Shown here piece by piece: positions 1-64,000 of a DNA stretch of 64,000 bases. The number at the start of each line of letters is the position of its first letter. Position 1 is the first letter of the stretch. Source of the stretch: a virus (Duplodnaviria; Heunggongvirae; Uroviricota; Caudoviricetes). Location: the IMG/VR virus record IMGVR_UViG_2925891887_000001. One strand, 5' to 3'. Below the pieces are notes generated by a model. That model had not been told where the DNA came from and made no database searches. It was given only the letters and a program-made list of their open reading frames with translations. The position numbers were made by a program, and so were the translations under genes.

Positions 1-983
1 GTAATTTTAAGACCAAAGCAGAAGAGGTTGGTACTAAAGTGGGATCACCATGCTCTACTTGTGGCAAAGCCTACTGCGAAGAAGATCTATCAACGGTGAA
101 GGAGAATTTCATTGAACAAGCACGTCAGGAAATTGGTCAGGCGAAGACACTTGCAGAGGCAATGGCTAAACACAAAACGAATCTTGAGAAAGCGTTAAGC
201 ATTGAGTCTGCCCTTGTTAAAACGACACCTGATGTAACGGCTATCATTGCCCGGATTGAAGAGCTTACGAAACAACTCTCATCTTTGCGTCATCGTGAGA
301 AGGAGGTTGTCGCTATTGAGTCTCTTGTGACTCGTGCTCGTACTGAGGTCGATCGTATATCAAAAGAGATAAATCCGTTTATTGCTCTTATCGCCAGACA
401 CGAAGATAACCTGGTATCCAGTAAGTCTACCTTCAAGTCCTTAAAAGATGAGTTGAAGGCTATTCAGGAACAAACGTTGCTATTGGAAAAAGCTCGTCAG
501 GTCTACTCTCCTGCCGGGGTGCGTTCTCATATTTTGACGTCTGTTACGCCTTTCCTGAATACACGCACTGCCGAGTATCTCAATACGTTGTCTGACGGGA
601 ATATTACTGCTGAGTGGTCGACGATGGATGTCACTAAAAAAGGTGAGTATCGCGACAAATTCAACATTAGTGTGCAGAAGAAAGGTTCAAGTAAGTCGTT
701 CCAGACCCTCTCTGGTGGTGAGAAGCGGAAGGTTCGCATTGCGTGTTCTTTGGCATTGCAGGATCTGGTTAGTAACCGGGCGAGTAAAAACATCGATTTG
801 TTTATCGGCGACGAAATTGACGATGCACTCGATACAGCCGGTCTTGAACGCCTCATGGGTATTCTGGAGTCCAAAGCTCGCGAGCGAGGTACTGTGCTGA
901 TTATCTCCCATAAAGAGATGAAGTCATGGTTCCGGGAAACTATTACGCTGGAAGTTAAAGAGGGGCGCAGCTATGTCGTTTAA
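1..983 (+). CDS. SbcC/Rad50-like recombination ATPase, C-terminal part (5' end outside window)
   Basis: Frame is open from nt 3 with no stop before the listed GTG at 39. CxxC hook-like motif SPCSTCGKAYC, then a long coiled coil. ABC signature LSGGEKRKV, Walker B LFIGDEIDDALD, H-loop LIISHK. Confidence 0.75.
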   Translation, partial: NFKTKAEEVGTKVGSPCSTCGKAYCEEDLSTVKENFIEQARQEIGQAKTLAEAMAKHKTNLEKALSIESALVKTTPDVTAIIARIEELTKQLSSLRHREKEVVAIESLVTRARTEVDRISKEINPFIALIARHEDNLVSSKSTFKSLKDELKAIQEQTLLLEKARQVYSPAGVRSHILTSVTPFLNTRTAEYLNTLSDGNITAEWSTMDVTKKGEYRDKFNISVQKKGSSKSFQTLSGGEKRKVRIACSLALQDLVSNRASKNIDLFIGDEIDDALDTAGLERLMGILESKARERGTVLIISHKEMKSWFRETITLEVKEGRSYVV

Positions 984-1731
984 ATTAAGCCGCTCGCAGT
1001 TTTTGCAGGTATTTGCAGTGATGCAGTCGATAAAACTGATCAATGGGCATACTTCCAATGGTGCGGCTCCACGTATTCTGTGGGGCAGCAACAATATTGA
1101 CGGAGTACAATTTGCCGCGTTGCTTGGTCTAATATCCGAGACGCCATTGATGCAAAGTTTGAAATCACTACCACCTGGATGTATTGCGCCGATCCTGATT
1201 AATCCTTTTGTTGAGGGGGGATATCTTCCCAACGTCGGGCCTGGGTTTATTGCATCCCATGAAACTGAAGATCTTAACATTAATAGCGAAGGGTTCTTTG
1301 GGGGAATGGGTGCGCATCACTGTATGGCTTTCACGAACCTTATTCGACTTGCCAATAAGCGGGTGGATAGTTTGGCATCGCCAGGTGATGCTTTTACTGG
1401 TTTCCTTATCCAAAGGAGAGATAAAAAGTACAGTGCGGACAAACTACAGTTTGTTGGTAAGTATGGAGAAATGGTAGAAATCGAACTTCAGCTCCCTCAT
1501 GTTTTAGCAAACGATAGTGCAGACAGTCGGAGGCTGTTGGGCATCATGCGTCATTTCATAGCAAGTGGTGTTAAACATGCCGCAGATAAACATGCCGCAG
1601 ATAAACGTGTCACGCAGGAAAATGAGTATTCAGACTTTGCAAACTCTCCCCAACCAACGTTGCAAACGGCAATAGTAACCAATTCGTTGGAGGCGAGATT
1701 ATTGGAAAACCCTATATGGGGAACATGGTAA
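973..1731 (+). CDS. hypothetical protein (252 aa)
   Basis: Long ORF whose start overlaps the upstream gene end. No motif recognised. Confidence 0.5.
   Translation: MSFKLSRSQFLQVFAVMQSIKLINGHTSNGAAPRILWGSNNIDGVQFAALLGLISETPLMQSLKSLPPGCIAPILINPFVEGGYLPNVGPGFIASHETEDLNINSEGFFGGMGAHHCMAFTNLIRLANKRVDSLASPGDAFTGFLIQRRDKKYSADKLQFVGKYGEMVEIELQLPHVLANDSADSRRLLGIMRHFIASGVKHAADKHAADKRVTQENEYSDFANSPQPTLQTAIVTNSLEARLLENPIWGTW
1573..1606 (+). repeat. 15-nt in-frame tandem duplication (AAACATGCCGCAGAT, 2.3 copies)
   Basis: Direct reading of the sequence. It encodes KHAADKHAADK inside ORF 973-1731. Confidence 0.9.
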
Positions 1732-1740
1732 GGAGACTAT

Positions 1741-2310
1741 ATGAGTAAAAAAATCAGCGTAGTTGGTGTTGATCCCTCTATGAGCAACTTTGGGCTTGCT
1801 GTGGGCACTTTAGACCTTGAAACGGACGAACTTGAGATTCACGGCCTTACTCTTGTTGAGACTAAGGCGGGGAGTGACAAAAAGACCGTTCGTGTGAACA
1901 GTGACGATCTGCGTCGTGCCAGTGAAATATGGCGTGTTGCGAAGCCAATCATTGATAAGGCAAATATGGTTTTTTGTGAGCTACCGGTTGGGAGCCAAAG
2001 CTCTCGTTCGCAGACGTCTTACGGTATTTGTATCGGTGTACTTGCGTGTGTGGATAAGCCATTGATCCAGGTTACTCCAAACGAAATTAAGCATTTTGTC
2101 GGCAATAAACTTACTACATCGAAAGAAGAGATTATCCAGTGGGCTACGAAAAAACACCCTAAAGCACCGTGGCTGCGTCGTAAGCAATCTGGACAGGATG
2201 TTCTCGTGAACAAAAACGAACATTTGGCTGATGCGGTGGCTGCCATCCATACCGGTATGCAAACAGATCAGTTCCGCCAGGTGCGCGATGTTCTTAAGTC
2301 TCTCATTTGA
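1741..2310 (+). CDS. RuvC-like Holliday junction resolvase
   Basis: N-terminal VVGVDPS (Asp), FCELPVG (Glu) and C-terminal NEHLADAVAAIH match the RuvC/RNase H-fold acidic residue pattern. RBS GGAGA lies 6 nt upstream. Confidence 0.6.
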   Translation: MSKKISVVGVDPSMSNFGLAVGTLDLETDELEIHGLTLVETKAGSDKKTVRVNSDDLRRASEIWRVAKPIIDKANMVFCELPVGSQSSRSQTSYGICIGVLACVDKPLIQVTPNEIKHFVGNKLTTSKEEIIQWATKKHPKAPWLRRKQSGQDVLVNKNEHLADAVAAIHTGMQTDQFRQVRDVLKSLI

Positions 2311-2317
2311 TTTCATT

Positions 2318-2338
2318 GATAGGTAAGTACTTATCTAT
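2318..2338. repeat. GTAAGTA-type intergenic palindrome (GATAGGTAAGTACTTATCTAT)
   Basis: Near-perfect dyad starting 8 nt after the stop codon. Member of a family of at least 15 copies (see findings). Confidence 0.8.
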
Positions 2339-2344
2339 TAACAT

Positions 2345-2375
2345 GGGCCACTATATTTAGTGGCCCTCTTTATTT
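2345..2375 (+). terminator. intrinsic terminator
   Basis: GGGCCACTA/TAGTGGCCC 9-bp stem, 4-nt loop, then TCTTTATTT. Confidence 0.7.
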
Positions 2376-2383
2376 GGTGATAC

Positions 2384-4699
2384 ATGATAAGCATCGTAAA
2401 ACGTAACGGCCAAACAGAGCCGTTATCCGAAGAAAAATACAACCGCGTCGTAATGTATGGCGTAGAAGGCATTCGTGGTGTAAGCGCATCCGCTGTAGCA
2501 ATGGGAGCTGCGGCCAGCATTTTTGATGGGATGACCACCAGCCAGTTGCATGAGGCTTTGGTTAAATCTGCCGCTGATTTGATCTCACCAGAAGCACCAA
2601 ATTACTCACAGGTGGCTGCCCGCCTGAACATTTTTAAAATCCGCAAAGATGCCTTCGGTCGTTACGACTATCCGAACTTCTACCAACACATTGTCAAGAA
2701 CGTTAACAAGGGCGTTTATGACAAGGATTTGCTGACACATTATTCGTTTGAAGAGATCGAAGAACTCGGCAATTACATTAAGCCTAAACGTGACGATCTT
2801 TTTGGCTATGCAGCTACGGTGCAGTTGCAAAGCAAATACCTCGTTCAAAACCGTGTTACTGGTGAGATTCATGAGGGGCCGCAACATATCTATATGCTGG
2901 TAGGCATGTGTCTGTTCCAGAATTGGGAAGACGACTGCGCTGGCAAAACACGTATGGAGATGGTCAAAGGTTTCTATGACGTTACAAGTACGTTCAAACT
3001 GTCTCTGCCCACACCAATCATGGCCGGCGTCCGTACTCCAACCCGTCAGTTCTCCAGTTGTGTGCTGATTGAGTCTGGCGATAGTCTGAAAGGGATTAGT
3101 GCAGCTTCAGCCGCAATTATCGACTACGTTTCACGTCGTGCTGGAATTGGTATTGGTTTTGGCCGTATCCGTGCGCTGGGCAGCGAGATCCGCAATGGTG
3201 AAGCCACCCATACCGGAGTTATTCCATTCCTGAAGCATTTCCAGACGGCTGTTAAATCTTGTTCGCAAGGTGGTGTTCGTGGTGGCGCAGCAACAGCGTT
3301 TTACCCGATCTGGCATCTTGAAGTTGAAAGTCTGCTGGTGGTGAAAAATAACCGTGGTATTGATGAAAACCGCGTTCGCCATCTTGATTACGGCGTCATG
3401 AGTAACCGTCTAATGTACCGTCGACTCGTCAGAAGCGAGAACATCACTCTGTTCAGCCCGCATGATGTGCCTGATATGTACGAAGCCTTCTTCACAGACC
3501 AGGAGCTGTTTGAAAAGCTGTACCATAAATACGAAGCCGATGATTCAATTCGCAAGAAGTCAGTACCTGCCATTGAGCTGTTCTCATCTCTGATGCAGGA
3601 ACGAGCGTCCACGGGCCGAATTTATATTGCGAACGTCGATCATATTAATGAGCATGGCGCTTTCATTCCTGCTCTTGCACCTGTCCGCCAGTCAAACCTG
3701 TGTATGGAGATCACCCTACCCACCCGTCCACTGGCATTTACCGACGACCCGAACGGTGAGATCGCGCTATGCACTTTATCCGCTTTTAACCTCGGAGCCA
3801 TCCGTTCACTGGAGTCTCTTAAAGAGGTGGCGTTCTATGCCGTTGCTGCACTGGATTCGTTACTGGATTATCAAGACTATCCGATGGAGGCAGCCGAAGT
3901 GCCTGCCAAAGCTCGTCGTAGCTTGGGAATTGGTGTAACCAACTTTGCTTATTACCTGGCAAAGAATGGCGTTCGTTATTCTGATACCGCTGGCAATAAA
4001 CTGGTGCATGAAACATTCGAAGCTATCCAGTATTACCTTCTTGATGCCAGCTGCCGACTTGCTGAAGCAAAAGGTGAGTGTGACTGGTTTGAGCAGACCA
4101 AGTACGCAATTGGTCAGTTGCCGATCGACCATTACCGTTCTTCATTAGACGAAAGTGGCGAAACCAACTTTGAGTTAAAGATGCCGTGGGAAGAACTGCG
4201 TGAACGTATTGCAAAATACGGCCTTCGCAACTCCACACTGACGGCACAAATGCCATGCGAGACTTCCAGCCAGATCACTAATTCCACCAACGGCATCGAA
4301 CCGCCTCGTGGCCCGGTGTCGGTGAAATCTTCTAAGGACGGCATCGTTAAGATGGTCGTGCCTGAGTTTGAAAAACTGAAGGAACAGTATGAATACCTGT
4401 GGGATATGCCGGACAACCGCGGCTATCTGACAAAGGTGGCGATCATCCAGAAGTTCTTTGACCAGGCTATTTCAGCCAATACCAACTATGACCCTTCTCG
4501 CTTTGAAGGCGATAAAGTCCCAATGATGACGCTACTGTCAGATTTGCTTCTCGCCTACAAGATGGGAGTTAAAACGCTTTACTACCACAACACCAGAGAT
4601 GGGGCAGGAAAGCGTGATGACGACGAACCGCAAAATCCACTGACGCAAGCTGTAGCCGTCGAGCCAGAAGATGAGTGCGACGGAGCCTGCAAAATCTGA
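2384..4699 (+). CDS. nrdA: ribonucleoside-diphosphate reductase class Ia alpha subunit
   Basis: 771 aa. N-terminal ATP-cone (VKRNGQTEPL), active-site NLCMEI and CTLSAFNL, SQITNSTNGIEPP, C-terminal CDGAC redox pair. Followed by nrdB. Confidence 0.95.
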   Translation: MISIVKRNGQTEPLSEEKYNRVVMYGVEGIRGVSASAVAMGAAASIFDGMTTSQLHEALVKSAADLISPEAPNYSQVAARLNIFKIRKDAFGRYDYPNFYQHIVKNVNKGVYDKDLLTHYSFEEIEELGNYIKPKRDDLFGYAATVQLQSKYLVQNRVTGEIHEGPQHIYMLVGMCLFQNWEDDCAGKTRMEMVKGFYDVTSTFKLSLPTPIMAGVRTPTRQFSSCVLIESGDSLKGISAASAAIIDYVSRRAGIGIGFGRIRALGSEIRNGEATHTGVIPFLKHFQTAVKSCSQGGVRGGAATAFYPIWHLEVESLLVVKNNRGIDENRVRHLDYGVMSNRLMYRRLVRSENITLFSPHDVPDMYEAFFTDQELFEKLYHKYEADDSIRKKSVPAIELFSSLMQERASTGRIYIANVDHINEHGAFIPALAPVRQSNLCMEITLPTRPLAFTDDPNGEIALCTLSAFNLGAIRSLESLKEVAFYAVAALDSLLDYQDYPMEAAEVPAKARRSLGIGVTNFAYYLAKNGVRYSDTAGNKLVHETFEAIQYYLLDASCRLAEAKGECDWFEQTKYAIGQLPIDHYRSSLDESGETNFELKMPWEELRERIAKYGLRNSTLTAQMPCETSSQITNSTNGIEPPRGPVSVKSSKDGIVKMVVPEFEKLKEQYEYLWDMPDNRGYLTKVAIIQKFFDQAISANTNYDPSRFEGDKVPMMTLLSDLLLAYKMGVKTLYYHNTRDGAGKRDDDEPQNPLTQAVAVEPEDECDGACKI

Positions 4700-4704
4700 C
4701 ATAT

Positions 4705-4735
4705 GGTGGGGTGTATCCCCACCTTCTCTTTGATT
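4705..4735 (+). terminator. intrinsic terminator
   Basis: GGTGGGG/CCCCACC stem, 5-nt loop, T-rich tail. Confidence 0.65.
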
Positions 4736-4744
4736 TGTAAGCCT

Positions 4745-4775
4745 TGTTTAAACAAATAAGATAACAACTTGTTTA
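4745..4775 (+). promoter_or_regulatory. AAACAA-N-TTGTTT operator cassette upstream of nrdB
   Basis: TTGTTTAAACAA palindrome (4745-4756) and TAACAACTTGTTTA (4762-4775). Leader ends AAGGAAAAACACATG, as at 15018, 15741 and 18195. Confidence 0.5.
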
Positions 4776-4804
4776 AACACATCAAAAAGCAAAAGGAAAA
4801 ACAC

Positions 4805-5947
4805 ATGTCATATTCAACGTTCCGTTTGGGTGCTAATGATGCAACCAAAGAGCCTATGTTCCTCGGACAATCTGTCAACGTGGCACGTTACGATCAGCAA
4901 AAATACCGTGATTTTGAAAAGTTGATTGAACGTCAATTGTCTTTCTTCTGGCGGCCGGAAGAAGTTGATATTTCGAGCGATCGTATCGACTTCAACACGA
5001 AGCTGCGGGACCACGAACGTCACATTTTTCTGAGCAATCTCCGTTATCAAACGTTACTCGATTCAGTTCAGGGACGTAGCCCAAATGCAACGCTGCTGCC
5101 GCTTATCTCTATTCCTGAACTGGAAACGTGGGTTGAAACATGGTCTTTCTCTGAGACTATCCATAGCCGCAGCTACACCCACATTATTCGTGGCATGGTG
5201 GACGATCCGAGCATTGTTTTTGACGGTATTGTTACGGATGAAGAAATCATCAACCGAGCGATCAGTATCTCTGCTGAATATGACAGGCTTTATGGGATGA
5301 CCTGCGAGCGCCAGTCGTTAGGTGAGAAAGAGTTTGAACGTCTGTACGTAAATGAATATGGCTGGGAGCCATACCCTTTGCATCGTCAGCTTTTCCGCAC
5401 GTTGGTGTCCATTAATGCGCTTGAGGCGATCCGTTTCTACGTAAGTTTTGCATGTACGTTTGCCTTTGGTGAACGGAAGTTGCTTGAGGGTAACACCAAA
5501 ATTATGCGCTTTATTGCCCGTGATGAAGCTCTGCATTGCGAAGGAACTGAACGCATGATCCGCTTCATGCGTACCGGTCGCGAAGGTTTATTGTGGAAAG
5601 AGATTGCTGCTGATGAAGAAAACGTCATTTACGACACCATGAAATCAGTCGCCGAACAAGAAATGAACTGGGCAGACTATCTCTTCAAAGACGGTTCGAT
5701 GATTGGTTTAAACGCGGATATTCTCAAAACCTATGTAAAATACCGCACCAATCTGGCTATGAATCGTCTTGGCCTGAAGGCTTTATTTCCAGAAGTTACC
5801 ACTGATCCGCTGGTCTGGATGAACAAGTGGTTGTTAACCGACACACTGCAAATTGCACCACAAGAGGCAGAGCAAAGCACATATCTGGTAGGTCAGATAG
5901 ATTCTACCGTGGATAAGGCTTCTCTAAGCCAGTTTGCAGACCTGTAA
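4805..5947 (+). CDS. nrdB: ribonucleoside-diphosphate reductase class Ia beta subunit
   Basis: From [34 protein letters not shown] the protein is collinear with E. coli NrdB as I recall it. RBS AAGGAAAAA precedes ATG 4805. The listed start at 4769 is probably too far upstream. Confidence 0.95.
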
Positions 5948-6024
5948 ACCGATACAAAGCATTATGTGGCCTGGCAACGCTGGGCCACAATGGATCACAA
6001 GAATTAAGAAGGAACAAAACTAGC

Positions 6025-6894
6025 ATGAACTTTACCAAACTGACTGACCACCTGAAACTTGCCACCGATCGACTCATTGGATTTAAGCCAGAACCATATG
6101 AGTTGCATGAAGGCCATGGTGTAGCCACTGAAAGTATTTACAAGATGGTCGATCAGTTTCATGAACTCTTCCAGCATCCGAGACGCGTTATGCCGACACC
6201 AGCGCTGCTTCGTCTCCGTGCAAGCCTGATTCATGAAGAAGCTGTAGTGGAAGGTATTCCAGCCGCAATGAATGGGGATATTGAGCAACTGCTGGATGCA
6301 ATGGCCGACTTTTTATACGTTGGTGTTGGTACGATGGTCGCCATCAAAGGTGGTATTTCTACCGGCATGACCTATTACACGCAGGAACAGAGCATTGATC
6401 GCTTTATGCAGACAATTTTTGTGCCTGGTAACACTGTTTTCGATGATATGGCAATGCCATTTCAGGAAGCTCGTGAGGCGTCATGTATGCTCGAAGAGCT
6501 GGCAGATAAACTTGAGAACAAGACTGTTAAGGATTCTGAGCTGATTCAGGAACTGCGCCGTGTAATGAACAAAATCTATGTGGCGTGCATGATGACCTAT
6601 CGACTGGCTGATTTCCTCGGTATCAATGTTGTCGAGCTGGTTGGCGAAATTCATCGGTCCAACATGACAAAATTATGGCCTGCAGATGCCGAAGAGCGTC
6701 GCCATGCTGTGGCCAACTGCAAATACGACTCTTCTGACCTGGGATTTCGCCATGCTGATGGCACCGATAAGATGATCGGTTTTCGAATTTCCGATGGAAA
6801 GATTCTGAAGTCTCCAACCTATAGTGATGTCGATTTATCCTCCTTTGTTGAGCAAGCTAAAGCCTCAGCAATGTACGGAATGATCAAAAAATAA
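6025..6894 (+). CDS. putative all-alpha NTP pyrophosphohydrolase (MazG/HisE-like)
   Basis: RLRASLIHEEAVVEGIPAAMNGDIEQLLDAMADFLYV matches the EExxE...D/ExxD metal-binding helix pattern of MazG-like enzymes. It sits in the nucleotide-metabolism cluster. Confidence 0.4.
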   Translation: MNFTKLTDHLKLATDRLIGFKPEPYELHEGHGVATESIYKMVDQFHELFQHPRRVMPTPALLRLRASLIHEEAVVEGIPAAMNGDIEQLLDAMADFLYVGVGTMVAIKGGISTGMTYYTQEQSIDRFMQTIFVPGNTVFDDMAMPFQEAREASCMLEELADKLENKTVKDSELIQELRRVMNKIYVACMMTYRLADFLGINVVELVGEIHRSNMTKLWPADAEERRHAVANCKYDSSDLGFRHADGTDKMIGFRISDGKILKSPTYSDVDLSSFVEQAKASAMYGMIKK

Positions 6895-6962
6895 TTGTAG
6901 GTAGTTATCTATCTGTGTATATTGCATTTGCGCGTTAAATTTCTGAAACAACTATTCGTTTT

Positions 6963-6988
6963 TGGTGGCCTATGGCCACCATTTTTTT
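6963..6988 (+). terminator. intrinsic terminator
   Basis: TGGTGGCC/GGCCACCA stem, 3-nt loop, T7 run. Confidence 0.8.
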
Positions 6989-7065
6989 ATCTATCTGGTC
7001 TTGTTCTCTCAATAAATGTAAACTCACACAATGAATAAGTGGTTACTTATCTTTGTGAGGTTTTT

Positions 7066-8169
7066 GTGTCACTCCTTTTGAATCGTGAGCATACGAACGG
7101 TCAGGTAACAAACGCATCGTATGCAAAAGTTATTGAGACGGTGCTTAAAAGCGGCGTGCAGGCTGATGATCGCACAGGCACTGGTACTTTAAGCACCTGC
7201 TACGTTCCCTCTTACTACATGCTTACTGGTGGGACTGTGCCGCTTATTTCTGGAAAGGCGGTAAATCTTAAGCCACTACTTGTCGAACTTGAGTGGTATC
7301 TGAAAGGCACGGGCAACATCCAATTTCTCAAGGATAACGGCGTTAAGATTTGGGATGCATGGGCCGATGAGAATGGCGATTTGGGGCCGGTTTACGGTAA
7401 GCAGTGGCGTCGATGGGAAGATACCCGCATCGTGAGCCATAGTGAATATCTGAGCAAGATCGATACTTTCCGTGAACGCGGGTACAAAGTCGAGGGATAC
7501 CTGGGTATCAGTGAAGATCGCGTAGTGCTGTCCCGTGAAATCGATCAGCTACAGCGTATTGTCGATACACTGCGCACGAATCCTACCGATCGTCGCATCA
7601 TGCTTAACGCATGGAACGTAGGCGAGCTTGAGGATATGAAACTGCCACCTTGCCACTTTGTCTTCTCTTTGTGGAGTCGTGAGCTTGATTTTGAAACCCG
7701 TTTAACGATGGCAACTGACATTGGTCTTCAACACAGTCGCCTCGGTTATGAGTCTATCTACACCAAGATGCTATACGATCTGGAGATGGACGGCAGTGTT
7801 ACTGAAACTGAACTGGATGAACTTGGAATCCCCAAACGCATCCTCAACTCCTGCCTCGTACAGCGTAGCGTAGACACTTTTGTTGGTATGCCATTCAATA
7901 TTGCTGGCTATGGCATTCTCACTCATTTTCTCGCGAAGATTACGGGTCACATGGCCGGTGCATTTGTGCATTTTGGCTTTGACGTGCATTTGTACAACAA
8001 CCACATGGAAGGTGTGTGTGAGCTAATGCAACGACAGGCTCCAGAGCATTCAGATCCGGTCGTTATATTCCCTAATGAATGGTCTGAGCTGGATGATTTC
8101 AAATGGGACGAGATTCTTATTCTTGGCTATGCCCCTCTACCGTGGATCAAGGTTCCAGTGGCGGTGTGA
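7066..8169 (+). CDS. thyA: thymidylate synthase (ThyA family) with two large insertions
   Basis: DRTGTGTLS, GPVYGKQWR, DRRIMLNAWNVGELEDMKLPPCH (catalytic Cys), QRSVDTFVGMPFNIAGY (Asn consistent with dUMP specificity). GTG 7066 follows a GAGG RBS. The listed start at 7039 lies inside an intergenic palindrome. Confidence 0.85.
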   Translation: MSLLLNREHTNGQVTNASYAKVIETVLKSGVQADDRTGTGTLSTCYVPSYYMLTGGTVPLISGKAVNLKPLLVELEWYLKGTGNIQFLKDNGVKIWDAWADENGDLGPVYGKQWRRWEDTRIVSHSEYLSKIDTFRERGYKVEGYLGISEDRVVLSREIDQLQRIVDTLRTNPTDRRIMLNAWNVGELEDMKLPPCHFVFSLWSRELDFETRLTMATDIGLQHSRLGYESIYTKMLYDLEMDGSVTETELDELGIPKRILNSCLVQRSVDTFVGMPFNIAGYGILTHFLAKITGHMAGAFVHFGFDVHLYNNHMEGVCELMQRQAPEHSDPVVIFPNEWSELDDFKWDEILILGYAPLPWIKVPVAV

Positions 8170-8170
8170 T

Positions 8171-8584
8171 ATGGCAAGAGGTATGTATGTCTTATGCGAA
8201 ATTGAAGGTGTGCTGGCAAATACCAGCCATCGTAAATCTGTATCTGACTCGGATGCAGGCCAATTCATTGCCGGTGATGAACTCATTTTCCCCACCAGCC
8301 GTATGTTGCGTGGTTTTGCTCGCTCAGGGGCTGAAGTGGTGCTTATCAGTAGCCGCTCTGAAACTCTTGAAGCGCCCACTAAACGATGGCTGAAAGATTT
8401 TGGTGTTGATTACGACTGGCTTCACCTCGTACCGAATAGCACTAGTTATGAGAAGCATATTAAGCGCACATTAGCGGAGCATAAAGGCGATCTGCTTATC
8501 GCTGCGCTGGTGCACGATCCTCGACTCCGTGCCGCTTTAGCTGACTCTCATCATAGACCGGTCATCTATGAGGTGAGCAAATGA
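8171..8584 (+). CDS. HAD-fold-like protein, possible nucleotidase (motif I degenerate)
   Basis: ATG 8171 directly follows the thyA stop. N-terminal VLCEIEGVLA resembles HAD motif I (DxDGVL) but has Glu in place of both Asp. Context is nucleotide metabolism. Confidence 0.3.
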   Translation: MARGMYVLCEIEGVLANTSHRKSVSDSDAGQFIAGDELIFPTSRMLRGFARSGAEVVLISSRSETLEAPTKRWLKDFGVDYDWLHLVPNSTSYEKHIKRTLAEHKGDLLIAALVHDPRLRAALADSHHRPVIYEVSK

Positions 8585-9057
8585 AGATGATAGCTGCTGT
8601 TGGCCGTAACTATGAGATCGGCATAGCGAACGAACTGCCCTGGCGTTGTTCTACCGATCTGAAGCTATTTAAGAGACTCACCAAAAACGCCACTGTCGTT
8701 ATGGGGCGTAAAACGATGGAAAGTCTCAAACGCCCTCTTCCAGAGCGTCATAACCTCGTTTTGACGCGCTCTCATGGCTTTGTACCAAATGGATTCTACC
8801 CTGCTGGTGTGGATGATGTGTTGCGATTACCAGAGCCAGTGTGGGTGATTGGCGGGGAACAAATTTACTCGCTATTCATGCCGCATGTTGAAGAGATTTG
8901 GCTCTCCCACATCGGCGTTGATGTGCCAAACGCCGATGCATTCTTCCCGGCAAGCATGATGCGTAATTTAGGCTTTGTGCCTGTTGAAACAGCTTATACC
9001 CAACGAGCCAGCGAGGAAGAGCCTGGCTTTTCGCAGATCGTATACAGAAGGTCGTAA
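8581..9057 (+). CDS. folA: dihydrofolate reductase
   Basis: MIAAVGRNYEIGIANELPW...DLKLFKRLT...VVMGRKTMESL...RPLPERHNLVLTR is the classic DHFR pattern. ATGA overlap with the upstream gene. Confidence 0.9.
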   Translation: MKMIAAVGRNYEIGIANELPWRCSTDLKLFKRLTKNATVVMGRKTMESLKRPLPERHNLVLTRSHGFVPNGFYPAGVDDVLRLPEPVWVIGGEQIYSLFMPHVEEIWLSHIGVDVPNADAFFPASMMRNLGFVPVETAYTQRASEEEPGFSQIVYRRS

Positions 9058-9701
9058 TGGATTACCGGATTGGGATCACTGGTGCTCAGGGCAGTGGGAA
9101 AACAACCCTGGCTAAATATATCGACAAACATTACGGAATCCCTTACGTGGATGCTGGTGTCGGAAGTTTGATGAGCCGCCTCGGTGTTCGAGTAGGTGAT
9201 TCTATGCCTCTATATGAGCGGCTTCAGATTCAAATGGAAATAGCAAAGCATATAGAGCTACTTACACGTGGTGTTGAAGGCTTTGTTATCGATCGCACAC
9301 CTGCTGATGTTATGGCCTACACGTTGGATTTGGTCGGCCATACCAATGAAGATCGGTGTATTGAGTTAGCCCTCGATATCGAAAAGTTTTGCCACAAAAC
9401 TGCTATTTCAAACTTTAACGCCATTGCTGGCTTACGCCCGGGAGTCGCTCTCTCAGAGCGAGATTACTTGCGATCACAACGAGCATCATTAGACCGTCTG
9501 TATGTCGCTCGTATTGATGCGTTGATGTGCGGGGAACTGACAAAAATTCACCTGCATCCGCAAAGGGGAGATCTGCAAACCTTCGTCGTTTCCAACCGGT
9601 ATCGCACAGTTGAAGCAAGAGCCAGATCAGTGATGAGAATGCTAGATAACGCTGTAGAAAAGATAGAAAACCGGTTCTGTGGCCGAGTGACCGTTCATTA
9701 G
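9057..9701 (+). CDS. P-loop NTPase, putative (deoxy)nucleotide kinase
   Basis: Walker A GITGAQGSGKTTLAKY at the N-terminus, about 214 aa. Overlaps the DHFR stop (TAATG). Sits in the nucleotide-metabolism cluster. Confidence 0.45.
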   Translation: MDYRIGITGAQGSGKTTLAKYIDKHYGIPYVDAGVGSLMSRLGVRVGDSMPLYERLQIQMEIAKHIELLTRGVEGFVIDRTPADVMAYTLDLVGHTNEDRCIELALDIEKFCHKTAISNFNAIAGLRPGVALSERDYLRSQRASLDRLYVARIDALMCGELTKIHLHPQRGDLQTFVVSNRYRTVEARARSVMRMLDNAVEKIENRFCGRVTVH

Positions 9702-9762
9702 AAATTGTTCGCCTCTTCGACATTGCGACAATAAAACTCTCAAAATGGGTTAAGGATAAAAA

Positions 9763-10182
9763 ATGTTTAGTGAAATGTTGCTTGAAGATGAACTGGATCG
9801 GAAAACAACAGAGGCTTTGATTCGTGTAGCGGACGAACATTCCCGGTCGCTTATGAGCGATCGAGAGGCTCGTCTGGCTATTCGTGCCATATTCGAAACT
9901 GCGCAGGGGCTTGTTGGTACACAAGTGGGTGAAGCCATTAACATCGCCATGTCTCAGTTCAGTGAAGGCAGTAAAAAGCCTCTGTTTCCTATGCATTTGA
10001 TGCTGGCTGGTGGCACGGTGCTTTATATCTCTGTTTGTCTGGATAGCAACCAAATCAATATTCTCAACACTGTGTCAGGTAAGTGGAAAGATCCGATTGT
10101 CTGTGAAACCAGTGAAGAAACTTTGAAAAAAGCGGCTCAATTTGTACGTAGCGCACTACTTAAGGGCGCTAAGAAGTTGTAA
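9763..10182 (+). CDS. hypothetical protein (139 aa)
   Basis: ORF with an AAGGA RBS. Confidence 0.5.
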   Translation: MFSEMLLEDELDRKTTEALIRVADEHSRSLMSDREARLAIRAIFETAQGLVGTQVGEAINIAMSQFSEGSKKPLFPMHLMLAGGTVLYISVCLDSNQINILNTVSGKWKDPIVCETSEETLKKAAQFVRSALLKGAKKL

Positions 10183-10191
10183 GGAGTTCTG

Positions 10192-10749
10192 ATGACAACG
10201 ATTGTTGCAGGCATCGATATCGAGTCTACGGGACTGGATTTCCTTGCTGGTCATAAAATTATTGAAATCGCAATTACCCGCTATGAACTGGAGACACAGA
10301 GACATATTGATAGTCTGGAGATGCGTTTTAACCCTCGCAGAAACATAGATCCGAAAGCTCAAGCCGTTCATGGCATTTCATTGGAACAGCTCGCAGCTGA
10401 ACCTTTGTTGTCAAATCATGCCAGCGAAATTGGCGCTTATATGGGGGCATGTAGTGTGTGGGTTGCTCATAACGGCGAAGCATTTGATATACCATTTATT
10501 CGACACGAGTTTTCAGGGTATGGAGTAAGACTGCCAGAAGTTCCTGTTATAGATACTATGTTATCGGGATTTTGGGCCACAGAAGACGGAAAACGTCCCC
10601 GCCTTGAAGAGTTGGCCTTCTCTCTTGGCTTTATATACGATCATGCCAAAGCACATAGTGCCTTATATGACACAAACTTAATGATGCAATGCTTCTTTAA
10701 GGCACGTAATAAGTACGGATTTTTTAAATTACCCTCTGAAATTGTGTAA
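10192..10749 (+). CDS. DEDDh 3'-5' exonuclease (DnaQ/epsilon-like)
   Basis: Exo I GIDIESTGL, Exo II VAHNGEAFDIPFI, Exo III HSALYDTNL. RBS AAGGAG. Confidence 0.8.
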   Translation: MTTIVAGIDIESTGLDFLAGHKIIEIAITRYELETQRHIDSLEMRFNPRRNIDPKAQAVHGISLEQLAAEPLLSNHASEIGAYMGACSVWVAHNGEAFDIPFIRHEFSGYGVRLPEVPVIDTMLSGFWATEDGKRPRLEELAFSLGFIYDHAKAHSALYDTNLMMQCFFKARNKYGFFKLPSEIV

Positions 10750-10753
10750 AACA

Positions 10754-10794
10754 AAAGCCTACTTTAAAAAGTTTAAAGTAGGCTTTCTTTTAAA
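10754..10794 (+). terminator. intrinsic terminator
   Basis: 15-bp perfect stem AAAGCCTACTTTAAA/TTTAAAGTAGGCTTT, then CTTTT. Confidence 0.75.
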
Positions 10795-10907
10795 GAACAG
10801 TCGCCTTTCAATCATTTCCTGCCTGTATTTAATACTTTTCCGCCTGATAGGTTTAGTCAAAATGCAGCCATCGAAATGCAAATGTAACCAAACAGAAGGA
10901 GACTTAC

Positions 10908-11717
10908 ATGAGTTCGGTTGAAAATGTAATGACAAATGATGATCTGGACGAGCTGACAGCCATGTTGCAATCACTTGATGAACCGGTAAAAAAAGCTGCA
11001 CAGGTTGAAAATACTGATGATATTGACGATCTGTTGCTCGGCCTAGATGCTGGCGTAGCCATGAGTTCTGATGATGTTGCCGAAGAACTGTTCAATGAAG
11101 AAAAAGCAGGTGATTTCAGCTCTGCTTTAAATGAGTTGGAGTTAGCGCATGAGCCTATAAACGTAATTAACGCTGAAAGTGTTGAAGCTGCCGAAAACGA
11201 GCCAGAACAATTGGGATTTATTGAGGTTGAAGAGTGTGTTGAGGCTAATGATGAATTAAAAGTTCAACAGTCAAATGATAGCAATACAAATAAAAAAGCG
11301 CGTACTGCAAGAGGTCCTCGTTTTACTTTAAGTGATAAAGATGATTCGTTTTTCAATAAAGCGGGCTTAGAAAAAGATATTTTCTTAGACGCTTACGATA
11401 ACGCGCCTGTCAAAGCAAAGGATAAGATATTAAACCTTCTTAATTGGTTTAGCGGAGGTCCAGATATTAGTGTTTACACGGTAATTTCCATGAGACACCT
11501 TCTCACAGAAAAGAAGGCAACAAGTAATAGTATTAAGATTGCTTTAATGAGCAATCCAGAAAAACCGTATCCGCTTAATACTGCGTCAACTCAGGCTGGG
11601 CAAATGATGGCTGTATTTCCAGCGACAGGAATTGCCGTTAGAGACGGTGGAAATCTAACATTGAACGAAGAATCACCGATCGTTAAGAAGTTTGTCGCGG
11701 AGTACACTATTGGATGA
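10908..11717 (+). CDS. hypothetical protein with highly acidic N-terminal half (269 aa)
   Basis: RBS AAGGAG. The first roughly 120 aa are dominated by D/E. Confidence 0.55.
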   Translation: MSSVENVMTNDDLDELTAMLQSLDEPVKKAAQVENTDDIDDLLLGLDAGVAMSSDDVAEELFNEEKAGDFSSALNELELAHEPINVINAESVEAAENEPEQLGFIEVEECVEANDELKVQQSNDSNTNKKARTARGPRFTLSDKDDSFFNKAGLEKDIFLDAYDNAPVKAKDKILNLLNWFSGGPDISVYTVISMRHLLTEKKATSNSIKIALMSNPEKPYPLNTASTQAGQMMAVFPATGIAVRDGGNLTLNEESPIVKKFVAEYTIG

Positions 11718-11869
11718 CGTTCCCCTACTTAAAATAAAGCCCATAGAGAGCTTTATAGTACTGGGTAAGCCAATCACATACCCAGCACCACAAAAACGCG
11801 CCAGAGAGCTTCTCGTTTGCATTTCTGGCGTGTTTTATTTGATTGCCAGACATAAAATCAAATGCAAAA

Positions 11870-11889
11870 ATAGGTATATACTTACCTAT
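11870..11889. repeat. GTAAGTA-type palindrome (ATAGGTATATACTTACCTAT)
   Basis: Arms ATAGGTA/TACCTAT, ending 12 nt upstream of the methyltransferase ATG. Confidence 0.75.
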
Positions 11890-11900
11890 CGAGAAAGAAG

Positions 11901-12494
11901 ATGATTGCAGCCGAAAAAATCAAACAGCGAAAGCGCGACAACTCTCTTCGTGACCTCTGGAGAACACCTGACTGGCTGTTTTCTGCCATTCAACGTTATC
12001 TTGGAGTGACATTTGATGTTGACGTTGCCTGCAACAAGGACAATGCAAAGCTGCCTAATTTCATAGGCGTTGAGCGTGATGCTTTGAAATCTGAATGGGG
12101 ACAGCCAGGTACAATTGCCTTCCTCAATCCACCCTACTCCAAAATCTACCCCTGGATTGATGCGGCTATACGTGAGCAGGCTCGCGGAGTTACAACAGTG
12201 ATGCTAATTCCTCAATCCCTCGATACAAAGTGGTATGAGCGTGCAACAGAGTGTGCGAATGAGACGATTATTCTGTCTGGTGGCCGCGTAGCGTTTGTCG
12301 AGCCTGACGTAAATCTGGGTCAGGTAGAAGTAAACATCAACCCAGGTGGCAGTATGCTCGTTGTTTTTCGAGGATTCTGTCAGGACGCTGGGCACTCTAT
12401 AAGCAAGATCCCTTTGGACGTCATGAAAAGTCTGGGAGGGTATGATCCTGCGAATGTGATCAGGAAAAAAAGACCATCAAAGAAGGCTGCTTAG
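11901..12494 (+). CDS. phage Dam-type DNA N6-adenine methyltransferase
   Basis: WRTPDWLF near the N-terminus and catalytic FLNPPYS, about 197 aa, as in phage N6A methyltransferase (Dam) family proteins. Confidence 0.8.
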   Translation: MIAAEKIKQRKRDNSLRDLWRTPDWLFSAIQRYLGVTFDVDVACNKDNAKLPNFIGVERDALKSEWGQPGTIAFLNPPYSKIYPWIDAAIREQARGVTTVMLIPQSLDTKWYERATECANETIILSGGRVAFVEPDVNLGQVEVNINPGGSMLVVFRGFCQDAGHSISKIPLDVMKSLGGYDPANVIRKKRPSKKAA

Positions 12495-12499
12495 TTTGT

Positions 12500-12596
12500 T
12501 CTGGTGTCTGTAATTAGCCTGCTTCTGTATATATAAATAACTACATATTAATTATTAATATACGGAAGAAGGCTGTTTTGTATCAGAGACTCCAGA
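12500..12596. repeat. large AT-rich imperfect palindrome, copy 1
   Basis: Outer arms TCTGGTGTCT/AGAGACTCCAGA. Inner arms AGCCTGCTTCTGTATATAT.../...ATATACGGAAGAAGGCT. The 23-nt core CCTGCTTCTGTATATATAAATAA is identical to 39079-39101. Confidence 0.85.
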
Positions 12597-12679
12597 CCTG
12601 AACATCACTACAGAATCCACTAGAACCCCTTCCCAGACGCTTTAAAATCGATTTTATGAACCACTTTAAGGAAACCAAC

Positions 12680-12910
12680 ATGTCATACCCGACTAATGTC
12701 GTTGCGCTCGTAGAGAGCGATTTTCTGGCCCAGGCTCGTGAAATGATGAAAGATCGTGAGCAGGCTTTCAACTTGTACGAATGGGCAATTAAGTGCTTGC
12801 ATCTTGGCGAGCATCGCGAACTTGTTGAACAGCTTTTAGGTGAGTTGATCAATGAGGTGTTTGCCTTGAATGTTCAACTACATGGTAGAGAAAATAATCA
12901 ACCACAATGA
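12680..12910 (+). CDS. hypothetical protein (76 aa)
   Basis: ATG 12680 is preceded by AAGGAAACC. The listed start at 12656 lacks an RBS. Confidence 0.45.
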   Translation: MSYPTNVVALVESDFLAQAREMMKDREQAFNLYEWAIKCLHLGEHRELVEQLLGELINEVFALNVQLHGRENNQPQ

Positions 12911-13405
12911 TAGATAAGTACAAACTATTCATAAAGTGAATTGTAAGTGCTAAGATCTGATAGTTTCCAGTCGTAGACTGGAGACTCGACCTGATGGGTG
13001 GGGGTAAGCGTCACTGGCGTCAGGTTTAAAAAAGCTCACTACCAGCGTAGAACTGGTGCCGTTTAGGTGTCGGGGAAGGGGGAACCAAAGTGAGCAGAGA
13101 CAAGGGTCACTTTATGATTGTCGAGTCTGGGGTGTTTCGAGAGGTTGAATCCAGTACTCCCCTTCATAAAGTGTGGGAAGATCTCGGTTCTGGGGTGCTG
13201 TCATCCATAACTTCCCAAGTCTAAGCTGGCAGTAGACTTAGACCATAACTTTTCAGGTTATGAAACGACCAGGTTGGTGAGAGATTTTTATACTCACCTC
13301 CCTGGGAGAGTATTACCTGAAAAGACAACCTCTCACTTCGTTCGAGGTGAACTTCACTCACTTCGTTCGTTCAGTTCAGGTTTATAAAAACCTGTTCTGG
13401 GAAGT
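12911..13405 (+). other. highly structured non-coding region (candidate ncRNA or origin)
   Basis: No credible ORF. At least nine hairpins or long-range helices readable by eye, including GACTCGAC 12983-12990 with GTCGAGTC 13120-13127. Two diverged tandem units are marked by TTCATAAAGTG (12928, 13163) and AAGATCT (12952, 13178). Confidence 0.4.
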
Positions 13406-13430
13406 AATTTGTTTATTTTAATAATTATTA

Positions 13431-13455
13431 ACACGCACGCGTGTGCGCACGCGCG
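13431..13455. other. 25-nt perfectly alternating purine-pyrimidine GC-rich tract after an AT-rich block
   Basis: ACACGCACGCGTGTGCGCACGCGCG read directly. It is preceded by GTAATTTGTTTATTTTAATAATTATTAA. Confidence 0.9.
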
Positions 13456-13492
13456 AAGAAAAATCGGCGCGGCGCTTGATTCAGGAGTTTAT

Positions 13493-14083
13493 ATGACGAC
13501 GAAGACACCAGCCCGATCGCAAGCAAAAACTCGCAAAAAAGCCAAAAACAAAAATTCCCCCCGCACCAATCCCACAACGCCTGTCGTAGAGTTCAATCCC
13601 CAGCTTAAAACCGTGAAAATCTTTAGTGATGGCTCTTGCCTTAAAAATCCGGGTGGCCCGGGCGGTTACGGTATCGTTCTCCAGTATCGTGGTGAGGAAC
13701 GCGAGTTCTCAGATGGTTTTCATAGCACCACCAATAACCGCATGGAGATGATGGGGGCACTTATCGGGCTGGAGCGTTTGAAATATCCATGCAACGTTAT
13801 TTTGCACTCTGATAGCCAGTATCTGAAAAACGGCATGACACAGTGGATGAAATGGTGGAAACGCAATGGATGGATGACTTCTGACAAAAAACCGGTAAAG
13901 AATGTTGATCTGTGGAAGCGTCTGGATGAGGCCGCAAGTCGACATAATGTTCGCTGGAAGTGGGTTAAAGGTCACGCCGGGCATCGTGAAAATGAAATAT
14001 GTGATCGACTCGCGAAGATCGCAGCTTTTTCAGCAGCAGATATGCCTCACAAGAAAGATATTGGTTTTGTTTATAATAAATAG
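13493..14083 (+). CDS. rnhA: ribonuclease HI with a basic N-terminal extension of about 40 aa
   Basis: From [20 protein letters not shown]...TTNNRMEMM...DSQY...KPVKNVDLW...[18 protein letters not shown] the protein is collinear with E. coli RNase HI as I recall it. ATG 13493 follows CAGGAG. Confidence 0.9.
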
Positions 14084-14231
14084 TAAGTAAGTGTTTACCT
14101 ATCATTTTAAATCATGTATCTTATCGGCGTCAGGATGACAATGTGTCGGTAAGACACAGTTCCAGGATGGAACGAGAAAGGCGGCTGGCAATCGCCAGCC
14201 GCAACTCTTTCTGACACTGGATGGAGTCCAC

Positions 14232-14726
14232 ATGGCACGTCAAACCTATTTCACTTCTGTAACTAAACGCCCTCGTTCTTTACGTCAAATTTTGGCCGAA
14301 TTATTTAGCGGTCGTGTTATGTCACGCCTTGAAGAACTAGAGACTACCGTTCGGTTGCTGAATGAACGTTTAGATAATCAAGCGTCAGTTGTTGCGAACG
14401 TGGGGGCGATTGTTGCCTCTGGCTCTTCACGCGAAGCGAAAAATGCACGGCCTTTAGTGAAGGAGAAAAACAACAAGGACAGTTCGAATGGAAAATTTTC
14501 AAAGAAAGAGGCTGAAACCAATGGCCTACGTTCTCATTATAGTTTCACTGGCGACGGTAGCCGTTCCAGCCGGTCAGAGCCTTTTGATGCCGGATTCATC
14601 CACCACCACACCTTCGTCGACGACAATTATCACCACTCCAGTGGAGCGTCCTGTCACTCTGGATGGGATGGCGGTGGATGCGATACCTCAAGTTCATCCA
14701 GTTACTCAGGATCATGCTGTGACTAA
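14232..14726 (+). CDS. hypothetical protein, C-terminus rich in Ser/Gly/Cys/His (164 aa)
   Basis: ORF with a GGAG RBS. The tail reads SGASCHSGWDGGGCDTSSSSSYSGSCCD. Confidence 0.4.
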   Translation: MARQTYFTSVTKRPRSLRQILAELFSGRVMSRLEELETTVRLLNERLDNQASVVANVGAIVASGSSREAKNARPLVKEKNNKDSSNGKFSKKEAETNGLRSHYSFTGDGSRSSRSEPFDAGFIHHHTFVDDNYHHSSGASCHSGWDGGGCDTSSSSSYSGSCCD

Positions 14727-14739
14727 GGCGGTTGTATGA
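14521..14739 (+). CDS. alternative-frame ORF: small N-terminally anchored Thr/Pro-rich protein (72 aa)
   Basis: MAYVLIIVSLATVAVPAG hydrophobic start. AGAGG lies 10 nt upstream. Its stop overlaps the next ATG (ATGA at 14736-14739). It overlaps ORF 14232-14726 in another frame. Confidence 0.25.
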   Translation: MAYVLIIVSLATVAVPAGQSLLMPDSSTTTPSSTTIITTPVERPVTLDGMAVDAIPQVHPVTQDHAVTKAVV

Positions 14740-14924
14740 ACTGGTTTTCAAATCACTTTGGAAAAATTTGGCTGGCAATTCTTGCCCTCATGGCCGCCGG
14801 TTGGGTATCGAACATTATAAAACTTGTTTGCTCTGGCGATCTCCAGTTTCAGGCTGGCATGACCTTGGCTCGTGTAGTTGGGATTTTTGTTTTTCCAGTT
14901 GGTTCGGTACTTGGTTATTTCTGA
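14736..14924 (+). CDS. small membrane protein (62 aa, 2 predicted TM segments)
   Basis: Hydrophobic stretches IWLAILALMAAGWV and VVGIFVFPVGSVLGYF. Confidence 0.5.
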   Translation: MNWFSNHFGKIWLAILALMAAGWVSNIIKLVCSGDLQFQAGMTLARVVGIFVFPVGSVLGYF

Positions 14925-14967
14925 CGGCTGTTAGTGCATATGCATTGACCATCTCTGCGTAAGCAAT

Positions 14968-14994
14968 TTATGTAATTAGAAAACAACTTGTTTT
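14968..14994 (+). promoter_or_regulatory. promoter/operator cassette
   Basis: TGTAAT -10-like hexamer, then AGAAAACAACTTGTTTT (perfect 15-nt palindrome 14980-14994). Leader AAAGGAAAACACATG. Confidence 0.5.
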
Positions 14995-15017
14995 GACAAA
15001 TAATAAAAGGAAAACAC

Positions 15018-15443
15018 ATGTTAGGTTTCTTCAAAAAGAAAACTCGTAAAGCTGTTATCGAAGTCAAAAAAATGGAGAACCGTGATGCGGTTGAGGCCAC
15101 CGTGTGGGGCGCGTACATGATCTCCTATGCCGACGGCACATGTGACGCAAAAGAAATTGCCATTCTTGAGAAGACAATTGCAGCTCTGCCTGCGTTTTCT
15201 CCGTTTGCTGGTGAAATTGCCCAAATGAGCGCCAATATCCGTGCTCGTTACGAAGCGTCCCCTCGTTCTGCTAATGCACAGGCTATTCGTGAGCTGTCTG
15301 ATATTGCGGGTACTCCAGAGGCGGTCGATGTTCTGTGTCTGTGCCTTGATATTGCCGATCAGGACGGCATTGGTGAACAAGAAGAGCAGGCACTGAAAAA
15401 GATCGCCCAGGCGCTTCAGTTGTCACTGGATGCTTATCTCTAA
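15018..15443 (+). CDS. TerB-like (tellurite-resistance TerB fold) protein
   Basis: Two ADG-x-D/E-xxE repeats (YADGTCDAKEIAILEK and ADQDGIGEQEEQALKKIA), typical of the TerB family. Confidence 0.55.
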   Translation: MLGFFKKKTRKAVIEVKKMENRDAVEATVWGAYMISYADGTCDAKEIAILEKTIAALPAFSPFAGEIAQMSANIRARYEASPRSANAQAIRELSDIAGTPEAVDVLCLCLDIADQDGIGEQEEQALKKIAQALQLSLDAYL

Positions 15444-15601
15444 TGCTTGAGAGATTCCGGCTTGTGATCGTCATTGCTCTTCTGGTGATGGCGGTGTTGG
15501 TGGATTTTACGGGAAAGATGATGTCTGTCATTTCTGATGGCGTCCTCATTGGTCTGGCGATCTACTTCGCTTATCCGCTAGTCCGTAAAGCAACGTGTTA
15601 A
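15443..15601 (+). CDS. small membrane protein (52 aa), below the ORF-track cutoff
   Basis: TAATG overlap with the upstream stop. Translates to MLERFRLVIVIALLVMAVLVDF...GVLIGLAIYFAYPLV with two hydrophobic segments. A terminator follows directly. Confidence 0.45.
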   Translation: MLERFRLVIVIALLVMAVLVDFTGKMMSVISDGVLIGLAIYFAYPLVRKATC

Positions 15602-15604
15602 TGA

Positions 15605-15630
15605 CAAGGGCCAAATGGCCCTTGTGTTTC
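15605..15630 (+). terminator. intrinsic terminator
   Basis: CAAGGGCC/GGCCCTTG stem, AAAT loop, TGTTTC tail. Confidence 0.7.
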
Positions 15631-15690
15631 GTTGACCGAAATAGAGAGTTTGCACCTTTACGTTTAGCTTGCTCCCCTTTTATGCCACAT

Positions 15691-15722
15691 CACAATAAAG
15701 CCAATAAGAAAACAACTTGTTT
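15691..15722 (+). promoter_or_regulatory. promoter/operator cassette
   Basis: CACAATAAAGCCAATAAGAAAACAACTTGTTTA. Leader TAGGAAAAACACATG. Confidence 0.5.
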
Positions 15723-15740
15723 AAGCATTAGGAAAAACAC

Positions 15741-16307
15741 ATGTGCAAGAAATGCAAAGCGATAGCTGATGAACAAAACGCCTTATTCGAAGAAATGGAT
15801 GCTAATGAACTGGTCAAAATGTTAGCCATTCTTCGAGGAATAGAAGACGTTTCCATATTTGAGAGAGTGGTTACAGCACTTAATTTTGAGTCCACCTTTG
15901 AAGAGCCAACTCAGGTTGTAGCTTTAGCACATCATTTCGGTGTTCATTATCTTGCTGAAAAAGAGAGAGCTGATAAGTTGCAAGCGACTTTGGATATGGT
16001 GAGCGAGACTCCAGGACCTCATGACGGTAACAAAAGTGAGACGATTATTGCCAGCAAAGATCGTGAAATTGCCGGGCTTAAATCCTCTCTAACGATGTTG
16101 ATGTCTGCAATTAACCTTATGTCTTCTAAAGCAGGTTATAAAATGCCATCACTAAACAGCGACGATCCGATGGCCGTTCGCCAGCTTTTAGGTGCAATGG
16201 CCGACCAGCTCGAAGACACAAAGAGTCGCCTTGAAGACATGATGCGGGAGCTCACGCATCGCCATGACTTGAATAAGCAGCCGCACAAAACGCAATACGC
16301 ACTCTAA
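15741..16307 (+). CDS. hypothetical coiled-coil protein (188 aa)
   Basis: ORF downstream of a cassette, followed by a terminator. Confidence 0.55.
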   Translation: MCKKCKAIADEQNALFEEMDANELVKMLAILRGIEDVSIFERVVTALNFESTFEEPTQVVALAHHFGVHYLAEKERADKLQATLDMVSETPGPHDGNKSETIIASKDREIAGLKSSLTMLMSAINLMSSKAGYKMPSLNSDDPMAVRQLLGAMADQLEDTKSRLEDMMRELTHRHDLNKQPHKTQYAL

Positions 16308-16324
16308 TACAGCACCAGTCGACA

Positions 16325-16346
16325 GGGGGCGACAGCCCCCATTTTT
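16325..16346 (+). terminator. intrinsic terminator
   Basis: GGGGGC/GCCCCC stem, GACA loop, ATTTTT tail. Confidence 0.75.
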
Positions 16347-16401
16347 ACGCCTTAAATCTGCTGTAACGCCTATGAATGCAGCTTTTATGCCTTTTCAAGT
16401 T

Positions 16402-16436
16402 TGCGATAATTACACCAATCAGAAAACAAATTATTT
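16402..16436 (+). promoter_or_regulatory. promoter/operator cassette
   Basis: Extended -10 TGCGATAAT (16402-16410), then AGAAAACAAATTATTT (16421-16436). Confidence 0.55.
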
Positions 16437-16448
16437 AATGGTGTAATT

Positions 16449-18134
16449 ATGAATACAGCCCTTTCCATCATCGACGATGCCAGCTCAAACACGGCTATCG
16501 ACTATCGTCAGGAAATGAATGTCATCCACGAAATCGTGGCCGAGTGCGAGAAAGAGATCGCCTTCATGTATCAGGTACACGACTTCGTTTATGGCGACGA
16601 ACGCCACAACATGATTAATCGCCTGCTGAGACTAAACCATCGACCAGATGAAGATCGCTCGCGTTTAAATCGAGGTTGGTTGGATAAAGTCGATCTGGAA
16701 TGGGTGAAACAGAATATTTGGGCCGAGTACTGGAGGAAGGTCACGGACATGACTAACGTTTTGCTGATCATGCCAGCTTCCCGTCGAGATGAGTGGCGCG
16801 AGCAGTTTATAGAGGGCAAACAGGAAGTCATCAAAACTGACAGAACCGGCTACCAGATGAAGGTTAAAGAGTTCGTTGGTGTACCGGAGTTCAAAGCAGA
16901 AACGGTCATACCCACGATGCTTAATTTGCTGAATGACAGGCACAAATATCTCTCTGAGCGCGTGTATGGCTTGTTTAAGGCGCTGAGTCCTGCGCACAAG
17001 ACAAATAAGACAAACGGTTTCAGCGAGCGGCTGATAATCGCTGACTGCATTTCTGATTTCTGGCGGGACAGCGTTAGCGTGAACTATCGCAAAGAGGACT
17101 ACATCGACGATCTGCGTGTCTTGCTTCATTTCTTCGCGCACAAAGAATTTATTACCATCAATCGCACTGCTGAGGTGCTATCAGCTGCGTATCGGGCAAA
17201 CGACTGCCAGACCGGTGACTGGATGAACGTCGATGGAAATCTGATGCGCGTGAAGATGTTCAAGAACGGCAACGTTCACTTTGAAATACATCCTGACGTG
17301 GCCTGGAAGTTGAATGAGGTGCTGGCTTACAGTATGCCTGCTGCAATCCCCGCGCCATGTCGCACCGCGCCAAAAACACGGGCACCAAAGCAGTTCGGGT
17401 TAATCCAGAAGACGATCTCCGTGCCGGTTCGCACTGCGCTTCGTGACGGGCGATTGAGCAAAGACAAAGGCGTATGGTACTTCTCTGATTCAGCTCTCCA
17501 GAAGTCGCAGGTGGAAGAGCTTGAGCGCACACTGAGCTTCATTGGCGGCGTGCAGGAGAAAAAACACTGGCAGTTCCCGTATGAGATCGGCCATACGCTA
17601 AATACGATTGTGGCTACCGGATTAATACCGGATACAAAATCACACCAGTTCTACCCTACCCCACGCTTGATTGCTGAGTACGTTGCCAGAGCCACTGAAT
17701 TGAAGTCTGGTGAGAAGCTGCTGGAGCCTCAAGCCGGACGTGGGGATCTTCTGGCCTATATCAACGCCGATCTGGAAGATGTTACCTGCATAGAAATCGC
17801 ACCTCTCTTCGCTGATATCCTGCGCGGAAAAGGGTATACGAACACGATTTGCTGCGACTTCATAAAGTGGTCTGAGGACAACGTAGGTTATCAGTTCGAC
17901 AAAATCGTTATGAACCCGCCGTACTCGCTTGGTCGTCATAGAGAGCACACGCTGGCTGCGCTGGGGCATCTGAAAGTCGGCGGGCGTCTTGTAGCAGTAT
18001 TGCCGGGCACTGCGCCAATACTGGACTGGATGACGATGGATAATTACGTTTATGCCAGAGGGAAGTCGTTTACCAACGAGTTTGAAGACACAGGGATCAC
18101 AGTCAGCGTATACGTTTTCAAACGCGTTAAATGA
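16449..18134 (+). CDS. N6-adenine DNA methyltransferase with an N-terminal domain of about 400 aa of unknown function
   Basis: C-terminal SAM motif LLEPQAGRGDLL and catalytic IVMNPPYS. The N-terminal two thirds have no motif I recognise. Confidence 0.7.
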   Translation: MNTALSIIDDASSNTAIDYRQEMNVIHEIVAECEKEIAFMYQVHDFVYGDERHNMINRLLRLNHRPDEDRSRLNRGWLDKVDLEWVKQNIWAEYWRKVTDMTNVLLIMPASRRDEWREQFIEGKQEVIKTDRTGYQMKVKEFVGVPEFKAETVIPTMLNLLNDRHKYLSERVYGLFKALSPAHKTNKTNGFSERLIIADCISDFWRDSVSVNYRKEDYIDDLRVLLHFFAHKEFITINRTAEVLSAAYRANDCQTGDWMNVDGNLMRVKMFKNGNVHFEIHPDVAWKLNEVLAYSMPAAIPAPCRTAPKTRAPKQFGLIQKTISVPVRTALRDGRLSKDKGVWYFSDSALQKSQVEELERTLSFIGGVQEKKHWQFPYEIGHTLNTIVATGLIPDTKSHQFYPTPRLIAEYVARATELKSGEKLLEPQAGRGDLLAYINADLEDVTCIEIAPLFADILRGKGYTNTICCDFIKWSEDNVGYQFDKIVMNPPYSLGRHREHTLAALGHLKVGGRLVAVLPGTAPILDWMTMDNYVYARGKSFTNEFEDTGITVSVYVFKRVK

Positions 18135-18153
18135 TAGGTAAATACTTACTTAG
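18133..18153. repeat. GTAAGTA-type palindrome (GATAGGTAAATACTTACTTAG)
   Basis: Overlaps the stop codon of the methyltransferase gene. Confidence 0.65.
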
Positions 18154-18194
18154 TTTATGTAAGAATGTAGTAACTAAACGATAAGAGAAAACAC

Positions 18195-18899
18195 ATGAGC
18201 AACCTCCAGTTAGAGCATTTTAACGTCACAGGCCATTCCGATTTTCCTTTCAAGTTTACATTGAAAGGTTATGCAGAGGATGCGGTAGGCCAGATCATTA
18301 TTGATAAAGACATCGTTAAGTTTGAGGGGAATTTTGATGAATCCGCGAAAACATTCATAGACTTCGTTGCCAAACGTTGGAGCGAGCAATGGAAAAACCT
18401 GGAAAAGCGCGCCAATGAGTTTGATCGGTTCATGGATGCAATGGATACAGCAAAAGAGGCTCTTGATGCCGGGACTCCGTTAGATCTGGAGTCACTTTTC
18501 AACGGCGAAGTGGCCTCTGCGATGTTCGCCACCATGTTCGCGGGTGAGTTCGTCCGCAGCGGTGCCAAAAACTACCTTGAGCTGGATTACAACGTCCCTG
18601 CAATTGGCGATTTCGTCGTTACCATCCAACGCAAAGAAGGTAAGACGCCAGGTGAACGCGTCGCAGAGCTTGAGGCCGTTGTGGATCAGCGTAACGGAGA
18701 GTGTGACCGTTTGATCAACGAGCTTCATGCACTTCGGGAAGAAAGAATATGTGCGGGTAGCAATACACGTAATGCAGCGGATATCTACTTCCAGTTAGTT
18801 GAGGAATGCCAGATTCCACCAGGTGGCTCTCTTGTCGATTACGTCAGACATTTAATGGCGGAAGTTAACTCCAGCCATAAAGATGGTGAGGTGCGCTGA
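18195..18899 (+). CDS. hypothetical protein (234 aa)
   Basis: ORF with the AGAGAAAACACATG leader. Confidence 0.55.
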   Translation: MSNLQLEHFNVTGHSDFPFKFTLKGYAEDAVGQIIIDKDIVKFEGNFDESAKTFIDFVAKRWSEQWKNLEKRANEFDRFMDAMDTAKEALDAGTPLDLESLFNGEVASAMFATMFAGEFVRSGAKNYLELDYNVPAIGDFVVTIQRKEGKTPGERVAELEAVVDQRNGECDRLINELHALREERICAGSNTRNAADIYFQLVEECQIPPGGSLVDYVRHLMAEVNSSHKDGEVR

Positions 18900-19279
18900 T
18901 GTTTGGCATTGACGCACAGCGTATAGCCGCTTTTGCAAAAAGCCCTCTTGATAATCCCTTGTCTCGTAGTGAGCAAATGGAGCTGGCAAGGCTTTTTATT
19001 CACATTCAAAAACAGGCAGACGTTTTCAATAACATGCCTAATCAACCTATTCTGGATGGTCACATCCAGATGGTCATTAACAGTCATGAGAAAGGCTGGG
19101 CTGCAATCGTCCCCTGCACAATTACATACAGGTTGGCGAAAGAGGTTCAAGAGTTTCGAAAAGCCAGTGTCGAATCGGAGTCTACCAAAGCCGCAATAAA
19201 CACTCTTATTCGCATGGGGTTCACATGGACCGGTGGAGCCTACTGGCAAGCACCTCACCCCATTTTATCCGGCAATTAG
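18899..19279 (+). CDS. hypothetical protein (126 aa)
   Basis: ATG overlaps the upstream stop (TGATG). Confidence 0.5.
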   Translation: MFGIDAQRIAAFAKSPLDNPLSRSEQMELARLFIHIQKQADVFNNMPNQPILDGHIQMVINSHEKGWAAIVPCTITYRLAKEVQEFRKASVESESTKAAINTLIRMGFTWTGGAYWQAPHPILSGN

Positions 19280-19330
19280 ACGCTACAAATCCTTCGGCAT
19301 GAATAAATAAAGGCCATAAGTTGTGGCCTT

Positions 19331-19390
19331 AAATAAATTGTTTTCTACCTTTTCTTATTTGTGAAAATAACCACAACTAGAAAACAACGG
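19331..19390 (+). promoter_or_regulatory. promoter cassette with upstream and downstream operator elements
   Basis: AAATAAATTGTTTTCT (19331-19346), extended -10 TGTGAAAAT (19360-19368), TAGAAAACAACGG (19378-19390). Paralogous to 22953-23017 and 27992-28028. Confidence 0.55.
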
Positions 19391-19398
19391 AGTTAAGA

Positions 19399-19441
19399 AT
19401 GTCTAGTATTTCCGAAGCTCATATGTTCGCCGCTGGCGCTC
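19399..19441 (+). pseudogene. phage ORF truncated after 14 codons by an IS1 end
   Basis: ATG 19399 follows GGAG. MSSISEAHMFAAGAR runs straight into the IS1 terminal repeat at 19442. Confidence 0.6.
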
Positions 19442-19568
19442 GGTGATGCTGCCAACTTACTGATTTAGTGTATGATGGTGTTTTTGAGGTGCTCCAGTGG
19501 CTTCTGTTTCTATCAGCTGTCCCTCCTGTTCAGCTACTGACGGGGTGGTGCGTAACGGCAAAAGCACC
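19442..19568 (+). mobile_element. IS1 left-end fragment (127 bp: IRL plus first 24 codons of insA)
   Basis: Exact reverse complement of 55086-55212, the end of the complete IS1 in this window. Starts GGTGATGCTGCCAACTTACTGAT. Similarity stops after AAAGCACC. Confidence 0.95.
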
Positions 19569-19577
19569 ACCTTTTTA

Positions 19578-20678
19578 TCACACTGCGCGGAATGCGATTT
19601 CGCCAGGTATTACTTCACCTTGCCAATACATTTGGGCAGCAACGCGATCTGCGAGGTCACGATAAATAGCCGTAAATTCACTATCTGGACGACTAATAAC
19701 GGTTGGTGTTCCGTTATCCAGATCTTCACGAAGAGAGATATGAAGTGGCATTTGGCCTAACAACTGCGTGTTGTATTTCTCGGCCAGTTTCTGTGCGCCA
19801 CCGGTGCCAAAAATTGGCTCGTGATGACCGCAGTTACTGCAAATATGCACACTCATGTTTTCAACGATACCCAGTACCGGCACTTCGACTTTTTCGAACA
19901 TCACAATGCCTTTCTTCGCATCGATCAGCGCGATGTCTTGCGGCGTAGTTACCACAACCGCACCAGTTACAGGAATGTTCTGCGCCAGCGTCAATTGAAT
20001 ATCACCAGTGCCCGGTGGCATATCGAGAACGAGATAGTCCAGATCAGGCCACAGTGTTTCCTGCAACATCTGCATCAGCGCCTTGCTGGCCATCGGTCCA
20101 CGCCACACCATTGCATTGTCGTCGGTGACCAGATAACCAATAGAGTTGGTTGCCAGGCCATGAGACATGATAGGTGCCATGTGAGTACCGTCCGGTGAGG
20201 TTGGACGTTGGTTTTCCGCGCCCAGCATGGTTGGAATTGATGGACCATAGATATCGGCATCCAAAATACCAACTTTCGCACCTTCAGCAGCCAACGCCAG
20301 TGCCAGGTTTACCGCCGTGGAGGATTTACCCACGCCGCCCTTGCCCGAGCTGACGGCGATAATGTTCTTAACGCCATTAATGCCTGGTTGGTTTTTGACG
20401 CGCTTAAGCGTGGCAATGTTGTACGACAGCTTCCAGTCAATAGCCTTTGCGCCAGTGATACGGAGCAGATCACCACTACATTGCTCTTTCAGGTCTTCAA
20501 AAGGCTTATTCCACACGAAAGGCATGATTAGTTCGACATGCAGTGTGTCATCCATCAACGCAACATGGTGTAACGCTTTAAGCGTAGTCAGGTTGTGTTT
20601 CAGGGTTGGGTGCTGAAAATTAGCCAGCGTACCGGCTACCATTGCTCTCAGGGCATCCGGCGATTTGGACTCGCTCAT
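19578..20678 (-). CDS. mrp: Mrp/ApbC Fe-S cluster carrier ATPase (host chromosomal gene)
   Basis: 366 aa. Deviant Walker [10 protein letters not shown] and CSNCGH motif. Nearly collinear with enterobacterial Mrp/ApbC as I recall it. Divergent from metG, as on the chromosome. Confidence 0.9.
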
Positions 20679-20835
20679 CCCGTCTCCTTTATTTTAATTT
20701 GCGCAATTGTCGCCTTGTAGTGTACTCCAGCTACGACATTTAATCATTTATGAGAAATGCTGTTATCACATGGCAGACATAAGGCCATTTTGTTACTATC
20801 AAGCCCCTTTTCACTACAAAGAAGTAATGCCTACT

Positions 20836-22869
20836 ATGACCCAAGTCGCGAAGAAAATTCTGGTGACGTGCGCGCTGCCGTACGCTAACGGCTCAATCCA
20901 CCTCGGCCATATGCTGGAGCACATCCAGGCTGATGTCTGGGTTCGTTACCAGCGAATGCGCGGCCACGAGGTTAATTTCATCTGTGCCGACGATGCCCAC
21001 GGTACGCCGATCATGCTGAAAGCACAGCAGCTTGGTATCACACCGGAGCAGATGATTGGCGAAATGAGTCAGGAACACCAGACTGATTTCGCAGGCTTTA
21101 ACATCAGCTATGACAACTATCACTCGACGCACAGCGAAGAGAACCGTCAGTTGTCTGAGCTTATCTATACTCGCCTGAAAGAGAACGGTTTTATTAAAAA
21201 CCGTACTATCTCTCAGTTGTACGACCCGGAAAAAGGCATGTTCCTGCCGGATCGTTTTGTGAAAGGCACCTGCCCGAAATGTAAATCCCCGGATCAATAC
21301 GGCGATAACTGCGAAGTCTGCGGCGCGACCTACAGCCCGACTGAATTGATCGAGCCGAAATCGGTGGTTTCTGGTGCTACCCCGGTAATGCGTGATTCTG
21401 AACACTTCTTCTTTGATCTGCCCTCTTTCAGCGAAATGTTGCAGGCATGGACCCGCAGCGGTGCGTTGCAGGAGCAGGTGGCAAATAAAATGCAGGAGTG
21501 GTTTGAATCCGGCCTGCAACAGTGGGATATCTCCCGCGACGCGCCATACTTTGGTTTTGAAATTCCGAACGCGCCGGGCAAATATTTCTACGTCTGGCTG
21601 GACGCACCGATTGGCTACATGGGTTCTTTCAAGAATCTGTGCGACAAGCGCGGCGACAGCGTAAGCTTCGATGAATACTGGAAGAAAGACTCCACCGCCG
21701 AGCTGTACCACTTCATCGGTAAAGATATCGTTTACTTCCACAGCCTGTTCTGGCCTGCCATGCTGGAAGGCAGCAACTTCCGCAAGCCGACCAACCTGTT
21801 TGTTCATGGCTATGTGACGGTGAACGGCGCGAAGATGTCCAAGTCTCGCGGCACCTTTATTAAAGCCAGCACCTGGCTGAATCATTTTGACGCTGACAGC
21901 CTGCGTTACTACTACACTGCGAAACTCTCTTCGCGCATTGATGATATCGATCTCAACCTGGAGGATTTCGTTCAGCGCGTGAATGCCGATATCGTGAACA
22001 AAGTGGTTAACCTGGCGTCCCGTAACGCTGGCTTTATCAATAAGCGTTTTGACGGTGTGCTGGCAAGCGAGCTGGCTGACCCGCAGTTGTACAAAACCTT
22101 CACTGATGCCGCTGAAGTGATTGGTGAAGCGTGGGAAAGCCGCGAATTTGGTAAAGCTATCCGTGAAATCATGGCACTGGCTGACCTGGCTAACCGCTAT
22201 GTCGACGAGCAGGCTCCTTGGGTAGTCGCAAAACAGGAAGGTCGCGATGCTGACCTGCAGGCGATTTGCTCAATGGGCATCAACCTGTTCCGCGTGCTGA
22301 TGACTTACCTGAAACCGGTACTGCCGAAACTGACAGAACGTGCGGAAGCATTCCTGAATACGGAACTGACCTGGGATGGCATCCAGCAACCGCTGCTGGG
22401 CCATAAAGTGAATCCGTTCAAAGCACTGTATAACCGTATCGACATGAAACAGGTGGAAGCATTGGTGGAAGCGTCTAAAGAAGAAGTGAAAGCTACTGCC
22501 GCGCCAGTTACTGGCCCGCTGGCAGACGACCCGATTCAGGAAACCATCACCTTTGACGACTTTGCCAAAGTTGACCTGCGCGTGGCACTGATCGAAAACG
22601 CAGAGTTTGTTGAAGGTTCTGACAAACTGCTGCGCCTGACGCTGGATCTCGGCGGTGAAAAACGCAATGTCTTCTCAGGCATCCGTTCTGCTTATCCAGA
22701 CCCACAGGCACTGATTGGTCGTCACACCATTATGGTGGCTAACCTGGCTCCGCGTAAGATGCGCTTCGGCATCTCCGAAGGTATGGTGATGGCTGCTGGC
22801 CCCGGCGGGAAAGATATCTTCCTGTTAAGCCCGGATGCTGGTGCTAAACCTGGCCACCAGGTTAAGTAA
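20836..22869 (+). CDS. metG: methionyl-tRNA synthetase (host chromosomal gene)
   Basis: [25 protein letters not shown] (HLGH), [17 protein letters not shown] zinc knuckle, KMSKS, C-terminal tRNA-binding domain. The listed start at 20707 is an upstream in-frame extension. Confidence 0.95.
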
Positions 22870-22891
22870 TTAAGCAACCTCTGTTCGCAAT

Positions 22892-22916
22892 GCCCGGCAA
22901 CACGCTGGGCATTTTC
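22892..22916 (+). terminator. metG terminator
   Basis: GCCCGGC/GCTGGGC stem (one G-U pair), 5-nt loop, ATTTT tail. Confidence 0.6.
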
Positions 22917-22952
22917 ATATAGACACAATCCCTCCTGATTTACACAAGCCTT

Positions 22953-23017
22953 AAAACAATTTGTTTTCTACCTTTTGTTGATTGAGATAATAAGCCACAT
23001 AAGAAAACAAATTGTTT
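22953..23017 (+). promoter_or_regulatory. promoter cassette with two operator palindromes
   Basis: AAAACAATTTGTTTT (22953-22967, perfect), extended -10 TGAGATAAT (22983-22991), AAACAAATTGTTT (23005-23017). Confidence 0.6.
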
Positions 23018-23030
23018 CGGAGTGGTTGAA

Positions 23031-23330
23031 ATGTTGAACATTACCCAAGCCTACCAGGTGGCATTGATCAGTTCATCTCATACATCAGAGGAAGATGCTC
23101 GCCGATTCATGATCGCAAGCAATGAGCTGGATTGGGTTTCACAAATTGATGGCGGTTGTATTGTCCACGCCGGGTTACAGGATGATGTCTGGAAAGACGA
23201 CTTGCGTCGATATGGTATATCCGAAGGCGCGATTGCTAACATTCAGAAAGTACTTGATGTAGGCTTTGACTCTGTACATTTTGATTGTGGTGCGCCGATC
23301 GTTGAAGGGCTTGAGTGCTGGTGTTGGTAG
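23031..23330 (+). CDS. hypothetical protein (99 aa)
   Basis: ATG 23031 follows GGAGTGG. Confidence 0.5.
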   Translation: MLNITQAYQVALISSSHTSEEDARRFMIASNELDWVSQIDGGCIVHAGLQDDVWKDDLRRYGISEGAIANIQKVLDVGFDSVHFDCGAPIVEGLECWCW

Positions 23331-23461
23331 AGTGTATAAGCGGATCAATGAGTTACGGAAACAGTTAATAATGAGGAGCTTGTAATAAGCTGTATACCCT
23401 AGAAAAGCTAGACTAGGGAATAAAATGACGTGAAACTGGGCGAGACAGTAAATAATTCCGA

Positions 23462-24691
23462 ATGATAATTGAACAAATAACCCCTTGCTCGGAGCTTGGA
23501 ATGACTGATACCGCTTTTTCAAAATCGTTACAAAAAGAAGTCGATCCTGAGCAGTACTTGGCGCTAAAGAATTTAGATGACAGCTCGGTTCATGCTATTG
23601 CCCGTGACGATATCATCTGCCCCATTTGCAAAGTTGGAGGTGGTTCGTTCGTTAGAGCCACTAGGAATGGTGGCTATCACAAGAAGGCGCATTTCAGATT
23701 TACCGGTGAAGATGGTCAAGGCCATCATCCATCATGTGATTTCTATGGAGATAGACTAACATCTGAGGTGAAGCAGCACCTTGTCTCATTCACAAAAGAT
23801 CGAACAAAGTATTCGCAGGTAATACGAAAGCTGGTCTGTGCCGGCATACAGGAAGGGATATTTACTCAAGAAAAAATGTGGCAGATGAGGGAATGGTTCT
23901 TCAATAAGCGAAAGGATTCCACATTTGAAATATGGTTAGAAAGCGAGCATTTAGACTGGCTTTATTATATTAGTGGGTTACGTGATGCATATCTAGCATG
24001 GACAACTCCTGATATTCTACCTTTCGCGCCCATTCAGGTTACTGTGCCTGGTTTTTCTTGGAAGCGTGCGATTGACAAAGAGGTGCTAAGAGTTCACATC
24101 AAGACTCTCCAGCAATTGCGTGAAATTTCAGTCTCACATAGAGACATTGCTGTAATCTTAGAACACATAAACAATAATCGTGACCGCACAATTCTCGATC
24201 CATCGCATTTGGAGGACGAGATAAGTAAGACCTGTAAGCTTACTAGTTTTGTGATGGGCAATTACATTGAGTTTCAGACAAAAACGGTTAGCGACAGAGC
24301 ATACGGGGAAGCTAAGTTTCTGGCATTTGCAGCACTTTTGTTGTTCGTGTCAGATTGGGACCTCAACATTGCTATTGGTAAGTTTTCTAAGATTGCCAGA
24401 GTGAAGGAGGTTGATGACATGCTGGCTGGTAATTTCATTGGTCTTAATCCTTACTTCCGATACGACCTGGCTAATGCAGTGAAGAGATTGCAGGATAACT
24501 GGCCGATTGAATACCAAGAGTTGGAGCATTGGAATGTTGAGAAATCCATGCGTGACGCATATGAAAAGTGGCGTGCGACAGAGCCTGAATTCGCTCCACC
24601 CCTATTGCCAGACTTGTATATTGCCAAACATGAGAAAGAAGTCGCACAAGACGAGCAAGTCAGGCAGTGGATTAAGAACGGGGATGTTTGA
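23462..24691 (+). CDS. hypothetical protein with an N-terminal Cys/His zinc-ribbon-like motif (409 aa)
   Basis: CPICKVGGGSF...HKKAHFRFTGEDGQGHHPSCD. Lower GC than its surroundings. The start is uncertain, with an alternative ATG near 23501 after GGAG. Confidence 0.55.
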   Translation: MIIEQITPCSELGMTDTAFSKSLQKEVDPEQYLALKNLDDSSVHAIARDDIICPICKVGGGSFVRATRNGGYHKKAHFRFTGEDGQGHHPSCDFYGDRLTSEVKQHLVSFTKDRTKYSQVIRKLVCAGIQEGIFTQEKMWQMREWFFNKRKDSTFEIWLESEHLDWLYYISGLRDAYLAWTTPDILPFAPIQVTVPGFSWKRAIDKEVLRVHIKTLQQLREISVSHRDIAVILEHINNNRDRTILDPSHLEDEISKTCKLTSFVMGNYIEFQTKTVSDRAYGEAKFLAFAALLLFVSDWDLNIAIGKFSKIARVKEVDDMLAGNFIGLNPYFRYDLANAVKRLQDNWPIEYQELEHWNVEKSMRDAYEKWRATEPEFAPPLLPDLYIAKHEKEVAQDEQVRQWIKNGDV

Positions 24692-24820
24692 GTGTAATTA
24701 GCTTAATCAATCAGTTGATAATGGCGGTCACAATTTGATTCTTTTCTATAAGAATCCGTTGATCGCCACTACTCTTCTTCCATACCTGCAATCACACCTT
24801 TAAATATCAATAGGTTAACG

Positions 24821-24850
24821 TTGTTTATACCAATAAGAAAACAACTAAAT
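24821..24850 (+). promoter_or_regulatory. promoter cassette (half operator)
   Basis: TTGTTTATACCAATAAGAAAACAACTAAAT. The AAAACAACTAAATAACA part recurs at 25069-25085. Confidence 0.4.
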
Positions 24851-24898
24851 AACAGATCAACGAAACATCAACGCTTTCACCCGATTTGGTCTAAAAAA

Positions 24899-24927
24899 TT
24901 GACGTTTTCACACATCACTTCTTATAC
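24899..24927 (+). promoter_or_regulatory. sigma70-like promoter
   Basis: TTGACG, a 17-nt spacer, then TTATAC. Confidence 0.4.
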
Positions 24928-25673
24928 CCGTAATTCTACGCAGCAGATAGCGCTACAGCGTCCAAATTTCACCACAGACGACTCAACACACTACCAACAA
25001 AAACACACGCTCAAAATCGCTCCCGTTGCGTTACACAACCATATAAACAACTTATTTTCAGGTATAACAAAACAACTAAATAACACACATGCCATTACCC
25101 AAAACAACCAACCTCTTTATGGCAGGCTACCGAAAAGACCCACCTCTTCTCCCCAGGCTACCGGACAACCAACCTAACTTTCACAGGCAATCCGAAAACA
25201 TTCATACGCGCGATACCCACGACACGCCATTACCCAAACAGCGAAGAAACACCAGAATCACTGAAAACCCAACGAAGCCTGTTACCGCAAGGATTCTCTC
25301 AATCCCAAAAGACACGAAACAGAACAATCACGGGAAACGCCATTACCCAATACACGAATAACTACAAAAGCCTTTCACACACTCCAGACAAACAACTCAA
25401 ACACAATAACGAAAGGAATCGCCCACCTGCCATTACTCCATACACGGAGAAGAACAATCACCAAAACGACGAGAACACCCCATAGAAGAACCACCGCAAA
25501 ACGAACGAAACCACATACACCGACAGAGAGAACAACACACCCAATTCACCAACAGAAATAGTCGCCGTATAGAACGTTCTGGAAGGAGTGAGCATTAACG
25601 CCTATAGAGAGGTTGAGACAGATAAAACACAACATGTATAGCGAAGAAGCCAGGTATGTATAAGTGGGGAGGG

Positions 25674-25697
25674 AAGGAGGGGTGTCGCCTCCTTTTT
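25674..25697 (+). terminator. intrinsic terminator
   Basis: AAGGAGG/CCTCCTT stem, 7-nt loop, T5 run. Confidence 0.65.
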
Positions 25698-25760
25698 CGT
25701 ATTTATTCAACTCCTGATTTTATCCCCCGTAACACCCCTACGGTCAGCCTTCGGTCCATA

Positions 25761-25893
25761 CAGGGAAAAGGTTGCATCCCGCTACAGAAACGGCTGGGTT
25801 GCCTTCGGGGAACGGCTGGAGGTTTTCAGGGAAACGGTCGAGTTGCCTGTGTGGATTTCGGGAAAAGGCTCGATGCCGGTTCAGGAACGGTGG
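25761..25893 (+). repeat. direct-repeat (iteron-like) array 1, six copies of the (C)GGGAAA(A/C)GG(C/T)NG type
   Basis: Copies start at 25761, 25785, 25806, 25827, 25859 and 25882, with spacings of 24, 21, 21, 32 and 23 nt. Confidence 0.75.
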
Positions 25894-26204
25894 CGTACCG
25901 GTATAGCGAGAGGGAGAGTTGCGGCTACCCACCTGTAATGTGCGGGAAGAAGAGAGGCGCTCACGTAGGCGGACTTGCTTACCGCTGGATTCCCTCTGAA
26001 TGCCCAGCTACAGCGTAATTGTGCCAGACAGCCAGCGGGTCACAATCGATTTCAGTAGGTTTTTGGGGAGAGGATTACTCTGCCACCAGCCACTTTCGGC
26101 CACTAAATCAGAATAATGTAAAAAGTGCACTCGGTACTGAACCTGAAAACTCACTGCCAAAACCACATTCACCGGAATAAAATCCTTTTTCGCCTGTGCG
26201 TTAT

Positions 26205-26240
26205 TGCGATAATAACACCAACAAGTAAACAACATGTTTA
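26205..26240 (+). promoter_or_regulatory. promoter/operator cassette
   Basis: Extended -10 TGCGATAAT (26205-26213), then TAAACAACATGTTTA (26226-26240). Confidence 0.55.
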
Positions 26241-26271
26241 GACGTTATATAAACGAAGTGAGGATGAAGAG

Positions 26272-26490
26272 ATGATTAAGATGCCTGTGACGGTTGAGGT
26301 GTGGGGCGTGGATTCCCTGGCTGAGTGTCTGGATGCAGTGGGGCCGGAGTTGTACCGCAAGTTGTGGTCGTTCGTCCCGGCAGAAGGGGAACCGCCCAAG
26401 GGGAAGGATATCTGGCACCTGCTGAGTGAAGATGAAAAGCGGGAGCTGGTGGACGCGGTACACAGCGAGTTCCCGGGCGACGAAGATTAA
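26272..26490 (+). CDS. hypothetical protein (72 aa)
   Basis: ORF after GAGGATGAAGAG, followed by a terminator. Confidence 0.5.
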   Translation: MIKMPVTVEVWGVDSLAECLDAVGPELYRKLWSFVPAEGEPPKGKDIWHLLSEDEKRELVDAVHSEFPGDED

Positions 26491-26497
26491 GAGTGAG

Positions 26498-26518
26498 GCC
26501 ACCAGCACGGTGGCTTTT
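26498..26518 (+). terminator. intrinsic terminator
   Basis: GCCACC/GGTGGC stem, 5-nt loop, TTTT tail. Confidence 0.7.
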
Positions 26519-26580
26519 GTCGCTATTAACCTCCGGGCAGCGCAACACCGTAACGATATACTTTGTGGCCGTTTTCTTAC

Positions 26581-26617
26581 TGGTATTGTTTACGCAATTT
26601 AGAAAACAACATGTTTA
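26581..26617 (+). promoter_or_regulatory. promoter/operator cassette
   Basis: TGGTATTGT, then AGAAAACAACATGTTTA. The 57-bp unit 26561-26617 is duplicated at 27045-27101. Confidence 0.55.
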
Positions 26618-26628
26618 AGGATTGCTTT

Positions 26629-26958
26629 ATGTTTACAAATATCGACATCAACCAAATCAAGAAATTAACTCAAAAAGAGTTTGATCAGTTTTATGAGTTA
26701 GAAGGTTGGTCTTCCACTCTGATCAATTCAAGATGGGTGCTGGAGCTGATGACTCGTGATGACGCACCTGCTTTGATGATTTGCGACATGGGTGAAGATG
26801 CTGACTTTATGGATATGAGCGAATTTTGTGTGGACACATACAACCGCAGCCAGAAGTACTACTTCACATGCGATAGCGAAAATGACGTGATTTCTAAGGT
26901 CTATCTTCACCTCGTCCAGCATTGGGACGTTCAGGAGTTTCTTGAAGTATTCGAGTAA
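26629..26958 (+). CDS. hypothetical protein (109 aa)
   Basis: ATG 26629 follows AAGGA. Confidence 0.5.
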   Translation: MFTNIDINQIKKLTQKEFDQFYELEGWSSTLINSRWVLELMTRDDAPALMICDMGEDADFMDMSEFCVDTYNRSQKYYFTCDSENDVISKVYLHLVQHWDVQEFLEVFE

Positions 26959-27064
26959 CCCCAACCAAAGCCAGCATTGCTGGCTTAATTTCTCTATAGA
27001 CGCAGGGAAGAACCTGCATATCGCTCATGCGCCTGATCAATATGCTTTGTAGCCGTTTTCTTAC

Positions 27065-27101
27065 TGGTATTATTTACGCCATTGAGAAAACAAGTTGTTT
27101 A
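27065..27101 (+). promoter_or_regulatory. promoter/operator cassette
   Basis: TGGTATTAT, then GAGAAAACAAGTTGTTTA. Confidence 0.55.
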
Positions 27102-27111
27102 CGGAGTTGTA

Positions 27112-27423
27112 ATGAAAAAATCATTGGTTCTTGGTCTGGACAAAGACCAGAAGAGAAAAGAGAAGCCTGCGCTGGTTGCTCAATTAACTTTGCTGGACAT
27201 CGTTGCCAATGGGACCTCTATTCGTCTGTTCCGTGAAACAGCGGTGTCTTTCGATAAAAACACCTTTACTCGTTATGTAATGAATGTTCGTCGCCAGCGT
27301 GGAAAAGGCTGGGTGGCATTTCAAAGAATGTGGCCGGAACATCAGCTCGAACTGGCTTTGATGGAAGTTAACCGCGTGGCCCAGCAAGAGATTCAGAGAG
27401 CATCAGTGATGGCAATAGCCTGA
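27112..27423 (+). CDS. hypothetical basic protein (103 aa)
   Basis: ATG 27112 follows ACGGAG. Confidence 0.5.
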   Translation: MKKSLVLGLDKDQKRKEKPALVAQLTLLDIVANGTSIRLFRETAVSFDKNTFTRYVMNVRRQRGKGWVAFQRMWPEHQLELALMEVNRVAQQEIQRASVMAIA

Positions 27424-27457
27424 TAATGTGCAAGTGGCAATTAGTCGACAGTACGAC

Positions 27458-27485
27458 AGCCCCGCCATCCTTACGGGGCTTTTTT
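27458..27485 (+). terminator. intrinsic terminator
   Basis: AGCCCCG/CGGGGCT stem, 9-nt loop, T5 run. Confidence 0.8.
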
Positions 27486-27490
27486 GTATT

Positions 27491-27506
27491 GTAAGTACAT
27501 ACTTAC
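27491..27506. repeat. GTAAGTA-type palindrome (GTAAGTACATACTTAC, perfect arms)
   Basis: Read directly. Lies 44 nt upstream of ATG 27550. Confidence 0.85.
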
Positions 27507-27549
27507 GATCATAGAATAGAAAAATAACCAATACACTACGGAGAGTGAA

Positions 27550-27945
27550 ATGACCGTTAAACGCGAAAAACTGACAGTTGATGTTTACTATGCCTCTGAA
27601 ACCGCCGAAGGTAAGAATGTGGCAAAAATCACCGTTGTTACGTACAACACCGAAACTGGTGCCGAAGTACAGGCCAGTACGATCGTGCGTAAAGGTGATG
27701 CCTCCGGCGGCGAGTACGCGACTCAATACCAGTCCATTCTCGATGCAACTGACCCGCTGCTGCTGAAAATCGAGAACTACTTCCGCCAGGTTGATGAAGA
27801 GGTGTTTGAAACCATGATGAATATGGTTAACACCGTATTCGCCTCCAGCCTGAATACCAACACTACCTGGATTGGTCAGTACGGCCTGCGCATTACCTCT
27901 GGCATTCCTGCCGACACCTTAATCCCTGAAAGCGTATTCGCTTAA
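27550..27945 (+). CDS. hypothetical protein (131 aa)
   Basis: ORF after ACGGAGAG. Confidence 0.55.
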   Translation: MTVKREKLTVDVYYASETAEGKNVAKITVVTYNTETGAEVQASTIVRKGDASGGEYATQYQSILDATDPLLLKIENYFRQVDEEVFETMMNMVNTVFASSLNTNTTWIGQYGLRITSGIPADTLIPESVFA

Positions 27946-27953
27946 TCCTCTTT

Positions 27954-27979
27954 AAATGGCGCGTAAACCGCGCCATTTT
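27954..27979 (+). terminator. intrinsic terminator
   Basis: AAATGGCGCG/CGCGCCATTT stem, 5-nt loop. Confidence 0.65.
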
Positions 27980-27991
27980 ATTAAGCCCGAT

Positions 27992-28028
27992 AACAATTTG
28001 TTTTCTGCCTTATCTGATTTGTGAAAAT
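27992..28028 (+). promoter_or_regulatory. promoter cassette with upstream operator
   Basis: AACAATTTGTTTT (27992-28004), then TGTGAAAAT (28020-28028). Confidence 0.5.
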
Positions 28029-28062
28029 GATTTCACTGAAGCAAGTTAATAAGGAAACCATC

Positions 28063-28437
28063 ATGGGACTTGATATCTATATCGAGACACAGCCTAAAAA
28101 CGATCTGAATAACGAGGCATCCAGAAAGCAGGTTGCTTACTTCCGTAAGTTCAATGCGCTCGTTGGGTGGATGGAGCGCAACGTAGGTGAAGTCGAAAAT
28201 TGTGAGCTTTTAGAATTAACGATGAATGACATTTGTTTTCTGAAGGCTCATTTGATGCACATAAACGAAAGTAATTGCGAAGAGTACTTGCCTACCCGGG
28301 AAGGTTTTTTCTTCGGCAGTCAGGAGTACGATGAAGGTTACTGGCATGATGTGGGGCAGTTGAAAGAGCTTGTGGAAGATCTGATTAAGAACCACGACTT
28401 TCACAATAACAGACTGACCTTCTGCGCCTGGTGGTAA
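28063..28437 (+). CDS. hypothetical protein (124 aa)
   Basis: ATG 28063 follows AAGGAAACC. Confidence 0.5.
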   Translation: MGLDIYIETQPKNDLNNEASRKQVAYFRKFNALVGWMERNVGEVENCELLELTMNDICFLKAHLMHINESNCEEYLPTREGFFFGSQEYDEGYWHDVGQLKELVEDLIKNHDFHNNRLTFCAWW

Positions 28438-28439
28438 AT

Positions 28440-28583
28440 ATGGGCGATTTCAAGAAACGCCTGAAGGAAAGAGCCGAGATGGTCAGAAAGCAAAACGCCT
28501 CTTCTGTCATCAGATACGCAAGGCAGTTTAGTCGCAACAACAAATCAGTTGAGGAAAAGATCCTTAGCGTAATCGTGCGATAA
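28440..28583 (+). CDS. small basic protein (47 aa), below the ORF-track cutoff
   Basis: ATG lies 3 nt after the upstream stop. Translates to MGDFKKRLKERAEMVRKQNASSVIRYARQFSRNNKSVEEKILSVIVR. A hairpin follows at 28589-28612. Confidence 0.35.
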   Translation: MGDFKKRLKERAEMVRKQNASSVIRYARQFSRNNKSVEEKILSVIVR

Positions 28584-28734
28584 TTATTAAGGCCATCAGC
28601 ATTGGTGGCCTTAAATGACCATCTTGTTTCCCGCAGGCTAAAAACACCAACCTCTTACCTCCAGGCAACCGACAAACCCACCTGTTCCCGTCCGGCTACC
28701 GCAACTTTCCACTTTGACGCCTTATTCGTACAAC

Positions 28735-28766
28735 GATAATTAACACCAACAAGAAAACAATTTGTT
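28735..28766 (+). promoter_or_regulatory. promoter/operator cassette
   Basis: GATAAT (28735-28740), with TTGACG at 28714-28719. Then AAAACAATTTGTT (28754-28766). Confidence 0.55.
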
Positions 28767-28787
28767 ATTTACGATAAGGAATTAATC

Positions 28788-29270
28788 ATGAATTTTATCG
28801 CTACTGTAAACGCACCCGCACATGGCAATATCGCTGTAACGTTCTCTGACATTGAAAAACGAGTACTTGGTGCATGGCGCGACAATGAGACGGTAGAACT
28901 GTCAGCACAAGAAAAATGCATTATTGCACGCGACATCATTGGCAATCGTCGTTACTCGCGGGTATTTGAGAAAGCGTATGTGGTAAATTCTGGATTCGGA
29001 ACGTTCGTCTTTCCGGTGCGCTCCGGGCGATTCTGCCAGTCCAAGCTGATTGAGTTCGCTACGCAGATTTCTTTCTGGATTAAAACTCAATCGTCGTTCA
29101 AATTTTCCGACGATGAAGCAGTATCGCAGGGGATGCGGATCGCCAACAATGCAATTAAATGCAAAAACATTACGTATACCGCTGGCGTTGATACATGGAA
29201 ACTGTTTTGCGCTAACTTTATGCTGAATGTATACGCAAGCAACCGCATCCACATCCTTGATGGCGTGTAA
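28788..29270 (+). CDS. hypothetical protein (160 aa)
   Basis: ORF after TAAGGAAT. Confidence 0.55.
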   Translation: MNFIATVNAPAHGNIAVTFSDIEKRVLGAWRDNETVELSAQEKCIIARDIIGNRRYSRVFEKAYVVNSGFGTFVFPVRSGRFCQSKLIEFATQISFWIKTQSSFKFSDDEAVSQGMRIANNAIKCKNITYTAGVDTWKLFCANFMLNVYASNRIHILDGV

Positions 29271-29276
29271 CTGAGA

Positions 29277-29300
29277 AGAGGGCCAGAAACGGCCCTTTCT
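29277..29300 (+). terminator. intrinsic terminator
   Basis: AGAGGGCC/GGCCCTTT stem. The loop itself contains an iteron-like CAGAAACGG. Confidence 0.55.
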
Positions 29301-29438
29301 CTATAGCCACCAGCTGCCGCAGGGAAATTTTCAGAAACGGCGAGGAACGTATTCATGAGCCGACGGGGAACGGCCAGGATTTTTTCGGGAAACGGCTGCA
29401 TTTGCCTTTGTGTAGAAAAAACATCGGGAAGCTGGTGG
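29284..29438 (+). repeat. direct-repeat (iteron-like) array 2, same motif family as 25761-25893
   Basis: Copies at 29284, 29320, 29332, 29342, 29364 (CGGGGAACGGCCAGG), 29386 (CGGGAAACGGCTGC) and 29425. Three of them are spaced by exactly 22 nt. Confidence 0.7.
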
Positions 29439-29796
29439 AATCCAACCAGCGGTTGTCGGACAGGTGAGCGGGGAAAATTATGATGACTTTCGTCACCTGA
29501 GACATCCAGATTTCTTTCGTAGCATAATCACATACGTGATTAAGTGGTGTGATTATGTGAAAAATCACGCGCACATAATACGCGAGCGGATACGGAACAA
29601 AACAAAATGCCGATCCGCGCCGACAAATAAACGCGGATCATAAAGCAAGACTAAAAGCCAATGATTAACTATGCGCTATAACGCGTTTTAAGCGCGTTAA
29701 TGTGTTAAGTAATGGGTATGTACTGGCAAGGATATAAAAGCGCGTCTATGGCGTTATTTTGGCGCTTATTTTTATGTTGTTGGAGTGAGTTAAAGA

Positions 29797-29826
29797 CAAT
29801 AAAAAACGCGCCATCAATGGCGCGTT
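29797..29826 (-). terminator. intrinsic terminator of the minus-strand island operon
   Basis: AACGCGCCAT/ATGGCGCGTT 10-bp stem, followed on the minus strand by T6. Confidence 0.75.
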
Positions 29827-29847
29827 ATTGTGGAAGTATTGGAAACG

Positions 29848-29871
29848 AAAAAAGCGCCCATAGTGGGCGCT
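29848..29871 (-). terminator. intrinsic terminator (first of a tandem pair)
   Basis: AGCGCCCA/TGGGCGCT stem with T5 on the minus strand. The same hairpin family occurs at 30349-30369. Confidence 0.75.
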
Positions 29872-29876
29872 CGATT

Positions 29877-30107
29877 TTATTTGTGTAAACTGATTTTAAA
29901 TCCCATTTCTACGAACGCTTTTAACATTAAAAATATATCAGCGTCGTTCACGTCTGCTTTTTTTCGCTCCTGGTCGCTCAATAAGTCAATTTTGCGCGTC
30001 GTTTCATCTATAAGCTCGACTACACGCCCAGCGTAACCAGCGATCCCAGCGATGCGATTAACATAATATTCATTATGGACGTTAACGCCAGCGATAAGAA
30101 CAAACAT
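29877..30107 (-). CDS. hypothetical protein (76 aa)
   Basis: ORF in the AT-rich island with AAGGAG upstream on the minus strand. Confidence 0.45.
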   Translation of the reverse strand: MFVLIAGVNVHNEYYVNRIAGIAGYAGRVVELIDETTRKIDLLSDQERKKADVNDADIFLMLKAFVEMGFKISLHK

Positions 30108-30128
30108 GATTAAGCTCCTTAAAAAAAA

Positions 30129-30332
30129 TTAAATAGAATTTTGAAGTTTTCCGATTAATGCGCTTAAGCGTAAGTATTCACGTTTGCGCTTGCAATCTCG
30201 CTTGCTGTTAAGCAAATCAGAAAACGTAAAATTTAATTGGTCGCGTTGCGCGATCAAATCGTCGATTAATTCCAGTTTATAAGCGCGATAATTTGCGCGA
30301 TATTCTGCGCGGATCTTGTCATAGCTGACCAT
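30129..30332 (-). CDS. hypothetical protein (67 aa)
   Basis: ATG 30332 follows AAAGGAGC. The listed start at 30377 lies inside a hairpin. Confidence 0.45.
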   Translation of the reverse strand: MVSYDKIRAEYRANYRAYKLELIDDLIAQRDQLNFTFSDLLNSKRDCKRKREYLRLSALIGKLQNSI

Positions 30333-30380
30333 CTTTAAAGCTCCTTTAAAGCGCCCATTGTGGGCGCTTGATTCCATTAA

Positions 30381-31040
30381 TTACGCTTTAAAAGCATCAG
30401 CTAAATAATTGTAGAAATCATTCTTGATAAAGCGATATTGCTGTGTACCAGCTTTGGCGCTCCCAGCTCCTTTGACTTTTTCAACAAGTCCGAGACGTTC
30501 GCAAAGATTGATCAACTGGTTGGCTTGAGTATAGCCAGCGTCCAATTTAATTTCACACGCTTTTTTAGCTTCATTCATTAAATCGAAAACAGCGCCATTG
30601 GTGAACGTGTCGATCTCGTCGTTAATCATATCGATTAAAGCGAATACACGAGATCCAGACATATCAGCGATGGAATAAACGCATTTACCAGATTTAATGG
30701 ATTTAACCAGATAAACCAGTTTTTCCAGTGAATAACTATTAGTCATTGCATCACGGAAAAATACTTCTGGCGCTTGTTTGCTTGCTTTAATCGCATAGTA
30801 GAAAACAGAGCATAATTTTTCGTCTTCTACTGCGTTTACGACGTTGTTGATGAAGTAAGCAAGTTTAGTGGTCGCAGCTTGCATATTTGCTTTGTCTGCT
30901 TTGGTGTGCGTACCATTTTTATAATGTTCGTTATATGTTTGAGTTGCCAGATCTGCTTTTTCGCGCAGCTCGTCGGATACAATAGATGCAGCTTCAATGA
31001 TGGACTTTTTAGAAATGATAATGTTAGCCATGATGGACAT
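30381..31040 (-). CDS. hypothetical protein (219 aa)
   Basis: ORF in the AT-rich island. No motif recognised. Confidence 0.55.
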   Translation of the reverse strand: MSIMANIIISKKSIIEAASIVSDELREKADLATQTYNEHYKNGTHTKADKANMQAATTKLAYFINNVVNAVEDEKLCSVFYYAIKASKQAPEVFFRDAMTNSYSLEKLVYLVKSIKSGKCVYSIADMSGSRVFALIDMINDEIDTFTNGAVFDLMNEAKKACEIKLDAGYTQANQLINLCERLGLVEKVKGAGSAKAGTQQYRFIKNDFYNYLADAFKA

Positions 31041-31284
31041 CCTTACGAAAAATTAAAATGAATTTATTTTTTACTGTCGTTAGCTAGCTCGCTTTCGACG
31101 AGTTCAATTATCGATACGTGAAAAAAGATTGCAAGTATTTTTTTTAAATTTTCTGCAGGGATGAAAGTCCTAGAAATAAAAGCGAGATCGTCGAAGGTGT
31201 TCCCTAAATAAATAATCAATTCGGGCCTTTAACCTTATATATTTATACGGAGTGGCATCGAAAGAGTTTTAAATGAATGGCATG

Positions 31285-31314
31285 TAAAATAATAACCGGA
31301 CTTAGCCGGTTATT
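31285..31314 (-). terminator. intrinsic terminator
   Basis: AATAACCGG/CCGGTTATT stem downstream of gene 31327-31851. Confidence 0.6.
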
Positions 31315-31326
31315 ACCCTTATAGAT

Positions 31327-31851
31327 TTAAAATGGAAGGATTCGTTCAACCCAATCGAAGAAAACAAGTATTTTTCTGCCGTCTTCTAACTTAAGAGTGA
31401 CCTGGCAAGCATCAACGCCTCTTGACACCCCTTCTATTTCACGACCGTCTGTCATGTAGACCCTTATAGATTGGTCGTTTTGATAAGCCTTGCGACATAT
31501 CGCAAAAAAGTCACGGCGTGATGGCTGATTGTCAACATAGTCTGGATGTATTGTTAGCCTACCTTTGAACTCGCGAGCAATGTCATCGATTACACCTGAT
31601 TCAATTGTGCTAATGCGCTCAAGTGGGAGTCTTATACGATTTTCTTTATCATATGGAATCGGGCATAAATCTAGCTTATTGCGTGAAGGCATTGTCCCCT
31701 GAACGTACATGCAAAACACCTGACCGTCTTCAAGCGTGACTCTTACAGGAATGTTGTTCTTCCGCCAGAACATAAGTATGTTCTCAGCATGTTCGTAGTC
31801 TCGCGGCCAGACTTCAGCCGGTATGCCGTAGGTGATGTCCAATGTTCTCAT
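31327..31851 (-). CDS. hypothetical protein with an internal duplication (174 aa)
   Basis: Two copies of the pattern hRVxhxDGxxh...G (IPVRVTLEDGQVFCMYVQG and SIRVYMTDGREIEGVSRG). ATGA overlap with the upstream gene. Confidence 0.55.
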   Translation of the reverse strand: MRTLDITYGIPAEVWPRDYEHAENILMFWRKNNIPVRVTLEDGQVFCMYVQGTMPSRNKLDLCPIPYDKENRIRLPLERISTIESGVIDDIAREFKGRLTIHPDYVDNQPSRRDFFAICRKAYQNDQSIRVYMTDGREIEGVSRGVDACQVTLKLEDGRKILVFFDWVERILPF

Positions 31852-32447
31852 TCTGATACTCTTAGAGGTGTTTTCAGCAATCCAAATTTAAATTCTTTAT
31901 TACCAACGACCAAGAAGGGGACTTCAACATAGATTTTTTTATCGACGGATTTAGAGTTCGCTGTTTTCTTGATGTCGCGAACGATACGTTTTGTTGTGTT
32001 TTCATCAATAAACAATACCTTCCCACTGGTATTCCCTTCAGTCTTAGCATAAGTGACAATAGGTTCTTCATTGCCAACTCTGATGTTCACTTGGCAACCC
32101 GTTGTAGCCATTTCATCACAATAGAGTGTACCGTCTTGAATTTCTAAAACAATTCCAGATGGCTTCATGGCCTCGTTAGAGCTTACATTAGCGTTTTCTG
32201 GTACTGCGGTCCCGTTAATTTGCAACCGTAATCTTTCTGTTCCTGCATGAAGTATTGTTTCTTCTGCGTTATCTGAGAATCTATACCAGACTGGTTGAAT
32301 CAGACCTCGTGATTTGTATTTTAGTACGTCTTCAGAAGTATACATGCTGTACGTTTTTTGCATGTCAGAGACGAAATCTGATAATGCGTTGGCGGAAAAC
32401 GCCGGGAGGCATATACAAGCAAGGAATAACGAAAGTTTCATTTTCAT
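31848..32447 (-). CDS. predicted secreted/periplasmic protein (about 199 aa)
   Basis: Signal-peptide-like MKMKLSLFLACICLPAFSANA. The listed start at 32462 is a TTG. Confidence 0.55.
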   Translation of the reverse strand: MKMKLSLFLACICLPAFSANALSDFVSDMQKTYSMYTSEDVLKYKSRGLIQPVWYRFSDNAEETILHAGTERLRLQINGTAVPENANVSSNEAMKPSGIVLEIQDGTLYCDEMATTGCQVNIRVGNEEPIVTYAKTEGNTSGKVLFIDENTTKRIVRDIKKTANSKSVDKKIYVEVPFLVVGNKEFKFGLLKTPLRVSE

Positions 32448-32462
32448 ATCATGATAATCCAA

Positions 32463-32951
32463 TTATTTAACATCACACTTTCTAATTTTTTCTATTTGTT
32501 CTAATTTTTCATGATCATCATTTAGATTTCCTTTGACTATCTCCGTTTCAAGTTTGCTGATTAGCATGTTAAGTGCGTTGTAGTTATTGCATTTTACTTT
32601 GTAGGCGTAGTATGACCTTGTCCCTGGTTTTTGTACACCCATATCATTAAAGTTAGAGCTTAAAGTATAACCTTCAAGTTCAACCCCTTTTATTGTTGGA
32701 AGAATTATATTTAATGGTTCTAATTTAAATGGGTAGATATAAATATGTGATATGAAGTACTCTTCTGAAGAGATTTTCTTCATGTCTTTTGTGATTGAAA
32801 CTGAATATTTACGGTCCCGAGCGATATAAAATTTTGTACATTTGTACGGCTCTAAGTTGAATAGATAATATCTGTCTTTAAAAAGAACATCTTTTCCATG
32901 TGATATTTTATGTCGTAAAGAGTTAATTATTTTGTTTATAGAAATACTCAT
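32463..32951 (-). CDS. hypothetical protein (162 aa), extremely AT-rich gene
   Basis: K/I/Y/N-rich ORF. First gene of an apparent three-gene operon. Confidence 0.5.
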   Translation of the reverse strand: MSISINKIINSLRHKISHGKDVLFKDRYYLFNLEPYKCTKFYIARDRKYSVSITKDMKKISSEEYFISHIYIYPFKLEPLNIILPTIKGVELEGYTLSSNFNDMGVQKPGTRSYYAYKVKCNNYNALNMLISKLETEIVKGNLNDDHEKLEQIEKIRKCDVK

Positions 32952-33096
32952 CTACAGTATCCGACCTTAGTTATCAATTGAAAAGCCTACAAATATCGTT
33001 CAGCCAATCAAGAAATTTTTTCAGCCGGAGGTATGTACTTCAAAAAATGTGATGAATGTCACATGCAGGTGCTCTCATACACCTGCATGTAGACTA

Positions 33097-33663
33097 TTAA
33101 TCATTCAATAATCTATATTTTCTTTTGATTAAATCTTCACCTTTTTTGGTGAACACAAAACCAAATTGCGATTTTTTGTTCAGCCTAAGGACTCTGTTAT
33201 CCAACGCATCGGTTGATGGAATCAATGTTTGATCATCTATCCAATTAAGTAGCGTAAGAAAGTTCAGCAGCCTCAACGTTGTTGTGCGAAGCTCTTTCGA
33301 TATATTTTCAATGCTGGCAATTCGTCTTTCTTTTTTCTCAGGTGGTACAGATAATTGTTCTTGAGGTTTCGTGGGTAGATAATCAATTTCGTTTGCTGAA
33401 TCGAATGATATGTGTGGCGTAATTTTGCTAAAAAAGCCTTTCGCTGACTCACTTGATAATAAACCAGACCTATTCATATCGTTTGTTATTCTGTACAGGA
33501 GTGGACTGTGTTTCATTTCAGGATAACGTTGATAAAAGTTAAGCAATTCAAAAGCAGCATTAGCACCAACAAGAAAATCAGAAGGATCGCTGACTTTCCA
33601 GAAAGAATGATTTTTCTTAGCGCCAGTGGTGTCAACAAATGATAATTCTTTTAACCAACTCAT
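33097..33663 (-). CDS. hypothetical protein (188 aa)
   Basis: ATG 33663 follows AAAGGAGC. A hairpin at 33061-33090 lies downstream. Confidence 0.5.
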   Translation of the reverse strand: MSWLKELSFVDTTGAKKNHSFWKVSDPSDFLVGANAAFELLNFYQRYPEMKHSPLLYRITNDMNRSGLLSSESAKGFFSKITPHISFDSANEIDYLPTKPQEQLSVPPEKKERRIASIENISKELRTTTLRLLNFLTLLNWIDDQTLIPSTDALDNRVLRLNKKSQFGFVFTKKGEDLIKRKYRLLND

Positions 33664-33728
33664 GATGTGCTCCTTTCTAACAAGTGAGCACATCATAGAA
33701 TTAGTAGATAGGGGGTAAATATGAAATG

Positions 33729-34007
33729 TTACGGCAACCTGCTCAGTATTTCCTCTAGATCTTTTTTTGTCATATTGGAGTTCTCATAGATGCGCATGAT
33801 TTTCTCACGCGTCTTAGCGGAAACCCCAACGGCAGATGTGACTTTGTCAAATTCAGCCATAGTCATCGTCTCCAGAATGGCATTGATAACTTCAGCCTTA
33901 GACATCTTGATTTTTTTCTCTTTGAGTTTTATTTGAAATTTTCCAAGTTTTTCATTGGCCTTATCAGACAATGCCACTTGGCAATAAGTTGTTTTCTTTT
34001 CGCTCAT
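33729..34007 (-). CDS. hypothetical protein (92 aa)
   Basis: Start lies 2 nt downstream of the helicase stop. Confidence 0.5.
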   Translation of the reverse strand: MSEKKTTYCQVALSDKANEKLGKFQIKLKEKKIKMSKAEVINAILETMTMAEFDKVTSAVGVSAKTREKIMRIYENSNMTKKDLEEILSRLP

Positions 34008-34009
34008 AA

Positions 34010-35569
34010 CTAATCTCGTTTCAGAACTCCAAAATCGAATGCGCCATCAACAGGCAATACACCTTCTGCAAAGCCAGGTGTGGTGTCGATGATGTGTTTT
34101 CGCTCATAAGAGTGAGACAACAGGTATTTGTTGCTAATGTCAATGAAATCAGTGATAAAACACACGTTTGCCTGATTCTTCTTGGCTCGTAAGCCACGAC
34201 CGACACGTTGTCTCATTTCAACTTCTGCTTTCCCACCACCAGCAAGAATGACCGCACCAACGCTTGGCACATCAACACCGACATCCAGAATAGTCGAGCC
34301 TATTAAAACATCTATGTCGCCAGACGCTAAACTGTTCAGCTTTGCTTGCCTTGTCGACTGGTTCGATTCCCCATAAATGAAGTCAACTCTAAGGCCGGAC
34401 TCTTTCATCATTTCCATCAGGATTTGCCCGTGGCGTTTAAGACGAACCAGAGTCATACAATTGAGAGAATGTTGCTTATAGAGCAATGCTTCGCGAACAA
34501 TGGCCTCATTACGTCCCAAATTATACACGATCCCCAACTGATAAGCCTTTTGGTAGGCAGTGCTCATACCTACTCTAAAATTGAGGTGTTTGTTGGCAAG
34601 TTCTGCCTTGATTCTGGCCTCGTCCGGCTTGTAGGCAACTTTATGATAAAGGAAGTATGGCTTTGCCAGAATGCCTCTATCAATCAGGTACTTTTCCGTG
34701 ACTTTTATTTCAATTCGCCCGGCCACTGCCATCAGACGCATGTTGGCTTCCGTAGAATCCTTCATGAACGGCGTTGCCGTAAGCGCCAGGCGATAGTCTG
34801 CGTTCGCACATAATCTGGCAATGTCATAGAAATTAGAGCCTGAAGACTCATGCGCCTCTTCCAGAATAAGAAGAGAGACACTTGAAAGGAAGCGTTTCAC
34901 CAAGTCCCGACGTTTGAGGTGGTAGCTCTTCTTATCTGGAGTTGCATCGCGTGGTGGTTCTTCAAGGAAACTTGCCAGAGTTTGAACTGTAGCGACGTTG
35001 ATATGTCGTGATACCTGGAACTCACCCGAGCCAATGACTCCAACCTTTTGGTCTTTTAACCACGGTTCGCCATTTTCGGCGCGGTAGTCGATGGATCTCT
35101 GGAAGTTTTCGGCCATCTGAAACATCAGAACAGAGCGGGTTGTTAAAAATAATGTCATTCGACCGATACGTGCAGCTGCTTTGCAGGCAACATTAGATTT
35201 CCCGCCACCAGTAGCGATCTGCGCAATCATCATTCCCTCTCGAACCAGTGTTTCCACAGTCTGATCCTGATATGCATAATCAGGATTGTATGGGAATGGG
35301 TTGACCGCCGGATTTGGCTTTCCAAGCGCCGGAGCTTTGTCTTTGCGGATATGAACACATTTGATGCCCGCCTTGTTCAAGTTCGCCGCTACAGGCTTGG
35401 CAAAGCCAGCAGGGAACGAGTTTTTACTCCAGTTGAACATCGTGCTTGTGCCCTTCCAGTCGCCAGTCTCGACTTCGTAGCTCAACATCTGTTGCACCAG
35501 TTGCTTTACCTTGTCATCTGCGCCAGAAATAAGTGCATTTACTGCGTTAGATACAATCCGAACAGTCAT
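34010..35569 (-). CDS. SF2 (DEAH-type) DNA helicase
   Basis: Motif I IATGGGKS, motif II LILEEAHE, motif III LTATP, motifs V-VI VGVDVPSVGAVILAGG...QRVGRGLR. Confidence 0.85.
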   Translation of the reverse strand: MTVRIVSNAVNALISGADDKVKQLVQQMLSYEVETGDWKGTSTMFNWSKNSFPAGFAKPVAANLNKAGIKCVHIRKDKAPALGKPNPAVNPFPYNPDYAYQDQTVETLVREGMMIAQIATGGGKSNVACKAAARIGRMTLFLTTRSVLMFQMAENFQRSIDYRAENGEPWLKDQKVGVIGSGEFQVSRHINVATVQTLASFLEEPPRDATPDKKSYHLKRRDLVKRFLSSVSLLILEEAHESSGSNFYDIARLCANADYRLALTATPFMKDSTEANMRLMAVAGRIEIKVTEKYLIDRGILAKPYFLYHKVAYKPDEARIKAELANKHLNFRVGMSTAYQKAYQLGIVYNLGRNEAIVREALLYKQHSLNCMTLVRLKRHGQILMEMMKESGLRVDFIYGESNQSTRQAKLNSLASGDIDVLIGSTILDVGVDVPSVGAVILAGGGKAEVEMRQRVGRGLRAKKNQANVCFITDFIDISNKYLLSHSYERKHIIDTTPGFAEGVLPVDGAFDFGVLKRD

Positions 35570-35633
35570 AAACCTCTTTCCTTAGTGCCTTTTGTATGTT
35601 ATTTGGCTATTATAATAAGTAAGTGATTACTTA

Positions 35634-36332
35634 ATGGATTGTAGCAATAAAATGGATGTAAAAATCACGATTTTGCAGGTTGATGTTGCCAACCTTCGCC
35701 CGAATACCTGGAACACCAATTCGGTTGGTGCGCAGAATTTCGAAAAACTGAAAGGTTCTATCGAAAAATTGGGCTTTTTTAAGCCAATTTTGGCTCGTGA
35801 ACTTGAAGATGGATTTTTTGAAATCCTCGGCGGCGAACATCGCTGGCGTGCCGCTATTGAGCAAGGAATTTCAACGGTTCCGGTGCTTTCTGTGGGCAAA
35901 ATTAGCGATGTCGTAGCTAAACAGATGTCACTGGTGGACAACGAGCGATACGGTGAAGACGACCAAATCGCATTGCAACGCTTCATTGAAGAAATTCAGT
36001 CAGAGCTTGACTATCAACTGTCTGAAATCGCCCCGTATGACGACGAAATCTCGATGGTTTTAGCAAAAGAGGCGGCAATCGACCTTGAAGCACTGGAGGC
36101 GTTGTCTCGTGGTAGTGATGAGCCTGTCGATACCGACAAACGAGAGAAAACCGAACGTGTGGGTGCGGAACATCAGACCATGCGCTTCAAAGTAACTTTC
36201 GATGCGTCAGATCGTGTTGCAGAAACCATAAAAAACATCATTAAAGAGCAGGCTATTAACACCGGTAATGAAATGGAGAACGCTGGTGAGGCTCTGGTGT
36301 GGCTGGTCGACTACTACAAGGAGCGTATGTAA
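35634..36332 (+). CDS. ParB/Srx-fold N-terminal domain protein 1
   Basis: LRPNTWNTN...FKPILARELEDGFFEILGGEHRWRAAIEQGISTVPV matches the ParB N-terminal domain GxxR box. Acidic C-terminus. Confidence 0.65.
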   Translation: MDCSNKMDVKITILQVDVANLRPNTWNTNSVGAQNFEKLKGSIEKLGFFKPILARELEDGFFEILGGEHRWRAAIEQGISTVPVLSVGKISDVVAKQMSLVDNERYGEDDQIALQRFIEEIQSELDYQLSEIAPYDDEISMVLAKEAAIDLEALEALSRGSDEPVDTDKREKTERVGAEHQTMRFKVTFDASDRVAETIKNIIKEQAINTGNEMENAGEALVWLVDYYKERM

Positions 36333-37000
36333 TGACCAAAAAGTTTGAAATCGTATATCGCGACCCGGCAGATCTTATTCCCTATGAGATGAATGCCAAA
36401 AAGCATGATGAACAGCAGATCCGAGATCTGGCCGCAGCCATTAAAAAGCGCGGATTTGACCAGCCAATTACGGTCGATAAGAACGACGTAATTATTACTG
36501 GCCACGGCCGCCGTGAGGCTGCAATTTTTGCTGGACTTGAGCGCGTACCGGTTATTGTTCGCGATGATCTCAGTGATGACGAGGTTCGTGCGAAGCGCCT
36601 TGAAGATAACCGACTTGCCAGCATTGATTACGATGCAATTAAGCTACAGAAAGAGCTTGAGTCGCTTGTTCTGGACGATATCGAGGTTTTCGGCTTTGAA
36701 GAGCGTGAGTTGAATGTTCTCGTTGGCAGTATGACAGAAGAAATGGACACCGACTCGCTAGTTATCGATCTTGGCGAAGAAACTAAACGACAGAAGGATG
36801 AACACACCGTGATCAGTCGTGAAGTTGCAGCGGAAGAAGTACGTGTTGTCGACGTATTGGGCTTTAAAACGCTCCCTGCTGGCTCTGCCATTGTTGTTGG
36901 TGATTTGCTTGCCCACATGGAAGAAATGACGGGAGAAAGCGGGGTAGACGCATTTGTGGCATATGCGGAGAAGATCTCTTCCGGGGAGATGGCTGCATGA
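36332..37000 (+). CDS. ParB/Srx-fold N-terminal domain protein 2
   Basis: LIPYEMNAKKH...FDQPITVDKNDVIITGHGRREAAIFAGLERVPVIV. TAATG overlap with the upstream gene. Confidence 0.65.
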   Translation: MTKKFEIVYRDPADLIPYEMNAKKHDEQQIRDLAAAIKKRGFDQPITVDKNDVIITGHGRREAAIFAGLERVPVIVRDDLSDDEVRAKRLEDNRLASIDYDAIKLQKELESLVLDDIEVFGFEERELNVLVGSMTEEMDTDSLVIDLGEETKRQKDEHTVISREVAAEEVRVVDVLGFKTLPAGSAIVVGDLLAHMEEMTGESGVDAFVAYAEKISSGEMAA

Positions 37001-37635
37001 GCAAATACATCATCAACGTATCGTTTCAGACACGCGTAAATAAAACCACGCGCACGTTGGAAATCGCTGAGTCGTTCGGGCTTGGCCTGGACGAAAAAGA
37101 GTGGACGCTTTACGACAATCTGGAGCTGGAAGTGAAGCAGGGCGATGTGGTGTACATTACCGGCCAATCCGGTTCCGGCAAATCCGTTGTGCTGCGCGAG
37201 CTGCAACACCAGATGAAGGATGAAGGGCTATCTGTGGCCTCCATCGATGATTTTACCTTCGATAATGAGGTTAACGTCATTGACCAACTGGGCAAAACTA
37301 CCAGTGATGCGCTTGGGTTGTTATCTATGGCTGGTCTGAACGATGCATATCTGTTTGTTCGCAAGCCTTCTGAAATGTCAGACGGTCAGAAATATCGTCT
37401 CAAGATTGCCAAACTGATTGAGTCAGGCGCTAAAGTGTGGGCTGCTGACGAGTTCGGCGCTGTTCTCGACCGTGTAACCGCTCAGGTTGTGGCATCTAAC
37501 CTCCAGCGTGCCGCTCGAAAGGTTGGTGCGACGGTAATGGTGGCGACGACTCACGAAGACCTGAAGAACGCGCTGCGCCCGGATATGCAGATCACCAAGC
37601 ACTACAAAGAACGCGTGAAGGTGGAATATGCCTGA
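36997..37635 (+). CDS. stand-alone ABC-type ATPase
   Basis: Walker A ITGQSGSGKSV, signature-like MSDGQKYRLKIA, Walker B VWAADEFGAVLD, H-loop ATTHE. ATGA overlap. Confidence 0.7.
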   Translation: MSKYIINVSFQTRVNKTTRTLEIAESFGLGLDEKEWTLYDNLELEVKQGDVVYITGQSGSGKSVVLRELQHQMKDEGLSVASIDDFTFDNEVNVIDQLGKTTSDALGLLSMAGLNDAYLFVRKPSEMSDGQKYRLKIAKLIESGAKVWAADEFGAVLDRVTAQVVASNLQRAARKVGATVMVATTHEDLKNALRPDMQITKHYKERVKVEYA

Positions 37636-37882
37636 TTTGAAGATCGTAGAGCTGAAGCCATCGAAAGAGACTGATAACAACAACGTGGAAGTCATCCGCC
37701 TGCTGGAAGAAGCACTTCAGCACGCCAGAGAAGGAAAAAGCCAGAGCCTGGCGCTGTTGATGATCAACAACGACGGCAGTGTTCTTGATTGCTGGCATAA
37801 CGGCGGGCGCCCGTATGTCATGGTAGGGGCGATGGAGTCTCTTCGCCTGGATTTCATCAATGCCAATATCGAGCGCAGGTGA
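37628..37882 (+). CDS. hypothetical protein (84 aa)
   Basis: Overlaps the upstream gene by 8 nt and the downstream gene by 4 nt. Confidence 0.5.
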   Translation: MPDLKIVELKPSKETDNNNVEVIRLLEEALQHAREGKSQSLALLMINNDGSVLDCWHNGGRPYVMVGAMESLRLDFINANIERR

Positions 37883-38778
37883 TCGAGATGGCAGATATCA
37901 TCATCAAACGCTACCGCCCTGAAGAGTTTCCGCGTCATCTGGACTTTCTGGAGCGAATGACTGTCACAAAGGGAACTGTAGAGGACTGGCACGCTCTTAA
38001 GTCGCTTCACTACAAAACAGACGGCAAACCTTTCGCGCCAACTTACTATCGCTGCGAACTTGATGACCGTCTGGTGGGCGTCGTGGTTATGGCTTACCCG
38101 AAACTACTGCTGGCACCTCGCCACCGCATGTTTCCTAAGTTGAAACCAACCACTAATACCACCGTGGCTAACCAGTACTGGGGTCGGTACGTGAATAACA
38201 ACTTTGCGGTGATCAGTCGCTCAGTTGTGGATACTCAGTATCGTGGCGTAGGCGTCTCTTATCGAATGATTAACCTGGTTAGCAGGATGCATGACCGGCC
38301 AATCATTGAGATCCAGTCCTCGATGAGCAAATACAATCCCTTCGCCATGAAAGCAGGGTTTAAGTTCATCCGCCCTGAGCGACCGAAGAGCTATGAAAGT
38401 GCACTGCGTGTATTCCAGCGCCATTTCCGTTCCGACCCGGGTGATAACGAGGCGATCGTCAAAGAGTTGTTCGCAATGAGCGAGTCTCGTCGTCGCCGTG
38501 CACTGCGTGATCTGGTGGCGGACTACCACAAGAACAGTTCCCTGGCAAAAGCTGGGCGGAATCGTGGCACGACGATTCAGGACATTGCCGACAGTCTGGT
38601 GGACGAGGCCAGCATTGTGAAGCTGCTCAAGGACATTCACAACCTGAGCTTTACGTCTCCGTTGTATGGTGTGTACCGAAACCCTGACTTTGGCCGTCGA
38701 CTGCCTGACACGCTGCCACTGCTGGCATTCGACAAACAACCTTTGGATAAACCGTTAGAAATTGCTTTACCGGCATAA
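37879..38778 (+). CDS. GNAT-fold acyltransferase-like protein with a C-terminal extension
   Basis: FAVISRSVVDTQYRGVGVSYRMINLV matches GNAT motif A (R/Q-x-x-G-x-G/A). SKYNPFAMKAGFKFI matches motif B. Confidence 0.55.
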   Translation: MIEMADIIIKRYRPEEFPRHLDFLERMTVTKGTVEDWHALKSLHYKTDGKPFAPTYYRCELDDRLVGVVVMAYPKLLLAPRHRMFPKLKPTTNTTVANQYWGRYVNNNFAVISRSVVDTQYRGVGVSYRMINLVSRMHDRPIIEIQSSMSKYNPFAMKAGFKFIRPERPKSYESALRVFQRHFRSDPGDNEAIVKELFAMSESRRRRALRDLVADYHKNSSLAKAGRNRGTTIQDIADSLVDEASIVKLLKDIHNLSFTSPLYGVYRNPDFGRRLPDTLPLLAFDKQPLDKPLEIALPA

Positions 38779-38787
38779 GGATTTGCC

Positions 38788-39054
38788 ATGACGTTAACCG
38801 ATAAACAAAAGGACATCATCAAAACGCTCAATCTCGGTTATGAGCGAGGTCATCTACTTGACCTGGACGAATTGCTTGAAGTTTTGCCGTACAAGACAAC
38901 CAAGCAAAGTATCCAGTTCTCAATTCGCGCTCTGATAAAAAAGGGGCTGGTGGAGAAAGGGCATACGCGCCAACGCAGTGACAATCGCTATCACCGCCGA
39001 ACTCTTGGGTTAACTACTTTAGGTCGAGCCAAAGCGAAGTTACTGGTGATGTAA
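38788..39054 (+). CDS. small winged-helix-like DNA-binding protein
   Basis: LDELLEVLPYKTTKQSIQFSIRALIKKGLVEK resembles a MarR/wHTH recognition helix followed by a wing. Confidence 0.4.
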   Translation: MTLTDKQKDIIKTLNLGYERGHLLDLDELLEVLPYKTTKQSIQFSIRALIKKGLVEKGHTRQRSDNRYHRRTLGLTTLGRAKAKLLVM

Positions 39055-39056
39055 TC

Positions 39057-39154
39057 GGTCTGGGAGCTTATTTAAAGACCTGCTTCTGTATATATAAATA
39101 ATAAGTAACTTATTAAATATATACGGAAGCAGGCTTCGTAAGACATGCCAGACC
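39057..39154. repeat. large AT-rich imperfect palindrome, copy 2
   Basis: Outer arms GGTCTGG (39057-39063) and CCAGACC (39148-39154). Inner arms CCTGCTTCTGTATATATAAATAATAAGT/ACTTATTAAATATATACGGAAGCAGG. Paralogue of 12500-12596. Confidence 0.85.
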
Positions 39155-39168
39155 TAATTAAACACCCC

Positions 39169-39210
39169 AGAAAACAAGTTGGTTAGCAGATGCAGTAAAC
39201 AAGTTGTTTT
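39169..39210 (+). promoter_or_regulatory. two tandem operator-type sites upstream of the packaging genes
   Basis: AGAAAACAAGTTGGTT (39169-39184) and TAAACAAGTTGTTTT (39196-39210). The hairpin AGAGCGC/GCGCTCT (39211-39230) follows. Confidence 0.5.
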
Positions 39211-39249
39211 AGAGCGCATGGACGCGCTCTGTGTGTTTTAGAGGGATCT

Positions 39250-39882
39250 ATGACGGTCGAAAAAGACGAGGTAAAAACTCGCCTGACACCAGCGGAGTGG
39301 GCCGAAGCTGAAGCCAAATGGACGTCAGGCGAATATACACTCTCAAAGCTGGAGGAAGAGTACGGCATTCGTCGTGAAACACTCTCCAGACATTTCAAAA
39401 AGCGAGGATTAGAGAAAGGCGCGGACTCTGTTGGGAAGATGGTTCGTGAGTCTCTTAAATCTGACGCAGAGCTTCGCGCTAAAGCCCGTGCGGAAAAGAT
39501 AGAAGAACGTCGTACACGTTATGACGGCTGGGCGTATGCGTTGGGGCAGATGGTGATGGTCGAAGTCACTACGGCCAAACGTGAGGGTAAGCCTTTAGGG
39601 GCGATTGAGGATTCTCTCAAGAGCTTACAGAGAGCCAGTAATACCCTTGCAAAATGCTTTGAAGTTTCGTCCAAAGCATTGGGCATGGATCATGCGGAAA
39701 ATGACGAGGAAGAAATTCCGAACCTGGTATTTGGTGAGCTTACGCCTTCCCAGGTGGCGAAATTACGTCAGGAAGACGACGAGCCTGAAATCATCGATGA
39801 CGAATTGCTTGAGACGTTGGAAGAAGAAGCTCTAAGCGAATTTGATGCGACAGATGATGGAAGTGAAGGGGAGGACGAATAA
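39250..39882 (+). CDS. terminase small subunit
   Basis: Lies directly upstream of TerL and overlaps it (TAATG). N-terminal HTH-like YTLSKLEEEYGIRRETLSRHFKKRG. Acidic C-terminus. Confidence 0.6.
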   Translation: MTVEKDEVKTRLTPAEWAEAEAKWTSGEYTLSKLEEEYGIRRETLSRHFKKRGLEKGADSVGKMVRESLKSDAELRAKARAEKIEERRTRYDGWAYALGQMVMVEVTTAKREGKPLGAIEDSLKSLQRASNTLAKCFEVSSKALGMDHAENDEEEIPNLVFGELTPSQVAKLRQEDDEPEIIDDELLETLEEEALSEFDATDDGSEGEDE

Positions 39883-41138
39883 TGGCAATCCCGTCCTCGC
39901 TCAGTCTTGTGCAACTGCATTCTGGACAGATGAAAGTCTTCCAGTCTCCGCATCGATTTAAAGTTGTTTGTGCTGGTCGACGCTGGGGAAAATCCCGGTT
40001 GTCGATCTCCACTATTATTCGTGCGGCGGCAAAGGAAAAAAAGCAAAGGGTCTGGTATGTCGCTCCTACTTACCAGATGGCTCGCCAGATTTTGTGGGAC
40101 GATCTACAGGAAGTTCTGCCTCGTAAGTGGGTTAGGAAAAAGAACGACACCACGATGACAATCGTGTTGAAGAACGGTTCGGAGATCGCCCTCAAAGGTG
40201 CTGATAAGCCTGACACTCTGCGCGGCGTAGCGTTGCATTTTGTAGTGCTTGATGAATTTCAGGATATGAAGGCTGACACCTGGTACAAGGTGTTACGACC
40301 TACTCTTTCATCGACACGCGGCGGTGCACTGATCATTGGTACGCCAAAAGGCTTCTCGGAATTTCACAAACTGTGGACTATAGGCCAGAACGTAGAGCTG
40401 CAAAGAAAGGGACAGTGGAAGAGCTGGCAGTTTGTAACTGCCGATTCTCCGTTTGTGCCTACGGCGGAAATTGAAGCTGCTAAGAACGATATGGACCCCA
40501 AATCGTTCGCTCAGGAGTACCTGGCCAGCTTTGAGAACATGTCCGGGCGCGTTTACTACCCGTTCGATCGTAACGTGCATGTAAAACCGCTTCAGTTCAA
40601 CCCTCGGTTGCCTATATGGGTAGGGCAGGACTTCAACATTGACCCGATGTCTTCAGTAATTTTGCAACCTCAGCCAAATGGTGAGCTATGGGCAATTGAT
40701 GAATTGGTGCTCTTTTCCTCTAACACGGCAGAAGTTTGTGATGAGCTTGAGAGACGCTTCTGGCGCTGGAAATCACAGGTAACGGTATTTCCAGATCCGG
40801 CAGGTGCTTATCGCCAACATGCTCGTGGGGAGTCTGACGTAGACATATTCAAAGAGAAGGGATTCTTACGTGTCGATTATTCGAAAAAGCACCCGCCAAT
40901 TGCGGATCGTGTTAATGCTGTTAACCGAATGCTGATGTCCGCATCTGGAGATATCCGGCTGTATATCGATCCGAAGTGCAAGCATTTGATTGATTCACTG
41001 GAAAAAGTCATCTACAAGCCTGGAACACGAGATATGGATAAGACAGGTGGCATTGAGCATAGTGCAGACGCATTGGGCTATCCAGTACATCGTAGGTATC
41101 CAGTCAAAAACCGTGTTATTCTTGGTGGTTCTCGATAG
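39882..41138 (+). CDS. terminase large subunit
   Basis: Walker A-like VCAGRRWGKS and Walker B FVVLDEFQD. C-terminal nuclease-type acidic motifs GQDFNIDP and FPDPAG. Confidence 0.85.
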   Translation: MAIPSSLSLVQLHSGQMKVFQSPHRFKVVCAGRRWGKSRLSISTIIRAAAKEKKQRVWYVAPTYQMARQILWDDLQEVLPRKWVRKKNDTTMTIVLKNGSEIALKGADKPDTLRGVALHFVVLDEFQDMKADTWYKVLRPTLSSTRGGALIIGTPKGFSEFHKLWTIGQNVELQRKGQWKSWQFVTADSPFVPTAEIEAAKNDMDPKSFAQEYLASFENMSGRVYYPFDRNVHVKPLQFNPRLPIWVGQDFNIDPMSSVILQPQPNGELWAIDELVLFSSNTAEVCDELERRFWRWKSQVTVFPDPAGAYRQHARGESDVDIFKEKGFLRVDYSKKHPPIADRVNAVNRMLMSASGDIRLYIDPKCKHLIDSLEKVIYKPGTRDMDKTGGIEHSADALGYPVHRRYPVKNRVILGGSR

Positions 41139-41153
41139 GTAAGTAATTATCTA
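41134..41153. repeat. GTAAGTA-type palindrome (GATAGGTAAGTAATTATCTA)
   Basis: Overlaps the TerL stop, 12 nt upstream of the portal ATG. Confidence 0.7.
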
Positions 41154-41164
41154 AGGTTATTCAA

Positions 41165-42739
41165 ATGGAATTGAACGACAAACAAATTAAGGATCTGGTG
41201 GCGCGACGCCACCCGGAATACGAAAAGAAAAAAGAACATTGGGACTTCCTCGCCAGCACTTACGCTGGCGGGCGTGGTTGGTTTACAGACAATATCTTTC
41301 GTTACTTTAAAGAGGGAGATCAGGAGTTTAAGGAGCGAGTTGAACGTGCTTATCGCTTCAACCACACTCGTGAGGTGGTAAACCTCATCAACAAATATCT
41401 CTTTAAAGAAGACATTCATAGAAATATCGAAGAGGCACCAGAGCAGATCCGCAATTTCTGGAAACGTGCGACTCGCCAGAATGCCTCTATTGACTCATTT
41501 ATGGCCGCTATTGATTTGCAGTCGTCTATTTACGGTCGCATATGGGTTGTTGTCGATAGCACGATGAGTGGTGATGTTGAGTCAGTAGCTGACGAGAAAA
41601 AGAAAGATGCTCGCGCCTACGCCTACTGGATTTCACCTCAGCAAATGCTGGATGTGGCATGGGACGACGACGGGAATATGTTGTGGGCGTTAATTGTGGA
41701 AGTCGCTCGTGATGACGCAGATCCTTTTACTTCTACAGGTCAGGAATACCAACGTTATCGTCTGTGGACACAAAACGAGTGGTATCTGTTCCGTGAGGAA
41801 GTGAAGAAGGGCGCTGGTGGAGCAGGTCGCCGTCAGGCAAAAGTTATTTTAGAGGATAGCGGTGAGCATAATCTCGGCGTAGTTCCTGTGTTTCCTGTTG
41901 ATTGTATTGGAGAAAGTGAATCACCGTATTTCAGCCCATCGTTGATCGATGATATCGCTTATCTTGATCGTGCGGTTGCAAACTATCTGTCAAACCTTGA
42001 TGCCATTATTCAGGATCAGACATTTAGCCAGTTGGCTATACCGGTACAGTCGCTTTTACCTGGTGATGAAAACCACACTAAAGTGCTTGAAATGGGCACA
42101 AAGCGAGTCTTCACCTACGATTCTGAAGGTGGAAACCAGCCGTTTTATCTGTCACCAGACCCGAAACAAGCTCAGATGATCATCACTACGATTAAGACGG
42201 TGATTAACGAAATCTACCATTCAGTTGGTGTAGCTGGTGAGCGAACGAAGCAGGACAACGCACAGGGAATCGATAATTCATCTGGTGCCGCAAAAATGTA
42301 TGACTTCCAGCGTGTAAATAGCTTGCTTGTCACAAAAGCAGAGCGTCTGGAAAGGGCTGAACGCCAAATCATGCTACTGGTTGCGAAATGGATGGGGGCA
42401 GATCTGGACGAAGACCACTCTTTAATTGCGTATCCAGAAAGTTTCGATATTCGTGGCCTTACTGATGAATTTTCTGTTGCCGAGAAACTGTCATTACTTC
42501 AGGCACCGGACTCTGTACGTCGTCACCAGATGGAAATGCTTATTGAGAAGATTTTCCCGAACATTACTGAGGCGATGAAAAAGGAATTTGATAAAGATCT
42601 CTTGAATTTTCCTCCAAAAAATGATCTAAATACCCTTGAAAATAAGTCAGTACTTACTTATGATCGTGGTGCAGCCCAAGAAAGCGGGCAAGATCAACCC
42701 CGAGGGAATGGGGACTCATCTACTCAAGAGAACGAGTGA
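41165..42739 (+). CDS. portal protein
   Basis: 524 aa, immediately after TerL. Confidence 0.65.
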   Translation: MELNDKQIKDLVARRHPEYEKKKEHWDFLASTYAGGRGWFTDNIFRYFKEGDQEFKERVERAYRFNHTREVVNLINKYLFKEDIHRNIEEAPEQIRNFWKRATRQNASIDSFMAAIDLQSSIYGRIWVVVDSTMSGDVESVADEKKKDARAYAYWISPQQMLDVAWDDDGNMLWALIVEVARDDADPFTSTGQEYQRYRLWTQNEWYLFREEVKKGAGGAGRRQAKVILEDSGEHNLGVVPVFPVDCIGESESPYFSPSLIDDIAYLDRAVANYLSNLDAIIQDQTFSQLAIPVQSLLPGDENHTKVLEMGTKRVFTYDSEGGNQPFYLSPDPKQAQMIITTIKTVINEIYHSVGVAGERTKQDNAQGIDNSSGAAKMYDFQRVNSLLVTKAERLERAERQIMLLVAKWMGADLDEDHSLIAYPESFDIRGLTDEFSVAEKLSLLQAPDSVRRHQMEMLIEKIFPNITEAMKKEFDKDLLNFPPKNDLNTLENKSVLTYDRGAAQESGQDQPRGNGDSSTQENE

Positions 42740-42760
42740 TAAGTAACAAAAGGAATTTTT

Positions 42761-43648
42761 ATGAATCTGTGGCAAATGCTTTTGGCCCGTCGTGGTCTGA
42801 TGGATGTCGCTGAAGCGCATGAGCGTGGAGGCGCTGGCGGTGTAGCTGCTGATAATGAGCAGAGCACACAAGATCCTGACAAACAGGGTGAACAAAAAGA
42901 GCAGCCGAAGGGCGATGACGAATACGCTGGCATGACTCAGGAAGAGTTACTGGCCGAACTTCGTAAAACCAAGAAAGCTGGTGCTGAACTGCTGAAGGAG
43001 AACATGAAGCGCAAAGAGAAAGAGCGCACATTGGCCGATCAGCTTGCTCAGTACGGTGATATCGACCCGGCGCGTGCTCGCCAGCTTTTAGAAGCTGAAC
43101 AGGCCGCAGAAAATGCACGTCGTGAGGCGGAGCAAGCTGAACTGGAGCGTCGTGGTGAGTTCGATGCTGTTAAAAAACAGATGATCGAAGCACACCAGGC
43201 AGAGCTGGCACAGCGTGACGAACGTTATACAGCACTGGAAAGTGAAAACGCATCACTGAAATCTCAATTAGTCGAGATGACCGTGGGCGCTTCCTTCAGT
43301 AACTCTCTCTTCCTACGTGACAAAGTTCTGATGACCCCGGCAAAAGCCCGCGTGATCTACGGTTCTCATTTTGAAGTGGGTGAAGACGGTAGCGTAGTGG
43401 GTTATGACAAACCGGCAGGTCATAAAGAACGAGCTGTTCTGGTTGACGGTGAAGGTAAGCCGTTGCCGTTTGAATCCGCGATTGAACGCATTGTGCGGGC
43501 AGATCCGGAAGCTGACGCATTGATGCGTAGCGAAGCCAAGCAGGGTGTAGGCTCACATTCCAAATCGACCTACACAATATCCCAACCGAAGAACAAGTCG
43601 ACTATGGATAAGTTGGCCTCCGGTCTGGGGAAAATTGGACTTAAGTAA
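42761..43648 (+). CDS. putative scaffolding protein
   Basis: Lies between the portal and capsid genes. Long E/A/K/R-rich coiled coil. Confidence 0.5.
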   Translation: MNLWQMLLARRGLMDVAEAHERGGAGGVAADNEQSTQDPDKQGEQKEQPKGDDEYAGMTQEELLAELRKTKKAGAELLKENMKRKEKERTLADQLAQYGDIDPARARQLLEAEQAAENARREAEQAELERRGEFDAVKKQMIEAHQAELAQRDERYTALESENASLKSQLVEMTVGASFSNSLFLRDKVLMTPAKARVIYGSHFEVGEDGSVVGYDKPAGHKERAVLVDGEGKPLPFESAIERIVRADPEADALMRSEAKQGVGSHSKSTYTISQPKNKSTMDKLASGLGKIGLK

Positions 43649-43673
43649 CATCTAAATCAAAGGGAATTGATAG

Positions 43674-44549
43674 ATGCCATTACTGCGTGAAGAAGCTGAA
43701 AAGCTGTCTAACAACGAACTTGAACAGGGTGTGATCGAAACTATCATCGATCGCGATGACCTGTTTGCCATCCTGCCTTTTATGAAAATTAATTCAAAGG
43801 CATATCTGTACAACCGTGAAAAAACGCTGAGCGAAGCTACTTTCATTGATGTGAACGACACCATCACCGAAGGTGCAGCAACCTTCGAAGAGAAAGTTGC
43901 GAAGCTGCGCATTCTGGCTGGCGACGTTGACGTCGACAAATTCCTGGCTACCACTATGGCTGATACCAACAACCAGCTGGCTATCCAGGTTCGTCAGAAA
44001 GTCAAAGGTCTGGCTCGTGCCTTCCGTCGCAATCTGATTGTTGGCGACTCCACCACTAACAACAAGGCGTTTGACGGCATTCCACGCCTGATGCACGCAG
44101 ATCAGAAGATCGATATCGCCGGTGCATCTATGACTTTCTCCATGTTCGACGAACTGGTCGATGCGGTGAAAGATCTTGGTGCTGACTGCATCATGATGCG
44201 TTCAGAGCACCTGCGTGCTTACCGTGCGCTGCTGCGTACAGTAAACGTAGGTCCGTCTGAAATCATGATGGAGAACTTCGGTCGTCCGATGCTGTGCCAT
44301 AACGACGTTCCGTTTATCGTAAACGACTTCATTCCGACCGATGCTGGCAAAGCAAGCATCTACTGCCTGCATCTGTCAGAAGAGAACGGCGTTACTGGTC
44401 TGTATGGCGGCGACAACGCAGGTATCGTTGTTGAAAACATTGGTACTGTACAGAACAAAGACGCAGTACGTACCCGTGTGAAGTGGTACTGCTCTCTGGC
44501 GAATAAGCACGATAAGGCTATCGCTGCACTGACCAATGTAAAAATTTAA
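43674..44549 (+). CDS. major capsid protein
   Basis: 291 aa. Position after the scaffold gene, strong codon bias, and a strong terminator follows. Confidence 0.65.
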   Translation: MPLLREEAEKLSNNELEQGVIETIIDRDDLFAILPFMKINSKAYLYNREKTLSEATFIDVNDTITEGAATFEEKVAKLRILAGDVDVDKFLATTMADTNNQLAIQVRQKVKGLARAFRRNLIVGDSTTNNKAFDGIPRLMHADQKIDIAGASMTFSMFDELVDAVKDLGADCIMMRSEHLRAYRALLRTVNVGPSEIMMENFGRPMLCHNDVPFIVNDFIPTDAGKASIYCLHLSEENGVTGLYGGDNAGIVVENIGTVQNKDAVRTRVKWYCSLANKHDKAIAALTNVKI

Positions 44550-44559
44550 TCAGTGTTGT

Positions 44560-44577
44560 AGATAAGTAATTATCTAT
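44560..44577. repeat. GTAAGTA-type palindrome (TAGATAAGTAATTATCTA)
   Basis: Read directly. Confidence 0.8.
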
Positions 44578-44581
44578 GTTT

Positions 44582-44609
44582 AAGGGTGGGCTATACGCCC
44601 ACCCTTTTT
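44582..44609 (+). terminator. intrinsic terminator after the capsid gene
   Basis: AAGGGTGGGC/GCCCACCCTT 10-bp stem plus a T run. Confidence 0.85.
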
Positions 44610-44622
44610 GTAGGAGCAAGAA

Positions 44623-45543
44623 ATGCCAGAACAAAAGATGAAGATTACGGAAGAGGCATTTTCGGATTTTACGGGGCATATGTGCCGCGCCGGATTTACC
44701 AATTCTATCTCCGATGAACCTTTAACCGAGCGGCAACAAAGTCAGCTATCTGCTTGTTTGCAGGCGGTTCCCTTCTCCCAATCCGTAAACATAACTCCGG
44801 CTTCACCATCAGTTTTGGTTGGGAAAACTGTTCAACTTAGTGCAGGTATTAGTATGGGTAAGAGTGCCAGTTCATTTACCTGGAAGTCAGCCAATGATCA
44901 AATTGCAACCGTTAACGGCACTGGATTAGTAACTGGCGTAGCCCCAGGCAAAGTGAAAATTACCGCAACTGATCAGGAAACCCAGCTTTCCGCGTCAGTG
45001 GAAGTCACCGTAAATCCGGTAGCCGTTAAATCCGTAACGGTAACGCCAGACTCAACCTCTGTTGAGAAAGGGAAATCAGTCAGTCTGAAAGCGAATGTTC
45101 AGCCGTCAAATGCGACGAATAAGGCAGTTACCTGGTCTTCCAAAAATGAAGACAAGGCAACGGTAGACCAGAGCGGGAACGTTACTGGTGTAGAAGTTGG
45201 CACTGCGACGATTGAGATCGTTTCCCAAGATGGCAGCAAAAAGGCAACTGCAACGGTGGAAGTAACTGCGCCTGTTGTGGCTGTTACCGGCGTCGAAATC
45301 GACCCAAATAGCACAACCGTTGAGGCAAACAAAACTGTTCAGCTGACCGCAAATGTCGAGCCGGCAGGAGCCACAAATAAAACCGTTACTTGGGAATCCA
45401 AAAATACCGAGTTTGCAACGGTGGACAGCGAAACCGGTGTTGTAACTGGTGTTGCGGCTGGTACTGCCACAATCGAGGTTACTACCCAAGATGGTAGCCA
45501 CAAAGCGACAGCGACCGTAGAGGTCACTGCCGCACAGGAATAA
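44623..45543 (+). CDS. Ig-like (Big_2-type) repeat protein, probable capsid decoration protein
   Basis: Four repeats of the pattern VTVTPxSxSVxxGKTVQLxAxVxPxxATNKxVTWxSxNxxxATVDxxGxVTGVxxGTATI. Confidence 0.7.
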   Translation: MPEQKMKITEEAFSDFTGHMCRAGFTNSISDEPLTERQQSQLSACLQAVPFSQSVNITPASPSVLVGKTVQLSAGISMGKSASSFTWKSANDQIATVNGTGLVTGVAPGKVKITATDQETQLSASVEVTVNPVAVKSVTVTPDSTSVEKGKSVSLKANVQPSNATNKAVTWSSKNEDKATVDQSGNVTGVEVGTATIEIVSQDGSKKATATVEVTAPVVAVTGVEIDPNSTTVEANKTVQLTANVEPAGATNKTVTWESKNTEFATVDSETGVVTGVAAGTATIEVTTQDGSHKATATVEVTAAQE

Positions 45544-45587
45544 CCGATATTGGGCGGCGAAAGCCGCCCAAGAGGAGAGAAAGCGTT

Positions 45588-46022
45588 ATGAAACCAGCAA
45601 AAATTGTTTTATTAGAACCGCAATTTTCCGGTTATTCGGGAATGCTGTGTGGCGTTCAGTTCGAGAACGGGGTATCCGTAGCGGAGTTGCCTTTTATCGA
45701 TCAGCAAAGGATTTGTGCCTCAATGCGAGCATCAACAGTCGAGGGCAAAAATGTTTCTCCGTCTGCCGCATACAGTGATCGTGGCGAGTTGACCGCAGAC
45801 CTGATTACCGAGCCAGCAGCACCTGGCATTGTGCCAATGAAACGTGGGACACCAGATGAACCGGCCAAACAGATCCAGACTTTCACACGAGAAGAGTTGG
45901 AGTCAATTGCAGACAATGAAGGCATTGCCGGTCTACGTGTGATTGGTAATCAGGTTGGTGTCAAAGCGAAAGGAATTGTCGAGATGATTGAAGGCATCCT
46001 GAAAGCACAAGGCGGTGAGTAA
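45588..46022 (+). CDS. hypothetical head-module protein (144 aa)
   Basis: Called by position. The C-terminal REELESIADNEGIAGLRVIGN resembles an HeH/Rho-N-like motif. Confidence 0.45.
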   Translation: MKPAKIVLLEPQFSGYSGMLCGVQFENGVSVAELPFIDQQRICASMRASTVEGKNVSPSAAYSDRGELTADLITEPAAPGIVPMKRGTPDEPAKQIQTFTREELESIADNEGIAGLRVIGNQVGVKAKGIVEMIEGILKAQGGE

Positions 46023-46855
46023 TGGCGCAGATCGACTCGTATCGTAGCGGTGAAGCTGTTTCCCTTTCATTTGCCTTCAACGTGCTGGATATCGAATCTG
46101 CTACCTACACAGTAAAGGACAGCACCGGGGCTATTCTCGTTGATGGCGAGCCGCTAGAAATTACCAGCGGTCAAATGTCGATTCCGGTTGTCGTGTCGGC
46201 TGAATATAACCAGCTCTCTGAGAAAGAGCGAGATCTGCGGTACGTCATTGTGAAGGCTGTTGCATCGGGTCTGACGCATGAAGAGCGGCAAATGTATGTT
46301 CTGCTGAATAGTTTTGAACTGTCGATACCAGAACAGTCGTTTGCAACTGTCGCTGATGCTCAAATGCAGGCGATCGATATGCTGAATGGGGACACTTTGC
46401 TGTCGGATGGTGAAGGCTTAATGCGCAAGCGTCTCATTGAGGCTACCAGACGAATTAAAACTTTACCGTTCTCAATCCGCAAAATTCTACGTATCGACTT
46501 TGACCGATACGATCGCCCTCAAAATATGCTGAATGTGTATGACATTCCGTGGGGAGCAGATGGAGCGTACCGGCATGATTTAGTCGATTGGGAAAAGATG
46601 ACGCAGGAGAAGTTTGAAGAGTTCCCTGACTACTTCAAAGAAGCGTTGATGCTTGCCGTTGTCAACGAAGCGTGTGAGATCGCAAATGGCAATGATGTAG
46701 CCGCAGCACGAGAGGATGGCATTTTGTCAGAGTCCATCGGTGAAACAACCAACATGTACCGTACCGGTAAAGCTGCAAACGTGCATGTGGCTCGTAGTAC
46801 CTGGCGCTTGCTGGTCAGTTACATCAACAACCGTATGATTGTTCGCCGTGCGTAA
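46022..46855 (+). CDS. hypothetical head-tail connector candidate (277 aa)
   Basis: Called by position. TAATG overlap. Confidence 0.4.
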   Translation: MAQIDSYRSGEAVSLSFAFNVLDIESATYTVKDSTGAILVDGEPLEITSGQMSIPVVVSAEYNQLSEKERDLRYVIVKAVASGLTHEERQMYVLLNSFELSIPEQSFATVADAQMQAIDMLNGDTLLSDGEGLMRKRLIEATRRIKTLPFSIRKILRIDFDRYDRPQNMLNVYDIPWGADGAYRHDLVDWEKMTQEKFEEFPDYFKEALMLAVVNEACEIANGNDVAAAREDGILSESIGETTNMYRTGKAANVHVARSTWRLLVSYINNRMIVRRA

Positions 46856-46934
46856 CGCCAGTCGCATTATTTACTTTTGGTCGAAAGGGTTTTTGGCCAG
46901 TAATGAGAGCGACCGACAACAACAGGGAGAGAGC

Positions 46935-47279
46935 ATGAATATTTCATGGCAAACAGAAATTGCGATCTACCGCTTTGGCGCAAAGAACGTTTACGGTGAG
47001 GCGCAATTACAATTCGTCAGGAAGACGAATGTCGGCGTGGTTAAGTTCGAACAGAGTAATGAGAAATCGTCAGTTCGTGCTGATAGCTCTGGTAGTCGTG
47101 GTAAGGCGAGTCTGGAGCTGTTTGATGCTGTGTTAGTAGTCCCTTTAGAAGCGGCTGTACAACTTGATGATGTACTGATCCTTGAAGGTCAAAAATTAAA
47201 GGTGTCCAGTGTTCATCGCCGCTGGGGGCTACGAGGAAGACCTGGGCATCTTGAAGTAGGGGCGAATATATGGGTCTGA
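46935..47279 (+). CDS. putative head-closure/head-tail adaptor protein (114 aa)
   Basis: ATG 46935 follows GGGAGAG. Called by position and size. Confidence 0.4.
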   Translation: MNISWQTEIAIYRFGAKNVYGEAQLQFVRKTNVGVVKFEQSNEKSSVRADSSGSRGKASLELFDAVLVVPLEAAVQLDDVLILEGQKLKVSSVHRRWGLRGRPGHLEVGANIWV

Positions 47280-47743
47280 AATACGATGCGCATCAGTTCA
47301 AACGTGCGGGGAATAGACTCAACAACAGCCAGAAAGCATTTAAGCGATATCTTATTCGGGACATGGAAAAGCTGGCGCGTTTGGTTGAGCGCCTCAGCCG
47401 TGCAATGGCCCCGCTGGAAACCGGATCTCTGGAGACAGCCATCTTTGCCAGGGTGATTAAAGAAGGTTATTCAGGGCTGCGCATTGAGCTTTCTGTGTCT
47501 GGAGCAAAACCACGTCAGGGGCATCCGGGCGTAGAAGTCGGTGACTATGCTAAGTACATGGAGCTGGGTAAATACCGACTCGGTTATCTTTCTCGAATGA
47601 AGAACGTGACAAACCCACCAATTGCCGGTGTTAAACCCCGTGTTGGGCCACACTTTCTGGAAAGAGCGGTGGAAATTAGCGAGAAGCAGTTCTCAGAAGC
47701 GATTCTTGAGGCTGCCAGAAAAGCCGGATTTACGAGAGGTTAA
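47270..47743 (+). CDS. HK97 gp10-like head-tail joining protein
   Basis: MAPLETGSLETAIFARV matches the P-x-x-TG-x-L motif of the gp10 family. Position is consistent. Confidence 0.5.
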   Translation: MGLKYDAHQFKRAGNRLNNSQKAFKRYLIRDMEKLARLVERLSRAMAPLETGSLETAIFARVIKEGYSGLRIELSVSGAKPRQGHPGVEVGDYAKYMELGKYRLGYLSRMKNVTNPPIAGVKPRVGPHFLERAVEISEKQFSEAILEAARKAGFTRG

Positions 47744-47744
47744 T

Positions 47745-48128
47745 GTGTTTATTGAAGCGTTTGCAAGTTTGATGCAGAAGGCAAAGATTGGCACGGTCGG
47801 GACTGACATTTTCTGTCACTACTTGCCTGCCAATGTGAAATCTGGCGTCCTGCTTATTAACCCAAATACCGGTATCAGCATCGATCATGAGCTACAGGGC
47901 TTTTACCACGAATCATTCACAATAATTGTGCGTGGTTCGTCAATTACTACGACGGTTGAGAAAGCCAATAAAATCATTGAGATGTTTCCAGTAGAGGAAA
48001 CGGAATCTGGTGGTGTTTATTTTCGACTGGTACGACCGATGGCGATGCCAATCATTTATCCCAAAAATGATGGGGCATTAATAGAAGCAGGCATTCCTAT
48101 TGAATTTGCTGGCTATTTATTGAATTAA
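47745..48128 (+). CDS. putative tail terminator/tail completion protein (127 aa)
   Basis: GTG 47745 follows GAGAGG, directly after the upstream stop. Last gene before the major tail protein. Confidence 0.4.
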   Translation: MFIEAFASLMQKAKIGTVGTDIFCHYLPANVKSGVLLINPNTGISIDHELQGFYHESFTIIVRGSSITTTVEKANKIIEMFPVEETESGGVYFRLVRPMAMPIIYPKNDGALIEAGIPIEFAGYLLN

Positions 48129-48136
48129 CTCAATTG

Positions 48137-48152
48137 GTAAGTATATACTTAC
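48137..48152. repeat. GTAAGTA-type palindrome (GTAAGTATATACTTAC, perfect 16 bp)
   Basis: Read directly. Confidence 0.9.
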
Positions 48153-48202
48153 TATTAGCGCAATGAATGCGTAGAATTAACGGAAAAAGGAGTTTTCCAT
48201 CA

Positions 48203-48949
48203 ATGTCTAATACCCATGTAAAAAACATCAAACTTGGTGCCTGTAAGGTGTCGTTTGGTGGTGTGGATTTGGGTTACACCAAAGGTGGTGTTCAGGTTGA
48301 AATCGCAACCGAAACGCTGAAAGTGACCGTAGACCAGCTGGGCCAGACCACGATCTCCGAGCTGATCCAGGGCCGCAACATCACCATTACTGCGCCGCTG
48401 GCTGAATCCGTGTTGAAAAACATGGTCGATCTGATGCCAGGTTCCACGCTGAGTTCTGGCGAAGATACCGTAACCATCACGTCTGCGCAGGGAGTGAACC
48501 TGATCGACGTTGCGAAAGAGTTGGTGCTGACCCCGCAGGATGCGACGGATTATGTTCTGACCATCCCTAAAGCAGCAACCGCGGGTAACTTCACCATGAC
48601 CTACCAGTCTGACGACGTTCGCGTGTTCTCAGTTGAGTTTTCCGCTTACCCGGACGACGCTGGCGTGTTGGGGAAAATGAGCCTCCCAAAGCCGGTTGAG
48701 AGCGTCACGCTGACCCCGTCTTCACCGACCGTAAAAGTGGGCACTAAAGTTCAATTGAGCGCAACCTTCACCCCGGCCGATGCAACCAATAAGACTGGCG
48801 TGTGGAGCTCTGATGCGACTGATAAAGCGACCGTAGATCAGAACGGACTGGTAACTGGTAAAGCTGTCGGTTCAGCCAATATCACCTTCACAACTAATGA
48901 CGGTGCCAAGAAGGCGACCAAAGCCGTCTCTGTAACTGCCGCAAGCTAA
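48203..48949 (+). CDS. major tail protein with a C-terminal Ig-like (Big_2) domain
   Basis: ATG 48203 follows AAAGGAG. The C-terminal VTLTPSSPTVKVGTKVQLSATFTPADATNKTGVWSSD...ATVDQNGLVTGKAVGSANI is an Ig-like domain, as in lambda gpV. Lies upstream of G/GT. Confidence 0.75.
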   Translation: MSNTHVKNIKLGACKVSFGGVDLGYTKGGVQVEIATETLKVTVDQLGQTTISELIQGRNITITAPLAESVLKNMVDLMPGSTLSSGEDTVTITSAQGVNLIDVAKELVLTPQDATDYVLTIPKAATAGNFTMTYQSDDVRVFSVEFSAYPDDAGVLGKMSLPKPVESVTLTPSSPTVKVGTKVQLSATFTPADATNKTGVWSSDATDKATVDQNGLVTGKAVGSANITFTTNDGAKKATKAVSVTAAS

Positions 48950-49011
48950 ATTGTGATAACCCAAGAGGCCCATGGATGGGCCTCTGTATGAGTTTAAAAG
49001 GATTTTAACCA

Positions 49012-49329
49012 ATGACCAAATTACTCGATCTCGATTCCATTCTGCCTCCGAAGAAAAGCATCAAATTTGGCGGTCAGGAATATCCCATCGTTGAAATGAC
49101 GGTAGGTCTGTTCGTTTCCATCAAGCAGATGGAAGGCAAAGATCTCATGAACATGTCTCCTGTTGAGCAAGTGACAGCTTATGCAGATCTGGTTCGTAAG
49201 GTTATCCCTTCAGTACCTGACGAAGTTCTTGAAAAACTGACTGTTCCGCAACTCCAGCAGATCTTCACCTTCGCTATGGAAGTGATTGATGAAGAAAACG
49301 AAAAAGCGGCTGGCGAAGGGGCAAAGTAA
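49012..49329 (+). CDS. tail assembly chaperone (gpG-like)
   Basis: 105 aa, between the major tail and tape measure genes. Confidence 0.7.
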   Translation: MTKLLDLDSILPPKKSIKFGGQEYPIVEMTVGLFVSIKQMEGKDLMNMSPVEQVTAYADLVRKVIPSVPDEVLEKLTVPQLQQIFTFAMEVIDEENEKAAGEGAK

Positions 49330-49679
49330 TTTCCCGCGATGAATCCGGGACAAGGACCGTCTCAATAGATCTCGGATTCTATTTCAGTCGTGTAGTTGCT
49401 CACTACGCCGTGTCGCCATTAGAGCTACTGAACGTTCCTCTCACGATGTTCTGGATGCTCAGTCGCAATATAGACCGTCTGCGTGCGGAAGAGGATGTCC
49501 GCAACTTACAAGTCGCTCGTGCGTCCCAGGCGGATGGCGAGGCTGTGAAGGCGTTCATGGAGGGTTTGCAACTCAGGATTGGAAGACCAGTCGTAACAGA
49601 TAAAGTCTACGATCCAAGCCAGGATAAGGCAGACCCTGACGCCAAAGAGCAACTGATGCAAATATTTGGCAGAGGATGA
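49012..49679 (+). CDS. tail assembly chaperone G-T fusion via programmed -1 frameshift
   Basis: The -1 frame is open from 49293 to 49679 and overlaps the end of G. Candidate slip sites are GAAAAAG (49300-49306) and CAAAG just before the TAA (49322-49329). Confidence 0.55.
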
Positions 49680-49686
49680 CAAGGGA

Positions 49687-52600
49687 ATGTCACAAAACGT
49701 AGAGTTTATCCTGTCGCTGGAAGACAAACAGTTTACAGCGTCAATCGATCGTGCGGGGAAACTGCTTACTCGATTTGGTGAGCAGGTAACAAAGCCTGCT
49801 CAAAAAATCCAAACCTTTGAACGCTCTTTGGGTTCGGTCGCCCGTATCATTGGCGTTCTGGAAAGCAAGCTCGATTCTACGGCAGATAAACTACAGGATG
49901 TAGCTGCCGGTTTTGAGCTTGCTTCAGATGCTACGCGTAAAATGCGTGGCAACATCACCAGCCTCAATTCTGGTCTTAAAGCCCTGATTGAGCGCGTCGA
50001 TACGACAACTTCTTCAGTAGATAAACTCACCGCGTCATTACGTAAAGTGCAATCAGAGCTAAATGATTTCTCTGATTGGGCGACCTATGCAAGCAAAAGC
50101 GCAAGCCGCTTTGGTACGGAGGTCAAAGAAGCCTCTGCGTCCGTGAGTGGCATGAATACGCGCCTTAATACCACGACGAAGCGACTCAGTAATTGGGGTG
50201 TCTCAACGAGTCAGGCTGCCGAGGGACTGAAAAAGGTTCGTGAGCAGATGGACGAAGTTATCGGACGTCAGCAACTGATTAGCAAGCCGGTACGCGTTCG
50301 TACATCTGGAGGTAGCGATGGTGGCAGCGGGCGGCGTAGCGGCTCTGGCCATAGCGGTAAAAGTAACGAAGGAGGTATGTTCTCTGGCCTTCGTGGCAAC
50401 ATTTTCCTGCTTGGCGAGATCGGAGATGCAGCCAGAACGGTTACTGACATCATGTTTGGGTGGCAGAAGCCTATTGTTGAAGCTGCGGCCGAAATGGAAC
50501 GTATGCGGGTGATGCTTCGAGGGTTGAATAAGGAGAAGTCCAACCCGGGCCAGGCTGCCGCTGATGATATGAAGTACATCGTAGACATGGCTCAAAATGC
50601 GCCGTTCGCGATGCAGGCGTTAACAGACTCCTTCGTGAAGTTTCGTTCTGCTGGCTTAGATCCAACCGATGGTTCTCTGAAGGCGCTGGTGGACTCCGTT
50701 GCTCGTTTTGGTGGTGATAGTGAGCTGTTGAAACGTGCGGCTGTGGCCGTTCAGCAGATGTCCGGTAAGGGCGTTGTGTCAATGGAAGAGCTACGTCAGC
50801 AATTAGGTGAAGCCGTTCCTAACGCGATGCAGGCAATGGCAGACGCCGCAGGCATCACTATGGGGGAACTGACTAAAGCCGTTGCCAGCGGTACGGTTGA
50901 GGCAAAACAGGCGTTGTCTCTGATGTTTGTTGGTCTGCGTGCGGAGAATGAGAACGCAGCGAAAGACATGATGCAAACCTACACAGGTGCGCTGGCGCAA
51001 CTTCAGACGTCATTCACGTTATTTGCTGATCGGGTTGGTCAGGCCGGATATCTGGATTCTCTATCGAAGGGGATGAAAGAACTGGCTTCAATCATGAATA
51101 GCGCCGAAGGGATTTCGTTTGCCAATTCTTTAGGTTCGGGGTTAACAACGGCAATCGATGGGTTGCGTCAGCTTGCTCAATGGTTAGCAAAGAACCAAGA
51201 GCTGGTAATTAATCTCGGTAAGGTCGTGGCCGCGATGGTTGCGTTCAAACTGATGCGAGCAGGGATCATGGGGGTAGTTGGCGCTGGGAGCCAGATGGTT
51301 AGCACCTTTGCCACGATGGCGACCGCCATACAGACTCCATTTAACCTCGGCGCTACAGCAGTAACTCGATTCAATCGTGCGGCACGTATGGGGCTGGCTC
51401 CGATCCCCTCTCTTATTTTCGCCATCCGTGGGGCGATTACGGGGCTTAAAGGCGCTTTTGCTGGATTAACGGCGTTCATTGCAGCAAACCCTATAGGGGC
51501 AGCATTTACAGTTGCCACAGTAGCTGTTGCTGGCCTAATCACGTACATGACCATGCTCCGCAGCGAAACTTCAAAGGTCGTTGACGAGATTAGGAAAATA
51601 CCAGAGGCGATGACGGCGGCCAAACGTGCACAGATGGCGGAGTATAAAGCGCGTCTTGAGCAACAAATCACGCAAAAGGAACAAGAGTTAAAATCTGGCG
51701 AAAAGGTGGTTTATGGGCCGGGTATGGCCGGAACTACAGTAAAGATTAATCAGGATGAACGTAAGCGTATAGAAAATGAGCTAAATGACCTTCGTGAGAA
51801 ACGCGATAAAACTACTGGGGCAATTGAACGCGGAGACACTGCTGTAGCCAAACGTCTTGCAAAAGATGCGGCAGAATCACAGATAGAGAAAATACGGGAA
51901 GAGAATAGAGACTTTGCGGCAACATTCGCTAAAGCTCGTCAAGAGGCTCTGGATAAGATCCAGAAAATCAATGATGACGGTTCACTTTCAGATGACGAAA
52001 AGAACAAGCTATTGGCACCGTTACGTGAAACGGTAAACAAAAGCTATCTGGAGCCTGCGCAAAAACTGGTTGATTCACTTTCTTCTCGTAAGAATGCGAC
52101 CGAGAAGCAAATTGCGACTCTTAATGATCAGCTTGAAAAAGCCAAAAAGGATGGAAATACCGAGCAGATCCAGAAACTGCAAGGCAGTATTCGTGGTTAT
52201 CAGGAGCATTTGGAAGCCGTTGCTCAGGAGCTGACTCAGGCAGAGTTCGAGAGAGATAACGCGGCCAAAACTGGTAAGGGCGTAATGTCAAACCAGGGGA
52301 CTGTTCTTGGGTTAGGTACAACTGATAAAGCTGCTCAGAAGGCGCTGGCGCAATATATGCGAAACCAGATGGATTCTGCGACTTATCAGCGTACTTTGCC
52401 TGACGGCACTCCGATGATGGACTTCGAAGGTAAGCCGATTATTGGGCCTAAACAACTCAAGACGCAGCTTAATTTGCAGAAAGCATCCAGCGCCAGCTCT
52501 CTGGAGAAAATGAGCGATGAAGAGCGTGCCGCAGCCATTGCTGCACTGACTAAAGCTCGTGAACAGGATGCCGCAGCCGCCGAGAAAGCAGCCCAACGAT

Positions 52601-54261
52601 CAGCTAACGCCTCGCAGCGTGCGGCCAAGAAGGAACAGGCAGCGCAACAGAAACTGGCAGCCGGATACCAGAAGGCTCTGGACAAAGCCGATCAGCTTAT
52701 GGGGCAAATGGGTGAAAGCTCTAAGGCTACGGTATCGTTTGATCAGTCTCTTCGCGATACAACGAAATCGCTGACAGATTTGGCTAATGCGGTTCCTAAC
52801 GAGTTCATCACTCAAGAGATGATCGACAAGGCGAAAAAACGTCTTGAAGACCTCAAAAATGCGACACCTGAATATCGCGAGATGTTTAATCGCCGCAATG
52901 TTGAGCAGATGATCTCCACCTGGGCACCGGAGGCGGATTCCATTATTAGTGCTGGCTATACGCCGTCTCGCGAAGAGAAAGTTGCTGATTTCGAAGACAC
53001 CTACAACCGCAATCTCAAAGCGTTGATAGAACTTCGTGATAAGGCGTCTGATCCTAAAGTTGTGGCGCTTTATACAAAGAAAATCAATCAACTGATTGCT
53101 GCTGGCAATACCGCGCTTATTAAAGAGACGGGGACTGCGACGCAGAAGTTGGCACTGGAATACGAAAACCTGGCAGAGCAGATCGAAAGCACCTGGACTG
53201 ATTTGTTTAGTGGCTTAACTGATGTCCTGACTGATTTCGTTATTAACGGGAAGATGAGCTTCTCCAGCCTATCTCAGTCCATTTTGAAAGATATCACCAA
53301 TATGGTCGTGAAGTCGCAAATCACGCTGCCTCTAATGAACATGTTGGGGATGGGAACCACCGCAGCTGGTAGTTCACAGAGTGGCAATTTGCTCACTGGA
53401 GTTGCTTCTGCCGTTGCCAATCAAGGTGTACGAATGGGCAACACTGTTAATGGCGACAAGTCGGTAGGAGAAGCCACGAAGGAGACGTCCAGTTCGGTAA
53501 CTGGATTGGGGCAAACAACACAGCAGACCACCAGCGCAATTGGCACAGCAACAAATGCGATTGGTAGCTGGGTATCGGGGCTATTTGATAGCACCGAAGC
53601 CAAAGATGCTGAGACAAAAGCAGTGAAGGACTCCATCTTCTCGATGCAGAACCTCAGCTCTGTTACCGGCGCTCTGTCTGCCGCGTTTGCAATGCTTGGA
53701 GCTAATGCTTCCGGCTCTGGTAATAAGTGGTTGAATTTCGGCGCGACAGTTGCATCTGGTTTGGTTTCAGTATGGGCTGGTGGTGGATTCGATGGATTGA
53801 TGTCCGGTTCTTCTGGCTCAACTTCCGGGTTCAACAATCTGACCAGTTCTGCTGCCGATGGCACGAATGGTATTCCTGCAATTCCGAAGTTTGCAAATGG
53901 TGGCATATTCGGAAAAGACGGCGTGATCCCGCTCCGGGCATACCAGAAAGGCGGTATCGCCAACTCACCTCAATTGGCGTTGTTTGGGGAAGGCGATATG
54001 AATGAGGCGTATGTTCCATTGCCTGATGGCCGAACAATCCCTGTAACGCTCAGTACCGATGGTATGAGTGGAGGCGGAAATGTTCTTTCTCCTGTATCAA
54101 TTGAGATCAACGTCCATAGTGACGGTAGCACGACAGAATCCGGCGATACAGAAAGCATATGGAACAATGCCGCTCAACGGATGAAAGCAATCGCGCTTGA
54201 GACTATCGCTCAAGAGAAACGCCCTGGCGGATCACTCAACCCAAACACTCAACGTAACTAA
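49687..54261 (+). CDS. tail tape measure protein
   Basis: About 1524 aa with long helical regions, hydrophobic central segments and a Gly-rich C-terminal part. Position is canonical. Confidence 0.9.
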   Translation: MSQNVEFILSLEDKQFTASIDRAGKLLTRFGEQVTKPAQKIQTFERSLGSVARIIGVLESKLDSTADKLQDVAAGFELASDATRKMRGNITSLNSGLKALIERVDTTTSSVDKLTASLRKVQSELNDFSDWATYASKSASRFGTEVKEASASVSGMNTRLNTTTKRLSNWGVSTSQAAEGLKKVREQMDEVIGRQQLISKPVRVRTSGGSDGGSGRRSGSGHSGKSNEGGMFSGLRGNIFLLGEIGDAARTVTDIMFGWQKPIVEAAAEMERMRVMLRGLNKEKSNPGQAAADDMKYIVDMAQNAPFAMQALTDSFVKFRSAGLDPTDGSLKALVDSVARFGGDSELLKRAAVAVQQMSGKGVVSMEELRQQLGEAVPNAMQAMADAAGITMGELTKAVASGTVEAKQALSLMFVGLRAENENAAKDMMQTYTGALAQLQTSFTLFADRVGQAGYLDSLSKGMKELASIMNSAEGISFANSLGSGLTTAIDGLRQLAQWLAKNQELVINLGKVVAAMVAFKLMRAGIMGVVGAGSQMVSTFATMATAIQTPFNLGATAVTRFNRAARMGLAPIPSLIFAIRGAITGLKGAFAGLTAFIAANPIGAAFTVATVAVAGLITYMTMLRSETSKVVDEIRKIPEAMTAAKRAQMAEYKARLEQQITQKEQELKSGEKVVYGPGMAGTTVKINQDERKRIENELNDLREKRDKTTGAIERGDTAVAKRLAKDAAESQIEKIREENRDFAATFAKARQEALDKIQKINDDGSLSDDEKNKLLAPLRETVNKSYLEPAQKLVDSLSSRKNATEKQIATLNDQLEKAKKDGNTEQIQKLQGSIRGYQEHLEAVAQELTQAEFERDNAAKTGKGVMSNQGTVLGLGTTDKAAQKALAQYMRNQMDSATYQRTLPDGTPMMDFEGKPIIGPKQLKTQLNLQKASSASSLEKMSDEERAAAIAALTKAREQDAAAAEKAAQRSANASQRAAKKEQAAQQKLAAGYQKALDKADQLMGQMGESSKATVSFDQSLRDTTKSLTDLANAVPNEFITQEMIDKAKKRLEDLKNATPEYREMFNRRNVEQMISTWAPEADSIISAGYTPSREEKVADFEDTYNRNLKALIELRDKASDPKVVALYTKKINQLIAAGNTALIKETGTATQKLALEYENLAEQIESTWTDLFSGLTDVLTDFVINGKMSFSSLSQSILKDITNMVVKSQITLPLMNMLGMGTTAAGSSQSGNLLTGVASAVANQGVRMGNTVNGDKSVGEATKETSSSVTGLGQTTQQTTSAIGTATNAIGSWVSGLFDSTEAKDAETKAVKDSIFSMQNLSSVTGALSAAFAMLGANASGSGNKWLNFGATVASGLVSVWAGGGFDGLMSGSSGSTSGFNNLTSSAADGTNGIPAIPKFANGGIFGKDGVIPLRAYQKGGIANSPQLALFGEGDMNEAYVPLPDGRTIPVTLSTDGMSGGGNVLSPVSIEINVHSDGSTTESGDTESIWNNAAQRMKAIALETIAQEKRPGGSLNPNTQRN

Positions 54262-54459
54262 CTATCGACTGCCCCGACCGGGGCAGTCTCACAAGGATGT
54301 GAGATGGAAAGACAAACGTTTAATTGGTATCCAGATTACGAATCTGAAAAGAGCGTAAAACCGAATGTAACGGTACTTAATTTTGGTGATGACTACGAGC
54401 AGCGACAGGCTCAAGGTCTTAATCGTATTAAAGAAGAATGGTCGGGTAATGACTCCAAC

Positions 54460-54963
54460 TTATTGATAGTGTTTTATGTTCAGATAATGCCCGATGACTT
54501 TGTCATGCAGCTCCACCGATTTTGAGAACGACAGCGACTTCCGTCCCAGCCGTGCCAGGTGCTGCCTCAGATTCAGGTTATGCCGCTCAATTCGCTGCGT
54601 ATATCGCTTGCTGATTACGTGCAGCTTTCCCTTCAGGCGGGATTCATACAGCGGCCAGCCATCCGTCATCCATATCACCACGTCAAAGGGTGACAGCAGG
54701 CTCATAAGACGCCCCAGCGTCGCCATAGTGCGTTCACCGAATACGTGCGCAACAACCGTCTTCCGGAGCCTGTCATACGCGTAAAACAGCCAGCGCTGGC
54801 GCGATTTAGCCCCGACATAGCCCCACTGTTCGTCCATTTCCGCGCAGACGATGACGTCACTGCCCGGCTGTATGCGCGAGGTTACCGACTGCGGCCTGAG
54901 TTTTTTAAGTGACGTAAAATCGTGTTGAGGCCAACGCCCATAATGCGGGCAGTTGCCCGGCAT
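54460..54963 (-). CDS. insB: IS1 InsB' (expressed as InsAB' by a -1 frameshift)
   Basis: 167-aa ORF overlapping the insA end. The A6C slippery run (TTTTTT on the plus strand near 54903) lies in the overlap. Confidence 0.9.
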
Positions 54964-55157
54964 CCAACGCCATTCATGGCCATATCAATGATTTTCTGGT
55001 GCGTACCGGGTTGAGAAGCGGTGTAAGTGAACTGCAGTTGCCATGTTTTACGGCAGTGAGAGCAGAGATAGCGCTGATGTCCGGCGGTGCTTTTGCCGTT
55101 ACGCACCACCCCGTCAGTAGCTGAACAGGAGGGACAGCTGATAGAAACAGAAGCCAC
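54882..55157 (-). CDS. insA: IS1 InsA
   Basis: [40 protein letters not shown]..., 91 aa. Confidence 0.95.
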
Positions 55158-55423
55158 TGGAGCACCTCAAAAACACCATCATACACTAAATCAGTAAGTT
55201 GGCAGCATCACCGAATGGTCGTTAACCTTTACCAGATCATACAACGAAATTAATGCAATCGATGACTTCCTGACTGAGCGAGCAGGCGTTGAGTCGTTCT
55301 ATTGGGTTAATCCAAGAGGAAAACGGATTGTAGTTGTATGTGACAGTCATACGGTCAAGCGATATCAGGGGTACTGTGTCTTAACTGCTACATTCAGACA
55401 AGTATTTGAGGCTTAAGTATCTG

Positions 55424-55448
55424 GATAAGTAAGTACTAATTTACTATC
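55424..55448. repeat. GTAAGTA-type palindrome (GATAAGTAAGTACTAATTTACTATC)
   Basis: Imperfect dyad between genes M and L. Confidence 0.6.
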
Positions 55449-55499
55449 ATTGTGGCGCTGACAGGATGTTAGCGCCTACTTATTTCAAGGATGAAACAA

Positions 55500-56197
55500 T
55501 GGGAATTAAAGCTGATATTCAGAGCTTATCTCCCTCTGCACTCATTGAGTTGTTCGTACTGGATATGTCGAACACAACTTCAGGGGGGAAGTTATTCTTC
55601 CACGCCGGAACAAACGAACTGATGCAACCTGTCGTCTGGCAAGGAGTGACATACGAGCCGTGGCCAATCAAAGCATCAGGCTTTGACAAAACTGGCCAGG
55701 GAACGTTGCCACGTCCAAAAATTCAGGTATCGAACTTTGCCGGAACCGTCTCTGCGGAAGTTCAGGCGAACGACGATCTTGTTGGCTGCCGCATTATTCG
55801 CAAGATGACGCTGGCTCGCTTCCTCGATGCCGTTAATTTTAAAGACGGCAACCCAACAGCAGATCCAAACCAACATTTCCCGGATGAAATGTGGTTTATC
55901 GAACAGAAAACGCTCGAAACTCATCAGGTTGTCGAGTTTGAGTTGTCCAGTGTGTTCGATTTGATGGGGGTGCAACTGCCGTATCGTCAGATCATTAAAA
56001 ACACCTGCCCGTGGAAATACCGAGGGCCAGAATGCGGCTATACCGGTCCATATTTCGACAAAAATAACCAGCAGACGTCTATGTCTGGTGCTGATTACTG
56101 CACAAAACGTTATGACGCCTGTAATGCGCGTCGGAATTATTTTGCCAACGGAGTGATCCATTTTGGCGGGTTTATTGGAGCTACGCGATATGGGTAA
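55500..56197 (+). CDS. minor tail protein L (lambda gpL-like)
   Basis: Collinear with lambda gpL as I recall it (WQG..Y.P.PI...GF, ARFLDAVNF, NTC.W.YRG.ECGY.GP, C-terminal Cys cluster). ATG 55500 follows AAGGA. Confidence 0.85.
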
Positions 56198-56987
56198 TAA
56201 AGCAATCCCTGAGCTTGGCTCTGATGTTATGCAGCAAATCTATCTCTGCGCCATAAATCGCTACCCTAATGAAGCGTGTGGCTTTCTGGTGAGAACTAAT
56301 GGCGACAAATATCGCTTTATGGAAGCGCGAAATGTTTCGGAGAACCCGCAGAACACTTTTGTAATGCACGTTGACGACATTATAGCGGCAGAGGATGCAG
56401 GTGACGTAATCGCAATCTGGCATTCACATACTGATGAATCAGCAGAAGCATCTGATGCCGATCGTGCAGGCTGTGAAGCGACGGAAGTTCCGTGGATGAT
56501 TCTGGCTATTCGCAAGAATGTTGAGGGAGATGCCCCTTTCCATTTTAGCGAGATGAATGTGATCACACCTGATGGTTTCGAAATGCCATACCTGGGTAGA
56601 CCGTATGTATTTGGCGTATTCGATTGCTGGATGTTGTGTCGGGACTATTTGAAGCGTGAGTTTAACGTCGAGCTTAACCCGAACGCACACCTGCATATTC
56701 CATCGTGGTACACCGGCGATAACGACATTCTCGACCAGAACTACCGAAACGAAGGGTTGGTACGGCTTGCGCCTGGAACAGAGCCTCAACGTGGGGACGT
56801 CTTCTTTATTCAATACGGGAAAATGCCAGATCACTGCGCGGTTTATATCGGCGATGGAATGATTCTTCATCACCAGATCGACCGTCTTAGTTGTCGTGCT
56901 TATTACGGCGGAATGTATCAGAAACATACGACGCATCACTTGCGTCACAGAGACTTGCTCAAGGGAGATGAGACGTGTCTGAGTTAG
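56190..56987 (+). CDS. tail tip assembly protein K (MPN/JAB plus NlpC/P60 domains)
   Basis: EACGFLV...IWHSHTDESAEASDAD (JAMM-like), then FDCWMLCRDY (NlpC/P60 Cys). Overlaps the L stop. Confidence 0.8.
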   Translation: MGNKAIPELGSDVMQQIYLCAINRYPNEACGFLVRTNGDKYRFMEARNVSENPQNTFVMHVDDIIAAEDAGDVIAIWHSHTDESAEASDADRAGCEATEVPWMILAIRKNVEGDAPFHFSEMNVITPDGFEMPYLGRPYVFGVFDCWMLCRDYLKREFNVELNPNAHLHIPSWYTGDNDILDQNYRNEGLVRLAPGTEPQRGDVFFIQYGKMPDHCAVYIGDGMILHHQIDRLSCRAYYGGMYQKHTTHHLRHRDLLKGDETCLS

Positions 56988-57568
56988 TTCATGTGCAGCT
57001 TGGCGGACCTATGGCTAAACATTTTGGTCGCCACTGGCATCTAAAGGTGCGCAATACAAAACAGGCTCTGGATTTAATTGAAGCCAACAAGCCTGGGTTT
57101 AAAGCATGGATGAAGCGCAATATCAAAACCTATGACAGTTACCACATCCAGATCACCAATAAACAGGGCCACAAGTGGTCTGTTGACGAAAGTGAATATC
57201 AGATGATGGGGCAGTCTGACAACATTGCCAAAATCCGCATTACACCTGTTCCGCGAGGAAGCGGTGGATCTGCTTTTGGGTGGTTTCAGACGGTAGTAGG
57301 GGCCGCTTTGTTGGTTGTATCGGCGGTAGTGATGCCTGCTTTAGCACCTCTCGGTTTGTCACTGATGATGGGCGGCATATCACAAATCATATCGCCGCAA
57401 GCCACTAACGAAAGTGTGAGACAGGCAGATAACTCGAACTCTTATTATTTCGACGGCCCTCAAAATACAGAAAACCAGGGCAACCCAGTACAACTTATCT
57501 ATGGCGAGGAAATTCTGGTTGGCTCACAGGTTGTGAGTTCTTCAATCACGATTGACCAGCTAATGTAA
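56975..57568 (+). CDS. tail assembly protein I (lambda gpI-like)
   Basis: Lies between K and J. Hydrophobic segment GWFQTVVGAALLVVSAVVMPALAPLGLSLMMGG and C-terminal PVQLIYGE. Confidence 0.75.
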   Translation: MSELVHVQLGGPMAKHFGRHWHLKVRNTKQALDLIEANKPGFKAWMKRNIKTYDSYHIQITNKQGHKWSVDESEYQMMGQSDNIAKIRITPVPRGSGGSAFGWFQTVVGAALLVVSAVVMPALAPLGLSLMMGGISQIISPQATNESVRQADNSNSYYFDGPQNTENQGNPVQLIYGEEILVGSQVVSSSITIDQLM

Positions 57569-57585
57569 ACAAGGATTTTTTGAAC

Positions 57586-60500
57586 ATGGAACAGTTCAAG
57601 AAGAAAAAGCTACCGCTGTTTATTGCCGGTGCGGGTGGTAAAAAAAGCAGCAAAAGCTCTAGTCGTACACCGGTTGAAGCCGACGATACCGTAAATTCTC
57701 GTGCAATGGCCGCTATCCTCGATCTTCTTGGGGAAGGGGTAATTGGCGGCTTAGTAAATGGCGCAAGATCTATTTTTATCGACGATCTGCCGATTGTAAA
57801 TGAAGACGGTTCCTCCAACTTCAGCGGAATCACATGGGATTTTCGCGACGGTTCACAAGACCAGACTCCAATGTCTGGCTTTGATTTCGTTGAAACGCCT
57901 AAATCCGTCAATATCCAGTTAAAAAAAACACATTATGTAACGGTTTCAATCGATAACGATGAAGCTGATCGGGTTCGTGTCATCATGAAGTTTCCTTCTT
58001 TGCGAAGCATAGATAAAAAAACTGGTGACACGAACGGTACGACTGTTGAGTACAAGTTCCAGATAGCAAATGGCGACTCAACATTTGTAGATGTGGTCGC
58101 GGAAGGTGAAAAAAGCGTTGGCATTAAGCTAACAGCAAAGAAGACCGGCGTTTATTACCGTAGCTACGAGCTGAAGCTGCCTAAGCCTGGACGCGCATAC
58201 AAGGTTCGTGTAGTCCGTATTACCGATGATAACAGTAGCCAGTATCTCTATAACGATACATGGGTGGATTCAATCGGGGAAATTGTCGATACACCGATGA
58301 ACTATCCAAACTCTGTTTTGGTTGGATTGAAGGTAAACTCTGAGCAATTCGGCAGCACCATGCCATCTCGCTCTTATCTGGTGCGTGGCCTAAAAATTCG
58401 AGTACCTTCAAACTATAACGAGTCCAGTAACACTTACGCTGGGGTATGGGATGGCACTTTTAAGCTGTTGTCTTCTTCGAACCCCGCGTGGATTCTCTTT
58501 GATTTGCTGACCAATGCTCGATATGGCCTTGGTCAGTATGTGTCGGAATCTATGATTGACCTTGGCCAGTTGTACCAGATTGGTCGATATTGTGACGAAG
58601 AGGTCGATGATGGCTTTGGTGGCAAAGAGAAACGCTTTGCAATCAATACGCAGATCACCAGTCGACAGGACGCATACCGGCTAATTCAGGATATTGCCGG
58701 AGCATTCCGCGGCATGGTGTTTTGGGCTGGTGGGATGGTTAACATCATGCAGGATAGCCCATCAGATCCGGTAATGATGTTTACCAACTCTAACGTCAAA
58801 GATGGATTGTTTACCTATAAAGGTTCTGCGCGTAAAGATCGCCCATCCGTTGCGCTCGTAACCTACAACAACAAGGAGGACGGTTATAAGCAAAACATCG
58901 AGTACGTCGAAGATCAGGACGCAATGCGCCGTTATGGTGAGCGTAAAACAGAAGTCGTAGCATTTGGCTGTACAAGCCGAGGGCAGGCTCACCGAGTTGG
59001 TTTGTGGCTTTTATATACCGCCAGAATGGAGTCGGATGTAATTACATTTACTGCCGGCTTAGACGCGTCATTTCTGATGCCTGGTGAAACCGTTCTGATT
59101 CAGAACAAATATCGCGCAGGCAAACGTAACTCAGGTCGAATTGTGGCGTTTACCAAAAACAGCGTCACACTCGATGCGCCTGTGTCGTTAGCCAAAGGCG
59201 GCTGCTTTATTCGAATACTGAATCAGGAAGGCAAAATCGTTGAACGCGATGTTCTTGAAACTGGCGAAAATATAACAAAAGTTACGTTTTCAAAAGCCCT
59301 GTCTTCGGCTGAAACGCCTGTTTTGAACGGCGTCTGGACTATTACAGAACCAGACCTCGAACCTATGCGCGTTCGCATCGTTAACATCGCGCAGGGGGAA
59401 ACGCCGGGTAGCTTTGACATCACCGCTGTTGAGAACAATCCGTCTAAATATGAGGCAATCGACAATGGTGCAACGCTGATCCCACAGAATACGACGGTAT
59501 TGGACCCAACTTACTCCAAGCCATCTAATCTGCAAATCACTGAAGGGACTTATCTCTCAAGCCCGGGCAACCTGTCAGTAAAACTGACTGCAACATGGGA
59601 AGGGAAATCTCCAGAGTATTGGATCAGTTGGCGACGTTCTGATGAAAACAATGTATCGAACTGGCAATCGGCGCGTGTAACCGAAGAGCAATACGAAATC
59701 GTTAATGTCGCGGAGAATGGACGCTACGACTTCCAGCTGTATGCGGTTTCATTCAACGGTAAAAAAACAGAGATTATCAGTACCGTTTATCAGGTGTTGG
59801 GCACAATGACACCGCCGGATGCCCCAACGTCATTAACGGCCGTTGGAGACTATCGTAATGTGATACTGAATTGGGTTAATCCAGATTCGGTAGACCTTGA
59901 TCACATTAATGTTTACGCATCCCAGACCAACAATCTGGATACGGCGAAACTGATCGCAGAGTCTGCAAGCACCACCTTTACACATGCTGGTCTTGGGGAT
60001 AGCGAAACGTGGTATTACTGGGTTCGAGCATCGAACAAGCGAGGTATGTTAAGTCCTCCGAACTCAAACTTGGGTACAGAGGCGACAACTCGCGATGTAC
60101 TGTCGTTCCTGACTGGCAAAATTACATCTTCCGAGCTTGGTCAGGCTCTGCTTGAGGACATCAACAGCAAAGCCTCTCAAGAAGCAGTTGACGAGTTAAA
60201 TGAGCATATCAACCAGAGCGTCGAATCTTTGGAGGGGGCGGTAAACGACGTTAAGGAAGATATAGCTGAATTAGATAAGCAGTTCAGCGATAACCTCGCG
60301 GATTTTGAAATAAAATTCAACGAGCGTAGCGATGCTTTGGAGAACGCACAAACCGAGCTTAAAGGTGAGGTTTCGGCAACGATCGACAAGGTCAATGAAG
60401 CGTTTGAAAAAATTGATGCTACTGATGCTGCAATTGTTGAAATCGAAAACACCGTATCTGAACACGATAAAGCTCTCGCTAATACAGTCGAGGCAATAAA

Positions 60501-62313
60501 GGCTGCAAGAGATGAAGCGGCGGCTCTTATTGCTAAGGAAAGCGAGGCTCGTGTTGAAGGCGATGCTGCAAACGCTAAACAACTGGAAGTGTTGCAGTCA
60601 ACGGTAGAGGAAAGCTCCGCTGCCGTTGAAGAAATGAAAAAGACGGTTGCAGAGGTCGATCGTGCCAGTGCAGAACTGACTACGAACATTGAAGCGTTAG
60701 CTAAAACAAATATTGACCTGGCTCTTCGTCAAGATGAAGACCAGCACAAGCAGATGGTCAATAACGCGAAGATCGCAACAACACAGAAAACCTTTGCTGA
60801 TGATATGTCCGCAATGGCCACGAAGGTTGAGGAAATTCGCGTAGAAATTGGCGAAGACATTAAGGCCAGTATTCTGGAAGAGTCCACCGCTCGTGCCGAT
60901 GGCGATGAAGCGTTGGCAAAGCGTGTCACTCAGCTGCAATCTAAGTTTGAAGGAGATATCAGCGCGGCGATTAGTACAGAGCAGGAGGCTCGTACATCTG
61001 CCGATGAAGCTCTGACGACACAAATCACTCAGCTTGAGTCGAAAGTAAGCAACGATATCGTCGCAGCTATTAAGGAAGAGCAAGAAGCCCGAGCAACGGA
61101 AGATTCGGCTCTGGCAAGCCAGATCACCCAACTTCAGGCAAAAGTTGATGATGATATTTCTGCTGCAATACGCAGTGAGCAGGAGGCCCGAGCAAGCGGG
61201 GACTCTGCGTTAGCCAAACAAATAAACCAGCTTCAGTCAAAGGTTGACGGTGATATATCCGCTGCCATCACTCAGGAGCAGGAGGCCAGAGCAAGTGCTG
61301 ACCAGGCGCTCTCACGAGAAATTAACAGCCTGCGAGCACAAACCGGAACTGATATTGCCGCAGCGGTTGCTGTAGAGACAAAAGCAAGGACTGATGCCGA
61401 TAGTGCATTGTCTACCCAGATTACGTCTCTTACAGCAAAAGCTAATGATCTCAAGGCGTCTCTTGCCAGAGAAACAACGGCTCGTGCAGATGGTGATACC
61501 GCTTTAACAAAAGAGGTTTCAAGTTTAAAAGCACAGACAGCGAAAGATATTAGTGCGGCCGTTGCAGTTGAAACGCAGGCTCGAACTGATGCTGACTCGG
61601 CGTTGTCGTCTCAGATCACCAAGCTGACCTCTCAATACAAAGAGGATATTAAAGCGGCTGTAGCAACCGAAACGAAAACGCGTACAGAGCAAGATGCTGC
61701 ATTGGCGACTCAAATCACAAACTTAGAGTCTCAAACGGCAGCCAACATTTCCGCGGCGGTCACAACTGAAACGAAAGCGAGAACGCAGGCAGATAATGCT
61801 CTGAGTGGGCGAATCGATACTCTGAAAGCAGAGGTGAATGGAAATACCGCGACAATTCAACAGCAGGCAACAGCTATTGCTGATACCAACAAAAAAGTGT
61901 CAACCGCGTGGACGTTGAAAATGGAGACTTCAACGAGCGGAGGGCAGAAGTATGTTGCCGGTATTGCGCTTGGTATTGACACCACTGGGCTATCTCAGTT
62001 TTTGGTTCAGGCGGACAGGTTTGGTTTGGTCAACTCTGTTAACGGGAAGATCACAACGCCATTTGTTATCGAAAACAGTATCGCCTATATGAATGGAGCG
62101 TATATCAAGGATGGCACAATCACCAATGCAAAAGTAGGCGATCTGCAATCTACCAATTTTGTTAGCGGTAGATCTGGATGGCGGTTCGGCAAAAATGGAA
62201 CGCTTGAGATCAACGGTAATAGCGGCGGCAATGGGCGATTGGTTATAAATGGTCAGCGGATTGACGTTTATGACGATAACAACGTCCTACGAGTAAGAAT
62301 TGGCCGTCTGTGA
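57586..62313 (+). CDS. tail tip/host specificity protein J (lambda gpJ-like) with an extended coiled-coil repeat region
   Basis: N-terminus is collinear with lambda gpJ (TP.EA.D...S...A.I.D...EG.I.G). FN3-like segment near 59800-60060. Ten tandem repeats of about 33 aa at 60877-61850. ATG 57586 follows AAGGA. Confidence 0.9.
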   Translation: MEQFKKKKLPLFIAGAGGKKSSKSSSRTPVEADDTVNSRAMAAILDLLGEGVIGGLVNGARSIFIDDLPIVNEDGSSNFSGITWDFRDGSQDQTPMSGFDFVETPKSVNIQLKKTHYVTVSIDNDEADRVRVIMKFPSLRSIDKKTGDTNGTTVEYKFQIANGDSTFVDVVAEGEKSVGIKLTAKKTGVYYRSYELKLPKPGRAYKVRVVRITDDNSSQYLYNDTWVDSIGEIVDTPMNYPNSVLVGLKVNSEQFGSTMPSRSYLVRGLKIRVPSNYNESSNTYAGVWDGTFKLLSSSNPAWILFDLLTNARYGLGQYVSESMIDLGQLYQIGRYCDEEVDDGFGGKEKRFAINTQITSRQDAYRLIQDIAGAFRGMVFWAGGMVNIMQDSPSDPVMMFTNSNVKDGLFTYKGSARKDRPSVALVTYNNKEDGYKQNIEYVEDQDAMRRYGERKTEVVAFGCTSRGQAHRVGLWLLYTARMESDVITFTAGLDASFLMPGETVLIQNKYRAGKRNSGRIVAFTKNSVTLDAPVSLAKGGCFIRILNQEGKIVERDVLETGENITKVTFSKALSSAETPVLNGVWTITEPDLEPMRVRIVNIAQGETPGSFDITAVENNPSKYEAIDNGATLIPQNTTVLDPTYSKPSNLQITEGTYLSSPGNLSVKLTATWEGKSPEYWISWRRSDENNVSNWQSARVTEEQYEIVNVAENGRYDFQLYAVSFNGKKTEIISTVYQVLGTMTPPDAPTSLTAVGDYRNVILNWVNPDSVDLDHINVYASQTNNLDTAKLIAESASTTFTHAGLGDSETWYYWVRASNKRGMLSPPNSNLGTEATTRDVLSFLTGKITSSELGQALLEDINSKASQEAVDELNEHINQSVESLEGAVNDVKEDIAELDKQFSDNLADFEIKFNERSDALENAQTELKGEVSATIDKVNEAFEKIDATDAAIVEIENTVSEHDKALANTVEAIKAARDEAAALIAKESEARVEGDAANAKQLEVLQSTVEESSAAVEEMKKTVAEVDRASAELTTNIEALAKTNIDLALRQDEDQHKQMVNNAKIATTQKTFADDMSAMATKVEEIRVEIGEDIKASILEESTARADGDEALAKRVTQLQSKFEGDISAAISTEQEARTSADEALTTQITQLESKVSNDIVAAIKEEQEARATEDSALASQITQLQAKVDDDISAAIRSEQEARASGDSALAKQINQLQSKVDGDISAAITQEQEARASADQALSREINSLRAQTGTDIAAAVAVETKARTDADSALSTQITSLTAKANDLKASLARETTARADGDTALTKEVSSLKAQTAKDISAAVAVETQARTDADSALSSQITKLTSQYKEDIKAAVATETKTRTEQDAALATQITNLESQTAANISAAVTTETKARTQADNALSGRIDTLKAEVNGNTATIQQQATAIADTNKKVSTAWTLKMETSTSGGQKYVAGIALGIDTTGLSQFLVQADRFGLVNSVNGKITTPFVIENSIAYMNGAYIKDGTITNAKVGDLQSTNFVSGRSGWRFGKNGTLEINGNSGGNGRLVINGQRIDVYDDNNVLRVRIGRL

Positions 62314-62342
62314 TGGTGGAAAAAAAATTTTATATCGGTAAA

Positions 62343-62362
62343 AATAGGTAGGTATATACTTA
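62343..62362. repeat. GTAAGTA-type palindrome (AATAGGTAGGTATATACTTA)
   Basis: Lies between J and the tail fibre gene. Confidence 0.6.
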
Positions 62363-62406
62363 ATGGCGGGCAAGGATAGCCCGCCAAATCAAGGAGCATA
62401 TTCAAC

Positions 62407-64000
62407 ATGTGGTACAGGGAAGGTACTATCACATTTACACAGGGCAGCAATACTCTGGTTGGGGCAGGGACAGCCTGGAACGTAACAGCTAATGGTGTGT
62501 TGCCGGGGATGATCGTCATTGGCCCCGACAATAAGCTGTATGAGATCAAGCGCGTAACCAGTGATACGAACATTGTTCTCTCAGAACCTTATACCGGCGA
62601 AACTCAGTCTGAAGTTCCGTGCCGAATCATTACGACCTATGAAGGCGACTTAACACAGTTTAGCGCGCGCTTTACTGCGCTAATGTCGCGTATGTCGGCT
62701 GATTCCAAGTCCATACGCAGTTGGTTGACTGCGCTGGATGAGGTGACAATCGAGCGTGAAGACGGTACAGAAGTGACCGTTAAGCCGCTAATGCAGATCG
62801 TCAACGAGCACAACGAAAACGTTGAGTGGTATAAAAATAACACTGACGCGATTGATGCTGCTGGCGACAAAGCTCGTGAGGCGGCGGCCAGTGCTGCCGC
62901 AGCAGCAAAAAGCGCCAATGCCGCTGGAGAAAAAGCCTCTCAAGCGTCTCAAAGTGCATCCGCTGCGGCATCCTCACAAAGTGCCGCAAGTGCGAGTGCA
63001 ACTGCTGCGAAAAAATCTGAAACGAATGCTGCAGCGTCACAAAAATCTGCAGCCACTTCTGCATCCACCGCGACCACGAAGGCGTCAGAAGCTGCCACCT
63101 CAGCCCGGGATGCGGCGGCCTCAAAAGAGGCAGCGAAATCATCAGAAACGAGCGCAGCCTCGAGCGCCAGTAATGCCGCTTCCTCGGCAACGGCGGCAGG
63201 AAATTCCGCGAAGGCGGCAAAAACGTCCGAGACGAACGCCAGGTCTTCTGAAACGGCAGCGGGACAGAGCGCCTCGGCTGCGGCAGGCTCAAAAACAGCG
63301 GCTGCGTCGTCTGCCAGTGCCGCGTCAACAAGTGCCGGGCAGGCCTCAGCCAGTGCCACCGCCGCCGGAAAATCGGCAGAAAGTGCCGCATCGTCTGCTT
63401 CAACTGCCACAACGAAGGCTGGCCAAGCCACTGAACAGGCCAGCGCAGCAGCGAGGTCTGCTTCCGCAGCGAAGACATCCGAAACGAACGCGAAAGCGTC
63501 GGAAACCCGTGCAGAATCCTCAAAAACGGCAGCCGCATCGTCCGCCAGTTCGGCGGCGTCATCGGCATCATCGGCGTCTGCTTCAAAAGATGAGGCGACC
63601 AGACAGGCGTCAGCAGCGAAGGGCAGCGCCACGACGGCATCCACGAAAGCAACAGAGGCGGCAGGCAGTGCGACGGCAGCATCTCAGAGCAAAACTGCTG
63701 CTGAATCCGCTGCGACCCGTGCGGAAGCTGCTGCTGATCGTGCTGAAGAGATTGCCGGTGCAGTTGCGATGGAAGACGCAAGCCTTACAACTAAAGGTGT
63801 TGTGAAACTTAGCAGTGCTGTCGACAGCACCAGTGAATCGCTGGCCGCAACGCCAAAAGCAGTTAAAGCAGCCAATGACAATGCGAATAGCAGGGTGCCA
63901 TCTAACCGAAAAGTTAACGGTAAAGCACTGACTGCGGATATCAAATTAACGCCGAAAGATATTGGTACTTTAAATTCAGTAACGATGTCTTTCTCTGGCG
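62407..64000 (+). CDS. side tail fibre protein, N-terminal part (3' end outside window)
   Basis: ATG 62407 follows AAGGAG. My own translation gives MWYREGTITFTQGSNTLVGAGTAWN..., then a long Ala/Ser/Thr/Lys helical repeat region, then KGVVKLSSAVDSTSESLAATPKAVKAA (conserved tail-fibre motif). The ORF runs to the window end, so it is absent from the ORF track. Confidence 0.85.
   Translation, partial: MWYREGTITFTQGSNTLVGAGTAWNVTANGVLPGMIVIGPDNKLYEIKRVTSDTNIVLSEPYTGETQSEVPCRIITTYEGDLTQFSARFTALMSRMSADSKSIRSWLTALDEVTIEREDGTEVTVKPLMQIVNEHNENVEWYKNNTDAIDAAGDKAREAAASAAAAAKSANAAGEKASQASQSASAAASSQSAASASATAAKKSETNAAASQKSAATSASTATTKASEAATSARDAAASKEAAKSSETSAASSASNAASSATAAGNSAKAAKTSETNARSSETAAGQSASAAAGSKTAAASSASAASTSAGQASASATAAGKSAESAASSASTATTKAGQATEQASAAARSASAAKTSETNAKASETRAESSKTAAASSASSAASSASSASASKDEATRQASAAKGSATTASTKATEAAGSATAASQSKTAAESAATRAEAAADRAEEIAGAVAMEDASLTTKGVVKLSSAVDSTSESLAATPKAVKAANDNANSRVPSNRKVNGKALTADIKLTPKDIGTLNSVTMSFSG

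Follow-up and report, generated by a model that had tools for sequence, protein, structure and literature searches.

Does the inverted repeat of IS1 sequence in this viral DNA, whose two arms lie 35.5 kb apart, mean that the segment between them can invert, that the assembly contains a false join, or simply that IS1 has been there twice? In the window (the whole stretch of DNA that was analysed, 64,000 nucleotides), positions 19442-19568 are the exact reverse complement of 55086-55212 by direct reading. The 127-bp exact repeat of the original prediction is thus real, and a repeat search of the whole 64-kb window finds it as the single inverted pair, with arms 19440-19571 and 55083-55214 (132 nt each, 99% complementary, 35,511 nt apart). 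The exact match given by BLAST is slightly longer, 129 nt (19440-19568), of which the two additional bases (TC/GA) reflect a chance identity of the flanks; the arms diverge from position 19569, where the left arm has an A and IS1 has a G. Chance cannot be the origin of an exact match of 127 nt within 64 kb.

The right arm belongs to a complete IS1 of the IS1A type (54445-55212, minus strand, 768 bp), of which it forms the insA end, while a script comparison shows that 19442-19568 equals the first 127 nt of this element once the latter is reverse-complemented. The mention of "IS1 homology" in the prediction is therefore correct inasmuch as the right arm is part of a complete IS1, but the full element and the 127-bp remnant had not been told apart. 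PGAP annotates the full copy as [quoted passage not shown]. Its termini are GGTGATGCTGCCAACTTACTGAT and GGTAATGACTCCAACTTATTGAT, with IRL at 55190-55212 and IRR at 54445-54467, and both its length and its imperfect terminal inverted repeats of about 23 bp fit IS1. It contains insA (54882-55157, 91 aa) and the insB frame (54460-54963, 167 aa), with the A6C motif (AAAAAAC) for the -1 frameshift at IS1 nt 307 (about 54900-54906 of the window), and it is 99-99.7% identical at the nucleotide level to the IS1 of P1, SfIV and others. The same 9-bp sequence, GAATGGTCG, is present as a direct duplication on both sides of the element (54436-54444 and 55213-55221), which agrees with the 8-9 bp that IS1 duplicates.

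The full IS1 lies within the gene of a minor tail protein M, a broken gene to which the prediction made no reference. The 5' part (54304-54444, plus strand, 47 codons, a pseudogene according to PGAP) is cut by IS1, and the 3' part (55222-55416, plus strand) was located from the annotation and by removing IS1 in silico. This removal restores a gpM of 111 aa which is identical to CYRAN_16 of phage Cyrano and which matches Pfam PF05939 with E = 5e-35 over positions 1-108 of the 108 of the model. Given what gpM does in lambda and the polar effect that IS1 classically exerts, gpM is probably lost, the insertion is probably polar on the tail-tip genes L-K-I-J, and the element probably persists as a plasmid yet makes no infectious tails. 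An IS1 in gene M was found in one of 5,426 complete E. coli genomes, and the open reading frame across the IS1::M junction has no exact match in a gene-position collection of 153 billion positions.

The left arm (19442-19568, plus strand) is an IS1 remnant, nt 1-127 of the element, annotated by PGAP as "IS1 family transposase, incomplete". IRL (19442-19464) is still there, as is the start of insA, whose first 24 codons run from the GTG at 19497, but insB and IRR are missing. Autonomous transposition takes both terminal repeats and a transposase gene; this 127-bp stub is immobile. Alignments with Cyrano and the plasmid pNT1F31 place a microhomology, GCACC, at the deletion junction (19564-19568): these five bases are common to IS1 nt 123-127 and to the ancestral terminator, GGTGGTGCAATGCACCACC-TTTTT, that lies beyond apbC. 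The junction has created a hybrid hairpin followed by a T-run (19542-19576; -17.5 kcal/mol, z = -3.25 by folding), in which IS1 nt 101-110 pair with the remaining half of the terminator, GCACCACC(UU), around a loop of 12 nt, before TTTTT. This hybrid is the replacement of the ancestral terminator beyond apbC; the terminator pattern scan accepts loops of up to 8 nt only, so that the hairpin is not in its list.

The stub, in the same context and with identical flanks, is present in 7 of the 5,426 complete E. coli genomes, which amounts to six other plasmids, and the carriers come from human, swine, chicken and giant panda. In the gene-position collection, the open reading frame at the stub junction occurs only in CP022167 and in one similar contig. 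To the left of the stub, the relatives diverge: pNT1F31 departs from the window at 19373, and pCPF6 shares its sequence up to 19438 and then continues with a fragment that resembles IS5/IS903 (the family label is our own reading of an open reading frame). Among the relatives examined, of which these two are the closest, none carries a complete IS1 at 19442 or the site as it was before the insertion.

We propose that the inverted repeat is, very probably, a side effect of IS1 having acted twice, independently and at different times, in a phage-plasmid of the SSU5 group. In the older event, an IS1 would have inserted at 19441/19442, just downstream of a promoter-like repeat. A deletion would then have joined IS1 nt 127 to the apbC terminator through the 5-bp GCACC microhomology, removing IS1 nt 128-768 and the intervening DNA, where relatives hold a gene for an S24/HumD-type peptidase, and the resulting stub would have been passed down in a small sub-lineage. 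That the carriers have the stub and the junction sequence in common is observed; that the insertion preceded the deletion, we infer. The second event, more recent, brought a complete IS1A into codon 47-48 of the gpM-type gene, and the 9-bp duplication shows that this was a simple insertion. The full IS1 is opposite in orientation to the stub, and therefore the first 127 nt form an inverted repeat over 35.5 kb. Judged by its distribution (7 genomes versus 1), the stub is the older of the two pieces. Both are already annotated in RefSeq.

The alignments with relatives bear on whether the DNA between the arms (19569-55085, 35.5 kb) is in its original orientation. The window differs by a single base, at 57092, from p22AR0322A, an SSU5-group phage-plasmid of E. 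coli 22AR0322 whose record is circular (109,442 bp) and has, by annotation, ParB-family genes that suit plasmid maintenance. The sister plasmid pCR-0543_1, an independent assembly in which gene M is unbroken, is collinear with the window through both junctions, at about 100% identity; over 16783-63974 of the window the identity is 99.997-100%, and the sole differences are IS1 here and ISEc12 there. SSU5 itself aligns in the same orientation, nt 1-15377 with window 39116-54441 and nt 15384-20351 with 55225-60191, so that it is collinear across the right-hand junction; the aligned module, 20.4 kb of packaging, head and tail genes with 79-80% identity, places the window in the SSU5 group. Since the sister with intact M is collinear across both junctions and SSU5 across the right one, these comparisons show the gene order of the window to be the un-inverted, ancestral order.

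These observations weigh on the warning of the prediction that an assembler could have made a false join here, and on the related idea of a past inversion at the IS1 homology, either of which would mean that the 35.5 kb truly, or ancestrally, has the opposite order to the one given. Repeats are generic sites of misassembly, and the full IS1 has many chromosomal copies, with a median of 11 IS1-containing places per complete E. coli genome. However, the 9-bp duplication is direct, and gene M is in register on either side of IS1 and becomes intact once the element is removed, while an inversion or a misjoin would have parted its two halves. The sister plasmid, which lacks the second IS1 copy, is collinear, and so is SSU5; the six other plasmids have identical flanks around the stub, and a stub of 127 bp is short enough for ordinary read pairs to span. 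We consider a false join or a past inversion most improbable, and other findings in the window need no discount for misassembly.

Intramolecular transposition of IS1 is known to produce inversions as well as deletions next to the element, and the pair could in theory result from such a replicative event, in which the element is duplicated in inverted orientation and the DNA between the copies is inverted. Such an event would leave both copies full-length and would divide the target duplication between them, as inverted 9-mers. Instead, the full copy is flanked by a direct duplication of its own, the other copy is the older 127-bp stub, its flanks, CTGGCGCTC and ACCTTTTTA, differ from GAATGGTCG, and the genes stand in un-inverted order. 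There is next to no chance that the repeat arose in this manner.

The prediction also doubted the junction with host DNA. The region concerned is a chromosome-like cargo block of this phage-plasmid family (19582-22870), with apbC at 19578-20678 on the minus strand and metG at 20836-22869 on the plus strand. The block is found in at least 173 plasmid records and four phage records, and it shares just 88.75% identity with the E. coli chromosome; between chromosomal and plasmid apbC, the identity is 85-89%. Moreover, in Cyrano and pNT1F31, two relatives without the IS1 stub, it stops at the same terminator. By these comparisons, apbC-metG is conserved cargo and not a host junction, and its boundary can be trusted, like the gene order.

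Another scenario would have IS1 itself capture apbC-metG, by cointegration and imprecise excision, the stub then being a recent phage-host junction. The stub does adjoin the apbC end of a chromosome-like block, and in several E. coli chromosomes an IS1 with the same relative orientation lies a short way downstream of apbC. The block is nonetheless present, with its boundary, in the relatives that lack the stub; its divergence from the chromosome and the confinement of the stub to seven genomes also argue against capture, which is highly improbable. The chromosomal IS1 copies near apbC were considered as a source of the junction and rejected: they are full copies, next to an apbC that is 85-89% identical, and they lie at varying distances from it, hence they are independent insertions.

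That the repeats could mediate inversion, as the prediction suggested, is granted in principle only, on the grounds that 127 identical bases are a substrate for homologous recombination. A rare RecA-dependent inversion of 19569-55085 is possible. It is likely that recombination between the 768-bp IS1 and chromosomal IS1 copies is more frequent than this inversion. The predicted inverted junction (end of apbC, stub, 3' part of gene M) was found in none of the 5,426 complete E. coli genomes, and only one of them has both arms. The annotation confirms what the prediction said of the interval, which holds apbC-metG, accessory genes, packaging genes, and head and tail genes up to the tape measure gene.

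It may also be asked whether 19442-55212 is a 35.8-kb compound IS1 transposon, or a functional invertible switch of the late operon, which is very unlikely. The stub has an intact IRL, the full copy could supply the transposase, and the interval is bracketed by outward-facing, inverted IRLs at 19442 and 55212. A compound transposon would have a common target duplication, but the two flanks differ, CTGGCGCTC and GAATGGTCG, and the unit is collinear with the relatives, so it has never moved as a block. As for a switch, programmed inversion of the Gin/Cin/Hin or shufflon type takes its own site-specific recombinase and short inverted sites; none of the 52 annotated features of the interval is a recombinase or an invertase, the repeats are IS1 sequence, and the configuration occurs in a single isolate, so it is not a selected system. 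It is just as doubtful that the 35.8-kb block, with apbC-metG, the packaging genes and most of the structural genes, is flipped or mobilised at all, either by the IS1 transposase acting on the two outward-facing IRLs or by RecA acting on the 127-bp homology. If it were, the population would be mixed and the late operon reversibly rearranged.

The two independent IS1 events therefore remain our preferred reading, and the value of the finding is mainly one of quality control. It is a further case of insertion sequences eroding a phage-plasmid, and nothing new in kind. The main biological consequence is a prophage that is probably tail-defective: in one clinical isolate, an SSU5-like phage-plasmid has probably been reduced to a plasmid-only element by a single IS1 hop into a gpM-type gene. 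We found no description of apbC-metG or of the present IS1 configuration in papers on SSU5-type phage-plasmids.

The natural IS1 copy of P1 is similar to the full copy described here: it has 768 bp, insA and insB, the A6C -1 frameshift and a 9-bp duplication, and it resides inside a phage-plasmid. In P1, IS1 occupies a non-essential region, whereas the present copy breaks a tail gene of an essential type, and its partner is just a stub of 127 bp. In E. coli chromosomes and in long-term evolution lines, homologous recombination between IS copies in inverted orientation produces large inversions. The geometry of the substrate is the same as here, an identical IS sequence in inverted orientation; the homology, however, is 127 bp instead of a full IS, and the inverted product is not observed. 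With respect to lambda gpM (PF05939), the restored open reading frame covers the whole family model and is placed, as in lambda, between the tape measure gene and gpL, but the present gene, unlike that of lambda, is split at residue 47 by IS1. Last, the module is collinear within the SSU5 group (SSU5, pHCM2, pECOH89 and the Escherichia phages Cyrano and CMS-2020a), at about 80% identity to SSU5 and 97-99% to Cyrano. The present plasmid stands apart from the other members by the IS1 in its gene M, and its small sub-lineage has the IS1 stub where the others have the S24-peptidase gene. According to the legend of Fig. S9 in a 2025 preprint (10.1101/2025.09.12.675607), close SSU5-group phage-plasmids may differ solely by the gain or loss of insertion sequences.

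The inverted identity between 19442-19568 and 55086-55212 is borne out by reading both arms and by a repeat scan of the whole window, in which the single long inverted repeat has arms of 132 nt (19440-19571 and 55083-55214) that are 99% complementary and 35,511 nt apart. A script comparison also gave 19442-19568 as the first 127 nt of the reverse complement of 54445-55212; the exact match is 129 rather than 127 nt in BLAST because two flanking bases match by accident. The repeat is far above chance expectation, and the arms are identical because IS1A copies are nearly invariant.

The right arm covers the insA end of a complete IS1 (54445-55212, 768 bp), which has two imperfect terminal repeats, insA (91 aa), an insB frame and, at nt 307, the frameshift motif AAAAAAC; the IS1 of P1, SfIV and other phages are 99-99.7% identical to it. 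A direct 9-bp target duplication, GAATGGTCG, lies on either side of the element (54436-54444 and 55213-55221). When IS1 and one duplication copy are removed in silico, a 111-aa ORF re-forms, whose product is identical to the 'Minor tail protein M' of the related phage Cyrano and is covered end to end by Pfam PF05939 (E = 5e-35). The duplication and the restored ORF therefore establish that IS1 entered a gpM-type gene (gene M) by simple insertion, after codon 47; the neighbours of this gene are the tape measure gene (49666-54261) and the gpL gene (55466-56197, PF05100 match). The PGAP annotation of the near-identical E. coli plasmid p22AR0322A already has this IS1 and both pseudogene halves.

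The left arm consists of IS1 nt 1-127 only, that is, the left terminal repeat and 24 insA codons, a dead stub that is common to several plasmids and is labelled 'incomplete IS1 family transposase' by PGAP in p22AR0322A. On its right side the sequence reads ACCTTTTTATCAC, followed by the 3' end of apbC. Relatives devoid of the stub have a terminator hairpin at the position of this junction; beyond apbC it is GGTGGTGCAATGCACCACC-TTTTT in pNT1F31 and GGCGGTGCATTGCACCGCC-TTTTT in Cyrano. Since IS1 nt 123-127 are GCACC, the junction falls within a 5-bp microhomology, the signature of an illegitimate deletion of IS1 nt 128-768 and adjoining DNA. We infer that IS1 would have inserted first, and that the microhomology deletion would have followed. 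IS1 nt 103-110 (GGTGGTGC) pair with the kept half of the terminator, so that a hairpin and T-run are still present 3' of apbC; this pairing is a coincidence, and the hybrid hairpin folds at -17.5 kcal/mol (z = -3.25).

The left neighbour of the stub is a 15-codon ORF, MSSISEAHMFAAGAR (19400-19447), just downstream of one copy of the promoter-like repeat D1 (19331-19387); the IS1 end supplies the TGA stop of this ORF. The counterpart in the related plasmid pCPF6 also has 15 codons, with its own TAG stop, and is followed by an insertion-sequence fragment, which we take to be IS5/IS903-like from our reading of its ORF. This spot looks like a site of recurrent insertion-sequence rearrangement.

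The two IS1 sequences differ in distribution. Only one record, NZ_CP195468.1, has a 100% match to the tail region including IS1; it is p22AR0322A itself (109,442 bp, circular, E. coli 22AR0322, New Zealand) and aligns to the window in reverse complement with one mismatch, at 57092. Among 5,426 complete E. coli genomes, the host of p22AR0322A is the only one with IS1 in gene M, so this insertion is recent and confined to this isolate. Seven genomes (from humans, swine, chicken and giant panda) share the stub with identical flanks, hence the stub is inherited and older. Base 57092 is C in the window and in the sister plasmid pCR-0543_1, and T in NZ_CP195468.1; it falls in a gene that PGAP names 'tail assembly protein' and that has different protein accessions in the two plasmid records. 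Record versions or sequencing may account for the mismatch.

The 35.5 kb between the repeats are neither inverted nor falsely joined, as four agreeing lines of evidence show. First, the halves of gene M are in register across IS1, with the direct duplication on both sides, which shows that the two sides of the full IS1 adjoined each other until it inserted; any exchange through this copy would have parted them. Second, pCR-0543_1 (strain 205, Houston), an independent assembly in which gene M is intact and the stub is the sole IS1 sequence, is collinear with 16783-63974 at 99.997-100% identity; over these about 47 kb, the only structural differences are the IS1 in gene M here and an ISEc12 there. 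Third, the related SSU5 genome is collinear across the insertion, its nt 1-15377 and 15384-20351 corresponding to 39116-54441 and 55225-60191, both in the same orientation. Last, six other plasmids reproduce the flanks of the stub. Ordinary read pairs could, moreover, bridge a repeat of 127 bp that has unique flanks. The gene order shown is the ancestral one, and it can be relied on, as can the cargo boundary. The ISEc12 (IS21 family) of pCR-0543_1 lies at its nt 37814-40396, corresponding to about 25384-25388 of the window, which is without it.

Other origins of the pair were considered. Intramolecular replicative transposition predicts two full copies and a split inverted target duplication, neither of which was found. 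A compound transposon is rejected, as the two ends of the unit share no flanking duplication and the unit is collinear with relatives, and so is a programmed invertible segment, as the annotation of the interval lists no recombinase and only one isolate has the configuration.

Doubt had also been cast on the host-DNA junction. The chromosome-like block (19582-22870, apbC stop to metG stop) is in fact long-standing cargo, and not a junction with the chromosome of this host. In DNA it shares 88.75% identity with an E. coli chromosome; MetG nevertheless has 99.3% identity with the E. coli protein (ApbC, 94%), so nearly all differences are synonymous, and this second, full-length methionyl-tRNA synthetase gene appears to be under strong purifying selection. 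At least 173 plasmid and 4 phage records of the phage-plasmid family contain the block at 96-99% identity, and so do 62-kb E. albertii plasmids; its terminator boundary is unchanged in relatives without the stub. The unchanged boundary, the family-wide presence and the divergence from the chromosome rule out IS1 as the carrier of apbC-metG. In several E. coli chromosomes a full IS1 lies just downstream of the chromosomal apbC, in the yeh fimbrial region. The distances from apbC vary, which suggests independent events, and these copies are unrelated to the stub junction. In the one chromosome inspected (E. coli 23AR1101, 4105-4873 of the segment examined), IS1 has the same orientation relative to apbC as the plasmid stub. 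Coincidence or a hot spot of insertion probably accounts for these chromosomal copies.

Other repeats were noted. The 9-mer AGAAAACAA occurs in 14978-39169 in 11 copies on the plus strand and 5 on the minus strand (about 0.24 expected per strand), for example in 19331-19387, 22954-23010, 26556-26621 and 27040-27105. It forms the end of the D1 and D2 promoter-like repeats (57-66 nt), and in D1 an upstream TTGTTTTCT pairs with it, so that the two form an operator-like inverted repeat. Copies lie 5' of many accessory-gene cassettes and flank apbC-metG on both sides; the 9-mer probably serves the early or accessory region as a common regulatory element. A 57-nt AT-rich near-palindrome, CCTGCTTC-TGTATATATAAATAA...TATATACGGAAGCAGG, has two copies 26.5 kb apart (12518-12574 and 39079-39135), the second at the start of the deposited linear SSU5 genome (SSU5 nt 1 is 39116). 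It might be a packaging site, a replication site or a terminator.

Regarding consequences, the assembly of the lambda tail tip needs gpM, and by analogy its loss very probably stops functional tail assembly, so that a tail defect is probable in this copy of the phage. Polarity in either orientation is classical for IS1, hence expression of L-K-I-J would also be affected. A phage-plasmid without functional tails would be maintained solely as a plasmid. By way of the 127 bp, RecA could invert 19569-55085; this length exceeds the minimal processing segment, which is a few tens of bp. Such an inversion would disrupt no further genes; the full copy and the stub would exchange positions, and the tail-tip genes would be cut off from the rest of the late operon. 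Recombination between the 768-bp IS1 and a chromosomal IS1 should be more efficient than this inversion; the median number of IS1-containing places per genome is 11.

IS1A, IS1 remnants and SSU5-group phage-plasmids are all of known kinds, and the features described here are already annotated in RefSeq. According to a 2025 preprint (10.1101/2025.09.12.675607), close SSU5-group phage-plasmids can differ solely by the gain or loss of insertion sequences, and p22AR0322A and pCR-0543_1 differ from each other in exactly this way.

Follow-up and report, generated by a model that had tools for sequence, protein, structure and literature searches.

We asked what purpose is served by a ~1.5-kb stretch of DNA in which no gene is annotated and which recurs at the same position across SSU5-group phage-plasmids. 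The window, by which we mean the whole 64,000-nt stretch of viral DNA analyzed here (IMGVR_UViG_2925891887_000001), was assigned to this group by sequence matches: it shares 98% identity with the E. coli plasmid pSTEC409_1, 92–97% with the Escherichia phages CMS-2020a, Cyrano (~96%), and PhiR41_1, and ~70% with Salmonella phage SSU5 and with plasmids of Klebsiella, Enterobacter, Citrobacter, and Cronobacter. The stretch is gene-free in the RefSeq annotation of every relative examined, and the C/A-rich tract that it holds lies, in all relatives, with variable cargo genes on one side and, on the other, conserved small early genes clustered on the plus strand. Searches located the tract in 837 plasmids of PLSDB; among 5426 complete E. 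coli genomes, 236 (~4%) carry it, always on a plasmid and in no case annotated. The phage-plasmids that bear it form a common family in E. coli, Klebsiella, and Salmonella, and it is kept in the more distant Kluyvera and Buttiauxella. Yersinia pMT1 has no tract, and the entire small-gene module is gone from that plasmid too, so that its absence there is uninformative about a specific loss. A literature search returned no description of the element. We conclude that SSU5-group phage-plasmids carry the tract as a conserved, orphan non-coding module, located at the junction of cargo and early genes.

The cargo upstream of this junction differs among relatives: the window has a methionyl-tRNA synthetase gene and a gene for a 409-aa protein, Klebsiella has a type I restriction system, and Salmonella and Enterobacter have lysozyme-inhibitor and ydfZ genes. 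The adjoining upstream genes in the Klebsiella relatives lie on the opposite strand. Homology among relatives starts abruptly at an inverted repeat at 24714–24770, preceded by lineage-specific cargo (24692–24714; loci L001–L009), indicating that the element flanks a cargo hotspot. In the alignments, this left boundary block consists of an invariant plus-strand inverted repeat, GGCGGTCA...TGATCGCC, that encloses an inner hairpin, with a fold of approximately −17 to −21 kcal/mol; because the stem is invariant, covariation is uninformative there. The hairpin at this boundary could serve in recombination or in termination. As a separate observation, the synthetase carried as cargo (20707–22869) is full-length, with class I catalytic, anticodon-binding, and tRNA-binding domains, and its gene shows low expression in Cyrano lysogens.

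The composition of the tract is unique within the window. On the plus strand, its core (24940–25560) has base fractions of 0.41 A, 0.33 C, 0.12–0.13 G, and 0.14 T, amounting to 74% A+C versus 49.5 ± 2.6%. The best 600-nt window, starting at 24955, reaches an A+C fraction of 0.742 (versus 0.495 ± 0.026), the maximum elsewhere in the 64 kb is 0.593, and no CA-rich run besides the tract reaches 250 nt. A hand count made for the original prediction, 7 T and 17 G in 25441–25560, proved exact on recounting (59 A, 37 C, 17 G, 7 T). Windows of 78 nt with (C+1)/(G+1) ≥ 3 tile 24947–25553 almost continuously, the C/G ratio is 1.8–2.7 across all lineages, and the bias opposes the plus-strand G>C skew of the whole 110.9-kb plasmid.

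Conservation of the tract is comparable to that of first codon positions: identity to SSU5 is 69% over 624 aligned columns, whereas four-fold degenerate sites in two flanking genes are saturated at 34% and 37%. The A+C content is 67–74% in all lineages and 65% at variable columns; the commonest difference between lineages in the tract is A<->C (25–33%), and the rarest is G<->T. On the evidence of these alignments, the base composition is itself under selection, and a constraint on composition that is specific to one strand points to a signal read in single-stranded form, most simply as RNA. The original prediction had allowed that relatives might lack the skew and the repeated motif; both the C/A skew and the GCCATTACYC units described below are kept in them. 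It had also seen no credible ORF in what it took for a putative non-coding transcript, and the lack of a credible ORF held. ORFs of 118 aa (TTG start) and 90 aa (ATG start) are present in the tract region, and the frame, start, and extent of the ORF vary in each of 11 lineages; three-base (codon) periodicity is absent from the tract.

Since the plus strand is nearly devoid of G and T, any plus-strand transcript would be untranslated and unable to fold. Of all 150-nt windows in the 64 kb, the seven with the least structure fall in the tract (MFE −7 to −13 versus −37.6 ± 7.7 kcal/mol), and a consensus fold of 11 lineages gave 45 pairs in 890 columns with no covariation. The covariation check proposed with the original prediction thus came out negative, for an element that is conserved. 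Within the consensus of the tract RNA, only a polypurine/polypyrimidine hairpin at the 3′ end is kept. A terminator scan located this terminator-like hairpin on the plus strand at 25671–25697 (~−19 kcal/mol), with a U-rich tail in this lineage, at the place where an intrinsic terminator had been proposed (25674–25697); it is retained in all lineages with varied sequence, and SSU5-type relatives lack the U-tract. Polypurine/polypyrimidine pairing is promiscuous, and a candidate long-range helix closing the tract (25109–25155 with 25604–25681) was rejected, being lost in the consensus fold and showing no covariation. The adjacent G-rich region (25698–25965) gave no sign of a structured RNA (consensus −12.8 kcal/mol, covariation term unfavorable), and Rfam covariance models, CsrB included, produced no match to the element (22000–30000 scanned, none within 24600–26300 at E ≤ 1). 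Elsewhere in the window, sub-threshold Rfam matches on both strands (Hrs1, suhB/mmgR, and isrK; E = 0.12–0.81, scores far under the gathering cutoffs) fall on one ~80-nt spot at 29791–29875, possibly a terminator or a small structured RNA.

Motif enrichment was tested against dinucleotide shuffles in four lineages. GGA, the CsrA motif, occurs 4–10 times per tract, which is not above shuffles, and not in hairpins; ACA (MazF) is not enriched, and RNase E-type sites are slightly depleted (z −1.2 to −1.8). Together with the Hfq-related motifs considered below, no protein-specific RNA motif was enriched, leaving the composition as the signal.

Expression values were taken from the S1 Table of PMC9928086, given as log2(fpkm+5) for ten lysogen samples, none of them from the lytic cycle: two from LB and eight from culture medium and macrophage infection. 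CYRAN_103 (Cyrano, OV696614.1, 94381–94737) corresponds to 24821–25177 of the window, the first 357 nt of the element. It stands at 2.32, that is, zero reads, in both LB samples and at 2.69–4.27 in the other eight, ranging from zero to ~14 fpkm across the ten (PMC9928086). CYRAN_102, directly upstream, lies at 5.6–9.2, CYRAN_104, in the G-rich region, at 2.6–4.7, and CYRAN_105, the first downstream gene, rises up to 7.5–7.8 in macrophages (PMC9928086). High values for CYRAN_102 and low values for CYRAN_103 and CYRAN_104 indicate that upstream transcription does not cross the element and that no abundant stable RNA derives from it in lysogens. An abundant sponge RNA is not supported for the lysogenic state: CYRAN_103 does not exceed 4.27 in ten samples, and the lack of a stable or abundant transcript is an outcome that the original prediction itself had named as refuting. 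In Cyrano, the reads have fallen to their full extent by the start of the element. The expression values fit termination followed by decay and also termination before the tract.

Rho recognizes its substrates by composition, namely C-rich, G-poor, unstructured, and untranslated RNA. A rut site is C-rich and G-poor over at least ~80 nt; the tract has 0.33 C and 0.12–0.13 G over 600 nt, and its plus-strand RNA would be both unstructured and untranslated, so that the rut-type composition noted originally is upheld by base counts and folding. Our preferred reading, which we hold tentatively and which may well prove wrong, is that the tract acts in cis as a Rho-loading insulator, separating cargo from early genes by a polar stop of transcription, with repeated motifs that this reading leaves unexplained. 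RNA polymerase would arrive from the cargo genes or initiate at promoter-like modules within the element; Rho would load on the untranslated, unfolded plus-strand RNA and release polymerase within the tract, and the unprotected RNA would then be degraded. The conserved proximal hairpin and the distal hairpin/terminator would bound the unit, and a phage factor bound at the GCCATTACYC units or the 31-nt repeats may modulate it.

Several observations are consistent with a Rho-loading insulator: the gene-free position between variable cargo and the small-gene cluster in all relatives, the rut-like composition over 24947–25553, the least-structured windows of the 64 kb without covariation, the lack of a conserved ORF, a selected composition that runs against the plasmid-wide skew, the 69% identity to SSU5 against 34–37% at four-fold sites, the lack of any enriched RNA–protein motif, and upstream transcription that stops short of crossing the element in Cyrano (PMC9928086). 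Other features fit it poorly. Its 600 nt far exceed what a rut site needs, U is depleted as strongly as G although Rho binding does not require this, and recognition by composition alone cannot explain the 69% identity, the most conserved block (25421–25480, ~93%), or the positionally conserved repeats. Moreover, the promoter-like modules face into the tract; in Klebsiella, the upstream genes point away and leave nothing to stop, yet the tract is retained; and, given where the Cyrano reads drop, the proximal hairpin or another terminator could suffice without the tract.

Two of the promoter-like modules share a box with neighboring small genes. This near-palindromic box, GAAAACAACnTGTTTA, has 10 matches versus 0.12 expected (plus strand: 4760, 14979, 15708, 16422, 26225, 26602, 27086, and 28750; minus strand: 19345 and 39211), mostly 10–35 nt 5′ of the start codons of small plus-strand genes and often preceded by GATAAT..ACACCAACAA. 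The box is probably a shared operator or 5′-leader element of one regulon. Inside the element it occurs as half-sites only, both on the plus strand: one, GAAAACAACTAAATAA, in promoter-proximal module A (24818–24854), which is 95% identical to a copy at 25064–25085, and a second in module C (25044–25085). Promoters had been proposed at 24821–24850 and 25044–25085, and both places do resemble the promoter-proximal module of neighboring genes; however, a scan for the sigma-70 consensus found no promoter at 24821–25085. The same scan bears on the third proposed promoter, a −35-like TTGACG with TTATACC on the plus strand (24899–24928): its hexamers are conserved in the alignment, including TTGACG at 24899, and its spacer is variable, but the partner hexamer (TTATAC/TATACC) lacks the canonical final T and is not a canonical sigma-70 match. 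The core of this element, GCCATCTCTTATACCC, resembles the GCCATTACYC repeat unit.

Repeats of several families occupy the element. GTTGAY/RTCAACG hexamers in alternating orientation lie at 24714, 24758, 24856, and 24867, with TTGACG at 24899; the cluster (24714–24904) is conserved in all lineages, SSU5-type relatives add a sixth, inverted copy, and by sequence it resembles a region dense in protein-binding or regulatory sites. The repeat coordinates first reported were exact (GCCATTACCC at 25091, 25226, and 25339; variant GCCATTACTC(C) at 25429). They mark four positionally conserved plus-strand units, GCCATTACYC(M)ATACAC..., spanning 25091–25457, within which the most conserved block lies. 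GCCATTACYC has 5 matches in the window versus 0.21 expected, and SSU5-type relatives carry a fifth unit. The second reported motif was also recovered, as CAGGCTACCG(A/G)A at 25123 and 25154 with a variant at 25184 and a further array at 28632–28705. It belongs to three plus-strand direct repeats of 31 nt, of the CAGGCTACCGAAAAGACCCACCTCTTCTCCC type (25099–25190), whose copy number varies among relatives: the IMG/VR contigs L012 and L037 carry an extra unit at the position of 25122–25160. This unit was gained independently in E. coli-type and Klebsiella-type relatives, pointing to ongoing unit duplication. The further array comprises three plus-strand 31-nt copies, CAGGC(T/A)A(C/A)CG...ACCNACCT, just 5′ of the TTGACG promoter-like element of the gene at 28788–29270; the order within 28590–28760 is a hairpin (28590–28618), the three repeats, and TTGACG-N17-TAATTA with a box, followed by the gene, and of the whole repeat system, Yersinia pestis pMT1 keeps this segment alone. 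Outside the tract, six plus-strand G-rich direct repeats, C(A/G)G(G)(G/A)AA(A/C)GG, lie at 25761–25890 with iteron-like spacing of 21–31 bp; they are conserved across genera and do not match Rep iterons. The gene-free gap further contains a perfect minus-strand Chi site (GCTGGTGG, 26084–26091), kept in E. coli- and Citrobacter-type relatives, at 7/8 in Klebsiella, and absent in SSU5; a synergy between Chi and RecA loading was discarded because the geometry is wrong.

These repeats raise the possibility, on balance doubtful, that the element acts in cis at the DNA level, its repeats (the GCCATTACYC units, the 31-nt repeats, the GTTGAY/RTCAACG cluster, and the adjacent 21–31-bp G-rich repeats) binding phage proteins to form a regulatory nucleoprotein region or an SSU5-type lytic origin. 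Such a role would suit the presence of direct and inverted repeats of several families, conserved in position, a 31-nt period equal to three helical turns, the iteron-like spacing of the G-rich array, and a variable 31-nt copy number as in iteron or centromere arrays, as well as the recurrence of the 31-nt repeats 5′ of another promoter-like element and their persistence in pMT1. The region is transcriptionally silent in lysogens (PMC9928086). Genes for a replisome of its own, a UvsW-like helicase, and RNase H are present on the plasmid, for which no lytic origin is known. However, binding to duplex DNA gives no reason why 600 bp should stay strand-asymmetric even at variable columns; the element has no initiator gene beside it, the neighboring genes matching only families of unknown function in Pfam and PHROGs scans and the upstream gene being unconserved; and the cumulative GC skew of the plasmid is monotonic, with no extremum at the element. 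The repeats are also unlike the Rep iterons and distant from the rep and par genes. The iterons of the plasmid origin, 12 copies of the 18-nt TYACCGCTGACAGCATAC, lie beside a RepB-family initiator gene at 18238–18772 of L074 (pSTEC409_1); in this 98%-identical plasmid, the rep gene is 32 kb and the ParA-like ATPase gene ~45 kb from the element. Because the iterons are unrelated and these genes far away, a simple incompatibility or centromere role, the alternative offered originally, is unlikely. A titration site for Rep iterons was rejected since the element's motifs have no similarity to TYACCGCTGACAGCATAC, and P1-type parS or pac boxes were dropped as not conserved.

The same promoter-like modules could instead produce RNA in the lytic phase. 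In this unlikely scenario, they would fire after induction to make a long single-stranded, RNase E-poor RNA that titrates Rho, another ssRNA-binding protein, or a nuclease in trans; the 3′ hairpin would protect the RNA, and read-through of long co-oriented operons would be favored. Removal of both G and U leaves structure wholly lacking and RNase E-type sites few, the 3′ hairpin is conserved, and nearly all genes of the phage-plasmid lie on one strand. Rho, however, translocates off RNA, making it a poor target for stoichiometric sponging; the promoters are non-canonical, and the literature search gave no precedent. The promoter-proximal box is common to neighboring inducible genes, and several genes with box GAAAACAACnTGTTTA rise together in macrophage samples, with CYRAN_103 rising slightly in parallel (PMC9928086); still, no abundant RNA appears in the ten lysogen samples, none of which is lytic-cycle (PMC9928086). 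That the tract RNA is a structure-free lytic-phase decoy of Rho or another host ssRNA-binding factor, and as such the first natural RNA antagonist of Rho, is a long shot that we rate lower still.

We consider it very improbable that the element is an Hfq-dependent sponge, whether CrcZ-like, as in the original prediction, or an anti-sRNA mimic that traps the G/U-rich seed of GcvB as the prophage-encoded AgvB does. The tract is C/A-rich like GcvB targets, and its duplexes with GcvB R1 are on average slightly more stable than those of the window (−16.9 versus −13.6 kcal/mol); this is less than 1 SD better than average, and the best duplexes lie elsewhere. In the four lineages, the Hfq/Crc motifs (ARN)n, in its x3 and x4 forms, and AANAANAA do not exceed shuffles (0–1 (ARN)x4 and two AANAANAA per tract), which speaks against the CrcZ-type idea. 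CACAAC, found in GcvB targets, is not enriched in them either (0–1 per tract). No Rfam family matches, and lysogens hold no abundant RNA (PMC9928086). As a separate result, antisense complementarity to targets in the window is at most 12 nt, a chance level.

Least credible of all, to the point of being nearly dismissed, is a degenerate or unrecognized gene for a Pro/Thr/Asn/Gln-rich protein, as annotated in two phage records, Cyrano (CYRAN_103) and PhiR41_1: plus-strand stretches of 93–211 codons are stop-free in the lineages, but only because T and G are rare, while frame, start codon, and extent vary by lineage, indels are not multiples of three, codon periodicity is absent, PGAP makes no call here in 236 E. 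coli genomes, and Pfam gives no match.

SSU5-group phage-plasmids are common in clinical Enterobacteriaceae, and resistance or toxin cargo adjoins the tract junction. An unannotated 1-kb element that is constrained like first codon positions and whose composition is selected points to a function nobody has described. If the element is a Rho-loading insulator, it would explain how variable cargo can be expressed beside early phage genes without disturbing lysogeny, and it would supply a ready-made, portable Rho-dependent stop. If it is a lytic decoy RNA or a lytic origin, the regulation or replication of this phage family would be opened to experiment; a Rho decoy in particular would provide for read-through of long co-oriented operons in 100-kb phage-plasmids after induction.

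Comparison with known systems sets these possibilities in context. Like the UvsW-controlled R-loop origins oriF and oriG of T4, the element has promoter-like elements facing an untranslated region in a genome with genes for a UvsW-like helicase and RNase H; RNA from R-loop-prone regions is G-rich, however, whereas the tract RNA would be G-poor, and an R-loop origin was rejected on this ground. With P1 incA iterons, the lambda origin, and P4 ori/crr it shares helically phased direct repeats in a gene-free region, and the adjacent G-rich repeats are iteron-spaced, but the plasmid's own iterons are unmatched, no initiator gene is adjacent, and the 600-bp asymmetry has no counterpart there. The GcvB sponges AgvB and SroC are likewise encoded by mobile elements, C/A-rich, and could pair with a G/U-rich sRNA seed; the tract differs in having no enriched CACAACA-type sites and no outstanding GcvB duplex and in being ten times longer. 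CrcZ and CrcY (Hfq/Crc) and CsrB and RsmZ (CsrA), non-coding RNAs whose repeated single-stranded motifs titrate a global RNA-binding protein, embody the original idea, from which the tract departs in that neither AANAANAA/ARN nor hairpin-loop GGA is enriched, no abundant RNA is present in lysogens, and Rfam gives no match. A lambda-type nut site was set aside because the U-rich half is missing from the boxA-like CGCTCA. Rut sites and Rho-dependent terminators such as lambda tR1 and trp t′ differ from the tract in length (~80–100 nt versus ~600 nt), and the tract additionally shows depletion of U, sequence-level conservation, internal repeats, and promoter-like modules. Nonetheless, these terminators, like the tract, present untranslated, C-rich, G-poor, unstructured RNA 3′ of expressed genes; and in the tract, as in them, upstream transcription does not cross, and a stable upstream hairpin offers a possible stop for 3′-end trimming.

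What the first reader, a model, noticed from the sequence alone, without database searches (positions are those of the whole stretch)
25761..29438. Two iteron-like arrays of GGGAAACGG-type direct repeats 3.4 kb apart, each just downstream of a terminator
- Array 1 (25761-25893) has six copies, such as CAGGGAAACGGTCG and CGGGGAACGGCTGG, spaced by 24, 21, 21, 32 and 23 nt.
- Array 2 (29284-29438) carries the same family, such as CGGGGAACGGCCAGG and CGGGAAACGGCTGC, with three copies exactly 22 nt apart.
- All copies are in the same orientation.
- Each locus also has the CA-rich AGGCTACCG...CCACCT motif upstream (25124-25180 and 28640-28700).

Direct repeats at a periodicity of about two helical turns are the hallmark of iteron replication origins and copy-control loci, such as P1 oriR/incA, or of plasmid centromeres. 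No Rep-like gene is recognisable between them, only six or seven small ORFs. An alternative reading is GGA-containing RNA motifs, CsrA-type sites, in read-through transcripts.
Basis: partly seen in the sequence, partly recalled or inferred. Interest (0 to 1): 0.68.

Follow-up and report, generated by a model that had tools for sequence, protein, structure and literature searches.

The report
Conserved GGGAAACGG arrays in a phage-plasmid
Two real, strongly conserved arrays of the 9-base motif GGGAAACGG sit just behind transcription terminators in an SSU5/pHCM2-type phage-plasmid; they are binding platforms for an unidentified factor and are not the plasmid's replication iterons.

Summary
The window is an E. 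coli SSU5/pHCM2/pMT1-type phage-plasmid. It carries exactly two same-strand clusters of GGGAAACGG-type 9-mers (25763-25890 and 29321-29395), each starting at a terminator hairpin, and there are no others in the 109-kb element.

The arrays are paralogous and conserved in more than 700 plasmids from eight or more genera. Distant relatives, with neighbouring proteins only 35-50% identical, keep exact GGGAAACGG copies although spacers, copy number (2-6) and spacing (11-34 nt) change.

The P1 oriR/incA reading fails:
- The element's real Rep gene lies outside the window.
- It is flanked by at least 15 iterons of a different motif (TTACCGCTGACAGCATAC).
- The arrays persist across three replicon types.

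The CsrA-sponge and structured-RNA readings are not supported. There is no Rfam hit, fold z-scores are about 0 or higher, there is almost no covariation, and the region is silent in lysogen RNA-seq.

The binder is unknown. My best guess (about 0.3) is a DNA-level, transcription-shielded site set, most concretely centromere-like sites for the element's small ParA plus ribbon-helix-helix pair, which has no repeats of its own. The main rival (about 0.25) is single-stranded RNA landing pads, possibly for a neighbouring FljA-family protein that I found to be a tandem Hfq/Sm fold.

The parts
25763..25890 (+). Array 1: six GGGAAACGG-type 9-mers (25763, 25785, 25807, 25829, 25860, 25882)
   Evidence: Against the Citrobacter/Salmonella clade, the motif columns are 89% identical and the spacers 55%, with no indel over 128 nt. 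Relatives have lost whole units.
25671..25697 (+). Terminator-like hairpin immediately upstream of array 1. Its purine-rich 5' arm (GGGAAGGAG) is itself motif-like.
   Evidence: In relatives the stem is kept using G-T pairs, which would be allowed as G-U in + strand RNA (read by eye from the, 41 alignments; not counted).
25705..25762 (+). Conserved linker between the hairpin and array 1 (ATTCAA ... CCCCCGTAAC ... CCTTCGG x2)
   Evidence: Alignment: ATTCAA is invariant and CCCCGTAAC nearly invariant. Function unknown; no sigma-70 consensus promoter.
29273..29301 (+). Terminator hairpin of the 160-aa ORF. Its loop carries a motif copy: CAGAAACGG here, CTGGAAACG in relatives.
29321..29395 (+). 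Array 2: AGGGAAATTTT, CAGAAACGG, GAGGAACGT, GGGGAACGG, (CAGGATTTTTT), GGGAAACGG. Relatives have GGGGAACCGaAGGGAAACGGccAGGGAAttttCGGGAAACGG with a 10-12 nt period.
   Evidence: A BLAST cross-match between array 2 and array 1 in L067 shows the two arrays are one family.
29396..29438 (+). Tail of array 2 (CTGCATTTGCCTTTGTGTAGAAAAAAC...CGGGAAGCTGGTGG). It resembles the long spacer of array 1 (25838-25859), so the two arrays appear to share more than the motif.
   Evidence: the resemblance to 25838-25859 was read by eye from the sequence.
29307..29314 (-). Chi octamer (CCACCAGC on the + strand), left member of an inverted Chi pair around array 2
   Evidence: (I1). Present in nearly all relatives.
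29431..29438 (+). Chi octamer GCTGGTGG, right member of the pair. In relatives it lies at different distances from the array.
24899..24928 (+). Conserved promoter-like element TTGACG-N18-TATACC at the head of the C/A-rich unit
   Evidence: Alignment of 10 relatives and L087. The consensus scan does not call it because the last base of the -10 is C.
24940..25670 (+). About 730-nt C/A-rich, G-poor noncoding unit upstream of array 1. It contains 4x GCCATTACCCAA, 3x CAGGCTACCG-N6-CC(C/A)ACCT (about 31-nt period) and one palindromic operator.
   Evidence: Composition is A 40%, C 30%, G 15%; GC skew is -0.36 to -0.57. Conserved at 66-70% over more than 600 nt, with indels that are not multiples of 3.
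28620..28720 (+). Short paralogue of the C/A-rich unit (three CAGGCTA/CAGGCAACCG...CCACCT units), about 600 nt upstream of array 2
   Evidence: 76-81% identity to 25100-25175 in loci that lack the long unit.
31327..31851 (-). Candidate trans factor only: FljA-family (PF03614) protein with two tandem Sm/Hfq folds, 1.9 kb from array 2
   Evidence: Linked to the arrays only by constant synteny; no sequence evidence for binding.

Best explanation
The two arrays are paralogous cis-acting sets of an asymmetric site (core GGGAAACGG, extended about 13 bp: YRGGGAAAMGGCYR). I think they most likely work on double-stranded DNA as cooperative binding platforms for one sequence-specific protein.

Each array is placed directly behind an intrinsic terminator, so the nucleoprotein complex is not swept by transcription. 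Consistent with that, the DNA is transcriptionally silent in the plasmid (lysogenic) state.

The most concrete role I can propose is centromere-like partition sites for the element's type Ib-like pair: a 222-aa ParA/MipZ-type ATPase plus a 117-aa partner that looks like a ribbon-helix-helix (RHH) protein with a basic tail. That pair is encoded about 40 kb away, outside the window, and has no repeat array next to it. This would parallel the dispersed centromeres of phage-plasmid N15 (my own knowledge).

Shown:
- The arrays exist and are under strong purifying selection on the motif.
- They are not the Rep iterons.
- They are the only short-motif noncoding arrays in the element besides the Rep iterons and the C/A-rich units.

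Inferred:
- Action at the DNA level.
- The identity of the binder.
- The partition role.

I put about 0.5 on 'DNA-level protein-binding arrays' in general and about 0.3 on the partition version; the confidence given here is for the partition version.
For: - Motif selected, spacers free: 89% vs 55% identity. Exact GGGAAACGG copies are kept in L087 and L093, where neighbouring proteins are only 35-50% identical.
- Spacing in the main clades is 22 (49x), 11, 33/34 and 44, with one fixed 31, i.e. close to whole helical turns, and no indels between clades. Weaker half-sites lie 11-12 bp after full sites.
- Whole-unit gains and losses occur among close relatives, as in iteron and centromere arrays.
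- Both arrays begin at terminators. CYRAN_103 is at the detection floor and CYRAN_104 close to it in LF82 lysogen RNA-seq (PMC9928086 S1 table). No sRNA was reported there in Y. pestis.
- No stable or conserved RNA fold.
- A ParA (PF09140/PF13614/PF01656) plus a 117-aa protein with an RHH-like sequence pattern exist, with no direct repeats beside them. A k-mer cluster scan of the whole plasmid finds no other noncoding array.
- The 117-aa protein is 91-100% identical across lineages in which the 160-aa ORF is 67-82% identical. Its genus distribution matches that of the arrays, except for Yersinia.
Against: - No binding data of any kind.
- In the distant relative L087 the four exact copies of array 1 are 28, 24 and 34 nt apart, which is not helically phased. 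RHH centromere proteins usually coat contiguous 4-11-bp repeats.
- Y. pestis pMT1 lacks the 117-aa protein yet keeps an intact array 2. The divergence is too recent for this to be decisive.
- The par operon promoter carries the dispersed palindrome GAAAACAAGTTGTTTC rather than a GGGAAACGG site. If the RHH protein autoregulates there, it recognises a different motif.
- All copies are co-oriented with transcription and one sits in a terminator loop. This is equally or better explained by an RNA-level reading.
- The arrays lie in the conserved phage part of the element, not beside rep/par.
Confidence: 0.3

Rival explanations
1. RNA-level platform. In terminator read-through or lytic-phase transcripts, the arrays are unstructured, purine-rich landing pads in which each GGGAAACGG is bound as single-stranded RNA. 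The binder could be the neighbouring FljA-family tandem-Sm (Hfq-like) protein or a host factor such as CsrA. The arrays would act as a protein sponge or as a 3'-end regulatory element.
For: - All copies are on the transcribed strand and co-oriented with the upstream genes, and one copy sits in the loop of the terminator hairpin in every relative.
- + strand fold z-scores are mostly 0 or above, i.e. no more structured than shuffled sequence, and often less.
- Spacing is not phased in L087.
- A PF03614 protein (E 3e-80) lies 1.9 kb away and is syntenic in all relatives, including pMT1, L087 and L093. Its model is two Sm folds whose top structural matches are all Hfq.
- FljA-like regulators block fliC mRNA translation (PMC2652032).
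- GGA density in array 1 is about 1 per 19 nt (counted by eye), which I recall as similar to CsrB.
Against: - The arrays are at or near the detection floor in lysogen RNA-seq.
- No promoter is found between terminator and array, and array 2 starts 20 nt after a terminator.
- There is no significant similarity between the verified E. coli fliC 5'UTR and the arrays (PWM score 1.4).
- The motif stays exact while the FljA-like protein diverges to a marginal Pfam score in L093.
- No CsrB, CsrC or Rsm hit in Rfam. Conserved copies such as CAGAAACGG lack GGA, and selection covers ACGG, which CsrA does not need.
Confidence: 0.25
2. DNA-level regulatory sites rather than partition sites. The arrays would be oriented roadblocks or looping anchors, like mycobacteriophage L5 'stoperators' or lambda OL-OR looping. 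They would back up the terminators and bracket or silence the 3.4-kb cassette of small operator-controlled genes in the prophage state.
For: - The site is asymmetric, about 13 bp, always in one orientation relative to transcription, and located at the ends of transcription units.
- The two arrays flank seven small genes; palindromic operator copies lie in the cassette, mostly in front of these genes.
- In lysogens, expression drops from CYRAN_102 (57) to CYRAN_103 (5).
Against: - No candidate binder. The likely master repressor (XRE-type HTH) more plausibly binds the palindromes.
- Terminators alone could explain the drop in expression.
- There are no promoters at the arrays for a loop to control.
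Confidence: 0.15
3. Lytic-cycle DNA site: either an origin of lytic replication (two repeat sets kilobases apart, as in P4 ori/crr; possibly primed by an R-loop from G-rich RNA) or a terminase small-subunit recognition (pac/cosB-like) site.
For: - The lambda cosB R1-R3 sites share the core GGAAACG/CGTTTCC.
- Array 2 is followed by a 450-600-nt conserved noncoding region rich in inverted and direct repeats, with a 77% AT stretch in L093 and nine tandem 8-mers in L087.
- The element encodes RNase HI, a UvsW-like helicase and a DnaB-like helicase.
- The + strand is G-rich along the whole element.
Against: - The arrays are 10-13 kb from the terminase genes. The putative small subunit (39250-39882) has no Nu1-type Pfam hit.
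- No DnaA boxes. The AT-rich flank is not conserved (0.42-0.47 AT in L003).
- Array 2 lies at a convergent, not divergent, gene junction.
- The cumulative skew has no turning point there.
Confidence: 0.12
4. One reading: iterons of a plasmid origin or copy-control locus (P1 oriR/incA type), bound by the plasmid initiator.
For: Direct repeats at about two helical turns, in two arrays a few kb apart.
Against: - The RepB-family initiator lies at 8262-9476 of NZ_CP019013.1, outside the window. It is flanked by 12 + 3 iterons TTACCGCTGACAGCATAC plus an AT-rich GATCTATATAAG repeat.
- That iteron motif is absent from the window, and GGGAAACGG clusters are absent from the rep region.
- The arrays are conserved in elements typed rep_cluster_488, IncFIB and rep_cluster_763.
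- No Rep-like gene lies between or beside the arrays.
Confidence: 0.03

Closest known systems
P1 oriR / incA iterons (RepA-binding 19-bp repeats) and RepFIB-type iterons
   Same: Same-orientation direct repeats, about 22-bp spacing, two arrays separated by kilobases, variable copy number.
   Different: No rep gene is associated. The element's own Rep iterons are a different sequence located elsewhere. The arrays are independent of replicon type. No DnaA boxes or AT-rich unwinding element.
Plasmid centromeres made of direct repeats (TP228 parH/ParG, R1 parC/ParR, pB171 parC1+parC2, R388 stbDR/StbA) and the dispersed centromeres of phage-plasmid N15 (own knowledge)
   Same: Short asymmetric repeats phased at about one or two helical turns, more than one array per replicon, sites that can lie far from the par genes and among phage genes, and a small ParA plus RHH-like partner present in the element.
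   Different: Full sites are 22-34 bp apart rather than contiguous. The arrays are about 40 kb from the par operon. Binding is untested, and pMT1 keeps array 2 without the RHH protein.
Lambda cosB R sites bound by the small terminase subunit gpNu1
   Same: The core GGAAACG is identical (R3 GCGTTTCCG, R2 AGGAAACGA, R1 TCGTTTCCT), and there are several copies within about 120 bp.
   Different: In lambda the sites adjoin cosN and the nu1 gene and occur in mixed orientation. Here there are two arrays of 5-6 co-oriented sites, 10-13 kb from the terminase genes, and no Nu1-like protein was detected.
Mycobacteriophage L5 'stoperators' (own knowledge)
   Same: Asymmetric 13-14-bp sites, one orientation relative to transcription, intergenic, at the ends of transcription units.
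   Different: Stoperators are single dispersed sites bound by the phage repressor. Here the sites are clustered in two arrays and the binder is unknown.
CsrB/CsrC/RsmY/RsmZ protein-sponge RNAs
   Same: GGA-rich repeats about every 20 nt on one strand.
   Different: No promoter-array-terminator unit, no hairpin-loop display, no Rfam match, silent in lysogens, and selection acts on a 9-mer that extends beyond GGA.

Membership tests
Iteron-type plasmid origin / copy-control locus (P1 oriR-incA, RepFIB) | Repeats are the binding sites of the replicon's own Rep initiator, i.e. the same motif as the iterons at the rep gene | tested here: not met
   The Rep iterons are TTACCGCTGACAGCATAC. This motif is absent from the window, and there is no GGGAAACGG cluster near rep.
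Iteron-type plasmid origin / copy-control locus (P1 oriR-incA, RepFIB) | A rep gene adjacent to or between the arrays | tested here: not met
   The seven ORFs between the arrays have no Pfam hit and only unknown-function PHROGs. The rep gene is about 35 kb away.
Iteron-type plasmid origin / copy-control locus (P1 oriR-incA, RepFIB) | DnaA boxes and an AT-rich unwinding element next to the iterons | tested here: not met
   One weak box within 64 kb of the arrays' surroundings. AT content is 0.41-0.50 at the arrays, and the flank is not consistently AT-rich in relatives.
Iteron-type plasmid origin / copy-control locus (P1 oriR-incA, RepFIB) | Direct repeats of about 17-22 bp at about two helical turns | tested here: met
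   Spacing of 22 dominates (49 of 92 intervals), but it is 28/24/34 in L087.
Direct-repeat plasmid centromere (type Ib/II) | Array of short repeats bound by the centromere-binding protein of a ParA/ParM system carried by the same replicon | not testable with these tools
   A ParA plus RHH-like pair exists and lacks adjacent repeats. Binding needs an experiment.
Direct-repeat plasmid centromere (type Ib/II) | Centromere adjacent to, usually upstream of, the par operon and overlapping its promoter | tested here: not met
   The arrays are about 40 kb from the par operon. Its promoter region holds the palindrome GAAAACAAGTTGTTTC instead.
CsrA/RsmA-sequestering sRNA (CsrB family) | Match to a curated CsrB/CsrC/Rsm covariance model | tested here: not met
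   No hit at gathering thresholds in the window. With the E-value threshold (up to 5) over 24500-30000 only three unrelated weak hits appear, none over the arrays.
CsrA/RsmA-sequestering sRNA (CsrB family) | GGA motifs displayed in hairpin loops of a discrete promoter-to-terminator sRNA | tested here: not met
   Fold z-scores are +0.58 and -0.24 in the window and mostly positive in 8 relatives. The covariation term is -0.78. No promoter follows the terminator. Expression is at or near the detection floor.
Lambda-type cosB / terminase small-subunit site | Sites adjoin the cleavage site and the small-subunit gene; Nu1-type winged-helix protein present | tested here: not met
   Only the core heptamer is shared. 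The putative small subunit at 39250-39882 has no Pfam hit and matches PHROG 867, 'DNA binding domain'. It lies 10 kb away.
FljA (PF03614) RNA operator | Sequence resemblance to the known FljA target, the fliC mRNA 5'UTR | tested here: not met
   The verified E. coli fliC leader gives only chance-level local alignments to the window and to 5 relatives, and a PWM score of 1.4.

The most novel reading that the evidence does not exclude
The arrays, and perhaps the C/A-rich transcript upstream, are RNA elements of a phage-plasmid-encoded post-transcriptional system. Each single-stranded GGGAAACGG would be captured by a ring of the tandem-Sm (Hfq-like) FljA-family protein. The arrays would then act as multi-ring landing pads or sponges that switch the protein's activity, for example on host flagellin or phage mRNAs, between lysogeny and lytic growth. 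That would be a new class of viral protein-RNA regulatory module, and the first defined RNA motif for the FljA family.
Probability: 0.12. Interest if true: 0.75.

Novelty: new variant of a known kind. Interest (0 to 1): 0.5.

Why it matters
SSU5/pHCM2/pMT1-type phage-plasmids are common in clinical E. coli, Klebsiella, Enterobacter and Salmonella; more than 700 plasmid records carry these arrays. They also form half of the plague plasmid pMT1. Their plasmid-state maintenance and lysis-lysogeny control are almost unstudied.

A cis element whose 9-mer is invariant across the family while everything around it drifts is very likely essential. Identifying its binder would define either the family's centromere, a new silencing device, its lytic origin, or an RNA target for the FljA/Hfq-like protein. 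It would also give a handle for curing or tracking these elements.

The same analysis exposes the probable global operator of the family and a long C-rich noncoding transcript. Together with the arrays, these outline an undescribed regulatory region.

Tried and rejected
- Rfam, at gathering thresholds on the whole window and by E-value on 24.5-30 kb: nothing relevant.
- RNA folding of both arrays and of the C/A-rich unit: z-scores +0.58, -0.24 and -0.78.
- The same folding for 8 relatives on both strands: + strand mostly 0 or above.
- RNAalifold on 8 array-1 sequences: covariation term -0.78, 3 of 39 pairs with double changes. Hairpins I picked by eye (CCG...CGG around motifs, UUCG loops) were not consistent between clades.
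- fliC 5'UTR mimicry, prompted by the FljA homologue: the E. coli leader was verified, but alignments to the window and relatives are at shuffle level and the PWM score is 1.4.
- Hfq distal-face (ARN)n runs in the C/A-rich RNA: 3 observed vs 5.8 expected, so it is not CrcZ-like.
- Published transcript data: Cyrano lysogen RNA-seq shows CYRAN_103 at the detection floor and CYRAN_104 close to it. The Y. pestis sRNA lists have nothing at array 2.
- DnaA boxes, cumulative GC skew, TRF and AT profiles: no origin signature.
- The k-mer cluster at 79.8-80.6 kb of the plasmid is a coding repeat of the tail fibre, with spacings that are multiples of 3.
- Genome contigs and viral-contig scans for deeper relatives and foreign arrays: only SSU5-like elements carry such arrays. 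The other exact-pattern hits are microsatellites, coding repeats or other unrelated tandem repeats.
- Papers on FljA's binding site (Yamamoto & Kutsukake 2006; Aldridge 2006) and a 2026 SSU5 preprint are not held.

Full report
**What the window is.** The 4.9 kb around the finding is 94-99% identical to Escherichia phages CMS-2020a, PhiR41_1 and Cyrano, and to about 185 E. coli plasmids of about 110 kb. It shows weaker matches to Klebsiella phage-plasmids and Salmonella phage SSU5. The window is therefore part of an SSU5/pHCM2/pMT1-type phage-plasmid. The annotated neighbours are metG and small hypothetical genes on the + strand. These are followed by a - strand block (helicase, 'transcriptional regulator'), then ParB_N-domain proteins, terminase and structural genes.

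**Checking the observation.**
- Array 1 has six 9-mers at 25763, 25785, 25807, 25829, 25860 and 25882, with spacing 22, 22, 22, 31, 22.
- Array 2 has copies at 29321, 29332, 29342, 29365 and 29387, plus one in the loop of the preceding hairpin at 29284.
- All copies are on the + strand. With a position weight matrix (PWM) built from the copies, 9 of the 11 + strand hits of at least 12 bits in the 64-kb window are in the arrays, and none is on the - strand.
- A cluster scan of the complete 109-kb plasmid NZ_CP019013.1 finds only these two clusters, and 7 of 200 shuffles give any cluster.
- The hairpin at 25671-25697 is called as a terminator. The hairpin at 29273-29301 is clear in the sequence and has a better T-tract in relatives.
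- The upstream C/A-rich units are real and homologous between the two loci.

**Conservation.**
- Array 1 matches 712 plasmid records and array 2 matches 765. They come from Klebsiella, Escherichia, Enterobacter, Salmonella (pHCM2), Citrobacter, Cronobacter and Shigella, and for array 2 also from Yersinia pestis pMT1. Identity outside Escherichia is 70-79%.
- In alignments of 16 and 13 non-redundant representatives, the 9-mers are the conserved columns.
- Between the E. coli and the Citrobacter/Salmonella clades the motif columns are 89% identical and the spacers 55%, without a single indel over 128 nt.
- Close relatives differ by loss of whole units (L001, L036, L038, L071, L007).
- Array 2 in most relatives reads GGGGAACCGaAGGGAAACGGccAGGGAAttttCGGGAAACGG, a 10-12-nt period of full and half sites.
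- The tail of array 2 resembles the long spacer of array 1 by eye, and BLAST cross-matches the two arrays. The two loci therefore look like duplicates of one module: C/A-rich units, then about 600 nt, then a terminator hairpin, then the array.
- Two distant relatives are decisive for selection:
  - L087 (160-aa ORF 50% identical) has four exact GGGAAACGG in array 1 and two in array 2.
  - L093 (neighbouring proteins about 37% identical by tblastx, FljA-like protein barely detectable) has five exact GGGAAACGG, each followed 12 nt later by GAAAAGG or GAAACGG. These lie in a perfect 33-nt repeat directly behind a terminator, at the same convergent gene junction.
  - In these two relatives the spacings are 28/24/34 and 33.

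So the 9-mer is what is selected. Spacing is constrained within clades but not over the whole family.

**Testing the replication reading.**
- The rest of the plasmid holds a RepB-family initiator at 8262-9476. It is flanked by 12 downstream and 3 upstream copies of TTACCGCTGACAGCATAC and by an AT-rich GATCTATATAAG repeat, which is a textbook iteron origin.
- That motif is absent from the window, and the GGGAAACGG motif does not cluster at rep.
- The relatives that share the arrays are typed to three different replicons: rep_cluster_488, IncFIB and rep_cluster_763.
- The seven ORFs between the arrays have no family assignment beyond unknown-function PHROGs.
- There is no DnaA-box cluster. An AT-rich flank is present in L093 but not in L003, and the cumulative GC skew rises monotonically with no turning point.

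The P1 oriR/incA-type interpretation is rejected. A lytic origin is not excluded but has little support.

**Testing the RNA readings.**
- Rfam gives nothing.
- The arrays fold no better than shuffled sequence in the window (z = +0.58 and -0.24). In eight relatives the + strand z-scores are mostly positive.
- RNAalifold finds almost no covariation.
- In published RNA-seq of the lysogen LF82, whose phage-plasmid Cyrano is 97% identical over this region, the ORF calls overlying the C/A-rich unit (CYRAN_103) and array 1 (CYRAN_104) are at and near the detection floor respectively, while CYRAN_102 just upstream is expressed (PMC9928086, S1 table).
- The sRNA catalogue of Y. pestis lists three pMT1 sRNAs, none at array 2.
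- The motif differs from a CsrA site. Copies such as CAGAAACGG lack GGA, G/A toggles freely at motif position 4, and the ACGG part is as conserved as GGA.

A discrete, structured or lysogenic sRNA is therefore excluded. An unstructured RNA platform used during lytic growth is not.

**A candidate RNA-binding neighbour.** The 174-aa 'transcriptional regulator' at 31327-31851 (- strand) is a full-length member of Pfam PF03614, the FljA 'repressor of phase-1 flagellin' family (E 3e-80). It also gives a weak Hfq hit.
- An AlphaFold model (pLDDT 78.7) shows two consecutive helix-plus-five-strand Sm folds. All top Foldseek PDB matches are Hfq (TM 0.7-0.86 on the target).
- FljA-type proteins block translation of fliC mRNA (PMC2652032).
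- The gene is syntenic with array 2 in every relative examined, including pMT1, L087 and L093.
- I tested whether the arrays or the C/A-rich RNA mimic the fliC leader, which I verified against 3,517 E. coli genomes. They do not.

The link is therefore proximity only.

**A candidate DNA-binding partner.** Outside the window the element encodes a 222-aa ParA/MipZ-type ATPase followed by a 117-aa protein.
- The 117-aa sequence has a basic tail, then SRTMSLEDEYFELLEMM...RSDVIRAAIFHLAE. I read this as a ParG-like ribbon-helix-helix (RHH) protein. This is inference, with no Pfam hit.
- No direct repeats lie beside this operon.
- A k-mer cluster scan and TRF over the whole plasmid find no other noncoding short-motif arrays except the Rep iterons, the C/A-rich units and the two GGGAAACGG arrays. 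The remaining strong cluster is a coding tail-fibre repeat.
- The 117-aa protein is 91-100% identical across lineages. Its distribution by genus mirrors that of the arrays, except that Yersinia lacks it. pMT1 instead has a ParA/ParB pair, which I take to be the published P1/P7-type system (own knowledge).
- Against this candidate: the par promoter carries the dispersed palindrome rather than a GGGAAACGG site, full sites are not contiguous, and pMT1 retains array 2.

**Weighing.**
- Favouring DNA: the spacing in the main clades (22, 11, 33/34, 44 and a fixed 31 that keeps all six sites of array 1 on one face at about 10.8 bp per turn), the absence of indels, half-sites one turn after full sites, placement behind terminators, and transcriptional silence.
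- Favouring RNA: strict co-orientation with transcription, a copy in the terminator loop, no excess RNA structure, and the unphased spacing in L087.
- I put about 0.5 on DNA-level protein-binding arrays. Within that, 0.3 goes to centromere-like sites for the ParA/RHH pair, 0.15 to roadblock or looping regulators, and about 0.1 to a lytic origin or packaging site.
- On the packaging idea, the core GGAAACG is also the core of the lambda cosB R sites, but the arrays are 10-13 kb from the terminase genes.
- I put about 0.25 on the RNA platform, 0.03 on Rep iterons, and leave the rest unassigned.

**Comparison with known systems and novelty.** The arrays work like iterons or centromere repeats in form, but they fail the defining tests for a Rep-iteron origin, for an adjacent-operon centromere, for a CsrB-type sponge and for a lambda-type cosB. 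I found no description of them in the searchable literature on SSU5, pHCM2 or pMT1. I classify them as a new variant of a known kind: orphan iteron-like arrays of a phage-plasmid backbone, of moderate interest until the binder is known.

Noticed in passing
window 4760, 14979, 15708, 16422, 19329, 22952, 23003, 25043, 26225, 26602, 27086, 27989, 28753, 33980, 39170, 39195; also L009 19665-19685: A dispersed 17-bp palindrome, GAAAACAAnTTGTTTTC, occurs at 16 or more sites (41 strand-matches vs 5.9 expected). Most lie just upstream of small genes, one is inside the C/A-rich unit, two are in front of the putative small terminase gene, and one is at the parA promoter. It is probably the global operator of the phage-plasmid's master repressor, comparable to the scattered C1 operators of P1.
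   Followed up: partly
window 31327-31851 (-): The annotated 'transcriptional regulator' is an FljA-family protein (PF03614). Its predicted structure is two tandem Sm/Hfq domains, so the FljA family appears to be a duplicated Hfq-like RNA binder. It may repress host flagellin.
   Followed up: yes
window 24899-25700: About 750-nt noncoding unit with a conserved TTGACG-N18-TATACC promoter. Composition is extreme (A 40%, C 30%, G 15%; GC skew down to -0.57). It contains 4x GCCATTACCCAA and 3x CAGGCTACCG-N6-CCCACCTCTT, and ends in a hairpin. It is silent in lysogens. It looks like a giant rut-like, unstructured RNA; (ARN)n runs are not enriched. The CC(C/A)ACCTCTT units resemble the anti-Shine-Dalgarno sequence, and the complement CGGTAGCCTG resembles the RfaH ops core (own knowledge, untested).
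   Followed up: partly
window 29307-29314 (-) and 29431-29438 (+); 16 Chi sites in the window: An inverted pair of Chi octamers brackets array 2, oriented so that RecBCD entering from either side meets an active Chi before the array. Relatives keep the left one and have the right one at different positions; pMT1 has both mutated. Chi is about 8-fold over-represented in the window. The pair could instead form a long-range stem.
   Followed up: partly
window 29440-29880; L087 6730-6815; L093 3540-3800: The convergent intergenic region after array 2 is a conserved 450-600-nt noncoding block. In the window it has inverted repeats (CATAATCACA/TGTGATTATG, TTATGTG/CACATAA), GCGCTATAACG-type repeats and stacked bidirectional terminators. 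L087 has nine tandem 8-nt CTAAAYKG units there, and L093 has four TTATTTGAGAA repeats and a 77% AT stretch. It may be a further cis-acting site (origin- or centromere-like).
   Followed up: partly
L009 19717-20744 (NZ_CP019013.1 87716-88743, outside the window): A small ParA/MipZ-type ATPase plus a 117-aa protein with a basic tail and an RHH-like sequence. There are no repeats next to the operon. The 117-aa protein is 91-100% identical across genera and absent from Yersinia pMT1.
   Followed up: partly
[not shown]
   Followed up: partly
Their PHROG relatives include ParB-like nucleases and methyltransferase-associated domains. Nothing links them to the arrays.
   Followed up: partly
window 25666-25690: The purine-rich 5' arm of the hairpin before array 1 (GGGGAGGGAAGGAGGGG; GGGAAGGGGAAGAGGGG in relatives) contains FtsK KOPS-type octamers (GGGNAGGG). 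It is also complementary over 7 nt (GAAGAGG) to the CCTCTTC part of the C/A-rich units about 500 nt upstream, so an alternative pairing could compete with the hairpin. Not tested.
   Followed up: no
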